Positions 1-32,699 of a DNA stretch of 32,699 nt are shown here, piece by piece. How positions within the stretch are numbered: position 1 is the first letter of the stretch; each line of letters begins with the position of its first letter. Location of the stretch: the NCBI GenBank assembly GCA_028703175.1, contig JAQVNJ010000064.1, positions 1 to 32,699 on the forward strand. The letters run 5' to 3'. The position numbers were made by a program, and so were the translations under genes. The notes beneath the pieces were generated by a model. It was not told the DNA's origin and ran no database searches. It saw only the letters and a program-made list of their open reading frames with translations. The DNA comes from Thermoguttaceae bacterium (GTDB lineage Bacteria; Planctomycetota; Planctomycetia; Pirellulales; Thermoguttaceae).

Positions 1-3000
1 CCGCGGCGTTGTCGTCTTCCTGCCCGTCGTATTCCCAGTCCGGCAGGGTATCGCCCGTGCTCATCCACGGACCGGCGATCACGTGCCGCGCGCCGTCGTC
101 CGCCCAGATTGTCGGGCCGTTGGCCGCATCGCCGTAGTCGACCTCCAGAATCGTGTAGACGTAGTCTTCCACCTCGCCCGAGTAGGCCAAGCCGGTGGAA
201 CCCAAGGTCCAGTCCGGATCGGCGGCGACGCGAAGATCATGTTCCGTCTTGCCGATCAGGCGGAAGCGGGCGTTGATCGCGCCCGGGTCGATCCCCTCAT
301 GGGGCACGAAGAAGTCGATCGTCGCCGTCTCGCCGGCGGCAATCGCCAGGCCGTCGGCGATCTGCTCGTTGCCATCGTGGTCGACTCCGAGTTGTGTCTC
401 GATCTTCGGCTGGCTCTCGAAGAGGCCATCGCCGTTGTAGTCGATCCAGGCGTAGAGGTATCCGCTTTCGGGCGAGCCGGCGTTGACGGTGACTTGAATC
501 GTCGCCCACTCGCCCGGCACGAGCTGCGTCGTTGGCTGGCCCAGCACGTCGAACAGAATCACGCCGTCCTCGTCGTCGACACCCGTCTGGTCATCGACGA
601 AGACCACGCTGGGATCGACCGGCAGGTCATGGTCGGTTGGATTCGTGCCCATCCAGGGACCGTAGGGCACGAGCGGCTCTCCGAGCACCGCCGGCGCTTG
701 GGTGAAGACGTGCGGGGCGGTCCCCGCGCCGGGAGCGTCGCCGTGGTCCACCATGTGGATATAGCCCACGTAGTCTTCCACCTCGCCGTCGAGGGCCAGG
801 CCATCGAAGGACAGGCCCGGATCGGTGCTGATGCGGAAGCGGAGGAACGTCATGCCGGGCGCGGCGTCTTCCGGCATCTGGAAGTGAACGGTCCGTGTGC
901 CGTCGGCGTTGGGAGGGATCAGACTGACGTCGACGAAATCGTCGCCGGAGACCACCGCGCCGTCGCCCCAGCGGACCGTCTCGGAGGTATCCCACAGTCC
1001 GTTGCCATCGTAGTCGATCCAGCCCTTCAAATAGGCGGGTCCGCTGGGGTCGTCGAGCGTGACCATCGCGTCGAGCGCGATCCACTCGCCGGGCACGAGA
1101 ACGGCGCCGGCGATGTCCAGCCCGTCCTCGTCGTCCTCGCCGCTGCGGTCGTCGCCGAGGGCGTCGTCCGATGGATAGCCGTCGAGGTCGTGATCGACGA
1201 GCGTGCCCAGTCGCGGGCCGGCGATCACGTGCCGTGCGCCATCATCGGCGCGAAGCGTTCCGTATTCTTCCGGGGCGTCGCCGTAGTCGATCGGCGGCAC
1301 GTTGATCAAGTAGTCTTCCACCTCGCCGCTGAGCGCCAACCCCTCCGGGCCGAGCGGCTGGCCGCTGGCGTCCAGCCCGTCGGACGTAATGCGGAACCGT
1401 GCGTAGGTGTCGCCCGGCAGGGCGTCTTGCGGCACGCTGAAGCTGAGCGTGTTGAGCTGGTCGTTGCGGAGCGGTTGGTGGGTGAAGACTTGCTCGCCGG
1501 GCTCGAAAACGCCGTTGGCGTTGAAATCGACCCAGGCTTCGAGCAATCCCGGCCACTGGCCGCCGGCCAGCTCGCCGGTCAGCCCGTCAAGCGCGGTGCC
1601 CGTCAGGTCGGCCGAACCGTCGTTGGTCGGATCGCCGCCGAGGTCCAGCTCGGCAACGAACGGCCCGCTGGCGTTGATCGCCTCGACAATTTCCAGCGCT
1701 GTCGCGCCCGGATTGTACCGGACCGTCAGCGAGGGGGCGTCCAGGTCGTAAGAGACCACCGGCGGGGCGTTCGTGTCGTCGATGATCGCGGCTTCGAGCG
1801 GGCTGCCCGCCGCATCAACCGCGGTCTTCAGGTCGTTGAGCGTCGCCACGCCCGGCTTGAAGACGATCAACAGCGTGCTGCTTGCGGCGTTCCACGAAGC
1901 GGTTGCCGGCTCGCTCTCGGCGGCCGCGTGCTCGAACCTGACCGTGATCCCGTTGTATTGTCCGCCGCTCTCCTTGGCGCGGATCGCGAAGGCGTTGTTG
2001 GCGCCGGCCGGATCGATCGCGCCGGTTGTCGCCTTGGCGAAACTCGAGCCGTAGTCGGTGGGATACTCCTCGCCGTCACCGATGTCCGAGGCGGCGATCG
2101 TGCCGCTGCCGTCATTGGGCAGGCCGTCGACCTGGAGAAAGCTCACGAGCGTCCCGTTCAGCGGATCGCCGTAATCGGCGGCGCGGACGATGAACGAGTC
2201 GTTCTCGCCCGCGGACGGATCGACGGCCAGCTGCGCCCGTCCGTCGAACCCTTCCCGGCCCATCGTCACGCTGATCATGACCGTCTCGCCCGGAACGATC
2301 AACTCGTTGAAGATCACGCCGTCTTCGTCGGCCTCGCCGTCGTTGTCGTCGCCGTTGGCGGCGGGGCCGGGCTTGCCGTTCTCGTCGGAGTCGACCAGTT
2401 CGCCGAGCCGCGGTCCGGCGATCACGTGCCGCGCGCCGTCGCTGATCACGTTGCCGTAGATATCCCGCTCGAGAACCGTGCCGAAGCTGTTTGGCGCGTC
2501 GCCGTAGTCCATCTGGTGGATGATCACGGCGTAGTCCTCGACCTCGCCGGAGGTGGCCAGGCCGCCGGGGCCAAGCAACTCGCCGTCGGCGCTGCGGCCG
2601 GTTTCCGAGACGCGGAACCGCGCGTAGCTGGCGCCGGGCCGGGCGCTTTCCGGCACGAAGAACTCGTAGGTGTGCGTCCCGTCCTCGAGGACCTGGTTGG
2701 TGAAGATCCGCTCGTAGGCCCCATCGAGGAGGAATTCCGCTCCGTCGAAAACGACCGCGTCTTCGCCCAAGACGCCGCTGCCGTCGTTCACGTCGGCGGT
2801 CAGCGCCGCGCCGAGCGGGCCGGGGGCGGCGTTGATCCGGTTGACGATGTCTTGGACCGTGGTCACGCCGGGGACGAACCGGACGCTGAGCGTGTCCTCG
2901 CCGTTCCAGCTGACCGAGGCGGCGTTTCGCACTTCGTAGAAGGCCACGGTGATGCCGTTATGGGCCGGATCGTTCGTCGTGGCGAAGACCTCAAACGCGT

Positions 3001-6000
3001 TGTTGATGCCCGGCGGGTTGATCGGGCCGATCGTCGCCGGCACGGCCCAGTCGCCGCCGCTGGTCACATAGGCGGGGCCGCGGGCCAAGACGCCCTTGGC
3101 GAACACGCCCGAGCCATCATTGGGCGCGGCGAGCAGGCTCGCGGCCACGGGCTGGCCGAGCGTGTTGATCGCCTGCACGATCTCCGCGGCGGTGGTCACG
3201 TCCGGCTGGAGCCGCACCGTGACCTTGGCGGCGGAGACGCCGGGCACGGCGGGCGTCCACGACGCGCCGGGATCATCCGTGGCGATGTGCTCGAAGACCA
3301 GGTCGAAATTGCCGTCCTCGCCGGGAACCGTCGCCTCCACGCGGAAATCGTTCTGCTCGCCGACAAGGCCGGCCAGCTCCGCCGATGCGTGCGCGCCCGG
3401 CCCCGCCGCAATCGCCGAGATCGTCAATCCGTCGGGGGCATCCGCACCGGCCAGCGCGCCGCTGCCGTCGTTCGGCTCGGGATCGGCAAGCCGGGCGGTA
3501 AAGGGAGTCCCGCTGAGCTCGATTGCATCGATCACGGCCAGGGCCGTGCTCACGCCGGGCTCGTAGCGAACCGTCAGCGTGTCCAGGCCGTTCCAGACCA
3601 CGCTGATCGGATCACCGGGATTGTCCACCTCGTAGAAGGTGATCCACTTGTTGTTCATGCCCGAGGTGTTGTCACGGGCAATGATTTCGAAGGCGTTGTC
3701 TTCGCCGAGCGGATTGATGACGCCACTGGTGGCCTGCGACGTCTCCGAGCCGCCGCTGGTAATCCAGGTCGCGGCGAGACGGACGCTGTCCGAGGGGCTC
3801 CTGCCCGAACCGTCGTTCTCCGCCGCGGCCTCGAAGTCGGCCACCACGGGCAGGTCCGCGGCGTTGATCGCGGACACCAGTTCGGCCACGGTCGTCACCC
3901 CTGGCTCGTACTGGATGCTCAAGACCCGCGCGGCCGCGTCGTAGGCGACGTCGAGCGCATCGCCCGTGTTGAACACCACGCCGATTCGCGTCCCCACCTG
4001 GCCCGGCTCCCTGGCCGTGAGGAGGAACGCATCGTGTTCGCCAGCAGGGTCGATCACGCCGCTGGTGGCGTACTCGTCGCTCCAGAGGCCGTCGCCATCG
4101 AAGTCGATCCAGCCTTCGAGCACTGCGCCGGCCGCGCCGTTGAGATTCAGCGTCACGCGGACCTGCGAGGCGTCGTCGCCCGGAATCAGCCGGACGCCGA
4201 CAAACTCCACGCCGTCTTCGTCATCCACGCCGACCTGGTCGTCGCCGTCGGCCAGCAGCGTCGGCTGGCCGTCCATCTCGGCATCGATCCGGCTTCCCAG
4301 GAAGGGCCCGTGGATGTAATGCGTGGCGCCGTCGTGCGCCTCGAGCGTCGGGTAGAGGTACCTGCCGGAGAGCGCGTCGGTCGGCGCGTCGCCCCAATCC
4401 TGCCGGTAGCGGACGATGTCCAGCATGTAGTCCTCGACCTCGCCGTCGTAGGCGATCCCCTCCGAGCCGACGGCCGGGCGGTCCATGATGCCGCTGGCCG
4501 GGTTGGTCGCCGGGCCGAGCCAGGGCACGCCGGCAAACGCGAAGCTCGTGAAGCGGAAGCGGGCGCCCCGCGCGTAGACGTCGGCGGCCCCGGGCGCCGC
4601 CGGGTTGACATACGCGTCGCCGGGCACGTTGACCGTGAGCGTGTTCTCGCCGGCGTCGAGCCAGAGGTCCTCGGCGATCCGCTCGACGGCCTGGTCGAAC
4701 TTGCCGTCGCCGTTGAAATCGATCCAGGCGTTGAGATATCCGCCGGTCGAGGCGGCGATCGCCAGCGTCCCCACGCCGGAGCCGTCGATCTGGTCGCTGT
4801 CCATTTGCAGGGCGGCAGAAACCGTCACCCCGTCGTCGTAGTAATCCCCGCTGGCATCGGCGCTGGCGGCCGCGTCGAGCTCCACCGTCGGCGGCAAGCC
4901 GAGATAGACGCCGCCGGTGACCACGTGCCGCGGGCCGCCCTGGCCGTCGACCGGGCCGCTCTCCAGCAGTGTCGCGTAATCGGGCGAAGACGCCCCGGCC
5001 GGATCGTCGGGCAAATCGCCGTAATCCAGCCCCGTCAGGTGCACGGTGAACAGCGTCTTGCCGGCAAACGGCGGCGCCGAGCGGTTCGGCTGCAACGGGT
5101 TGCCCGCCAGGTCGCGGACTTGCTCGTTGTTCACGTCGATCACGTAGTAGTAGCCCGGCTGCCAGATGCCGCTGGCCGGGATGACGTGGAGGATGTTGTT
5201 CGCCGCGTCCCAGTCGAGGAGATAATCGGCGTCCAGCCGCAGCGTCGGCCAGTCGGCCTCGGGCGCGGCGGTGAGCTCCGCCAGGTCGAGGACGCGGTAA
5301 ACCTTGACCACGTTCGTGCGGACCGTGACCCGGTCGGCGAGGGTCACCGACAAGTCGTCGATGCCGATCCCGCCGGCATCGTAAAGCTGGACCGCGAAAT
5401 CCGTGGTCTTCTGGCTGATCACCACGACGTCGTGATCGGCCGCGTTGTAGTCGTAGAAGCCGTCGACCTTGGGATTGGTGCCGTCGCGAGGCGCGGTGTT
5501 GTCGAGCGGATCGACGATCCGCGCGGTTGGGCCGGTGAAGTCAGCCCGCTCGATCGCCCCGCGGTCCTTGAAGATGTTCGTTCCCATGCCGGAGGGGGGC
5601 GCCTGGTTCGGATCGTCGTCCCGCAACTGGGCGTAGCGGTCGCGCGCCGGCGTGATGATCGGCGAGGGGGGGATTCCCAGCGGCTCCTTGATTCCCGGCC
5701 ACATTTCCGAGCGATCGGCCAGGCTGTCGATCGAGCTGTCGATCGCCCGGCTGCCCGAGGCGAGATAGAAATTGTAGTTCGCCCGATCGACGAACAGAGG
5801 CTGGCCGGCGGCCAGCGAAATATCGAAGGTGCCGGCGGCGCCGGCGCTCGTGTTCGTCGTATTGTCTTGGAAGAGGTTGTAGTTGCTCACGCTCCTGGAC
5901 AGCGACGTGGCGTCGATCGAGATCCCCACGCCACTCGCCGTCACGATGTTGTTCAGGATCGTGGGGCCGGCGTAGTCGGTGACGCGAATCCCGTAGTCGC

Positions 6001-9000
6001 TCACCGCGCTGCTCGTGCCGGCGATCGTGTTGTTGATGATCCGGCCGAAGGGGACGATCGGATCGCCGATCCGGTTGCTGTCGCCGCTGAACAGGATGCC
6101 CGTCTGGCCGAAGCTGGCGACGACGTTGTTCATGATCACCACGCCCGGGGCCAGGTCGGAATTGTTGAGCACGGGGGTGTTGATCACGCTGCCGGGCTGG
6201 GGCACGTCCGTGCCGTCGCGGCCGCCGGGGCCGACGAGGATGCCGGTGCCCGCGACGTCGCGGATCGTATTGGCCTCGATGATCAGTTGATCCTGCTGGC
6301 GGACGACGTTCTCGTCGCCGCGGTAGCTGCCGACGTACTTGCCGTTGACGACGTGGCGGCCGTTGGCTGTCTTCGAGGGGATCAGCCGGTCGTTCGTGTC
6401 GAACTGCTCGAGGATGGCGATGTTGGCGGTTTGCGCCGTCACGTTGTCGGCGTATTCCGAGCCGCGGCGGATCTCCAACTGGTACGCGCCGGTGACTTGC
6501 TCGACCGGGTCGAACGGTTCCAGGCTCTGGCCGGGCAGCGTGAAATGCGCTGTCGCGCCGCTGGCCGCGGTGACCATCTCGCCCCGCTCGACAAAGCCGA
6601 TGATGATGTCGTCGATGTAGAAGCCTTCGTAGGCGTTGCTCTGCCCCCGCCGGGCGTTCGTCAAGTCGCCGTGGCCCTCGATCGAGGAATCGAGATCTGC
6701 ATAGGGGCTGTCCGTGCCGACGGCCGTGGGCATCCGGCCGGCCGTACTGAAATCGAAGCGGAGCTTCAGGTCGCTCTGCCCGGCGAAGTCTCCCAGGTCA
6801 ACCCGCACTTGCCGCCACTGGCCGGCGTCGAACAGTTCCTGGACCCGCTGCCGCCGGTGCGACGAGGCGTCGGACGAGGTCGACGGGAACCGAGGAAGCT
6901 CGTGCAGGCCGCCTCCCGAGTTGCTCGTCGAGACGGTCGAGTCGTTGGTCGCCAACAGATGCCAGCCGAGCGTTCCCCCGTAATTTCCCCAGACCCAGAT
7001 CCGCGCGCTGTCGAACATCGGGTCGCTCGAGGCCCACGCATCGCCTTCCGTGTCGAGGAAGTAGTTCACGTAGAGCGTCGGCTTGTCCGCGTAGACGCTC
7101 CCGCTGAGGCTGAACGTGTCCGTGACCAGGCTGCCGTAGGCCCCGCCGGGCAGATTGTAGTTGTTGCCGATCGCCGCGTTGTTCGTCAGCTCCTGGTGGA
7201 ATTGGCTCGTGCGGATGCCGTACTGGGCGTTGACGCCATAGCGGAGGTATTCGTCGTTGTTGGGGCTCGATTCCCACTGCTCCAATCCGAAGTAGAGGCT
7301 CGCTCCGCCGTCGTGCTGGTTGTCGTGGGTGACGTTCGCCGTGCCCTGGTCGAAGTTCGTGTTGCGGCTGTTGTTGAAAGCCGGGTTGACGCCGTGCCCC
7401 TGGTCGTTCCAGCGTCTCTCGGTGGGGTGCCAGAGATTGAAGTCCAGCGGCGAGAAGGCCAGCCCGGTGATTGCGTAGCCGGTCGCGTTGCTGGCCGAGC
7501 TATCGGTCACGCCGTCGTTGTCCGTGTCGAACACGACCTGCGGCGCCCCCGAGGTGCTGAATGCGTAAAGCCTCCGATCGCTGCCGCTGGCGAACAGCAT
7601 GTTCGCGTAGGCTCCGCCGTTGACGTTCTGCGGCCCGAAGCTCAGGCCGGTCATGCCGACGGGTAGCGGGGCGACCGATGTCCAACCGCTATGCGAACGG
7701 GAAGTCGACGAACCGCCGATCGTTGTCCGCCACAAGTTGCCGGCGGAGTCCACGGCGTAGAGCGTCGTGCCCGAGAAGGCCATTCCCGTGATCGTCGCGC
7801 CGCTGGGCAGCGGGCCGACCGGTTGCAGGCCGGTCGCTTCCGACGAAGTGTTTTCGTCGACCGCGGCTCCGCTCGAGACGTTGATCCGCCAGAGCGCGGG
7901 GCTCGCCTCGTTTCCAGTGGCTGCCTGGCCGTCTTCGTTGTATGGGTTGTTGTTGGCCGCGTAGAGCTCGAAGTTGCCAGTCGATGTCCGCATGAAGGCC
8001 AGCGCCTCGAACCTCTGGCCGATGTTCGGATCGGTCGGGATGTTGTCGTCTCCCCCGCCGCTCTGGGCCGCCGTCTCCGTGTCGATGATCCGCAGGTTGC
8101 CCGAGTTGGCGTTGTTGTTGCCGCGCGTCTGGCCGAACAGAACGCCGTCGGGCCGCATCGCCAGATCGCCGTAACCGTTGGTGCCGTTCAGACCGCCGAT
8201 ATTCGTCACCGCCTGCCCGGTGAAGGGGTTGACGGTCCTCAGCCGGTCGCCGCCGCCTTCGTCGGTGGAGACGAACAAAACGACGTCGCTCAGCGTGAAC
8301 GGCACGACGTGCGCGCTGAGCGCGGTGGCGTTGTTGATGTGCAGAATTCCGTCGGACTCGACAGGATCGATCTTCACCGAACCGCTGCCGTCGCCGGTCG
8401 TGAAGCCGCTGAACCCGATGTGGTCTTCGACGATCCGCTGGACCGAATCGATCGGTTCGAGGCGGATGTTGGGATTGGCGGCGCTGCCCGCGAAGGTCTG
8501 GTCGAGTTCCGCCGGGAGCGTCCGGTTCGACGACACCGCCACGTAGTAGACCTGGTCGGTGGCCGGCATGTGGACCGGGCCGATGAACGGGTCGAGCGTG
8601 CCGAAAGAGCCGCGGCTGAGGTCGTCGCGGTCGAGTCCCGCCCCGGGCTCCGTGCCCGGCTGGTCGTCCTCGATGTTCGAATCGCGGCCGACGAAGATCA
8701 GCCGCCCGGCCGAGTCGTAGACGGCCAGCACCGTGTCGGCCCGCGAGATGCCGTCGGCGTAGTCGATGTCGAACACGGTCGACCAGGTCTTGCCGCCGGC
8801 GTTCACCCCGCCGATCGCCTGAATCTGCTCGAGGTCGATCTCGAAGCGGTACCAGTCGACGTCGCCCGCGGCGGAGATGCTGCCGGACACGCCGATCGTG
8901 TTGATGTCGCTCTCCAGCAGGTTGCCCAAGTTCTGGGCGCCGGCCTGGGTGTTGTTGTCGGCGGTCGTCTCGCCCGCCTCGGCGGCGAGGATCGAGTGGG

Positions 9001-12000
9001 CCGGCTGGCCGTAGACCTCGATGCCGTTGGTGGCGTAGCGGATGTCGGCGTAGCGGATCGTCGAGCCCGGCTTCTCGTCGACCTGCCGCAAGCGCAACTG
9101 GAGCTGATAGTAGCCGGAGGTGCCGTTCTGGCTGGTGACGCGGACGAAGTAGGTGCCTTCGGCGCCCACCTCCCCGGGCAGAACCACGTACATGCCCGGA
9201 TCGCGCTGGTTGGTTGTGTAGAAGTCGCCGCCGAGGAAGACCTGCTGCGTGAGCGTGCCGGCCGCGCCGCCGAGGGTTGAATTGTCCGTCGAGGAGGCGA
9301 TCACCGTCCCGTCGAGCCGGACCAGCTCCACCTTGGCGTCCAGCGCGAAGCTGGTCCGGTCGATGTCGATCCAGACCTCGGTGCCCCCCTTGCCGACGAA
9401 GCTGTAGACGTCCTGGTCGGTCGGATCGTCGAGGCTGATGTAGCCGTGAATCTCGAAGCCGAGCCGCTGGTTCTCGTCGCTCCCCTTCTCGTCGTCTTCG
9501 TCGTCCGAGGCCACGTCGGGCGCAAGGTAGCCGAGAAACTGGGCGGTTCGCGGCAGGTCATTGATCGCCTCGCGGCCGGTGTAGGCCGGCTCGATCTCGT
9601 TGACGATCGCCACGTTCCGCGCGTTGGCGTAGCGGTCGATGAGGATGCTCCGCCAGTTGCCCGCCGCGGGGGCCGTGTCGCCCGGGTGGGTGTTGCCCTG
9701 CGGCTTGCCGTTGAGGTTGAATCCGGCCGCCGCCGTGTCGTCGTAGAGCGAAGTCAGTACGACCGGATAGTCGGGCGTGCCGAGAATGTGCAGCGTCCCG
9801 CCGATCCGGTCCTCGATATCGAGCGGTTCGCCGTTGGCGGTGAATCCGGCATTGGCGCCCTGGAGTTTGACGACCAGGCTGGCGTCTTGGCTGCTTTGCA
9901 GCCGCAAGCCACCGAAGGTGTGGAGGTTGTCGATAGAGATTTCATCGCGGAGGACGTGGACGATGTCGGTGTCGTCCCAGATCGACTCGGTGGTCAGCGT
10001 CGAGCCGCGAATCACCATGCCGTTGATCTGGTTGCCGCCGCCGCCCGGTGAGTTGTCGAGGACGTTGAGGCGGACCAGGGGGCCGCGGTTGTCGCCGAAT
10101 TGGGTGAACGCATCAACGGCGCCGGTGCTCCTCCCCGGATCGGTCAGGGCGGCGTAGTTCATCGAGTTGGCGTCGATCGTGATCGCGTCGCCCTGGTTGT
10201 CGATGATCTTGTTATTGACGATCACCGGCTGGGCGCCGCGGATGAAGATCGCCGCCCGCTCGTTGGTTCCCAGGCCGCCGCGGTTGCTCGTGCCGGCGTA
10301 GCCGTTGGCGTTCAGCTCGATCGTGCTGTTGGCGATCCGCACGTCGGCCTGGTGGATTTCGATGGCGTTGAACTTGTCGAATCCGCCGGCCAGGGCGGTT
10401 TCTCCGCCGGCGTAGGAGAGCTGCACGTAATCGAGGCTTCCCCTGCTCGCCGGGGCGAAGATCAGGCCGCCCCACTGGCCGGGGCTGGGCGGGTTGACGA
10501 GGCCGTCGTTGCTCGTGTCGAAGCCGCCGCCCATCCCGTAGGTGTCGTCCTTGAGCGAGGTGAACACGACCGGATTGCCCGGCAGGCCTTCGGCGATCAA
10601 CTGGCCGGCGATCTCCGTGTGGATCCGCGCTCCTTCGAGCTTGACGATCACACCCGGATCGATCCGCAGCCGGCCGTCGAGCCGCGCCGACGAGCCGAGC
10701 GGCCCGCCCGGCGTGCCGTGAATCAGCAGGTTCTCGGTGACGACGTGGACGATGTCCGTGTCGTCCCAGCGGCCGGGCACTTCGAGCTTCTCGGTGACGC
10801 TGCCGAACTGGGTGGGAATCCGCACGAACAGGCCGTTGATCGAGTTGTCGAGCACGGTGTTGCCGTGGATATCGGGGCCGATCCGCCCCTCGGTCTCCTC
10901 GAAGCTGGCCAGGTCGGCGGAGATCGCGCCCCCCGCGCCATGCCTGATCTCCGAGAAGGCGATCGTCGGCCGGGCGCCGACGAGGTGGATCGCAGTGTAG
11001 TTGTCTTCCAGGGTGCCGACGGTCACCTTGCCGCCGCCGTGCTGGATGTCGGCCCACGCGACCCAGTTGAGAAACACGCCGTCGGATTCGTAGTCGGAAT
11101 CGGCCCGGAAGACGAGGCCGCCCCAGTCGCCCCCCGACTGGCCGGAGCTCGACCCGTCGCTGTCGCCGCCGATCGAGTCGTCGCGGAACGAGCGGAAATG
11201 GACCTTTTCCCGCGGCGTGCCCAGCACCTGCATGGCGGCGCCGTCGAGCGAAATCCCCTCCGCCGACGAGCCGACCTCGATGTTCGCCCGCTGGAGTTTC
11301 AAGATCGCCCCGGCGTCGATCATCAGGGTCACGTCCTGGGGCACTTGCAGCAGCTTGCCGTCGGGCAGCTCGGCGCCGACGTTGTTGTAGCCGACCAGGT
11401 ACGGCGCGTTGTCGTCCGCGGTTTCGACCAGGCCATCAGCGCCGCCGTTGCCGACGACGCGCACCACGTCGCCCGGCTGGGCGTCTTCCAGTGCAGCGTC
11501 GATTTCGTTATAGGGCGCTTCGAGCGTACCGTCGCCGCCGGCGCTTCCGGTCGCCTTGTCGACAAACAGCGTGCTATTGCCCACGCGGAACCAGAAGTCG
11601 AATGTGCCGCCGGCCAGCCCGTCGGCGTCGCCGTCAAGCGCCGTGCCGGTGGCGTCGACCAGGGCCGCGGCCGGCTCGGCCTGGAAGGCCAGCTTCAGCT
11701 CGTACGCGCCGTTGGACCGGCCGCCGAACCCGGAATCCTCGATCGTCGGGTCGACCTGGCTGATCCCCGTGCTCATCACGCCGACATAGTAGACGCCGGG
11801 TGCGACCTCCAGCTCGATCAGGGAGTCGTTGCTGTAGTAGTCGTCGTTCTGGGCGACGATCTCGCGGACGAGCGTCCCCTCCACGTTGACCTCGCGGTAG
11901 AGGACTAATTGGGTGTCCAGGGTGCTCGTCGCGGCAAGCCGCTCGGCGACGGTTTCGAGCGTCAGCGTGCCCCACTCCTCGACCTCGAATTTGTAGAGAT

Positions 12001-15000
12001 CGATGTCGTCCCAGGCCGCCGGCCAGATGAAGTTCAGGTGCACGAGGTCGTTGTCGCCGGGATAGACGGCTTCGCCGTCGCCGTCGCCGTCGTCGCCCAT
12101 CGTCGCCGGGATGTCGTAGGCGTGGCCGAGCGAGAGGGCGTGGCCGATCTCGTGGATCGCCGTGTTGAACCACCCCCCGCCGTATTCGCTTAAGCCCCAG
12201 TCCATCGCGGCGTTGATAATCGCCAGCCCGGGGCCGCCCAGGCCGGCCACGGCACCGACGGGAATCTTGGGGTTGATGGCCCGCAGATCGCCGGTGATCA
12301 CCTGGATTCCGGAGCCGGCCGTCTCGACGAACTGGATGCCGATATAGTTGCCGTAGATCTCGAAGATTTCGCGAGTCCGCTGCTTCTGCTCCTCGGTGAT
12401 CTGGTTTGGCGTGGTCCACCCGTAGTTGGCCGCGAAGTTGTAGTACATCACGCCGCTGCCGAGATTGGGGCCGGTGGCCGAGAAGTGGGCTTCCGGGAGG
12501 ATGTGCCGGTGGCCCGGCTCGTCGAGTCCGCCCGGCTGGACCAGCACGCTTGCATCGCCCCGGTCGATGGTCTGGCCGGTGATCGCCTTTTCCGCCGCCC
12601 CCAGAATGCCCAGGTTGGTCGCCGTGTCGTAGCTCGAATTGGCGTTGGAGATCGCCAGGTCGCTGTCCAGCTTCACGTTGAGCTGGTAGGAGCCGCCGGC
12701 CGCGCTGGAGACGCGCAGGTAGTAGGTGCCGCCTTCGACCAGATCGCCCGGCCAGACAGCTCCACCTTCGTCGAGAATCTCGGCGGTGAATCCGGCGGTC
12801 ATGGTCACTTCCAGTGGGCCGCTCGCCCCGGCCTGGATGCGGTAGTAGTCCACTTCCGCCGCGCCGGCCGGCGCGTCGCCGATGAAGCCTTCCAGGCTGG
12901 CCGCGGTCGTGTTGCCATAGAGCGTCCCCACGTTGACCGCGGTGGCCAGCGTATCGTTCGATTCGTCGGAGGGCCCGATCTCCAGGTGGTAGGTGCTCGG
13001 GCTCAACGGGCCGCTGAAGAGCAATTGTGCCTTGTCGCCGACCGGGTCGTAAACCACCTTCGTGGGAATCAGAATCTCGCCGGTGGCCGTGTTCTGCAAA
13101 CGGTAGAAGGCCGGGTTGGTCGCCGAAGCGGGATCCAGATCGTCGTCGTTGAAGTAGACGTCGACCTTGTCGGTCGCCTGGTTGAGCGTCTTGATCGTCT
13201 GCACGTCGAAGAGGCTGGAGCCCTCGTTGAACGACGCCCAGCGCCCGCTGAGGTCGACGGCTCCTCCGGCAAGCTGCGAGGCGATCAGGTCGCCGTCGAG
13301 CAGCTCCGCGGCGATCGCCGCATTGATCGCATCATTGACCAGCGCGGCCACCGCCTCGGCGGTGGTCGTCCCTGCCGGGTCGAAGTTGACCGCCACGTTG
13401 CCGGCGGCAACCCGCGGATTGCCGAGCCCGTCGACGTCCGTGTAGTGGTTCAGCTCGAAGGTCACCGTGTTGAACCCGTCGCCGGCGGTGAACGTCTCGC
13501 CGTCGTCCGCCGCGGTGATCGCCGGCGTCGTCACCCGCAGCGGCCCGCGGTAGACCGGCTGGGGCACGACCGAAACGACCTGGGCGCCCAGGTCGAGTTC
13601 GAAGCGGATCGTCTGGTCGTTGCCATTGTTGAAGGGCACGCCGGCCGCGTTGGTCAGCGGGTCCTGGCCGGGCTTGCCCCGGATCAGAATCTGGTAACTG
13701 TCGTCGGGGAGCGTCTGGGCGAACCGCATCACCACCTGGTTGGCTTTGTCGCCGGGCAGCATCTGGTAGGTGATCGGCCCCTTCGTCCCGGTGAGCTGGA
13801 TCGCGCCAAAGGTCGAGTCGAGCAGATCCTGGTTTTCATTGAACTGGAAGAGGAGCTCCCGCGGGGCGACGTTCAGCGTCCCGCCGTCGACCAGTTCGCC
13901 GCCGGCGTTGGGGATGATCTTGACCAATTCCGGACCGACGACCTGGTTCTCGTTCGAGACCAGCAGGGAGAAAGCCTGGGTGACGGCGCCGGCGCCGCCG
14001 ACGTGGATCGTGTATTGCCCCGCGCCGGTCAGGTCGATCTGGACCTGCTCGACATTGTCGACATGGTTCAACTGGGTGCGGACGGCCGGCGCGGCGGGAT
14101 TGGCCGGATCGAGCGTCCAGGGGTAATACGTGTTGCCCCCCTCGTCGGTGATCCAGATGTCGAGGTCGTTGACCAGCGCCGCTGCGCTGTCGTCCAGCCC
14201 GCTGGCCGCCGTGCCGGCCGGGTCCGTCCAGACGAGCGTCGCCCGCAGCGGGCTGTTGCCGGCCGACGTGACGCTCCAGGTCAGCTCGGTTCCGTTGTAG
14301 GTCTGCTCGAAGACCTCCGCCACGCCGCTCCCCTCGGCCGCCTCGCTGATGAACTCGGCGGCCGACTTGGCGTTGATCAGCCCCCAGCCGTAGGTGTAGT
14401 CGGGGCCGAAGTTGCCGGCGTCGGACGCCGTGTGGATGATCAACCCCTTGAGCGTGGCGCTGTTGGGCGCGTAGCCGAGCGTCTCCTCGAAGTGCTGCTT
14501 GAGCAGGACCGCCGTACCGGCCGCGCTGGGCGCGGCCATCGAAGTCCCCTCGCTCGTCCGGTAATCGCTGTTGGAGGCGTCGCTCGTGGAAAACACCCCA
14601 ACGCCGTTGGCAACCACGTCGGGCTTGATCCGTCCGTCGTCCGTCGGGCCCCATCCCGAGAACGCGGACATCTGCACGTCGGAGGCCGCATAGGGATCGA
14701 TCGTCACGTCGTCGACGGCGCCGACCGTAAGGCTGTTCTTGGCCGTCTGCGCCGGCCGCAGCGAGTCGTAGCCCGAGCCTGCATTGCCATCGGCCGGCGG
14801 CGGCGGAAAGTCCGCCGCGTTGGCCAGATAGAACCCTGGCCGCGACCAGCCGGGCAGCCCCGGATCCGACGAAAAGAAAGCGGCGTAGACGCCGACGCCG
14901 GTCAGGTTCCTGTAGTGGTCGGTGCGATCGTTTCCCGCCGCCCAAACGCTCAACAACTCGGGACTGCCGCTGAGGACCTGGTCCAACTGGCGGGCTGTGT

Positions 15001-15760
15001 CTCGATACGAGCCGAACGCCGCGTCTTCGATCTGGCTCGTGGACATGTCGCCGTACCAGACGTCGATGTGGCCGGTCGGCGACGACGGATCGAGTTCCCA
15101 TTCCCAGCCGCAAACCACGCCGTAGGAATGGTTCGAGACGTCGATCAAGCCGGCGTCTCTGGTCATTTCCGTGTAGTCGGAATTCCAGTCATAAGACCGG
15201 ATCGCAACCCCGGTGGCCATCCCCTCCGCTGCGGCGTTCACACCGGCCGCGCCGATCGTCCCTCCGACGTGCGTCGCGTGCCAGTCGCTCGCCGCGCCGT
15301 CGATCACGCTCACCCGGCCGCCGAACTCCTGGTGCGTCGGCAGGACCGCGCCCGCGTCCCAGACGCCCACCGTGTAGCCGCTGCCGTCCAGGTCCAGCCC
15401 CAGCGACCCGCCCGCGGTGATGTATTCCGCGTTCGCCGTGTCGGCCGCGTGGCGATTCAGCGGCCGGATCGGCCGGAAGTCGTCCGGGCTGTCCGCCAGC
15501 GCGATCAACTGGATCTGGCCGGGCTCCGGCAGCGGGCGGACCGCGCTGCCGAAGATCGGTTGATCGTAGGCGACCAGCTCGTCGAGCGTCGATGGGGTGA
15601 TGCTCAGCAGCAGCCGGTGCTCGAATTGCTCCATGCGAAGCCCACGGGGCTTAAGCGACGAAGCGCCTTTGGCGCGTTTTCGCAGCGGGTTGCGTCCATC
15701 TCCAGCTTCTCGATTCTTCTGGCTGCCGGAGATACGTCGGAACGATGTCCAGAGCGACAT
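1..15760 (-). CDS. Giant multidomain putative secreted/surface protein (>5,250 aa inside window; 3' end/C-terminus beyond window start). Domains in order: S8 peptidase; P-domain-like segment; metzincin motif; PPC-like and beta-helix repeats; GEVED repeats.
   Basis: Minus-strand frame (codon low-ends = 2 mod 3) is exactly antisense to all six large + ORFs of the track. My translation of this frame gives high-GC3 codons and recognisable motifs at every sampled site. Start: ATG 15760-15758 (MSLWTSFRRISGSQKN...) with GAGGAGA 8 nt upstream. Alternative start: ATG 15634-15632 (MEQFEHRLLLSITPSTLDELVAYDQPIFGSAVRPLPEPGQIQ...). In-frame TGA at 15766-15764 closes the frame upstream. None of the 20 minus-strand ORFs reported in 1-15781 lies in this frame, so it has no stop down to position 1. 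The ORF therefore runs off the window and was not reported. Confidence 0.8.
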   Translation of the reverse strand, partial: MSLWTSFRRISGSQKNREAGDGRNPLRKRAKGASSLKPRGLRMEQFEHRLLLSITPSTLDELVAYDQPIFGSAVRPLPEPGQIQLIALADSPDDFRPIRPLNRHAADTANAEYITAGGSLGLDLDGSGYTVGVWDAGAVLPTHQEFGGRVSVIDGAASDWHATHVGGTIGAAGVNAAAEGMATGVAIRSYDWNSDYTEMTRDAGLIDVSNHSYGVVCGWEWELDPSSPTGHIDVWYGDMSTSQIEDAAFGSYRDTARQLDQVLSGSPELLSVWAAGNDRTDHYRNLTGVGVYAAFFSSDPGLPGWSRPGFYLANAADFPPPPADGNAGSGYDSLRPAQTAKNSLTVGAVDDVTIDPYAASDVQMSAFSGWGPTDDGRIKPDVVANGVGVFSTSDASNSDYRTSEGTSMAAPSAAGTAVLLKQHFEETLGYAPNSATLKGLIIHTASDAGNFGPDYTYGWGLINAKSAAEFISEAAEGSGVAEVFEQTYNGTELTWSVTSAGNSPLRATLVWTDPAGTAASGLDDSAAALVNDLDIWITDEGGNTYYPWTLDPANPAAPAVRTQLNHVDNVEQVQIDLTGAGQYTIHVGGAGAVTQAFSLLVSNENQVVGPELVKIIPNAGGELVDGGTLNVAPRELLFQFNENQDLLDSTFGAIQLTGTKGPITYQMLPGDKANQVVMRFAQTLPDDSYQILIRGKPGQDPLTNAAGVPFNNGNDQTIRFELDLGAQVVSVVPQPVYRGPLRVTTPAITAADDGETFTAGDGFNTVTFELNHYTDVDGLGNPRVAAGNVAVNFDPAGTTTAEAVAALVNDAINAAIAAELLDGDLIASQLAGGAVDLSGRWASFNEGSSLFDVQTIKTLNQATDKVDVYFNDDDLDPASATNPAFYRLQNTATGEILIPTKVVYDPVGDKAQLLFSGPLSPSTYHLEIGPSDESNDTLATAVNVGTLYGNTTAASLEGFIGDAPAGAAEVDYYRIQAGASGPLEVTMTAGFTAEILDEGGAVWPGDLVEGGTYYLRVSSAAGGSYQLNVKLDSDLAISNANSSYDTATNLGILGAAEKAITGQTIDRGDASVLVQPGGLDEPGHRHILPEAHFSATGPNLGSGVMYYNFAANYGWTTPNQITEEQKQRTREIFEIYGNYIGIQFVETAGSGIQVITGDLRAINPKIPVGAVAGLGGPGLAIINAAMDWGLSEYGGGWFNTAIHEIGHALSLGHAYDIPATMGDDGDGDGEAVYPGDNDLVHLNFIWPAAWDDIDLYKFEVEEWGTLTLETVAERLAATSTLDTQLVLYREVNVEGTLVREIVAQNDDYYSNDSLIELEVAPGVYYVGVMSTGISQVDPTIEDSGFGGRSNGAYELKLAFQAEPAAALVDATGTALDGDADGLAGGTFDFWFRVGNSTLFVDKATGSAGGDGTLEAPYNEIDAALEDAQPGDVVRVVGNGGADGLVETADDNAPYLVGYNNVGAELPDGKLLQVPQDVTLMIDAGAILKLQRANIEVGSSAEGISLDGAAMQVLGTPREKVHFRSFRDDSIGGDSDGSSSGQSGGDWGGLVFRADSDYESDGVFLNWVAWADIQHGGGKVTVGTLEDNYTAIHLVGARPTIAFSEIRHGAGGAISADLASFEETEGRIGPDIHGNTVLDNSINGLFVRIPTQFGSVTEKLEVPGRWDDTDIVHVVTENLLIHGTPGGPLGSSARLDGRLRIDPGVIVKLEGARIHTEIAGQLIAEGLPGNPVVFTSLKDDTYGMGGGFDTSNDGLVNPPSPGQWGGLIFAPASRGSLDYVQLSYAGGETALAGGFDKFNAIEIHQADVRIANSTIELNANGYAGTSNRGGLGTNERAAIFIRGAQPVIVNNKIIDNQGDAITIDANSMNYAALTDPGRSTGAVDAFTQFGDNRGPLVRLNVLDNSPGGGGNQINGMVIRGSTLTTESIWDDTDIVHVLRDEISIDNLHTFGGLRLQSSQDASLVVKLQGANAGFTANGEPLDIEDRIGGTLHILGTPDYPVVLTSLYDDTAAAGFNLNGKPQGNTHPGDTAPAAGNWRSILIDRYANARNVAIVNEIEPAYTGREAINDLPRTAQFLGYLAPDVASDDEDDEKGSDENQRLGFEIHGYISLDDPTDQDVYSFVGKGGTEVWIDIDRTSFALDAKVELVRLDGTVIASSTDNSTLGGAAGTLTQQVFLGGDFYTTNQRDPGMYVVLPGEVGAEGTYFVRVTSQNGTSGYYQLQLRLRQVDEKPGSTIRYADIRYATNGIEVYGQPAHSILAAEAGETTADNNTQAGAQNLGNLLESDINTIGVSGSISAAGDVDWYRFEIDLEQIQAIGGVNAGGKTWSTVFDIDYADGISRADTVLAVYDSAGRLIFVGRDSNIEDDQPGTEPGAGLDRDDLSRGSFGTLDPFIGPVHMPATDQVYYVAVSSNRTLPAELDQTFAGSAANPNIRLEPIDSVQRIVEDHIGFSGFTTGDGSGSVKIDPVESDGILHINNATALSAHVVPFTLSDVVLFVSTDEGGGDRLRTVNPFTGQAVTNIGGLNGTNGYGDLAMRPDGVLFGQTRGNNNANSGNLRIIDTETAAQSGGGDDNIPTDPNIGQRFEALAFMRTSTGNFELYAANNNPYNEDGQAATGNEASPALWRINVSSGAAVDENTSSEATGLQPVGPLPSGATITGMAFSGTTLYAVDSAGNLWRTTIGGSSTSRSHSGWTSVAPLPVGMTGLSFGPQNVNGGAYANMLFASGSDRRLYAFSTSGAPQVVFDTDNDGVTDSSASNATGYAITGLAFSPLDFNLWHPTERRWNDQGHGVNPAFNNSRNTNFDQGTANVTHDNQHDGGASLYFGLEQWESSPNNDEYLRYGVNAQYGIRTSQFHQELTNNAAIGNNYNLPGGAYGSLVTDTFSLSGSVYADKPTLYVNYFLDTEGDAWASSDPMFDSARIWVWGNYGGTLGWHLLATNDSTVSTSNSGGGLHELPRFPSTSSDASSHRRQRVQELFDAGQWRQVRVDLGDFAGQSDLKLRFDFSTAGRMPTAVGTDSPYADLDSSIEGHGDLTNARRGQSNAYEGFYIDDIIIGFVERGEMVTAASGATAHFTLPGQSLEPFDPVEQVTGAYQLEIRRGSEYADNVTAQTANIAILEQFDTNDRLIPSKTANGRHVVNGKYVGSYRGDENVVRQQDQLIIEANTIRDVAGTGILVGPGGRDGTDVPQPGSVINTPVLNNSDLAPGVVIMNNVVASFGQTGILFSGDSNRIGDPIVPFGRIINNTIAGTSSAVSDYGIRVTDYAGPTILNNIVTASGVGISIDATSLSRSVSNYNLFQDNTTNTSAGAAGTFDISLAAGQPLFVDRANYNFYLASGSRAIDSSIDSLADRSEMWPGIKEPLGIPPSPIITPARDRYAQLRDDDPNQAPPSGMGTNIFKDRGAIERADFTGPTARIVDPLDNTAPRDGTNPKVDGFYDYNAADHDVVVISQKTTDFAVQLYDAGGIGIDDLSVTLADRVTVRTNVVKVYRVLDLAELTAAPEADWPTLRLDADYLLDWDAANNILHVIPASGIWQPGYYYVIDVNNEQVRDLAGNPLQPNRSAPPFAGKTLFTVHLTGLDYGDLPDDPAGASSPDYATLLESGPVDGQGGPRHVVTGGVYLGLPPTVELDAAASADASGDYYDDGVTVSAALQMDSDQIDGSGVGTLAIAASTGGYLNAWIDFNGDGKFDQAVERIAEDLWLDAGENTLTVNVPGDAYVNPAAPGAADVYARGARFRFTSFAFAGVPWLGPATNPASGIMDRPAVGSEGIAYDGEVEDYMLDIVRYRQDWGDAPTDALSGRYLYPTLEAHDGATHYIHGPFLGSRIDAEMDGQPTLLADGDDQVGVDDEDGVEFVGVRLIPGDDASQVRVTLNLNGAAGAVLEGWIDFDGDGLWSDEYATSGVIDPAGEHDAFLLTAREPGQVGTRIGVVFNTGDALDVAYDAAARVLSIQYEPGVTTVAELVSAINAADLPVVADFEAAAENDGSGRSPSDSVRLAATWITSGGSETSQATSGVINPLGEDNAFEIIARDNTSGMNNKWITFYEVDNPGDPISVVWNGLDTLTVRYEPGVSTALAVIDAIELSGTPFTARLADPEPNDGSGALAGADAPDGLTISAIAAGPGAHASAELAGLVGEQNDFRVEATVPGEDGNFDLVFEHIATDDPGASWTPAVPGVSAAKVTVRLQPDVTTAAEIVQAINTLGQPVAASLLAAPNDGSGVFAKGVLARGPAYVTSGGDWAVPATIGPINPPGINNAFEVFATTNDPAHNGITVAFYEVRNAASVSWNGEDTLSVRFVPGVTTVQDIVNRINAAPGPLGAALTADVNDGSGVLGEDAVVFDGAEFLLDGAYERIFTNQVLEDGTHTYEFFVPESARPGASYARFRVSETGRSADGELLGPGGLATSGEVEDYAVIIHQMDYGDAPNSFGTVLERDIYGNVISDGARHVIAGPRLGELVDSDENGKPGPAANGDDNDGEADEDGVIFNELIVPGETVMISVTMGREGFDGRAQLAVDPSAGENDSFIVRAADYGDPLNGTLVSFLQVDGLPNDGSGTIAASDIGDGEEYPTDYGSSFAKATTGAIDPAGANNAFAIRAKESGGQYNGITVRFEHAAAESEPATASWNAASSTLLIVFKPGVATLNDLKTAVDAAGSPLEAAIIDDTNAPPVVSYDLDAPSLTVRYNPGATALEIVEAINASGPFVAELDLGGDPTNDGSADLTGTALDGLTGELAGGQWPGLLEAWVDFNANGVFEPGEQVFTHQPLRNDQLNTLSFSVPQDALPGDTYARFRITSDGLDASGQPLGPEGLALSGEVEDYLINVPPIDYGDAPEEYGTLRADDGARHVIAGPRLGTLVDHDLDGYPSDDALGDDRSGEDDEDGLDIAGAVLVPGEWIALDAMVTLDDPSGPAYLKGWIDYDGNGLWDTSETVRWGDGAVVSGDDFVDVSLIPPNADGTRTVHFQMPEDAAPGMTFLRFRISTDPGLSFDGLALDGEVEDYVGYIHMVDHGDAPGAGTAPHVFTQAPAVLGEPLVPYGPWMGTNPTDHDLPVDPSVVFVDDQTGVDDEDGVILFDVLGQPTTQLVPGEWATIQVTVNAGSPESGYLYAWIDYNGDGLFESQPKIETQLGVDHDGNEQIADGLAIAAGETATIDFFVPHEGIDPGAINARFRLIGKTEHDLRVAADPDWTLGSTGLAYSGEVEDYVYTILEVDYGDAANGPTIWADDGARHVIAGPWMSTGDTLPDWEYDGQEDDNAA
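161..178 (-). repeat. GEVED-type repeat #5 (TGLAYSGEVEDYVYTILEVDYGDAANGPTIWADDGARHVIAGPWMSTGDTLPDWEYDGQEDDNAA…)
   Basis: rc-translation of 1-200 was read directly. The protein continues past position 1. Confidence 0.75.
770..787 (-). repeat. GEVED-type repeat #4 (GEVEDY)
   Basis: + strand gtagtcttccacctcgcc, same frame (codon low-end 770 = 2 mod 3). Confidence 0.7.
1310..1327 (-). repeat. GEVED-type repeat #3 (PGDTYARFRITS … ALSGEVEDYLINVPPIDYGDAPEEY)
   Basis: + strand gtagtcttccacctcgcc. The ARFR motif (rc of about 1385-1420) and DYGDAP motif (rc of about 1275-1300) were both verified by translation. Confidence 0.75.
2531..2548 (-). repeat. GEVED-type repeat #2 (…LATSGEVEDYAVI, followed by MDYGDAPN)
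   Basis: + strand gtagtcctcgacctcgcc; rc gives GEVEDY. DYGDAP motif lies about 30 nt 3' of it on the minus strand. Confidence 0.7.
4427..4444 (-). repeat. GEVED-type repeat #1 in window (…IAYDGEVEDYM)
   Basis: + strand gtagtcctcgacctcgcc; rc gives GEVEDY in the giant-gene frame. Confidence 0.7.
5941..6060 (-). other. Parallel beta-helix (PbH1-like) repeat segment, example 2
   Basis: rc-translation gives IVPFGRIINNTIAGTSSAVSDYGIRVTDYAGPTILNNIV. Confidence 0.4.
8843..8863 (-). other. PPC-like (pre-peptidase C-terminal-type) beta-sandwich motif DVDWYRF
   Basis: rc of 8843-8863 (gaagcggtaccagtcgacgtc) gives DVDWYRF, followed by EIDLEQI. A second module nearby ends ...TSGYYQLQLRLRQVDEKPGS (rc of 9061-9120), typical of the PPC terminal strand Y-x-L-x-L. 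Confidence 0.45.
10166..10230 (-). other. Parallel beta-helix (PbH1-like) repeat segment, example 1
   Basis: rc-translation gives QPVIVNNKIIDNQGDAITIDANS. This is an N-N-x-I-x-x-N / I-T-I-D-type rung, as in pectate-lyase-fold beta-helices. Confidence 0.4.
12122..12154 (-). other. Metzincin zinc-binding motif HEIGHALSLGH (HExxHxxGxxH), serralysin/matrixin-like, within giant protein
   Basis: rc-translation of 12061-12240 gives GGPGLAIINAAMDWGLSEYGGGWFNTAIHEIGHALSLGHAYDIPATMGDDGDGDGEAVYPGDNDLVHLNFIWPAAWDDI. The Met in IPATM is a possible Met-turn. Frame is continuous with the rest of the giant ORF. Confidence 0.7.
14211..14255 (-). other. Subtilase C-terminal P-domain-like segment (motif PLRATLVWTDPAGT)
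   Basis: rc-translation of 14211-14255 gives SPLRATLVWTDPAGT. An L-x-W-T-D-P motif typically follows S8 catalytic domains, in kexin/P-domain-like beta-barrels. Confidence 0.4.
14480..15400 (-). other. Subtilisin-like serine peptidase (S8) catalytic domain of giant protein
   Basis: Translated directly. Asp motif GYTVGVWDAGAVLPTHQEFGGR (Asp codon = rc of 15356-15358). His motif DWHATHVGGTIGAAG (about 15265-15295). Oxyanion Asn in VSNHSYG (about 15135). Ser motif TSEGTSMAAPSAAGTAVLLKQHF (Ser codon = rc of 14540-14542). Order D-H-N-S and spacing are typical of subtilases. Confidence 0.8.
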
Positions 15761-15768
15761 GGATCATC

Positions 15769-15775
15769 TCTCCTC
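15769..15775 (-). promoter_or_regulatory. Shine-Dalgarno-like GAGGAGA, 8-nt spacer before ATG 15760 of the giant gene
   Basis: Minus strand reads ctaattGAGGAGAgatgatccATG. Confidence 0.45.
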
Positions 15776-16641
15776 AATTAGATTGGGCGTCGTGGTTCTT
15801 CGCTGAGATGGCGATTACCGAGGCAGACCTCGCGGGGGTCGCAAAACAGAGAATTCGCATCGTTCCGAAACGCGGGGCAATTGCCTTGGAAGGGGACGTG
15901 GAGCGATTATGCGGGTCCTGTTGCCGATTCTGTTTGGCGCGGATGCAAATGTCAAGTTTTTTTCGTAAAGAAGGTGGAACTCGCCAGCCGTCGCGGCGGC
16001 CGCCGGCGCCGCGACCGCCGGGTGAATGCCGTGGGCGGGCCGGCGCGATTCCGGCCGGCCTGCGCCGGCGACCGGCCGAGCTGGGCCGCCAGGGCGAATT
16101 CCGGTTCCTCGCCGATCGGTCGCCCCCGGCCTAGGCGGGTTCGCTGCCAGGAAACACGGCAACAGAGAACACGAAAAATAAGGGGCAGAGTTGCCACCCA
16201 GTCGGCGTTCTCTGGCCCCGCTATGGTGCGGTCGGAGCGCCGATCTCCAGGGCGGCCGGCGGTTGGGCGGAATTCTGGGAGGACCGCAAAAAAGATGTGC
16301 GAAGCGGGCTTCCCCCGCTGACCGCCCCCCCCATAATGGGTGTGAAGAACTTGCAGTGCGGCAGGCGCGCGGAGCGCCTGCTCGTTCGCGCTCGGCGGCT
16401 TCTCGCCATCTTGGAGCCAAGGCTTCGAGGTCCCGGGGTCGGCCGAAGGGGGGCTGCGGCGGGGGCGGTTGTCCGCCCGGTCTGGAACCGATGCGGCCGG
16501 GAGATTTTGCCGTTGGTTGCCGTGTGCGCCCGAGGAGCAGGCTCTTTTTTAGGAATATTGCCGACGGGCACGCCGCTTGCTCCCAACAAATGCCCGACAT
16601 GCCGGCATCCAGCCGGGAAGGCAGAAACGGGAGAGGAACCG

Positions 16642-17559
16642 ATGAGCGAAGAGATCAAGCAGGCCGAGCCCACGGCCGAGACGAGCCGCGATTGCCGAAA
16701 GGGCAGACCACTCAGTGCCAAGGGGTTCACGTCGCTCTTCCTCACGCTCACATTCGGGGCCGTGGCGTCTTCCGGCGCGATCCTTTACCTGACGCCCCGC
16801 GGCCGCGTCGCCAATTGGACCGATTGGACGATGCTCGGGCTGAGCAAGGACGAGTGGGCCGCCCTGCACATGAACACCTGCGCGGTCCTGGTCCTCGTGG
16901 CGGCCGTGCACCTGGCGCTGAACTGGAAGATGTTCGCCGGCTATCTCTACCGCAAGGCGACGGGGGGGCTCAATTTGAAACGCGAGATGTCCTTGGCCGC
17001 GGCGCTCGCCGCCGTGCTCGTTGTGGGCACGATCCGCGCGTGGCCGCCGCTGGACTATCTGGCCGGCCTCAACACGCGGATCAAGGATTCCTGGGAGACG
17101 CGGACCGCCGAGGCGCCGGCGCCCCACGCGGAGGAACTCAGCTTGGCGCGGTTTGCCGCCCAGATCAACCTGCCGCTCGACGAGATCAGGGTGACCCTGG
17201 CGGAGGAGGGCTTCACGGTCGACGACGCCGAGCGGACGGTCGGCGAGATCGCCCGCCAGAAGGGCGTTGCCCCCAGCGCCGTGATGGCCGCGATCCGCAA
17301 GCATCACCCCGATGCCGCCCCGGCCCAAGGCTTCGGCCGCGGGCGCGGCATGCGACCGGGGATTGGCGCCGGGCAGCAGGATTCCGAGGGACCGGCCGGG
17401 GAAGACGCCGCGGCCGAGAGCCGGCCGTCGGCTGGCGACGGCTCGGGCCAAGGACGCGGTCAGGGGATGGGCCAGGGGCGGGGGATGGGCCGTGGCATGG
17501 GCGCCGGGCGGGGCATGGGCATCGGCCGCGGCATGGGAACCGGACCCGATCCCGAATAA
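16642..17559 (+). CDS. Membrane protein, 3 predicted TM helices (DUF4405-like core, tentative), with C-terminal Gly/Arg/Met (RGMG)n low-complexity tail
   Basis: ATG 16642 (MSEEIKQAEP...) with GGGAGAGGA 5 nt upstream. It is in the same frame as track ORF 16297..17559, whose first 115 aa look like non-coding read-through. Hydrophobic stretches are FTSLFLTLTFGAVASSGAILYL, CAVLVLVAAVHLALNW and LAAALAAVLVVGTI. Confidence 0.7.
   Translation: MSEEIKQAEPTAETSRDCRKGRPLSAKGFTSLFLTLTFGAVASSGAILYLTPRGRVANWTDWTMLGLSKDEWAALHMNTCAVLVLVAAVHLALNWKMFAGYLYRKATGGLNLKREMSLAAALAAVLVVGTIRAWPPLDYLAGLNTRIKDSWETRTAEAPAPHAEELSLARFAAQINLPLDEIRVTLAEEGFTVDDAERTVGEIARQKGVAPSAVMAAIRKHHPDAAPAQGFGRGRGMRPGIGAGQQDSEGPAGEDAAAESRPSAGDGSGQGRGQGMGQGRGMGRGMGAGRGMGIGRGMGTGPDPE
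17446..17544 (+). repeat. Coding tandem repeat GQGRGQGMGQGRGMGRGMGAGRGMGIGRGMGTG (about 7 RGMG/GxGMG units)
   Basis: Imperfect 12-15-nt ggc-atg-ggc-ngg periodicity at the 3' end of CDS 16642..17559. Confidence 0.7.
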
Positions 17560-17649
17560 CGATCGCATCGCCCGCCCAGCGTGAATCCAGCCGGCCGGTG
17601 GTCTTGATCGTCGGCGGGAGCTAGAATCGATCCGGCCCGGGCGCGCTCG

Positions 17650-18621
17650 TTGGAAGGAACGGCCATGCTGCACGTGATCGGCACGGATGAAGCCGGATTC
17701 GGACCGAACCTCGGCCCGCTGGTTGTCTCGGCCACCGTCTGGCAAATGCCCGGCGGAATCGGCGTCGAAGACCTCTTCGATCGGCTGGCCGCGGCGGTTG
17801 CGCCCACGGCCGCCGAGGCCGGCGCCGGGCGGATCGCGATCGCCGATTCCAAGAAGCTCTACCAGCCGGGCGGATCGTTGCGGCATCTGGAGCGGGGGGT
17901 TCTCGCTGGCTTGGCATCATTGGGACACTCCCCGGCAAGCTGGCGAGGGCTGCTGGAGGCCCTCGATCCGGCCGGCGGCGCGGGCACGGCGGAGATTCCC
18001 TGGTACGCCGGCTACGATCAACCGATTCCCGTCTGCGGCGAGAACGACACGGGCACGCGCGGCCAGCGGTTTCTCGACACCTGCCGTGCGGTCGGCGTTC
18101 GCCTCTGCGCGATTCGCAGCCGCGTTGTTGAACCGCACGCCTTCAATGCCCGCCTGGCCCGCTGCGGCAACAAGAGCACGCTGCTCTCGGAGGTGACCCT
18201 CGGACTGGCCGCCGAGTTGACCGGCGGCCTGCCGGGGCCGTTGTCGATCATCTGCGACAAGCACGGGGGCCGCAACCGCTATGCGGACATGCTGGCGCAA
18301 CACTTTCCCGAGGCGTTCATTGAAATTCACGGCGAGAGCCGCCACCGGAGCGCGTACCGGTTCGGGCCGGCCGAGCGGCGGATTGACGCCGCATTTCTCA
18401 GCAACGCCGAGCGCTGCCTGCCGGTCGCGCTGGCTTCGATGGCCTCGAAATACCTGCGCGAATTGGCGATGCGGGCATTCAACGGTTACTGGGCCGAGCA
18501 CGTCTCCGACCTCCGCCCGACAGCCGGCTATCCCCAGGACGCCAGGCGTTTTAAGAAGGAGATCGCCGCCGCCCAGGAGCGTCTCGGGATCAGCGACGCG
18601 ATGCTTTGGCGGGCAAGGTAA
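17650..18621 (+). CDS. RNase HII-like (RNase H2 family) protein, divergent and about 320 aa
   Basis: Motifs match RNase HII motifs I, II and the AS-x-x-AK motif: HVIGTDEAGFGPNLGPLVVSA, RIAIADSKKLY, LSIICDKHGG, ALASMASKYLRELA. Track start is TTG 17650; ATG at 17665 (MLHVIG...) is more likely. Confidence 0.55.
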   Translation: MEGTAMLHVIGTDEAGFGPNLGPLVVSATVWQMPGGIGVEDLFDRLAAAVAPTAAEAGAGRIAIADSKKLYQPGGSLRHLERGVLAGLASLGHSPASWRGLLEALDPAGGAGTAEIPWYAGYDQPIPVCGENDTGTRGQRFLDTCRAVGVRLCAIRSRVVEPHAFNARLARCGNKSTLLSEVTLGLAAELTGGLPGPLSIICDKHGGRNRYADMLAQHFPEAFIEIHGESRHRSAYRFGPAERRIDAAFLSNAERCLPVALASMASKYLRELAMRAFNGYWAEHVSDLRPTAGYPQDARRFKKEIAAAQERLGISDAMLWRAR

Positions 18622-18666
18622 GACAGCCGGCCCGCGCCACCCTCCCTGGTTCCCCACCTGCCTCCT

Positions 18667-18692
18667 GGTTCCCAAGCTCCAGCTTGGGAACC
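18667..18692. repeat. Palindromic element copy A: GGTTCCCAAGCT-cc-AGCTTGGGAACC (12-bp arms, 2-nt centre)
   Basis: Perfect inverted repeat 46 nt after the RNase HII-like stop. No T-tract follows. The flanks (cctGG...CCtccg) are shared with copy B at 26982. Confidence 0.6.
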
Positions 18693-19015
18693 TCCGCGCC
18701 CGGCGAACCTGAAAAACCACGCACAACGCCGGATTTCCTTCAGATACGCGGCGCAAAATCGTTTACACCCCCCATTTGCGGTCGATTCTTTCGGGGGGGC
18801 TATTTCGTGCAGATTTGCGCTCTTTCCGACCTGGGAGCCCAAGAAAACGGCTGATCCGGCGAACTAATTGCGCCTGGAGGGGGCCGGCTTGCAGCAATCC
18901 TCCGGCGGGGACGCCACCTGAGGTGGTGCAAAGACTCGAAATTCCGTGCTATCCTGCAAGCGGGGCAAATCCGTCAACTCCAGTCAAGCCGGGTTATTCG
19001 GAAGGAGCAAGGACC

Positions 19016-19651
19016 ATGTTCACACTCTTTCTGTTCTGTGCGGTGTTAGGCGGCGTGGTTCTGGTCTGCCAGATCGTGATGACGATCGCCGGCGCCGGCC
19101 TTGGCGGGGGCGACGTGGACATCCCCGGCGACGCGGGAGGATTTGGCGACGTAGATTTGGATGTCGGCCACGGCGACGTCCATGGCGGCGACCTGAACTC
19201 GGAGCACGCCGACTCGACGGCCGGGTTCCGCGTGATTTCCCTGCGAACCGTGATTGCCGGAGTTGCTTTCTTCGGTCTCGGCGGCCTGGCGGCGGACAGC
19301 ACCGGAGCCGCCCCGGTCGTCGTCTGGGCGATCGCGCTGGCCGCCGGGGCCGCCGCGATGTACGGCGTCTACTGGATGTTTCGTACCCTGTATTCCCTGA
19401 AATCCGACGGCACCGTCCAGATTGCCAACGCGATCGGCCAACACGGCACCGTTTACCTGCGGATTCCCGGCAACGACTCGGGGGCGGGCAAGATTCAGAT
19501 GTGCCTCCAGTCGCGCACGGTGGAGTACCTGGCGACGACGTCCGGCGAGGGATTGCCCACGGGAACCAGAATCGTCGTTGTCGACGTCGTCACACCGACG
19601 ACCGTTCAAGTTGAACCGGTCCTTGAACCCGAAAGGAACGAGCATGTTTAG
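19016..19651 (+). CDS. NfeD-like membrane protein (N-terminal TM region, C-terminal OB-fold), partner of flotillin
   Basis: ATG 19016 (MFTLFLFCAVLGGVVLVCQIVMTIAG...) with AAGGAG 9 nt upstream. C-terminal GTVQIANAIGQHGTVYLRIP...GTRIVVVDVV resembles the NfeD OB-fold. It overlaps the next gene by 8 nt. Confidence 0.65.
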   Translation: MFTLFLFCAVLGGVVLVCQIVMTIAGAGLGGGDVDIPGDAGGFGDVDLDVGHGDVHGGDLNSEHADSTAGFRVISLRTVIAGVAFFGLGGLAADSTGAAPVVVWAIALAAGAAAMYGVYWMFRTLYSLKSDGTVQIANAIGQHGTVYLRIPGNDSGAGKIQMCLQSRTVEYLATTSGEGLPTGTRIVVVDVVTPTTVQVEPVLEPERNEHV

Positions 19652-21242
19652 CTACGCGCTTCTGGCGGCAGGCAACGATACGCTGATCACCGTGCTGATT
19701 GTGGCGGTCGCGCTGGTCGTCGGCCTGTTTGCCATGGTCATGGTGTTGGCCACCAGGTATTACAAACGCTGCCCGAGCAACCGCGTGCTGGTGATCTTCG
19801 GCAAGGCCGGGCAGGGCAGATCGTCCTCGTGTGTCCACGGCGGCGCCAAGTTCATCATCCCCCTGCTCCAGGATTTTCGCTGGCTGAGCCTCGAGCCGAT
19901 GCAGATCGAGATTCCCCTCCGCGGGGCCCTCTCGATGGAGAACATCCGCGTCAACGTGCCGAGTGTGTTCACCGTCGCCATCGGCACCACGCCCGAGTTG
20001 ATGAACAACGCGGCGATCCGGTTGCTGGACCTGACCAGCGCCGAGATCAAGAAGCAGGCCGAGGACATCATCTTCGGCCAGCTCCGCCAGGTGATCGCCT
20101 CGATGGCCATCGAAGACATCAACCGCGACCGCGACAAATTTCTCAACAATATCCAGGAATCGCTCGAACCGGAGCTCCTCAAGATTGGCCTGGTGCTGAT
20201 CAACGTCAACATCACCGACATCACCGACGAATCCGGCTACATCGAGGCGATCGGCCAGAAGGCGGCCTCGCTGGCGATCCAGAAGGCCCGCGGCGACGTG
20301 GCCGACAATGAGAAGATGGGCGAGATCCGCGTGGCCGAGGCCGAGCGTGAGAAGGCCGTGCAGGTGGCCAACGCCAACAAGGTCCGCGAGATCGGCACCC
20401 GCGAAGCGGGGCGCGACCAGGCGATCAGCATCGCCGACATGGACCGCGAGCAGGCGGTCCGCGAGGAGGCGGCCAAGTTTGAACGCGAGGCCCAGGTCAA
20501 GGCGGCCCAGCGCGACATGCGCGTCAGGCTGGCCGACGCCGAGGCCAAGGCCGTCGAGGGCGAAAACGAGGCCAAAGCGGTGATCGCCGCCTCCCAGGCG
20601 ACCCTCCAGGTCAAGGAAGCCGAAGCCTACCAGATCGGCGAGTCGAAGAAACGCCAGGCGGATGCCGCCGTGCTGGAAATCGAGCACCGGGCGCGAGCCA
20701 AGGCGGCCCTCGCCGAGGCCGAACGCATCGAGGCCAAGCGCCGCGCCGAGCTCGAAGCGCCCGCCAAGGCCGAAAAAGCGCGGATCCAGGTCGAAGCCGA
20801 GGCCGAAGCCGCCAAGCGGCGGATCGAGGCCGAGGGCGAGGCGGCGGCGATCTTCGCCCGACTCGAAGCGGAAGCCCGCGGCCAGTACGAGATCCTCAAG
20901 AAGAAAGGGGACGGACTCCGCGAAATCGTCGACGCCTGCGGCGGCGCCCAGCAGGCATTCCAGATGATGATGCTCGAACACTTCGACAACCTCGTCGACG
21001 CCTCGGCAAGGGCGATCTCCAACATCAAGTTCGACAAGGTCGTCGTCTGGGAAGGCGGCGGGCAGAACGGAACCACGGCCACCGCCAATTGGCTCCACAA
21101 CATGGCCCGCACCCTGCCCCCGATGATGCAGGTCATGAAGGACGTCGGCGGAATCGAAATCCCGGAAACGCTCGCCGCTTTCACCAGCGCCGAAAATCCC
21201 CCACAGAAGAAGGCAGCCGCCACGCCGGCCGAATCATCGTAG
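19644..21242 (+). CDS. Flotillin-like SPFH/Band-7 protein (FloT/YuaG-like) with long Ala/Glu-rich coiled-coil
   Basis: ATG 19644 (MFSYALLAAGNDTLITVLIVAVALVVGLFAMVMVLATRYYKRCPSNRVLVIFGKAG...). It has an SPFH-like N-domain followed by EA-rich heptads (AEAEREKAVQVANANKVREIG...EAEAEAAKRRIEAEGEAAA). It sits in the classic NfeD-flotillin gene order. Confidence 0.8.
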   Translation: MFSYALLAAGNDTLITVLIVAVALVVGLFAMVMVLATRYYKRCPSNRVLVIFGKAGQGRSSSCVHGGAKFIIPLLQDFRWLSLEPMQIEIPLRGALSMENIRVNVPSVFTVAIGTTPELMNNAAIRLLDLTSAEIKKQAEDIIFGQLRQVIASMAIEDINRDRDKFLNNIQESLEPELLKIGLVLINVNITDITDESGYIEAIGQKAASLAIQKARGDVADNEKMGEIRVAEAEREKAVQVANANKVREIGTREAGRDQAISIADMDREQAVREEAAKFEREAQVKAAQRDMRVRLADAEAKAVEGENEAKAVIAASQATLQVKEAEAYQIGESKKRQADAAVLEIEHRARAKAALAEAERIEAKRRAELEAPAKAEKARIQVEAEAEAAKRRIEAEGEAAAIFARLEAEARGQYEILKKKGDGLREIVDACGGAQQAFQMMMLEHFDNLVDASARAISNIKFDKVVVWEGGGQNGTTATANWLHNMARTLPPMMQVMKDVGGIEIPETLAAFTSAENPPQKKAAATPAESS

Positions 21243-21250
21243 GGCAGCCG

Positions 21251-21320
21251 TCAGCGGTCAGCCGTCAGCGGTTAGTGGTTAGTGGTCAGCGGTTAGTAAG
21301 TAGTGGTTAGTAACTAGCGG
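21251..21320 (+). repeat. About 10 tandem degenerate heptamers (GTYAGYG), stop-codon-rich, immediately 3' of flotillin
   Basis: gtcagcg gtcagcc gtcagcg gttagtg gttagtg gtcagcg gttagta agtagtg gttagta actagcg. Contains TAG/TAA/TGA in every frame. Confidence 0.7.
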
Positions 21321-21494
21321 CTGCGGGGCGTGAATTTGCCACGACCGGGATCGAAGACGGGTTTTGTCCAAGGCGTGCATACGCCGTTGGCGTTGATCGG
21401 CGGTGGGCTGCCGTGTTGCGCAAGGTGGTGCTACGCGCCGTGCGGGCTGCTGAACGCGTTCGGCTCGTTGCTCGACGCGACAGGCACACTCTCT

Positions 21495-21529
21495 CTGATG
21501 GCTGATGGCTGGTGGCTGACGGCTCAGTC
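21495..21529 (-). repeat. 5 tandem heptamers (CTGRYGG on +; CCRYCAG on -), immediately 3' of the minus-strand TGase/TPR gene
   Basis: ctgatgg ctgatgg ctggtgg ctgacgg ctcagtc. The YCAG core is shared with the array at 21251. Confidence 0.6.
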
Positions 21530-21534
21530 GCCCC

Positions 21535-22959
21535 TCAGTCCGCCGTCGCCTGGACGACGCCGGAGACCTCCGCCGTCCAGCCGTCGAGCGTGCTCCGCCG
21601 GCGATGGTTGAGCAGCTCCGAGCCAGGCTGGCGAGCCAGGCCCCAGTCGAGCAGGCTGACCGCCTCGGCGTGGCGATTCTGCCGGGCGAGCGAGGCCGCC
21701 CAATCGGCGAGGGTCTGCACCTCGACTTGCCGGAGGATTTCCCCGGCGGGCTGGCACTCCAATTCGGCCGCGCGGAGCAGTTGCAGGGCTCGCTCGGACC
21801 GGCCAAGCTGGAAAAGCCGCCGGGCCCAGCGGCGGTAGACGTCGAGCCGCAACTGGGCGAGGCGGTCGGCGCCGAGCAGTTCGGCGTCGGCCCGGCGAAG
21901 AATCTCCAGGGCCTTGTCGAAGTCGTTGCCACTGGCCAGGCGGTCCGCCCACTGGTAGTGCAGGTGGATGTAGTTGGCCCGGAAGGTCTCGTAGCGGCGA
22001 TCGAGGGCAAGACCCTGCGAGAGCAGGCGGATGGCTTCCTCGTACTGGTGCTCCGCGCCAACGGTGATCGCCCAGTTGTTCAACGTGGCCAGCAGGTTGC
22101 CCCTGGCGGTCTTGCTCGTCGGATCGAGGCGCAGCGCTTTGGCATTTGCCGCCGCCGCCTCCGCGAAACGCTGCTCGGAGAGCAGGTCGACGCCCCGATT
22201 GTAGTAGATCATGGCGATCAGCTCGACGGGCGAGACTTCGCGCCCCGCGCGGCTGTCGGCGTGCCCCGCGCCGAGCGTCTTGGCGACCAGGGCCGCCTGC
22301 CGCCGGGGATCGTGGCGGAGTTGGAACCAGCCGGGGCAGGTGGTCTCCACGTCGAGGTTGACGCTGCCGAGCCGCAGCCGGGTCATGGCGTGGCCGGGCA
22401 GTTCGAGTGCCACCGGCTCCAGCCCGAACCGCAACGCCAGGCAATTGAACAGCACGGTCGAGCTGACGCAGTTGAACCGCCCGTCCTCGAGGGTCGCCGC
22501 CAGATCGGTCGATTCGAGCCGGTAGCCGCCGACGAGGATCCTGCGGTGCATGAAGTCGAAGACCTGTTGGGCGAGGATTTCGGGGTCGGACTGGCTGCCG
22601 ACGAGCCTGGCGGCCTCATCGGCGAGGGCATGGAAGCGGCTCACGCAGTGATCGAGCTGTCTCTGGCCTTCGACGCCTCCGGCGATCAGGGCGGCCGCCA
22701 GCAGGCTGTGGTTGTCCCACCGTCGGTCGGCCGCATCGGCCAGCAAACGCTTCTCCAGTTCGCCCGGCGAGCCTTCGTATCGAGCATACGGGCTGGGGGC
22801 CGTGGGTGGGTGGGGCAGCGTCCCGGGAGCTGTCTCGGCGGCCGGCTCCAAGTCCCCCGGGCGGGGCGCGGCCTGGATCGAAGCGGCCAGGCCGATCCAG
22901 GTCAGCAACAGGGTTTGCAGCGCGGTCCGCGGGGACGCTGAAAAGGGTCGGCGGGACAT
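21535..22959 (-). CDS. Secreted transglutaminase-like (putative Cys-protease fold) domain protein with C-terminal TPR repeats
   Basis: ATG 22959 (MSRRPFSASPRTALQTLLLTWIGLAASIQAAPRPG..., a signal-peptide-like h-region). TGase-core-like Cys segment is GRFNCVSSTVLFNCLALRFGLEPVALELPGHAMTRL...DVETT. Downstream helical repeats are TPR-like. The first 70 codons of the track ORF (start 23169) look non-coding. Confidence 0.6.
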   Translation of the reverse strand: MSRRPFSASPRTALQTLLLTWIGLAASIQAAPRPGDLEPAAETAPGTLPHPPTAPSPYARYEGSPGELEKRLLADAADRRWDNHSLLAAALIAGGVEGQRQLDHCVSRFHALADEAARLVGSQSDPEILAQQVFDFMHRRILVGGYRLESTDLAATLEDGRFNCVSSTVLFNCLALRFGLEPVALELPGHAMTRLRLGSVNLDVETTCPGWFQLRHDPRRQAALVAKTLGAGHADSRAGREVSPVELIAMIYYNRGVDLLSEQRFAEAAAANAKALRLDPTSKTARGNLLATLNNWAITVGAEHQYEEAIRLLSQGLALDRRYETFRANYIHLHYQWADRLASGNDFDKALEILRRADAELLGADRLAQLRLDVYRRWARRLFQLGRSERALQLLRAAELECQPAGEILRQVEVQTLADWAASLARQNRHAEAVSLLDWGLARQPGSELLNHRRRSTLDGWTAEVSGVVQATAD

Positions 22960-23374
22960 AGGGGGATCGTTGGTTCCGGTTCGTGACGGGAATCGATCTG
23001 CGGTTTGGTGCGGTTTCCGCCTGCTCCGGCACTCGGAACGCGGGGGCGGGGCGTTGCCGCAGGGCGACCGGCGCGGCTGGCCGGTGACCACCCGGCAACC
23101 GCCGTGTACGGCCTTGGGGTATAGACCTTCCCCGCGGCCTGGCGTGCGAACGATGCCTGAGTGCAACAACTATACGTTGCGAAAAGGCAATGTGCCTGGG
23201 GAAACGGCAAGAAACAGAGCCGGGCGGCCGCGAGGGCGGGGTGCTTCTACGGGCTGGGCGGGCTGGAGCCTTAGAGCGTCTTGCACGAAGCCGGTCGAGA
23301 GTCAATGACGAGCGGACCGCAACAGTTATCCGAAAGCGATCGCTCGCGCGGCTTGTCTCGATTCTCGCGATCCG

Positions 23375-24592
23375 CTACTGATCTTCCGGCAGTTGATGGC
23401 CCATCTTGTCGCGTTTTGTGGCCAGATACCGGGCGTTGTGCTCGTTGATCGGGCCAAGGATCGGCACCTGGTCGACGACCTCCAGATCGAAGCCGCCGTA
23501 GATGAACGCGTCGGTCTTCTTCGGGTTGTTGGTCAACAGGCGGATCCGCGACAGTCCCAGGTCCTTGAGGACTTGAATGCCCACGCCGTAATCGCGGCTA
23601 TCGACCTGGTGGCCGAGGGCAAGATTGGCCTCCACGGTGTCCAACCCCCCGTCCTGGAGGTGGTAGGCCTTGATCTTCTCGACCAGTCCAATTCCGCGGC
23701 CCTCCTGGGGCAGGTAGACAAGCACCCCGGCCCCCTCCCTGGCGATCATCTCCAGGGCCAGGTGGAGCTGGTCGCCGCAGTCGCATCGCAGCGAGGCCAG
23801 CAGGTCGCCCGTGAAACACGAGGAATGCAGCCGGACGAGCGGTGGCTGGGCGGCCTCCACCGGATTGCCGATGAGCACGGCGGCCGGTTCCATGGTCTCG
23901 TATTTCACGCCGTAGACGATCACGCGCCCCTTGCCGTACTTCGTGGGCAGATCCGCCTCCGCCTGCCGGTAGACGAGCTTCTCGATTCGGCGGCGATAGC
24001 GGATCAGCTCTTCAATTGTGATGATTGGCAGACCGTGTTGCTGGGCGATCTTGTGCAACCGGCTGCGTGTTGCCCGATCGCCGTCTTCGTTGAGAATCTC
24101 GCAGAGCACGCCGGCCGGCCTCAGTCCGGCGAGTCGCGTCAGGTCGACGGCGGCCTCCGTATGACCGGCCCGGCGCAACACTCCCCCCTCCTTGGCCTCC
24201 AGGGGAAACAGGTGCCCGGGGCGGACAAAATCGGAAGGCTTGCTGGCGGGATTGACGATCTCCAGGATGGTCGTCGCCTTCTCGTAGGCCGTGATGCCGG
24301 TGCGGGCCGTGCGGTGGTCGACCGGAACCGTGAAACTGGTCCGCAGAGGGGCCGTATTGTTCTCGACCATCGGCGGCAGATCGAGTCGCTTGCAGACCTC
24401 GGGCAGGATCGGCATGCACACCTGCCCGCGACCGTGGACGAGCATGAAATTGACGATTTCCGGCGTCACCTTTTCCGCCGCACAAATGAAATCGCCTTCG
24501 TTCTCGCGGTCCTCGTCGTCCATCACGATGGCAATTCTGCCCTCGGCGATGGCGTCGACCGCCTCTTCAATCGTCGAAAGATTCTCAGACAA
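23375..24592 (-). CDS. ribBA: Bifunctional 3,4-dihydroxy-2-butanone-4-phosphate synthase / GTP cyclohydrolase II
   Basis: Full-length match to RibB (…RENEGDFICAAEKVTPEIVNFM…) plus RibA (…VRLHSSCFTGDLLASLRCDCGDQLH…GRGIGL…) signatures. TTG start at 24592 with GGAGAA 8 nt upstream. Confidence 0.9.
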   Translation of the reverse strand: MSENLSTIEEAVDAIAEGRIAIVMDDEDRENEGDFICAAEKVTPEIVNFMLVHGRGQVCMPILPEVCKRLDLPPMVENNTAPLRTSFTVPVDHRTARTGITAYEKATTILEIVNPASKPSDFVRPGHLFPLEAKEGGVLRRAGHTEAAVDLTRLAGLRPAGVLCEILNEDGDRATRSRLHKIAQQHGLPIITIEELIRYRRRIEKLVYRQAEADLPTKYGKGRVIVYGVKYETMEPAAVLIGNPVEAAQPPLVRLHSSCFTGDLLASLRCDCGDQLHLALEMIAREGAGVLVYLPQEGRGIGLVEKIKAYHLQDGGLDTVEANLALGHQVDSRDYGVGIQVLKDLGLSRIRLLTNNPKKTDAFIYGGFDLEVVDQVPILGPINEHNARYLATKRDKMGHQLPEDQ

Positions 24593-25106
24593 CTCGTTGA
24601 TTCTCCACGGAGTATTTCATCGCCGGACGGAACATGCGCCTCTTCGGCGGGCCGCTTCCAGCCGTCAGAAGAGCGCGGACTCCGCTCGGCGCTGCGGCTT
24701 CACGCCCTCGAGCAACGGGACCCGATTCCATGACCAGCCCGGGATAGAGAACCGATCGCCGCATACGACCTGCACTGGGGGGATGGATGGTTGCGTCACA
24801 CCCCGGATGGCTGTCTAGCTTCGAGCGGTCGGGAAGAATACGGAACGTCACCATTTTAGACGCCGTGGAGGTTCCTTTCCAGTAGGGGCCGTTGGCAGGA
24901 CGGCACAACGGCAAGCTTGGGGGGGATGGGGTGTCTTTTCAGATTTTGCGGTTTTTGTCGATTCCGGCGAGTTTGTGTCCGATAAACAACGGCGAGGCGT
25001 GGGCAACCGCGGCATCCTGGGCGTTGCCTGGATCGTGGAAAGGCTTCGCGGGCAGAATTCTCGCCCAGACGCGAGGCGATGGTTGAAACGGGAGGTTCGA
25101 CAGGTC

Positions 25107-25643
25107 ATGAGACGGACGATTACGGCCTTGATGTTGGCTGGGTTCTTGATCCAGGGAACCGGCTGCGCTAGTTGCGGCTGGGTCTATGCCCCGTTCGGAC
25201 CAGGCACGTTGTGCACCGGAACGCCCTGCGATGACTGTGGAGTGGCGGCGTGCACCGCGCCTGTCGCCGGCGCGGCGGTTTGCGCCGATTGCGGCACCGC
25301 GTGCGGCGGCGCCTGCCCGCCGTGCGGGCCCCTGAGCTGGCTTTTTCAACTGCTCAACTGCGGCTTCTGCGGAGACGGCTGTGGCGAGATGTGGTGGGGC
25401 GATTTTCATGGGGCGCCGCCGGAAGCCTGCGATCCGTGCAACCGCATGGGCGACTATACGGGCCCGGCGGGTGGGGTCATGCTCCCAAGCAGCGGCGGCT
25501 GTTCGAGTTGCGCGGGGGGGCAGACAATCGATTACAGCTTCCGGCAGACGCCCCGGGTGCTCGCCCAGTCGCCGCAGAGCGGGGCCCCGTCGCGTGCGCC
25601 CGTCCACCAGGCCGTCAAGCCGCTCCCCGCCGTGCGGCGGTAA
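25107..25643 (+). CDS. Cysteine-rich putative lipoprotein (18 Cys, multiple CxxC pairs)
   Basis: ATG 25107 (MRRTITALMLAGFLIQGTGC…), lipobox-like LIQGTGC. It has CxxC pairs (CDDC, CADC, CPPC, CGFC, CDPC, CSSC), high GC3, and GGGAGG upstream. The first 44 codons of the track ORF (start 24975) are probably non-coding. Confidence 0.6.
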   Translation: MRRTITALMLAGFLIQGTGCASCGWVYAPFGPGTLCTGTPCDDCGVAACTAPVAGAAVCADCGTACGGACPPCGPLSWLFQLLNCGFCGDGCGEMWWGDFHGAPPEACDPCNRMGDYTGPAGGVMLPSSGGCSSCAGGQTIDYSFRQTPRVLAQSPQSGAPSRAPVHQAVKPLPAVRR

Positions 25644-25650
25644 CCGGCGG

Positions 25651-26691
25651 CTACTGGTCGGGAGAGACCGTCTCGAAACGCCCGAAGACCATGCGGCCGG
25701 CACTCGTCTGCAAGACGCTCGTGACGGCAATCTGGACGTTCCTCTTGATGTAATCCCGGCCGTTCTCGACCACGACCATCGTGCCATCGTCGAGGTAGCC
25801 GACCCCTTGGCCGGGTTCTTCGCCCGCTTTGACGATCCGGACCTCGATGTGCTCCCCGGGCAGAAAGACGGGCTTGAGGGCATTCGCCAGATCATTCAAG
25901 TTGATCACGCCCACGCCGTGGAGCCGAGCGACCTTGTTGAGGTTGTAGTCGTTGGTGATCAGCTTGCCTTCGAGGTGTTTCGCCAGCGTGACCAGCTTCA
26001 GGTCCACCGGTTGGCCCGCGAACTCGGGCAGATCGCGGTCGAAGATTTTCAGGTCCACCTCGGGATTGTTGCGGAGCCGATTGAGGATATCGAGCCCGCG
26101 CCGCCCCCGGCTCCGCCGCAGCCGATCGGAACTGTCGGCAATCGCCTGCAACTCGGTGATCGCGAACCGGGGCATGACCAACTGGCTGTCAAAAGCGTTC
26201 GTCTCCACCACGTCGGCAATCCGCCCATCGATGACCACGCTCGTGTCGAGGATGTAGGGGCGGCGCCCCTTGACCTCCTTGGAAAACTCGATGTAGGGGA
26301 TGATGAAACGGAAGTCGTCCCGCGTCTGCATCAGGAGGCTGATGCACGTGTAGCAAAGCATCGGGGCGAGCAAAAGCTGGACGGCGGCGCGGACATTCTC
26401 GAGCAGCTCCGGATCGCTGATCATCAGGAACGGGGTCAGCGCCAAGCCCCCGATGTAGGCCAGGAACAACCCCACGATCAACCCGAAATACACCGCCGAA
26501 ATCACGTCGAGCCGCTTGCGCGAAATCATCACGTCGATCGCCACGATCGCGATGGCGCCAAGCGGGATGCCGATCAGCAGCGCCCAGCCGGTTGCATCGG
26601 AGCCCTGCGTGATGTTCTCGGCAGTCGACAGAAAGAGTCCGAGTCCAATGGCGATCACGATGAACACGGCGCGAAGAATCATGAGGATCAT
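25651..26691 (-). CDS. PIN- and TRAM-domain membrane protein (YacL-like)
   Basis: ATG 26691 (MILMILRAVFIVIAIGLGLFL…). N-terminal TM helices are followed by a PIN-like region (…YILDTSVVIDGRIADVVE…) and a C-terminal TRAM-like region (…EHIEVRIVKAGEEPGQGVGYLDDGTMVVVENG…). Confidence 0.65.
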   Translation of the reverse strand: MILMILRAVFIVIAIGLGLFLSTAENITQGSDATGWALLIGIPLGAIAIVAIDVMISRKRLDVISAVYFGLIVGLFLAYIGGLALTPFLMISDPELLENVRAAVQLLLAPMLCYTCISLLMQTRDDFRFIIPYIEFSKEVKGRRPYILDTSVVIDGRIADVVETNAFDSQLVMPRFAITELQAIADSSDRLRRSRGRRGLDILNRLRNNPEVDLKIFDRDLPEFAGQPVDLKLVTLAKHLEGKLITNDYNLNKVARLHGVGVINLNDLANALKPVFLPGEHIEVRIVKAGEEPGQGVGYLDDGTMVVVENGRDYIKRNVQIAVTSVLQTSAGRMVFGRFETVSPDQ

Positions 26692-26981
26692 CGGGCAGGC
26701 CCTTTGGAACCAGGTGGAGGGATATGGGGCAAAGCAGATGAATGATGGCTGCTTATAATGTTCCGAGGGACCGTTCGACCGAGATGCCGGATTCCTCAAC
26801 AGAAACGTCGGGGATTGTCATGAATCAATACGGGCGCCGGGGACAATCGGAGGCCTGCCGTCAAACCAGCCAGCACGGCCAAGCCCCTATTCTAGGCAAA
26901 GAACTCAGCGCGTGCAAACAGGCTAACTACCTGCCCCCATGACCATGTTTGATCACCCCCCCCTGAGTGGCGGTCTTCCCT

Positions 26982-27007
26982 GGTTCCCAAGCGCCCGCTT
27001 GGGAACC
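26982..27007. repeat. Palindromic element copy B: GGTTCCCAAGCG-cc-CGCTTGGGAACC
   Basis: Same arms and flanks as copy A. The inner arm base differs with a compensating change (T/A to G/C), so the palindrome is preserved. Located 55 nt 3' of the HIT gene stop. Confidence 0.6.
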
Positions 27008-27061
27008 TCCGGTCCGCGCGACCTGCCGGTTGGGGGTGGCCCTGTCAGGACCATGCGCTCT

Positions 27062-27601
27062 TCACCCACTCCCGAGCCGCCGCGCGAGCGTTTCCCAGAG
27101 GGCCTCGAGCGACTGAGGAATGACCTTGACACCCGCCAGCGACGGCATGAAATTCGTATCGCCCAGCCAGCGCGGCACGATGTGCCAGTGAATGTGGTCG
27201 GGCAATCCGGCCCCGGCGGTGCGTCCCAGGTTGAGCCCGACGTTGAAACCTTCCGCGTTGAGCGTCTCTCTCAACACGCCCACCAGCCGCGTAATCATCG
27301 TGGCGATTTCCAGATGTTCCGCCGCCGCCAGGTCCTCCAGCCCGCCCACGTGCCGCATGGGAGCAACCAACGTGTGCCCGTTGTTGTAGGGGTAGCGATT
27401 GAGCACGGCCAGGCTCGACTCCCCCCGAGCGATGACCCAGCGAGAGCGGTCTGCCGGGTCCACCGCGGCCTGGCAGAGGAAGCAATCGGGGTCGGCCCCG
27501 GCCGGAAAATGGAGCGTTTCGCTTGAATCGGGTTGCGATTGACCGGTCGGTTGCACGTAGCTGAGCCGCCAAGGGGCCCAGATCCGCTCAAGATGATCCA
27601 C
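27062..27601 (-). CDS. HIT-family (histidine triad) nucleotide hydrolase/transferase
   Basis: Only the C-terminal about 180 codons of track ORF 27062..28960 are real (…ERIWAPWRLSYVQP…DCFLCQ…NRYPYNNGHTLV…LPDHIHWHIVPRW). GTG 27601 has GAGG 8 nt upstream (alternative GTG 27607). The upstream 450 codons of the track ORF are the antisense of scpA. Confidence 0.7.
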   Translation of the reverse strand: MDHLERIWAPWRLSYVQPTGQSQPDSSETLHFPAGADPDCFLCQAAVDPADRSRWVIARGESSLAVLNRYPYNNGHTLVAPMRHVGGLEDLAAAEHLEIATMITRLVGVLRETLNAEGFNVGLNLGRTAGAGLPDHIHWHIVPRWLGDTNFMPSLAGVKVIPQSLEALWETLARRLGSG

Positions 27602-28063
27602 AGACACGCGCCTCAACACTCTCTGAAGGGGTCGGCTAATTTGGGATTCCAGTGGCGAAAGGCGATGGTTAACCCTCCTTCCGCCGGGTTCCCGGAATCC
27701 GTTCGACAGACTCTGGAGTCTATCGCCAGGCCGGCCGAGCCGCAAGTTGCCCGATGCAAACACCACCGGCGGTCGATTGGCTTCAAGTCTTTTTGGCCTC
27801 GGGGTCGAAACTCTAGCTATTGGCGAAAAGATCTGCCGATTGCGCCGGCGATCGCGGCTGTTCGGGCCATGAGAAGACCTCCCCCGCGGCAGGCGGTGTC
27901 CTTCGTCGCATTCACAGGCACAGCATGTCCCCCCTCGAAACAGGGACGCGCCCCGGGCGACTCGCCAGTCCCGCCTGGACGGGATAGACTGGACAGCGGG
28001 GGGAGTGAAACGCAGTCTGCGACCGGACCGCTCGGTCCGAGCCGCATCGCGGAACCGTGAGCG

Positions 28064-28840
28064 ATGGATTTTCGAGTCAGTCTCGACATTTTTCGAGGTC
28101 CGCTGGACCTGTTGCTCTACCTGGTGCGCAAGCACGAGGTCGAGATTGTCGATATTCCGATCGCCACGATCACCGATCAGTACCTCGAATACCTGGCCGT
28201 GCTCCGCGAAATGGACGTCAACTCGGTCGGCGACTTCCTGGCGATGGCGAGCACGCTTGTCGAACTGAAGTCGCAGCAAGTGCTGCCTCGGGCGGACGAG
28301 ATCGACGAGGCGATCGAAGACCCCCGAAAAGAGCTTGTCGAGCGGCTCCTGGAGTACAAGAAGTACCGCGATGCGGCCAGCATCCTGGAAGAACGCAGCC
28401 GCTCGTGGCAGCAGCATTACCCCAGGGTGGCCGACGACCTGCCCCCCCGGCGCCGCGATCTGGCCGAGGAGCCGATTCGCGAGGTCGAGCTTTGGGACTT
28501 GGTCAGCGCGTTCGGGCGGATCATCCGCGACAACGAATCGACGAAACCGTCGAACATCGTCTACGACGAGACGCCGATTCACGTCTACATGGCAAGGATC
28601 TTCGCGCGGCTTCGGCAGGAGGAGCAGCTGTCGTTTTACGATTTCTTCGAGCCGGCGATGCACAAGTCGTCGGCGATCGGCGTCTTCCTTGCGATCTTGG
28701 AGCTTGTTCGCCATCGAAGAATCGAAGTCGATCAGGAGCAGATTTTCGGGCAGATCTGGCTGCGGCCGCGCCACGACGCCGAACCCCTGGATTTTTCCAA
28801 GATCGACAATTACGATTACGAGACTTTCCTGGCCGAATAA
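28064..28840 (+). CDS. scpA: Segregation and condensation protein A
   Basis: MDFRVSLDIFRGPLDLLLYLVRKHEVEIVDIPIATITDQYLEYL… is the canonical ScpA N-terminus. Length is 258 aa. Confidence 0.85.
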   Translation: MDFRVSLDIFRGPLDLLLYLVRKHEVEIVDIPIATITDQYLEYLAVLREMDVNSVGDFLAMASTLVELKSQQVLPRADEIDEAIEDPRKELVERLLEYKKYRDAASILEERSRSWQQHYPRVADDLPPRRRDLAEEPIREVELWDLVSAFGRIIRDNESTKPSNIVYDETPIHVYMARIFARLRQEEQLSFYDFFEPAMHKSSAIGVFLAILELVRHRRIEVDQEQIFGQIWLRPRHDAEPLDFSKIDNYDYETFLAE

Positions 28841-28971
28841 GGCCGCCACGAGGGGCAGCCGGCCGCCGAGCGGCCCCTTTGCTGGTCCAAGGGCAACTCT
28901 CTCTCGTTGAGCGGTCGCCTTTCCTCTCGGCGACCGCGGATTGACCGCCGAATCGCGCAATCAGGAGCGAC

Positions 28972-29907
28972 ATGGGCGCAGAGAAGCACCACCAGCCGGA
29001 ACGCCGACCTTCTGAGAAGCAAGCCCCGCCGGGCGGCGGCGCTCGCGGTGCCGCCTCCTGCGAGACGGCCCTTGACGATCAGCCGGTCCACCGGCTGGCT
29101 TTCAAGGACTTCACGATCGAGGGTTACTCCCGCGCGGCCGTTCAGACCTACTGGCGAATCCCGGAGTTCAAGGTCGGCTTCGACCTCGGCGGGCAGCCGT
29201 GGTCGTTCATGGGTACGCCGACCTGGTTTGTCAGCCATACCCACATGGATCACGTCCTCGCCCTGCCGGCCTACGTCGCGCGGCGGCGGATGATGAAAAT
29301 GGAGCCGCCGACGATCTACCTGCCCGAGGCGGCCGTCGAACCGGTCCAGCGGATCCTGCGGCAGATGAGCCGGCTCGACCGCGGCCGGCTCCCCTGCCAC
29401 CTCGTGCCGACTTGTCCGGGCGACGAAGTCAGGCTCTCGCGTGAGCTGGTTGTCACGGTTTCAGCCACCACGCACACCCTCCCGTCGAACGGGTTCGTCG
29501 TCTGGGGAGTCCGCAAGAAGCTGCGCGAGGAATACCAGGGTCTTTCGGGCGAGGAGATCCGCGACCTGCGGCTGGCCGGCACCGAGGTCGCCCGCGAACT
29601 GCGGATTCCCCGCCTGGCCTATCTCGGCGACAGTTCGCCCGAGGGCCTCGACGCCTGCCCCGCGATGTACGAGGCGGATGTCCTGATCCTCGAAATGACG
29701 TTTGTCTCGCCCAGCCACCGCAAAGAGAGGATTCACAAGTTCGGCCACATGCATCTCGACGACCTGCTGGATCGCAAGGCCCGGTTCAAGAACCAACTGG
29801 TGATCGCCTCGCACTTCAGCACGCGCTATCGGACGCGGCAGATCCGCCGCCTCGTCGAGCGGCGGCTGCCCGACATGCTCGACGGGCGCCTCACGCTCTG
29901 GTTATGA
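28972..29907 (+). CDS. MBL-fold metallo-hydrolase (RNase Z / beta-lactamase-like; HxHxDH motif HTHMDH)
   Basis: …TWFVSHTHMDHVLALPAYV… with later His/Asp positions (…TTHTLPSNGF…, …HFSTRY…). The N-terminal about 40 aa are low complexity, so the start is uncertain. Confidence 0.6.
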   Translation: MGAEKHHQPERRPSEKQAPPGGGARGAASCETALDDQPVHRLAFKDFTIEGYSRAAVQTYWRIPEFKVGFDLGGQPWSFMGTPTWFVSHTHMDHVLALPAYVARRRMMKMEPPTIYLPEAAVEPVQRILRQMSRLDRGRLPCHLVPTCPGDEVRLSRELVVTVSATTHTLPSNGFVVWGVRKKLREEYQGLSGEEIRDLRLAGTEVARELRIPRLAYLGDSSPEGLDACPAMYEADVLILEMTFVSPSHRKERIHKFGHMHLDDLLDRKARFKNQLVIASHFSTRYRTRQIRRLVERRLPDMLDGRLTLWL

Positions 29908-30188
29908 TTCCGGTGGGGATCAACACGGTTTACCTCACGTTCGACACGGACAGGAACACGTCGCACCACCGGGTGGCGTTTGTGCCCCAGACGGTCCGCG
30001 ATTACCGGCTTTCGGACTTCGACGGCGGCCGGTGGCGGACGCTCGGGGTGGAGCAAGACAACTTCCAGCGCCGTGATGTGCACCGCTTCGCCTCCGTGAA
30101 GGCCGCCAAGCTGCGGCTGGAGGTCGAGGCGACCAATCGAGACCGCTCGGCGCGCGTCTTCGAGATCCGCGCGTACGACGAGCGGTAG
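29904..30188 (+). CDS. Hypothetical protein (94 aa)
   Basis: ATGA start/stop overlap with the upstream gene. High GC3. No recognisable motif. Confidence 0.45.
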   Translation: MIPVGINTVYLTFDTDRNTSHHRVAFVPQTVRDYRLSDFDGGRWRTLGVEQDNFQRRDVHRFASVKAAKLRLEVEATNRDRSARVFEIRAYDER

Positions 30189-30199
30189 GCGGGAGACCT

Positions 30200-31228
30200 A
30201 TGCCAGAATCGATTCCCAGCCGGCAGCGGGCGCTCGTCCTGGAGCGTCACTGCGAGGACCTGATCGAGGCCATCGAGGGATTGAAGGTTGCCGAGCGGCC
30301 CGTGCCCGAGCCGGGCCGCGGACAGGTGCTGGTCAAGATCGAGGCAGCGCCCTGCAACCCTTCGGACCTGGTGTTTCTTCAAGCCAAGTACGGCGCGCTG
30401 AAGACGCTGCCCAGCGTGCCCGGCTGGGAAGGGGCGGGCCGCGTGGTCGCCAGCGGCGGTGGCTGGCTGGCCGGATGGCTCGTGGGCCAACGGGTGGCCA
30501 GCGCGCTGGAGGGCGACCGCGATGGCACGTGGGCGGAATACTTTCTGGCCGATGCGTCGGATTGCATCCCGCTGAGCCCGAAACTGCCCATCGACCAGGC
30601 CGCCAGCCTGATCATCAACCCCCTGACCGCCGTCGGGCTGCTGGAGACTGCCCGCCGCCGGCGGCATCGGGCAGCCGTCCACACCGCCGGGGCGAGCCAG
30701 GTTGGCCGGATGATCCTCGCCATCGCCAACGAGGCCGGCTACCCCGTGATCCACGTCGTCCGCCGCCGAGCCCAGGTCGACCTGCTCCGCGCGCTGGGCA
30801 CCGAGCATGTCCTCGATTCCTCCCGCGACGACTTCTCTGAGCAGCTTCGCGCGGCCTCGGCGGACCTCGGGGCCACGATCGCCTTCGAGGCCGTTGCCGG
30901 GCCGATGACCGGCAGGGTGCTCAACGCCATGCCGCCCGGCTCGACAGTGTATGTCTACGGGGCCCTCTCGGAGGAGCCGTGCAGCGGCATCGACCCGATC
31001 GGGTTGCTGTTTCGCGATCAGACGGTGACGGGGTTCTACCTGGCCCGTTGGCTGCGAAAGCAGAACCGGCTGAGCATCTTTTTGAAGGCCCGCCGCGTGC
31101 AGCAGATGCTGATCGCCGGGCGGATCGCCACGGGCATCGAGCGCAGGGCAAGCCTCGACGAGGCCGCCGACGCGATGAAGCAATACGTCCACCAGATGAC
31201 CGACGGAAAAGTGATCATCCACCCGTAG
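30200..31228 (+). CDS. Zinc-binding dehydrogenase / quinone-oxidoreductase family (MDR superfamily) protein
   Basis: …RALVLERH…PGRGQVLVKIEAAPCNPSDL…GWEGAGRVVASG… then a Rossmann segment …AAVHTAGASQVGRMILAIANEAGYPVIHVVRR…. GGGAG lies upstream of the ATG. Confidence 0.65.
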   Translation: MPESIPSRQRALVLERHCEDLIEAIEGLKVAERPVPEPGRGQVLVKIEAAPCNPSDLVFLQAKYGALKTLPSVPGWEGAGRVVASGGGWLAGWLVGQRVASALEGDRDGTWAEYFLADASDCIPLSPKLPIDQAASLIINPLTAVGLLETARRRRHRAAVHTAGASQVGRMILAIANEAGYPVIHVVRRRAQVDLLRALGTEHVLDSSRDDFSEQLRAASADLGATIAFEAVAGPMTGRVLNAMPPGSTVYVYGALSEEPCSGIDPIGLLFRDQTVTGFYLARWLRKQNRLSIFLKARRVQQMLIAGRIATGIERRASLDEAADAMKQYVHQMTDGKVIIHP

Positions 31229-31351
31229 ATCAACCGGTTGGACCAGCCGCATCCGGCTGGGGCGGTCCCTGCCGAGGGGACCCTCTGCCGCTCCCCTCCA
31301 GCCCCCGGCGCCGAAGGCAGGGCTGGTCCAACCAGTTCGGGCTCGCCCGCG

Positions 31352-31843
31352 CTAGCCCGGATCGTCGTCGGCTCCGCCGAAACCGCCGCGTCCCGCCTCG
31401 GCGCAGCGGATCGCGTCCTCCGGCAGTTCGTTGCCGTAGATCACCGAGAGGATCGCGGGCAGGTAGACGTCCAGGAGCGAGAGGGTCGTGCCCATCAGCC
31501 GATCGATGACGCTGTCCTCCAGGCGGTCGTCGGTGAGGATTTGGGACGCCTGGAAACGCAACTCGCCTTGATCGAAGTCCATTTCGAACTTGCCGACGTT
31601 CAGGCGATAGTTCGCCCGGACGATCGTCTCGGCCACCGCCGGCCGAGCGCCCTCGGGGACCCGCAGCGGCGGGCAGCCGAAGACCTGGAACAGTTCCGCC
31701 TGGTCATCCACAGCGGCGATCATCCGGTAGGTGCCGACCTCGCCGCGGAAATCGGCGCAGATCGATCGATTTTCGCCGTCGGCCAGGTAGTGGACTTCAC
31801 GGTCATCCAGGTGCTGCATCAGTCTCTCATAAGCCGCGTTCAT
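31352..31843 (-). CDS. YbjN-like domain protein (putative sensory-transduction/chaperone-like)
   Basis: ATG 31843 (MNAAYERLMQHLDDREVHYLADGENRSICADFRGEVGTYRMIAAVDDQAELFQVF…) with GGAGG 6 nt upstream. The 114 codons upstream in the track ORF are R/P/A-rich non-coding. Confidence 0.6.
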   Translation of the reverse strand: MNAAYERLMQHLDDREVHYLADGENRSICADFRGEVGTYRMIAAVDDQAELFQVFGCPPLRVPEGARPAVAETIVRANYRLNVGKFEMDFDQGELRFQASQILTDDRLEDSVIDRLMGTTLSLLDVYLPAILSVIYGNELPEDAIRCAEAGRGGFGGADDDPG

Positions 31844-32121
31844 GGTGGGCCTCCCTTCGCTCGGTCCGGGTGGACTTGGCCAGGCGCGGGCCGCCGCATC
31901 CGCGGCGCCGGGATTGGCCTCGATTCTTCCCGCCGGCCTGCCCAAGAGCAGGTCGCGCAGGGCTGTCAGGAATGCTCGAATCATCATGTGTCCAAAGACG
32001 CTCGATCGGGGCGAAAAGTTCACCGCCGCGGGGGGCGCCTCCGTTTCTCCCGGATTAGCATGAGCCGTCGAGGGGTATTGTATTGCAGCCAACCGGCTGC
32101 GGCGATGCCCGGCGGGACCTG

Positions 32122-32307
32122 CTACTGGAGCTCCGGCGGCATCGCGAAGGCGTCGTTGAGGCAGTCGCCGATCGAGAGCAGCCATGATTCGTCGCCCGAC
32201 TTGAGCACCAGTTCGGTGTCTTCGATCTGGGTGACCTCTCCGATCTCCGAAAAGGCGGAATCAAACGGTTGGAAATCGAGGCGGCCGGCCGGGCCGAGGC
32301 TCGGCAA
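32122..32307 (-). CDS. Small hypothetical protein (61 aa, TTG start)
   Basis: High GC3 and protein-like composition (…DFQPFDSAFSEIGEVTQIEDTELVLKSGDESWLLSIGDCLNDAFAMPPELQ). Upstream in-frame TGA at 32355-32357. No ATG. Confidence 0.3.
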   Translation of the reverse strand: MPSLGPAGRLDFQPFDSAFSEIGEVTQIEDTELVLKSGDESWLLSIGDCLNDAFAMPPELQ

Positions 32308-32352
32308 CCAGACCTCGCCGTCCGCCGCGACCAGTCCCGGATGCGGATGGGG

Positions 32353-32389
32353 TCAACTCTTGACTCTTGACGGATATGTCAAGAGTTGA
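32353..32389. promoter_or_regulatory. Nested inverted repeat TCAACTCTTGAC-N13-GTCAAGAGTTGA, with inner TCTTGAC-N6-GTCAAGA and direct repeat CTCTTGAC-TCTTGAC
   Basis: Perfect 12-bp arms. Lies about 50 bp upstream of the minus-strand small ORF/YbjN-like unit. Half-site contains TTGAC. Confidence 0.45.
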
Positions 32390-32641
32390 GGAAGCCCGGC
32401 GAAACGCGGCGGTGGCGAGGGGCGGAAATGTGGGTATTCCGCCCGTAGAGGCCACAGGCGGGCTCAGAGAGCCCTGGCGAGCCTGCGGGCGGCGCGTGCC
32501 CGAATAGTTCCCAGGTGCGCCATTGCCCCCGAGGCGATATGTAATATTTAGGTAAATAGTGGTTTGGGGAACGGTAACTTCTCAATAATCCCGTGAAATT
32601 GGTCTTTACTTGGAGGGCGGTTTTGGTGTTTCTTGTGGTAC

Positions 32642-32699
32642 ATGGATGGAGCCAAGCCGATCACAATTGCCGGAATCGAGGTGCCGCCGGAGCAACGGA
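32642..32699 (+). CDS. 5' end of an unidentified gene (MDGAKPITIAGIEVPPEQR…), running off the window
   Basis: ATG 32642 follows an AT-rich island. Only 19 codons are visible. Confidence 0.25.
   Translation, partial: MDGAKPITIAGIEVPPEQR

What the first reader, a model, noticed from the sequence alone, without database searches (positions are those of the whole stretch)
1..15781. ORF track is misleading here: one >15.7-kb minus-strand gene is missed and six long + ORFs are its antisense shadow
All six large + ORFs (starts 83, 7691, 9446, 10100, 11909, 12485) sit in a single frame (start mod 3 = 2). They translate to V/D/R/G/A-rich low-complexity sequence with poor GC3. The codon-aligned minus frame gives protein-like sequence with strong GC3 and recognisable motifs at every place I translated: 1-200, 770, 1310, 2531, 4427, 5941-6060, 8341-8400, 8843-8863, 9061-9120, 10166-10230, 12061-12240, 14211-14255, 14521-14560 and 15061-15640. 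None of the 20 minus ORFs listed in this span is in that frame, which implies no in-frame stop from 15763 down to position 1. The ORF finder presumably dropped it because it runs off the window edge.
Basis: partly seen in the sequence, partly recalled or inferred. Interest (0 to 1): 0.8.

Follow-up and report, generated by a model that had tools for sequence, protein, structure and literature searches.

The report
Giant planctomycete surface-protease gene, edge-truncated
This kind of giant gene is already well known in this phylum.

Summary
The minus-strand frame from 15763 to 1 has no stop in 5,254 codons, where about 116 are expected. Its GC3 is 0.90, and it carries real domains: S8 subtilase, a metzincin-like HEIGHALSLGH motif, PPC, beta-helix and GEVED repeats. 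The six plus-strand ORFs share the codon-aligned antisense frame and have no domain hits. Changed codons against a sister genome are 52 synonymous to 245 non-synonymous in that frame, against 157 to 140 in the minus frame.

An overlapping metagenome contig extends the open frame to at least 7,348 codons. A near-identical 59-kb contig has a complete 7,247-aa call, and a sister genome has a 9,799-aa orthologue. The window ends inside a 552-nt exact repeat, which explains the assembly break.

The organism is a Thermoguttaceae/Pirellulales MAG (Planctomycetota). The protein starts with the known planctomycete cell-surface export motif. Its central core (metzincin, beta-helix, a 930-aa propeller-containing module, second beta-helix) recurs in giant ORFs at 568 Planctomycetota loci.

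In one NCBI assembly the gene calls over this span are the shadow ORFs. The finding is correct but ordinary: a new member of a known kind. The function (secreted protease-adhesin) is inferred.

The parts
1..15760 (-). Giant CDS, window part: codons 1-5,253 counted from ATG 15760. The gene continues past window position 1.
   Evidence: No stop in 5,254 codons; GC3 0.90. The frame continues open in contig Ga0209612_1000855 to at least 7,348 codons. Called on this strand in other assemblies.
15758..15775 (-). Start codon ATG (15758-15760) with an SD-like GAGGAG (15770-15775) 9 nt upstream. An in-frame TGA lies at 15764-15766.
   Evidence: Sequence read. The same start (MSLW/MSIW.SFRR...) is used in P0001, P0002, P0005 and L090. 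JGI's caller used the second ATG at 15634.
15596..15760 (-). N-terminal basic stretch plus 'RGLRMEQFEHRLLLS', which matches the planctomycete cell-surface export motif RRLxxExLExRxLLA.
   Evidence: Sequence. The motif recurs at the N-termini of family members. Consensus as quoted in PMC8567305. The PF07595 HMM itself gave no hit at E<=1. No hydrophobic h-region in the first 100 aa.
14339..15406 (-). Peptidase S8 (subtilase) catalytic domain: D136 (VGVWD), H162 (HATHV), N278 (AAGND), S408 (GTSMA).
   Evidence: Pfam PF00082, 118.8 bits against a cut-off of 21.8. Motif positions.
13964..14338 (-). Beta-barrel domain C-terminal to S8, of the KP-43/SubHal type.
   Evidence: phmmer against PDB: aa 324-600 align to 5fax_A and 1wmd_A through their C-terminal domain, E=4.5e-27.
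12644..13963 (-). Linker domains (aa 601-1040). In family members without S8, these follow the N-terminal motif directly.
   Evidence: Conserved in 42 of 80 related loci. N-termini of those members. No Pfam hit apart from a weak PPC.
12059..12466 (-). Metzincin-like (M10/matrixin-like) domain. Zinc motif HEIGHALSLGH at 12122-12154, with Met1222 eight residues after the third His.
   Evidence: Pfam Peptidase_M10 at 16.8 bits, below the 24-bit cut-off. phmmer to the MMP-12 catalytic domain at E=6.6e-6, aligned through the motif and the Met. HEIGH..GH.YD is invariant in P0002 and P0004. The AF2 model was unusable.
11777..12004 (-). PPC (pre-peptidase C-terminal) domain.
   Evidence: Pfam PF04151, 32.5 bits against a cut-off of 25.9 in the 2,000-aa piece.
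9434..11566 (-). Beta-helix region 1 with internal repeats (aa ~1400-2110).
   Evidence: Weak Beta_helix hit. Internal repeats at aa 1477-2041. Conserved in 73 of 80 related loci.
6314..9163 (-). Planctomycetota-specific module of about 930 aa with no family annotation. It starts with a PPC-like piece, and a beta-propeller-like core lies at about aa 2480-2790.
   Evidence: 110 homologues, nearly all Planctomycetota and most with no Pfam annotation. 568 loci in GTDB genomes. AF2 mean pLDDT 62 with a confident beta core. Only generic WD40-type fold matches.
5114..6301 (-). Beta-helix region 2 (NosD-like).
   Evidence: Pfam Beta_helix at 27.5 bits against a cut-off of 25.9. Conserved in 66 of 80 loci.
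1..4981 (-). GEVED-type repeat array, window part (aa ~3595-5254). It continues outside the window to aa ~6482 and is followed by at least 8 PKD domains.
   Evidence: Pfam GEVED at 194 bits with 5 stretches. Self-similarity. Nine contiguous units at aa 4826-6482. GEVED and PKD_4 hits in L001 and L002.
1..127 (.). Left arm of a 552-nt exact direct repeat that recurs 1,737 nt (3 repeat units) further into the gene. The window ends inside it.
   Evidence: the longest exact match at offset 1737 is 552 nt, starting at gene nt 15637 (window position 127). Units u5209 and u5788 are 98% identical in DNA.
83..15781 (+). Six plus-strand shadow ORFs (83-7666, 7691-9280, 9446-10051, 10100-11908, 11909-12193, 12485-15781). 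They are non-coding.
   Evidence: All in the codon-aligned antisense frame, which has only 5 stops because only 4.3% of sense codons end in A. No Pfam hits. Synonymous to non-synonymous 52:245.

Best explanation
Window 1-15760 is the 5' two-thirds of a single giant minus-strand gene in a Thermoguttaceae/Pirellulales (Planctomycetota) chromosome. At least 22 kb of open frame can be read directly. The full product is about 7,250-7,900 aa in this population and 9,799 aa in a sister species.

The six long plus ORFs are antisense shadows. Sense codons end in G or C 90% of the time and in A only 4.3% of the time. A stop in the codon-aligned antisense frame must start with T, which needs a sense codon ending in A, so stops there are almost absent.

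Shown: the product has, in order, the planctomycete cell-surface export motif; an S8 subtilase with an intact D/H/N/S set and a KP-43-type beta-barrel; linker domains; a matrixin-like zinc-metallopeptidase motif with Met-turn spacing; PPC domains; two beta-helix regions flanking a 930-aa propeller-containing module; an array of GEVED adhesin-stalk domains with near-identical recent duplicates; and a run of PKD domains.

Inferred: it is exported to the cell surface or the medium. There the two N-terminal protease domains degrade proteinaceous polymers, and the long beta-rich stalk and the GEVED/PKD array space the heads from the cell and bind surfaces or particles. The tandem repeats expand and contract by recombination, giving length variation between strains and breaking short-read assemblies.

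The confidence of 0.88 refers to the gene structure and the shadow-ORF explanation. The functional reading taken alone is about 0.5.
For: Gene structure:
- No stops, with e^-117 as the chance expectation, and GC3 of 0.90.
- Pfam hits on the minus frame only.
- The frame is extended by an independent contig that is 100% identical over its 973-nt overlap with the window.
- Minus-strand giant calls of 5,174, 5,097 and 7,247 aa in other assemblies of the same locus.
- A syntenic orthologue of 9,799 aa with 90% aa identity over its first 1,499 aa.
- Codon-position and synonymous/non-synonymous asymmetry.
- Collinear orthologues in L003, L004 and L023.

Function:
- S8 score and catalytic motifs, and the KP-43/SubHal match.
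- MMP-12 match through HExxHxxxxxH and the Met.
- GEVED is described as a stalk domain of fibrillar adhesins (PMC10952558).
- The N-terminal motif matches the R. baltica cell-surface export consensus (PMC8567305).
- More than 90% of bacterial giant genes encode surface proteins or PKS/NRPS (Reva and Tummler, as quoted in PMC5177795).
- Taxon from the exact flotillin neighbour, named Thermoguttaceae or Pirellulales.
Against: No expression, localisation or activity data exist.

- The 3' end was not read in this strain. Assemblies disagree on length: a complete 7,247-aa call against at least 7,348 open codons read here. Repeat copy number may therefore be mis-assembled.
- The metallopeptidase domain is below Pfam's curated cut-off, has Ser where the metzincin consensus has Gly, and could not be confirmed by structure (pLDDT 41).
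- The PF07595 HMM did not hit the N-terminus.
- There is no classical Sec signal, no transmembrane segment and no recognised anchor in 7,348 aa. The C-terminal 369-aa domain, seen only in orthologue L003, has no annotation.
- Orthologues in L003 and L004 are frame-broken. L004 looks like homopolymer assembly error, but L003 is unresolved.
Confidence: 0.88

Rival explanations
1. The plus-strand ORFs, or some of them, are the real genes, and the long minus frame is a compositional accident.
For: They are long (up to 2,527 aa) and have start codons. In assembly GCA_036725785.1 the gene calls over this span are two of these plus ORFs, 697 and 1,090 aa.
Against: No Pfam hits. Low-complexity V/R/A/G/D composition, with GC concentrated at codon position 1. 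Synonymous to non-synonymous 52:245 against the sister genome. The minus frame is equally open in that same assembly. An open frame of 5,254 codons has a chance probability of about e^-117.
Confidence: 0.01
2. The giant frame is real DNA, but it is either an assembly chimera of repeat-containing genes or a decaying pseudogene and not one functional gene.
For: The window ends in a 552-nt exact repeat. Assemblies disagree on total length. Orthologous regions in L003 and L004 are split over several frames.
Against: Within the window the architecture is collinear with independent orthologues (L004, L023, L014, L090). Four assemblies of the same locus are identical or nearly so, and all are open. 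At least 22 kb without a stop, together with excess synonymous change, indicates ongoing purifying selection. L004's frame switches sit at homopolymers, and a neighbouring FGGY kinase is also split, so these are assembly indels. Only the repeat copy number beyond about aa 5,200 is in doubt.
Confidence: 0.04
3. The gene is as described, but the proteases do not digest external substrates. The S8 and/or metzincin domains instead process the giant precursor itself into separate mature fragments, or the protein serves cell-cell contact or predation and not nutrient acquisition.
For: N-terminal S8 domains on giant Omnitrophota proteins have been proposed to cleave the giant proteins into smaller polypeptides (bioRxiv 10.1101/2023.11.21.568195). 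The S8 head is a lineage-specific addition to a conserved core found without it in most relatives (3 of 80 loci have it).
Against: No cleavage sites, toxin domains or immunity genes were found. The neighbours are housekeeping genes. KP-43-type subtilases are secreted degradative enzymes (own knowledge of family S8A). No test run here separates this reading from the main one.
Confidence: 0.2

Closest known systems
[quoted passage not shown] 2016, PMC5177795)
   Same: A chromosomal gene far above the 5-kb threshold, and above 20 kb. It is from Planctomycetota, has a beta-rich repetitive adhesion-type domain content, and is predicted to be a surface protein. All 29 genomes surveyed had such genes and 15 had genes over 20 kb.
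   Different: This particular family is not described in the papers read: an S8 head, a metzincin-like domain, a 930-aa unannotated module and a GEVED/PKD tail. The organism is an uncultured Thermoguttaceae MAG.
KP-43 / SubHal oxidatively stable subtilases (PDB 1wmd, 5fax; MEROPS S8A)
   Same: The catalytic domain and the following C-terminal beta-barrel align over aa 324-600 at E=4.5e-27, and the catalytic Ser region is conserved.
   Different: Those are secreted enzymes of about 430 aa. Here the unit is the head of a protein of more than 7,000 aa and is preceded by a planctomycete export motif.
Matrixins / M10 metzincins (e.g. MMP-12 catalytic domain, PDB 1utt)
   Same: HExxHxxxxxH with the third His at the consensus spacing and a Met 8 residues after it. 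The alignment covers about 105 residues of the catalytic domain at E=6.6e-6.
   Different: Below Pfam's gathering score (16.8 against 24 bits). Ser replaces the consensus Gly. The fold is not confirmed.
CshA-type fibrillar adhesins with GEVED stalk domains (PMC10952558)
   Same: Multiple PF20009 GEVED domains above threshold, arranged in tandem as a stalk.
   Different: No CshA_NR2 ligand-binding domain, no LPxTG or other recognised anchor, Gram-negative-type host, and far more GEVED units (at least 9 contiguous, plus diverged ones).
Giant Omnitrophota proteins ('Archaeovorins', bioRxiv 10.1101/2023.11.21.568195)
   Same: Giant PVC-superphylum proteins, some with N-terminal S8 domains. They show the same problem of assembly fragmentation at repeats.
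   Different: Those are 30,000-85,000 aa, with transmembrane segments, glycosyl-transferase/hydrolase and SecA-like domains. None of these is seen here.

Membership tests
Peptidase S8 (subtilase), Pfam PF00082 | HMM score above the curated gathering threshold | tested here: met
   118.8 bits against a cut-off of 21.8, aa 157-461.
Peptidase S8 (subtilase), Pfam PF00082 | Asp/His/Ser catalytic triad in subtilase order, with the oxyanion Asn | tested here: met
   D136 in VGVWD, H162 in HATHV, N278 in AAGND, S408 in GTSMA. Assignment of the motifs to catalytic roles rests on established knowledge of S8.
Peptidase S8 (subtilase), Pfam PF00082 | Proteolytic activity | not testable with these tools
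   Needs an enzyme assay.
Metzincin / Peptidase M10 (PF00413) | HMM score above the curated gathering threshold | tested here: not met
   16.8 bits against a cut-off of 24, E=0.0067. The related protein P0004 does carry a precomputed PF00413 hit.
Metzincin / Peptidase M10 (PF00413) | HExxHxxGxxH zinc-binding motif followed by a Met-turn | tested here: inconclusive
   HEIGHALSLGH has all three His and the Glu at the right spacing, but Ser at the Gly position. Met1222 lies 8 residues after the third His, as in MMP-12, and is aligned by phmmer at E=6.6e-6.
Metzincin / Peptidase M10 (PF00413) | Metzincin fold | tested here: inconclusive
   The AF2 model from 3 sequences has pLDDT 40.7, so no fold search was attempted.
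GEVED domain (PF20009) | HMM above the gathering threshold, with the GEVED motif | tested here: met
   194.4 bits with 5 stretches in the window part, and 7 more stretches in L001 and L002. The literal 'GEVEDY' is visible in the units.
PKD domain (PF18911 / PF00801) | HMM above the gathering threshold | tested here: met
   PKD_4 at 181.6 bits with 8 stretches. These lie in the extension outside the window (L002 2310-4916).
Giant gene in the sense of Reva and Tummler (over 5 kb) | A single uninterrupted CDS longer than 5 kb | tested here: met
   15,760 nt in the window, at least 22,045 nt with the extension. Threshold as quoted in PMC5177795.
Planctomycete cell-surface export signal (PF07595, Planc_extracel) | N-terminal RRLxxExLExRxLLA-type motif | tested here: inconclusive
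   RGLRMEQFEHRLLLS matches the quoted consensus at most positions, with L to F and A to S, and is conserved in relatives. The Pfam HMM gave no hit at E<=1.
Fibrillar adhesin (signal, adhesive tip, stalk repeats, anchor) | A recognised cell-wall or membrane anchor at one end | tested here: not met
   No transmembrane-grade hydrophobic segment in 7,348 aa. No anchor family in Pfam or NCBIfam. The orthologue's C-terminal 369 aa are unannotated. Our own C-terminus was not read.

The most novel reading that the evidence does not exclude
The central 3,000 aa form an uncharacterised, Planctomycetota-wide giant-protein chassis: linker, metzincin-like domain with PPC, beta-helix, a 930-aa propeller-containing module, and a second beta-helix. 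It occurs in at least 568 loci, always inside ORFs of 3,400 to over 7,500 aa, and has its own still-unknown surface function. This Thermoguttaceae lineage has fused an extra S8 protease head and a rapidly expanding GEVED/PKD tail onto it, giving a dual-protease surface machine of 7,000-10,000 aa.
Probability: 0.2. Interest if true: 0.5.

Novelty: new member of a known kind. Interest (0 to 1): 0.3.

Why it matters
There is a practical point and a biological one.

Practical. In high-GC genomes, an ORF list that drops edge-truncated frames will replace a giant gene with its antisense shadows. This has happened with public data: for assembly GCA_036725785.1 the called products over this locus are two shadow ORFs (697 and 1,090 aa), and they now sit in a 15-billion-protein collection. 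Two more shadow ORFs occur elsewhere in this same window.

Biological. The locus adds a well-supported example of a dual-protease surface protein of about 7,000-10,000 aa. It exposes a conserved, unannotated 930-aa module shared by hundreds of planctomycetal giant proteins. It also shows repeat-driven length variation between near-identical strains.

None of this overturns current understanding, because giant surface-protein genes are a known hallmark of Planctomycetota.

Tried and rejected
Searches that failed or found nothing:
- Whole-protein homologue searches failed. One was over the 5,000-aa limit and one timed out.
- An exact search for the window's left edge in GTDB genomes found nothing.
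- The whole-protein self-BLAST returned no off-diagonal hits; tiling the protein was needed.
- NCBIfam gave nothing above any curated cut-off.
- The PF07595 HMM did not hit the N-terminus.
- No tRNA or Rfam family was found in the window.

Structure work that did not resolve function:
- The AF2 model of the metzincin+PPC region was unusable (3-sequence alignment, pLDDT 41), so no fold search was run on it.
- The model of the 930-aa module was only moderate (pLDDT 62). Foldseek against PDB gave only generic WD40-type propellers with TMq of at most 0.18, so no function follows.

Limits reached:
- I could not read the remaining 20.6 kb of contig Ga0209612_1000855 or the giant gene in Ga0239563_000465. 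Metagenome scans were exhausted, and the exact-protein look-up only accepts proteins that are complete in the window.

Ideas rejected:
- An early hint of 'Phycisphaerales' taxonomy (name of P0121) was dropped in favour of Thermoguttaceae/Pirellulales, from the exact flotillin match.
- PKS/NRPS, polymorphic toxin and phage-tail readings were rejected. No such domains were found, and the neighbours are housekeeping genes.
Full report
**Observation.** The minus-strand frame that contains position 15763 has no stop codon down to position 1, a run of 5,254 codons. From base composition about 116 stops are expected, so the chance of none is about e^-117. GC by codon position is 0.65/0.47/0.90 and is steady along the whole length. 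The plus ORFs at 83, 7691, 9446, 10100 and 12485 appear in the ORF list and all share start mod 3 = 2. That frame has exactly five stops, which gives six open segments, one of them starting at 11909. Its translation is V/R/A/G/D-rich, and its GC sits at codon position 1 (0.895). The ORF tool does not list ORFs that run off the source, which explains the omission. The true start is ATG 15760. It follows an in-frame TGA, has a GGAG 9 nt upstream, and is the start used by orthologues.

**Which strand codes.** Three independent tests agree.
- Domains: Pfam finds Peptidase_S8 (118.8 bits), PPC, Beta_helix and multiple GEVED domains on the minus translation, and nothing on the four large plus ORFs tested.
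- Mechanism: only 4.3% of sense codons end in A. The codon-aligned antisense frame can have a stop only opposite sense TTA, CTA or TCA, and these occur 2, 1 and 2 times. That accounts for the five stops.
- Evolution: against a sister genome that is 92% identical in DNA, mismatches fall 90/67/198 on sense codon positions 1/2/3. Changed codons are 157 synonymous to 140 non-synonymous in the minus frame and 52 to 245 in the plus ORF frame.

**Extension beyond the window.** An exact 60-mer from the left edge hit JGI contig Ga0209612_1000855. Its first 973 nt are the reverse complement of window 973-1 with no mismatch. Joining the two consecutive stored pieces (contig 1-7255) keeps the frame open to 22,045 nt, or 7,348 codons, still without a stop.

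The flotillin gene next door (window 19644-21239) occurs with exactly the same protein sequence on at least 23 contigs:
- ENA contig NODE_869 (L085) is identical to the window over 21.6 kb. It carries a minus-strand call of 5,174 aa cut off by the contig end.
- A 59-kb JGI contig (L086, 1 mismatch in 21.6 kb) has a 7,247-aa call lying inside the contig.
- In sister genome GCA_050949665.1 (L090) the syntenic orthologue is 9,799 aa and lies inside a 278-kb contig. It is 90% identical in protein over its first 1,499 aa.
- In orthologue L003 the gene runs about 550 aa past our last codon to a clean stop, followed by a convergent gene.

The full length in this population is therefore about 7,250-7,900 aa.

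**Repeats and assembly.** Nine contiguous GEVED-type units of 161-203 aa span aa 4826-6482. Units at aa 5209 and 5788 are 98% identical in DNA, and a 552-nt exact repeat starts at window position 127 and runs off the window edge. This explains why several short-read assemblies end here. The complete 7,247-aa call is also shorter than the 7,348 open codons read here. The difference is about what three 193-aa units plus a tail of about 550 aa as in L003 would give. Repeat copy number therefore either varies between strains or is collapsed in one assembly. I could not tell which.

**Architecture.**
- aa 2-56: a basic stretch plus RGLRMEQFEHRLLLS. This closely matches the planctomycete cell-surface export consensus RRLxxExLExRxLLA (PMC8567305), and similar motifs sit at the N-termini of family members. 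The Pfam HMM for this motif did not hit, and there is no classical hydrophobic signal.
- aa ~120-600: S8 subtilase with D136, H162, N278 and S408 plus a beta-barrel, most similar to KP-43/SubHal (E=4.5e-27).
- aa ~1100-1235: a matrixin-like domain with HEIGHALSLGH and a Met eight residues after the third His. It aligns to MMP-12 at E=6.6e-6 but scores below Pfam's cut-off, and the structure model failed.
- Next come PPC domains and a repeat-containing beta-helix region.
- After these lies a 930-aa module without any annotation. Its confident core is a generic beta-propeller.
- A second beta-helix follows, then the GEVED array, and outside the window at least 8 PKD domains.

No transmembrane-grade segment occurs in the 7,348 aa.

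**Family context.** A scan of GTDB species genomes with the 930-aa module found 568 loci. The 80 loci kept are nearly all labelled Planctomycetota, and they include the cultured Roseiconus nitratireducens. In those 80, the module lies in open frames of 3,400 to over 7,500 aa, apart from loci truncated by short contigs. The block linker, metzincin+PPC, beta-helix, module, beta-helix 2 is collinear in 60-79 of them at about 40-57% identity. The S8 head occurs in 3 and the GEVED/PKD tail in 5-7. The gene is thus a member of a large, uncharacterised planctomycetal giant-protein family that has gained an S8 head and an adhesin-stalk tail.

The organism is a Thermoguttaceae/Pirellulales MAG, because the exact flotillin protein carries those names in NCBI. 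The neighbours are housekeeping genes: RNase HII-like, flotillin, TPR, RibBA, PIN-TRAM, HIT, ScpA, MBL and ADH.

**Mechanism.** The gene structure, domain content, conservation and purifying selection are shown. The function is inferred. The protein is exported through the planctomycete surface-protein route. It presents two protease domains on a long beta-rich stalk, and the GEVED/PKD array provides spacing and binding to surfaces or particles. GEVED is described as a stalk domain of fibrillar adhesins (PMC10952558). More than 90% of bacterial giant genes encode surface proteins or PKS/NRPS (quoted in PMC5177795), and no PKS/NRPS domains are present. A rival reading, that the proteases process the giant precursor itself as proposed for Omnitrophota giants, cannot be excluded.

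**Frame-broken orthologues.** L004 and L003 carry the orthologous region split across frames. In L004 the switches sit at C7, C5 and G5 homopolymers, and a neighbouring FGGY kinase is also split, so these are assembly indels. L003 is unresolved.

**Annotation consequence.** For NCBI assembly GCA_036725785.1 (L087), the called genes over this span are plus-strand ORFs of 697 and 1,090 aa. These correspond to window 10100 onwards and 12509-15781, although the minus frame is open there too. Both products are in the large protein collection, without accession or name. They may therefore be the collection's own calls and not GenBank CDSs.

**Verdict.** The feature is a new member of a known kind (giant planctomycetal surface-protein genes) and its interest is modest.

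Noticed in passing
window 27062-28960 (-) and 28064-28840 (+): The 632-aa minus ORF is real only in its last 179 aa (HIT domain, 27062-27601). Its upstream two-thirds is antisense to a plus-strand scpA gene (SMC_ScpA, 126.8 bits). This is a second shadow-ORF case in the same window.
   Followed up: yes
window 31238-32389 (+) and 31352-32185 (-): The 383-aa plus ORF has no Pfam hit and overlaps a minus-strand YbjN-family gene (42.9 bits). It is probably a third shadow ORF.
   Followed up: partly
window 15815-16600 (-): A 261-aa ORF is called as a gene in the ENA, JGI and NCBI-derived calls. It has no GC3 enrichment (0.68/0.69/0.62), is P/R/G-rich and has no Pfam hit. It fills the ~880-bp divergent intergenic region between the giant gene and the DUF4405 gene (16642-17559), so it is probably a spurious call.
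   Followed up: partly
L087 457-2550 (+) and 2866-6138 (+) (NCBI GCA_036725785.1, DAIMDO010000043.1): The shadow ORFs of the giant gene (697 and 1,090 aa) are the called genes in this assembly, and they are stored as proteins in the 15-billion-sequence collection without accession or name.
   Followed up: yes
L086 (JGI 3300038805, Ga0239563_000465) compared with window + L001 + L002: A near-identical strain has a complete 7,247-aa call, but the sequence read here has at least 7,348 open codons with about 550 more expected. This fits a difference of about three 579-nt repeat units. Whether it is an assembly collapse or real strain variation is unresolved.
   Followed up: partly
L090 1-6529 (NCBI GCA_050949665.1, JBMNGD010000007.1): The sister-species orthologue is 9,799 aa. 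An extra FAD-dependent oxidoreductase gene (456 aa) sits between it and the DUF4405 gene there, and it is absent from the window.
   Followed up: partly
L004 6305-7676 and 12526-19018 (ENA ERZ21831104, ctg89573l): Frame switches in the giant-gene orthologue fall at homopolymer runs, and a neighbouring FGGY kinase is split into N and C halves in different frames. The contig probably carries systematic indel errors.
   Followed up: yes
L005-L084 (GTDB Planctomycetota genomes): A collinear core of about 3,000 aa (metzincin-like+PPC, beta-helix, unannotated 930-aa module, beta-helix) recurs inside giant ORFs at 568 loci. The 930-aa module has no Pfam or NCBIfam family.
   Followed up: partly
window 20001-21000: The AT skew of +0.38 stands out in the composition profile. 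It corresponds to the E/A/K/R-rich coiled-coil part of the flotillin (SPFH) gene at 19644-21242.
   Followed up: yes
window 19016-19651 (+): A 211-aa ORF is called in all assemblies and overlaps the flotillin start by 8 nt. It has no Pfam hit. It could be the usual membrane partner of a flotillin operon, but this was not examined.
   Followed up: no
L003 12329-13438 (+): The orthologue's last 369 aa have no family hit and contain about six loosely repeated 'D..(F/M)(Y/H)D(S/T).GDD'-like motifs. This is a candidate anchoring or calcium-binding C-terminal domain.
   Followed up: no

What the first reader, a model, noticed from the sequence alone, without database searches (positions are those of the whole stretch)
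12000..15760. Two unrelated protease catalytic domains (subtilisin-like S8 and metzincin) in one giant GEVED-repeat polypeptide
The S8 triad motifs (VWDAG, HATHVGG, SNHSYG, GTSMAAP) are at 15360-14530. A canonical metzincin HEIGHALSLGH motif with a possible Met-turn (IPATM) is at 12154-12100. Both are in the same uninterrupted frame, about 800 codons apart. They are followed by PPC-like and beta-helix modules and at least five GEVED repeats. A serine protease plus a zinc metalloprotease, both N-terminal to a >3,500-aa adhesin-like scaffold, is an unusual architecture. It suggests a processing or cleaving surface machine, or a polyprotein that releases its own passenger. I cannot tell from the sequence alone whether this exact combination has been described.
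Basis: partly seen in the sequence, partly recalled or inferred. Interest (0 to 1): 0.85.

Follow-up and report, generated by a model that had tools for sequence, protein, structure and literature searches.

The report
Giant planctomycete surface protein, two proteases
One uninterrupted gene of more than 5,250 codons in a planctomycete encodes both a subtilisin-type serine protease and a matrixin-like zinc protease ahead of a long adhesin-like stalk; the pairing is real and uncommon, but it recurs in related bacteria and is built from known parts.

Summary
The minus strand carries one open frame from 15760 to the window's left edge (5,253 codons, truncated, GC3 0.90).

The subtilase (S8) is solid. 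Pfam gives E 1e-32, the Asp/His/Asn/Ser catalytic residues are intact, and the AlphaFold model (pLDDT 89) matches the KP-43 and SubHal subtilases.

The zinc protease is real but divergent. It scores below Pfam's matrixin cut-off. It matches the MMP-12 catalytic domain (E 5.5e-6 alone, 1e-9 as a family profile), and its lower-confidence model matches MMP folds. The three His, the Glu and the Met-turn Met are present. The metzincin Gly is Ser.

The matrixin-like module defines a family of at least 742 protein clusters, nearly all giant proteins; the named relatives are Planctomycetota, mostly Pirellulales. About 10 of the best 150 also carry an N-terminal subtilase, of two different subtypes. 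GenBank already holds a 60%-identical protein, labelled only "S8 family serine peptidase".

The N-terminus fits the planctomycete cell-surface export motif.

Best reading: a surface or secreted dual-protease adhesin. Self-processing is possible but untested.

Verdict: new variant of a known kind, modest interest.

The parts
2..15760 (-). Giant gene, 5' part only (5,253 codons; the C-terminus lies beyond the window's left end). Residue numbers 'g' count from Met at 15760.
   Evidence: Single open frame with GC3 0.90. It is 59.5% identical over g1-4880 to P0128 = NLS92909.1, 5,713 aa.
15602..15760 (-). N-terminal leader g1-53, ending ...KPRGLRMEQFEHRLLLS. It fits the planctomycete cell-surface export motif RRLxxExLExRxLLA.
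   Evidence: The leader is conserved in all orthologue-like sequences and in paralogues that lack the subtilase. The motif and its link to surface proteins and the longest proteins come from PMC8567305. The Pfam PF07595 model itself gave no hit.
14351..15385 (-). Subtilase (S8) catalytic domain, g126-470. Catalytic residues: Asp135 (15358-15356), His161 (15280-15278), oxyanion Asn277 (14932-14930), Ser407 (14542-14540).
   Evidence: Pfam PF00082 at 113.8-119.1 bits against a cut-off of 21.8. His, Asn and Ser are invariant in 38 relatives; the Asp column has D in 28 and E in 8. AlphaFold model pLDDT 89.3, pTM 0.90. Foldseek matches SubHal 5fax (E 8.5e-30) and KP-43 1wmd (E 3.7e-29).
13946..14350 (-). 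Beta-jelly-roll domain attached to the subtilase, g471-605. It is of the KP-43 C-terminal type and plays the same role as a P-domain.
   Evidence: The phmmer alignment to 5fax and 1wmd runs through g589. The model is confident and the structural match covers both domains, TMt 0.76.
12644..13945 (-). Linker of Ig-like and PPC-like beta-sandwich modules, g606-1039.
   Evidence: Conserved with P0128, P0002, P0004, L001 and L003. Pfam gives only a faint PPC trace. The domain assignment is by inspection of the sequence.
12485..12535 (-). Near-invariant pre-catalytic motif PG..DEPGHR.I..E.H, g1076-1092; function unknown.
   Evidence: P, G, H and R are each found in 134-146 of 155 family modules. The AlphaFold model has pLDDT below 50 here. 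No PDB sequence match.
12011..12463 (-). Matrixin-like metzincin catalytic module, g1100-1250. Zinc motif HEIGHALSLGH at 12154-12122 (His1203, Glu1204, His1207, Ser1210 in place of Gly, His1213). Met-turn Met1221 at 12100-12098.
   Evidence: phmmer against the PDB: MMP-12 at E 5.5e-6, with the Met aligned to the Met-turn Met. Family profile: E 1e-9, extending through the last helix. Pfam PF00413 is below threshold here (19.5 against 24) but above it in relatives (P0137 28.6 bits; precomputed hits). AlphaFold model pLDDT 59.8; Foldseek matches MMP-8, -13 and -12 at E 4e-5 to 3e-4, TMt about 0.6.
11777..12004 (-). PPC (pre-peptidase C-terminal / collagen-binding-domain-like) module, g1253-1328.
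   Evidence: Pfam PF04151 at 34.8 bits against a cut-off of 25.9. Foldseek matches the collagenase PPC domain 5sv5 (E 6.8e-6) and the ColG collagen-binding domain 1nqd (E 9.8e-6).
9611..11560 (-). First beta-helix-like region, g1401-2050. It follows the matrixin-PPC pair in several family members examined.
   Evidence: Only a weak Pfam Beta_helix hit, E 0.006. It is 68% identical to P0128. The same segment follows the module in P0290, P0002 and P0004.
5858..6301 (-). Second beta-helix region, g3154-3301.
   Evidence: Pfam PF13229 at 24.9 bits against a cut-off of 25.9, E 1.8e-5; borderline.
2..5020 (-). C-terminal stalk, g3581-5253: five GEVED domains interspersed with repeated modules of about 110 residues.
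   Evidence: Pfam PF20009 in five stretches, E 1.7e-57. Motif positions. GEVED was defined as a stalk domain of CshA-type fibrillar adhesins (PMC10952558).

Best explanation
This is the N-terminal 5,253 residues of a giant, exported, cell-surface or secreted modular protein of a planctomycete (the closest relatives are Planctomycetota MAGs, several of them Pirellulales). It belongs to a large family of giant proteins defined by a matrixin-like zinc-protease module set among PPC-type beta-sandwich modules and followed by a beta-helix region.

In this protein, and in a minority of relatives, a complete KP-43-type subtilase with its jelly-roll domain has been added between the export leader and the family core. 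The far end of a long stalk (Ig-like, PPC, beta-helix and GEVED modules) therefore carries two endopeptidases of different catalytic class.

The most likely function is proteolysis of external protein substrates close to the cell. This would serve nutrient acquisition or remodelling of a colonised surface. The PPC (collagen-binding-like) and stalk modules would provide substrate or surface binding and reach, and the two proteases would provide complementary specificity.

Shown here: the single ORF, both folds, the intact catalytic and zinc-binding residues, and recurrence of the architecture in independent genomes.

Inferred: export, surface location, enzymatic activity and substrate.
For: - Single ORF with strong coding signal.
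- Subtilase: Pfam E 1e-32; catalytic residues conserved in relatives; high-confidence model matching KP-43 and SubHal across catalytic and jelly-roll domains.
- Matrixin-like module: MMP-12 match at E 5.5e-6, or 1e-9 as a profile; the model resembles MMP-8, -13 and -12. His, Glu, His and His of the zinc motif are present in 142-147 of 155 family modules, which argues for selection on catalysis.
- Family size and giant lengths: 742 clusters, mostly 2,000-7,400 aa.
- Other members carry other enzyme and binding modules. P0137 has PhoPQ_related hydrolase, dockerin, GEVED and beta-helix. This fits a modular extracellular scaffold.
- The same subtilase-to-matrixin order is seen in P0128 (59.5% identity over 4,880 residues), P0002, P0004 and MAG L001; L003 has the same order with a different subtilase type.
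- The leader fits the planctomycete surface export motif, which is found on 8 of the 10 longest proteins of T. immobilis (PMC8567305).
- GEVED is an adhesin stalk domain (PMC10952558).
- Giant 'Matrixin'-annotated genes are listed for the Pirellulaceae species Stieleria varia (PMC7717043).
Against: - No activity, localisation or expression data exist.
- The matrixin HMM is below Pfam's cut-off for this protein (19.5 against 24 bits). The near-invariant metzincin Gly is Ser here (Gly in 144 of 155 relatives), which could impair the zinc site.
- The model of that module is only moderately confident: pLDDT 59.8, and below 50 around the Met-turn.
- Pfam's PF07595 export-motif model did not hit the leader, and there is no classical hydrophobic signal peptide.
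- The C-terminus, and therefore any anchor, lies outside the window.
- The protease modules are no more conserved than the stalk between this protein and P0128: 67% and 57% against 62% overall.
- No conserved neighbouring genes hint at substrate or secretion route.
Confidence: 0.55

Rival explanations
1. Self-processing polyprotein. One or both proteases act mainly in cis or on sister molecules, cutting the megadalton precursor into separately functioning pieces or releasing it from the cell. Their main substrate would be the giant protein itself. This does not exclude the best explanation.
For: - Subtilases commonly autoprocess. N-terminal S8 and C39 domains of giant Omnitrophota proteins were proposed to cleave those proteins into smaller polypeptides (bioRxiv 10.1101/2023.11.21.568195).
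- The subtilase always sits directly behind the leader.
- In positional orthologues a different subtilase type (kexin-like, a processing-protease class) occupies the same slot. This suggests the slot needs 'a subtilase' rather than a particular specificity.
Against: - About 93% of the best 150 family representatives have no subtilase at all yet share the same body. Processing by an in-built subtilase therefore cannot be required for the family.
- No conserved cleavage motif was identified.
- No I9-type propeptide was detected.
Confidence: 0.2
2. Only the subtilase is catalytic. In this lineage the matrixin-like module has decayed into a non-catalytic binding or structural module (a pseudo-protease) because the metzincin Gly is lost.
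For: - Ser replaces the Gly of HExxHxxGxxH here and in the nearest relatives P0125, P0121 and P0124. L001 has Asn and P0129 has Glu at this position, whereas 144 of 155 family modules keep Gly.
- The Pfam score is below the cut-off.
- In P0121 and P0124 the Met-turn Met is also replaced by Gln.
Against: - All three zinc-binding His, the catalytic Glu and the Met are retained in this protein. A decaying module would be expected to lose them first.
- Gln at the Met position occurs in 37 of 155 otherwise intact modules, so the family tolerates variation around the motif.
Confidence: 0.15
3. Artefact. The two protease domains are joined by assembly chimerism or by a sequencing error that hides a stop or frameshift, and are really two genes.
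For: Giant repetitive genes are prone to misassembly. The related MAG locus L001 has a run of N and a duplicated stretch exactly at the zinc motif.
Against: - There is no stop in 15.7 kb, and GC3 is 0.90.
- The same order and spacing of domains occurs in independent assemblies from different sources: P0128 (NCBI), P0002 and P0004 (ENA), L001 and L003.
- The 800-residue linker between the domains is itself conserved.
Confidence: 0.03

Closest known systems
KP-43 and SubHal subtilases of Bacillus (PDB 1wmd, 5fax; MEROPS family S8)
   Same: Subtilisin fold with an Asp-His-Ser triad, followed directly by a C-terminal beta-jelly-roll domain. These are the best sequence matches (E 1e-26) and structure matches (E about 1e-29, TMt 0.76).
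   Different: They are free secreted enzymes of about 43 kDa. Here the unit is the head of a protein of more than 5,250 residues. It has an insertion of about 45 residues after the oxyanion Asn and shows no detectable I9 propeptide.
Matrixins (MEROPS M10A, Pfam PF00413), e.g. the human MMP-12 catalytic domain; bacterial MMP-like enzymes such as karilysin
   Same: - HExxH plus a third His six residues on, and a Met eight residues after it that aligns to the MMP Met-turn.
- A small residue (Ala; Ser/Thr/Ala in the family) follows the third His. From my own knowledge, matrixins have Ser there.
- The final helix motif D..H..L aligns with the MMP 'DDI.GIQ.LY' helix.
- The overall fold is similar.
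- Bacterial MMPs are known to be diverse (PMC12587646).
   Different: - Below the Pfam cut-off for this protein, and Gly is replaced by Ser in the motif.
- No cysteine-switch prodomain; the whole protein has a single Cys, at g217.
- The loop that holds the structural zinc and calcium in MMPs is short and lacks His.
- It has its own invariant upstream PG..DEPGHR motif.
- It sits among PPC-type modules inside a giant protein.
Giant 'matrixin' cell-surface proteins of Pirellulales (e.g. Stieleria varia Pla52n_17500, 6,858 aa; family found)
   Same: Same family core: export leader, beta-sandwich modules, matrixin-like module, PPC and beta-helix, followed by variable adhesin-like modules. Giant size. 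Planctomycete origin.
   Different: Most members (about 140 of the best 150) have no subtilase. This protein has a complete KP-43-type subtilase inserted behind the leader.
Giant Omnitrophota proteins with N-terminal S8 or C39 peptidase domains (bioRxiv 10.1101/2023.11.21.568195)
   Same: A subtilase domain sits near the N-terminus of a giant multi-enzyme protein in a PVC-group bacterium. Autoproteolytic processing has been proposed.
   Different: Different phylum, much larger proteins with transmembrane segments and glycan-acting enzymes. No matrixin module is reported.
KLIKK proteases of Tannerella forsythia (karilysin, mirolase and others)
   Same: One bacterium deploys an MMP-like metalloprotease and a subtilisin-like serine protease together at its surface (PMC4404884, PMC9890683; abstracts).
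   Different: There they are separate polypeptides sharing a C-terminal secretion domain. Here both are in one chain.
CshA-type fibrillar adhesins with GEVED stalk domains
   Same: Repeated GEVED domains serve as stalk elements of long surface proteins built by domain shuffling (PMC10952558).
   Different: Those are Gram-positive adhesins with a non-enzymatic binding head. Here the head is enzymatic.

Membership tests
Subtilases (Pfam PF00082, MEROPS S8) | Family HMM above the curated threshold | tested here: met
   113.8-119.1 bits against a cut-off of 21.8.
Subtilases (Pfam PF00082, MEROPS S8) | Catalytic triad in the order Asp-His-Ser, plus the oxyanion Asn, in their conserved motifs | tested here: met
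   Asp135 (VWDAG), His161 (HATHVGG), Asn277 (WAAGND), Ser407 (GTSMAAP). His, Asn and Ser are invariant in 38 relatives; the Asp column has D in 28 and E in 8.
Subtilases (Pfam PF00082, MEROPS S8) | Subtilisin alpha/beta fold | tested here: met
   AlphaFold pLDDT 89.3, pTM 0.90. Foldseek 5fax E 8.5e-30, 1wmd E 3.7e-29.
Subtilases (Pfam PF00082, MEROPS S8) | N-terminal I9-type propeptide (usual, but not defining) | tested here: not met
   No Pfam hit upstream of the catalytic domain. Only about 70 residues separate the leader from the Asp motif.
Subtilases (Pfam PF00082, MEROPS S8) | Serine-dependent proteolytic activity | not testable with these tools
   Needs an enzyme assay.
Metzincins / matrixins (MEROPS M10A, Pfam PF00413) | Family HMM above the curated threshold | tested here: not met
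   19.5 bits against a cut-off of 24 for this protein. Relatives pass: P0137 scores 28.6 bits, and precomputed PF00413 hits appear on P0004 and many others. A profile of the module family hits the MMP-12 catalytic domain at E 1e-9.
Metzincins / matrixins (MEROPS M10A, Pfam PF00413) | Zinc ligands and general base: HExxH with a third His six residues after the second | tested here: met
   His1203, Glu1204, His1207 and His1213. Each is found in 142-147 of 155 family modules.
Metzincins / matrixins (MEROPS M10A, Pfam PF00413) | Gly at position 8 of HExxHxxGxxH | tested here: not met
   Ser1210 in this protein; Gly in 144 of 155 relatives. For this reason I call it matrixin-like rather than a canonical member.
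Metzincins / matrixins (MEROPS M10A, Pfam PF00413) | Met-turn beneath the zinc site | tested here: inconclusive
   HMMER aligns Met1221 to the MMP-12 Met-turn Met. The family has Met in 94 and Gln in 37 of 155 modules. The model is low-confidence in this loop, pLDDT below 50.
Metzincins / matrixins (MEROPS M10A, Pfam PF00413) | Metzincin catalytic fold (five-stranded sheet and three helices) | tested here: met
   Predicted element order is strand, helix, three strands, active-site helix, C-terminal helix. Foldseek matches MMP-8, -13 and -12 at E 4e-5 to 3e-4, TMt about 0.6, 156-163 aligned columns. The model has only moderate confidence (pLDDT 59.8).
Metzincins / matrixins (MEROPS M10A, Pfam PF00413) | Cysteine-switch prodomain (PRCGxPD) of animal MMPs | tested here: not met
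   The protein has one Cys, at g217 inside the subtilase. The pre-catalytic segment has no PDB match.
PPC domain (Pfam PF04151) | Family HMM above threshold and matching fold | tested here: met
   34.8 bits against a cut-off of 25.9 at g1253-1328. Foldseek 5sv5 and ColG collagen-binding domain at E about 1e-5. Other PPC-like modules are below threshold.
GEVED domain (Pfam PF20009) | Family HMM above threshold, with the GEVED motif | tested here: met
   Five stretches, 192.6 bits. Five GEVED motifs.
Planctomycete cell-surface export motif (Pfam PF07595; RRLxxExLExRxLLA) | Match to the family HMM or consensus at the N-terminus | tested here: inconclusive
   No Pfam hit at E <= 1. By eye, RGLRMEQFEHRLLLS fits the published consensus (PMC8567305), and it is conserved in the relatives aligned. 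A loose leader pattern ending in the motif's last residues was found in 101 of 150 family representatives.

The most novel reading that the evidence does not exclude
The two proteases form a built-in activation cascade. On this reading, the invariant PG..DEPGHR motif keeps the zinc site latent through its His. The motif lies about 22 residues before the first strand of the matrixin-like module. From my memory of MMP sequences, that is the same place as the cysteine switch of animal MMPs. The N-terminal subtilase, whether KP-43-type or kexin-type, would then cut this segment to switch the metalloprotease on and release modules from the megadalton scaffold. That would be a 'histidine-switch' zymogen and a self-dismantling enzyme-delivery protein. 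Nothing here tests it. The motif region is modelled with low confidence, and most family members have the motif but no subtilase.
Probability: 0.08. Interest if true: 0.65.

Novelty: new variant of a known kind. Interest (0 to 1): 0.35.

Why it matters
If both modules are active, this is a natural single-chain fusion of a serine and a zinc endopeptidase on an adhesin-like stalk. It is a compact example of how planctomycetes assemble surface 'toolkits' by domain shuffling. It could also be a source of new proteases.

More broadly, the matrixin-like module defines a family of hundreds of giant proteins, apparently mostly planctomycete. Current annotation labels them only by one domain. This protein's closest GenBank relative is called just 'S8 family serine peptidase'. 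I found no study of the family itself; one species description lists a giant 'Matrixin'-annotated gene (PMC7717043).

The swap between two subtilase subtypes in positional orthologues gives a clean case for studying module exchange in giant genes.

None of this overturns current understanding.

Tried and rejected
- **Conserved gene neighbourhood.** The proteins of window genes 15.8-24.6 kb have no match in any of the 27 related loci. L001 and L003 share an upstream oxidoreductase gene with each other but not with this window. There is no operon-level clue.
- **Flanking genes.** They are ordinary housekeeping genes: ribBA, flotillin-like Band 7, TPR, PIN-TRAM, HIT, zinc-type alcohol dehydrogenase and DUF4405. 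No tRNA genes.
- **Pfam on the 80-residue leader.** No PF07595 hit.
- **NCBIfam.** Only sub-threshold subtilase subfamily hits; nothing for the zinc module.
- **Word-indexed homology search with the zinc module.** It returned only 4 hits with the single sequence and 25 with the profile, mostly short fragments. The exhaustive search was needed to see the family.
- **PDB sequence searches.** g2451-3100 gave no hits. The pre-catalytic segment g1070-1150 gave only chance hits. There is therefore no sequence support for a third enzyme module or for similarity to MMP prodomains.
- **Weak InhA-like_MAM and Flagellin_IN Pfam hits**. I treated these as noise or repeats. There is only one HExxH in the whole protein.
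- **Literature.** No paper holds both Peptidase_S8 and Peptidase_M10. The recent bacterial MMP survey does not mention planctomycetes.
- **Self-BLAST of the C-terminal repeats.** Not pursued.
- **Whether the protease modules are more conserved than the stalk.** They are not, so this gives no argument either way.
Full report
**What is in the window.** The minus strand holds a single open frame from 15763 down to base 2 (5,254 codons) that runs off the window's left end. The first possible start is ATG 15760, and homologues begin with the same MSLW... residues. Third-position GC is 0.90 on this frame. The long + strand ORFs that a mechanical ORF list shows over the same DNA are antisense shadows in 67% GC sequence. 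I number residues 'g' from the Met at 15760. The rest of the window (15.8-32.7 kb) holds ordinary housekeeping genes: DUF4405, a Band 7/flotillin-like protein, TPR, ribBA, PIN-TRAM, HIT, a metallo-beta-lactamase-fold protein and a zinc-type alcohol dehydrogenase. There are no tRNAs.

**Checking the observation.**
- VWDAG 15364-15350
- HATHVGG 15280-15260
- SNHSYG 15136-15119
- GTSMAAP 14548-14528
- HEIGHALSLGH 12154-12122
- IPATM 12112-12098
- five GEVED motifs between 4444 and 164

The catalytic Ser and the zinc motif are 796 codons apart in one frame, with no stop between them.

**The subtilase.**
- Pfam Peptidase_S8 scores 114-119 bits against a cut-off of 21.8.
- The closest solved relatives by sequence are the Bacillus subtilases KP-43 (1wmd) and SubHal (5fax). 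The alignment continues through their C-terminal beta-jelly-roll domain.
- An AlphaFold model of g56-610 built on 38 sequences is confident (pLDDT 89.3, pTM 0.90). It matches 5fax and 1wmd over both domains (E about 1e-29, TMt 0.76).
- The catalytic residues are Asp135, His161 and Ser407, with oxyanion Asn277 in WAAGND.
- His, Asn and Ser are invariant in 38 relatives. The Asp column has D in 28 and E in 8.
- No I9-type propeptide was detected.

**The zinc protease.** This domain is real but divergent.
- Pfam Peptidase_M10 scores only 19.5 bits against a cut-off of 24.
- phmmer against PDB sequences aligns about 106 residues to the MMP-12 catalytic domain at E 5.5e-6. The alignment includes the HExxH helix, and the Met of IPATM falls on the MMP Met-turn Met.
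- An exhaustive HMMER search of 1.84 billion cluster representatives found 742 clusters with this module at E <= 1e-3, and 243 at E <= 1e-30. Almost all are giant proteins of 2,000-7,400 residues.
- In 155 aligned modules the consensus is WF..AMHEIGH.LGLGH[S/T/A]YDLP..MG......GEPVFPGD.DIVH. The three His and the Glu are present in 142-147 of 155. The Met is Met in 94 and Gln in 37.
- A profile of 16 modules hits MMP-12 at E 1e-9 and extends through the last helix.
- Relatives pass Pfam's matrixin threshold: P0137 scores 28.6 bits, and many have precomputed PF00413 hits.
- An AlphaFold model of g1036-1365 is only moderately confident (pLDDT 59.8, and below 50 around the Met-turn). It has the expected order of strands and helices. 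Foldseek finds MMP-8, -13 and -12 catalytic domains (E 4e-5 to 3e-4, TMt about 0.6) for one part, and collagenase PPC/collagen-binding domains (E about 1e-5) for the other.
- One feature is not canonical. The eighth residue of the motif is Ser1210, where 144 of 155 relatives and all classical metzincins have Gly. The nearest relatives share this: P0125, P0121 and P0124 have Ser, L001 has Asn and P0129 has Glu.
- There is no cysteine-switch prodomain. The whole protein has a single Cys.

I therefore call it a matrixin-like metzincin module rather than a canonical M10A member.

**The rest of the protein.**
- Pfam supports a PPC domain right after the zinc module, at 34.8 bits.
- It supports five GEVED domains (E 1.7e-57).
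- Two beta-helix-like regions are borderline.
- GEVED was defined as a stalk domain of CshA-type fibrillar adhesins (PMC10952558).
- The N-terminus ends in RGLRMEQFEHRLLLS. This fits the published planctomycete motif RRLxxExLExRxLLA, which is thought to be an export signal for cell-surface proteins and is carried by 8 of the 10 longest proteins of Tuwongella immobilis (PMC8567305). The Pfam model for that motif did not hit, so this is a consensus-level match only.
- The leader is conserved across orthologues and paralogues.

- The subtilase head is extremely common on long adhesin-like tails: 6,274 hits, with Calx-beta, RTX, CARDB, FG-GAP, GEVED or type IX secretion tails among the best 120. 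It occurs across Planctomycetota, Cyanobacteria and other phyla. Some carry another peptidase class, such as C25 in P0046 and C1 in P0063.
- Among the 150 best representatives of the matrixin-module family, three have the same KP-43-type subtilase upstream (P0125, P0128, P0236).
- Seven more (P0126, P0127, P0129, P0173, P0221, P0239, P0259) have a different subtilase in the same slot. For P0126, Pfam shows it to be kexin-like: Peptidase_S8 at E 4.9e-26 plus the proprotein-convertase P domain at E 7e-10.
- That is roughly 7% in total. Most of the others with a recognisable leader have only about 235-500 residues between leader and zinc module.
- P0128 is GenBank NLS92909.1, annotated 'S8 family serine peptidase, partial [Planctomycetaceae bacterium]'. 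It is 59.5% identical to this protein over g1-4880.
- P0002 and P0004 share the architecture at about 45% identity.
- In species-representative genomes the full subtilase-to-matrixin region is found in a Planctomycetaceae MAG (L001, 62%) and a Thermoguttaceae MAG (L003, kexin type). Two contigs of a Planctomycetota MAG (L002 at 88%, L004 at 52%) end before the zinc module. A series of mostly Pirellulaceae MAGs has the body without the subtilase.
- The window's own genome is not among those representatives.

**A by-product.** L001 and L003 share the gene immediately upstream of the giant gene, a Gfo/Idh/MocA-like oxidoreductase at 87-89% identity. They also share the leader and body of the giant protein. 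Yet they carry different subtilase subtypes. This looks like a module swap within positional orthologues. It argues that the slot behind the leader is a site of exchange and that a subtilase there is repeatedly retained.

**Mechanism.**
- Shown: one ORF, two protease folds, intact catalytic and zinc-binding residues, and recurrence in independent assemblies.
- Inferred: export by the planctomycete surface motif; a distal enzymatic head on a long stalk; proteolysis of external protein substrates, with PPC (collagen-binding-like) and stalk modules providing binding and reach.
- Other family members carry other enzyme and binding modules, such as a PhoPQ-related hydrolase and dockerin in P0137. 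This fits a modular extracellular scaffold.
- Self-processing is a reasonable rival or additional role. It was proposed earlier for giant Omnitrophota proteins with N-terminal S8 domains. However, about 93% of family representatives lack any subtilase, so it cannot be a general requirement of the family.
- A pseudo-protease reading of the zinc module rests on the Gly-to-Ser change. It is weakened by retention of all four catalytic residues and the Met.
- An assembly artefact is very unlikely, given the conserved architecture elsewhere.

**Literature.**
- Giant genes are a known feature of planctomycetes (PMC5177795).
- A giant 'Matrixin' of 6,858 residues is listed for Stieleria varia (PMC7717043).
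- Bacterial MMP-like enzymes are known to be diverse (PMC12587646), although that survey does not mention planctomycetes.
- I found no paper that describes a subtilase-plus-matrixin polypeptide or discusses this family of giant proteins.

**Verdict.** The protein is a new variant of a known kind: a giant planctomycete surface protein of the matrixin-module family that has acquired a KP-43-type subtilase head. Interest is modest (0.35). The open items worth a specialist's attention are:
- whether the Ser-containing zinc site is active;
- the meaning of the invariant PG..DEPGHR motif just before the catalytic domain;
- the repeated acquisition of subtilase heads.

Noticed in passing
window 12485-12535 (g1076-1092); also g1238 and g1241 at 12038-12049: The motif PG..DEPGHR.I..E.H is almost invariant and lies about 22 residues before the first strand of the matrixin-like module. 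An equally conserved D..H sits in the last helix. From my memory of MMP sequences, the motif occupies the position that the cysteine switch holds in animal MMPs. It could be a latency or extra metal-binding element. The model is low-confidence there and the segment has no PDB match.
   Followed up: partly
L001 3973-18204 and L003 10001-23867; upstream genes at about L001 1-1200 and L003 7897-8935: These two MAG loci share the upstream oxidoreductase gene (87-89% identity) and the leader and body of the giant protein. L001 has the KP-43-type subtilase, whereas L003 has a kexin-like subtilase with a P domain. This is an apparent module swap inside positional orthologues.
   Followed up: partly
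L001 about 7560-7660: A run of N interrupts the related gene exactly at the zinc motif. A degenerate copy (ALHEVGDALSMGEW) lies before the gap and HEIGHALNLSH after it, with Asn in place of the metzincin Gly. This is probably an assembly or scaffolding problem.
   Followed up: no
alignment A4, column of g135 (window 15356-15358): At the catalytic Asp position of the subtilase, 8 of 38 relatives have Glu instead of Asp (e.g. P0029, VGIWEPTEPG). The window protein has Asp. It is unclear whether this is a real Glu-His-Ser variant or an alignment shift.
   Followed up: no
P0029 (1,230 aa), HEAGHLMGLGH at residue 807: Another relative with the KP-43-type subtilase carries a different-looking HExxHxxGxxH region. 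It aligns poorly with the other modules and was not among the best 150 representatives of the matrixin-module family. This may be an independent subtilase-plus-metzincin fusion.
   Followed up: no
window 83-7666, 7691-9280, 10100-11908, 12485-15781 (+ strand): Four very long + strand ORFs (up to 2,527 codons) lie antisense to the giant gene. They are shadows of the high-GC3 minus frame, not genes, but automated callers could mis-annotate them.
   Followed up: yes
window 19644-21242 (+): A Band 7/flotillin-like gene has a long Glu/Ala/Lys-rich coiled-coil segment. This explains the sharp AT-skew peak (0.38) at 20-21 kb. The listed TTG start at 19422 is probably too far upstream; a Met followed by a hydrophobic segment lies at about 19644.
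   Followed up: partly
window 2-15760 (whole protein): There is only one cysteine (g217) in 5,253 residues.
   Followed up: no
window about 1660-4060 (g3900-4700): Modules of about 110 residues repeat between the GEVED domains (e.g. ...VRYEPGVSTALAVIDAI...). They give a weak Flagellin_IN Pfam hit and recur many times in relatives L001, L003 and P0127. The module type is unidentified.
   Followed up: no
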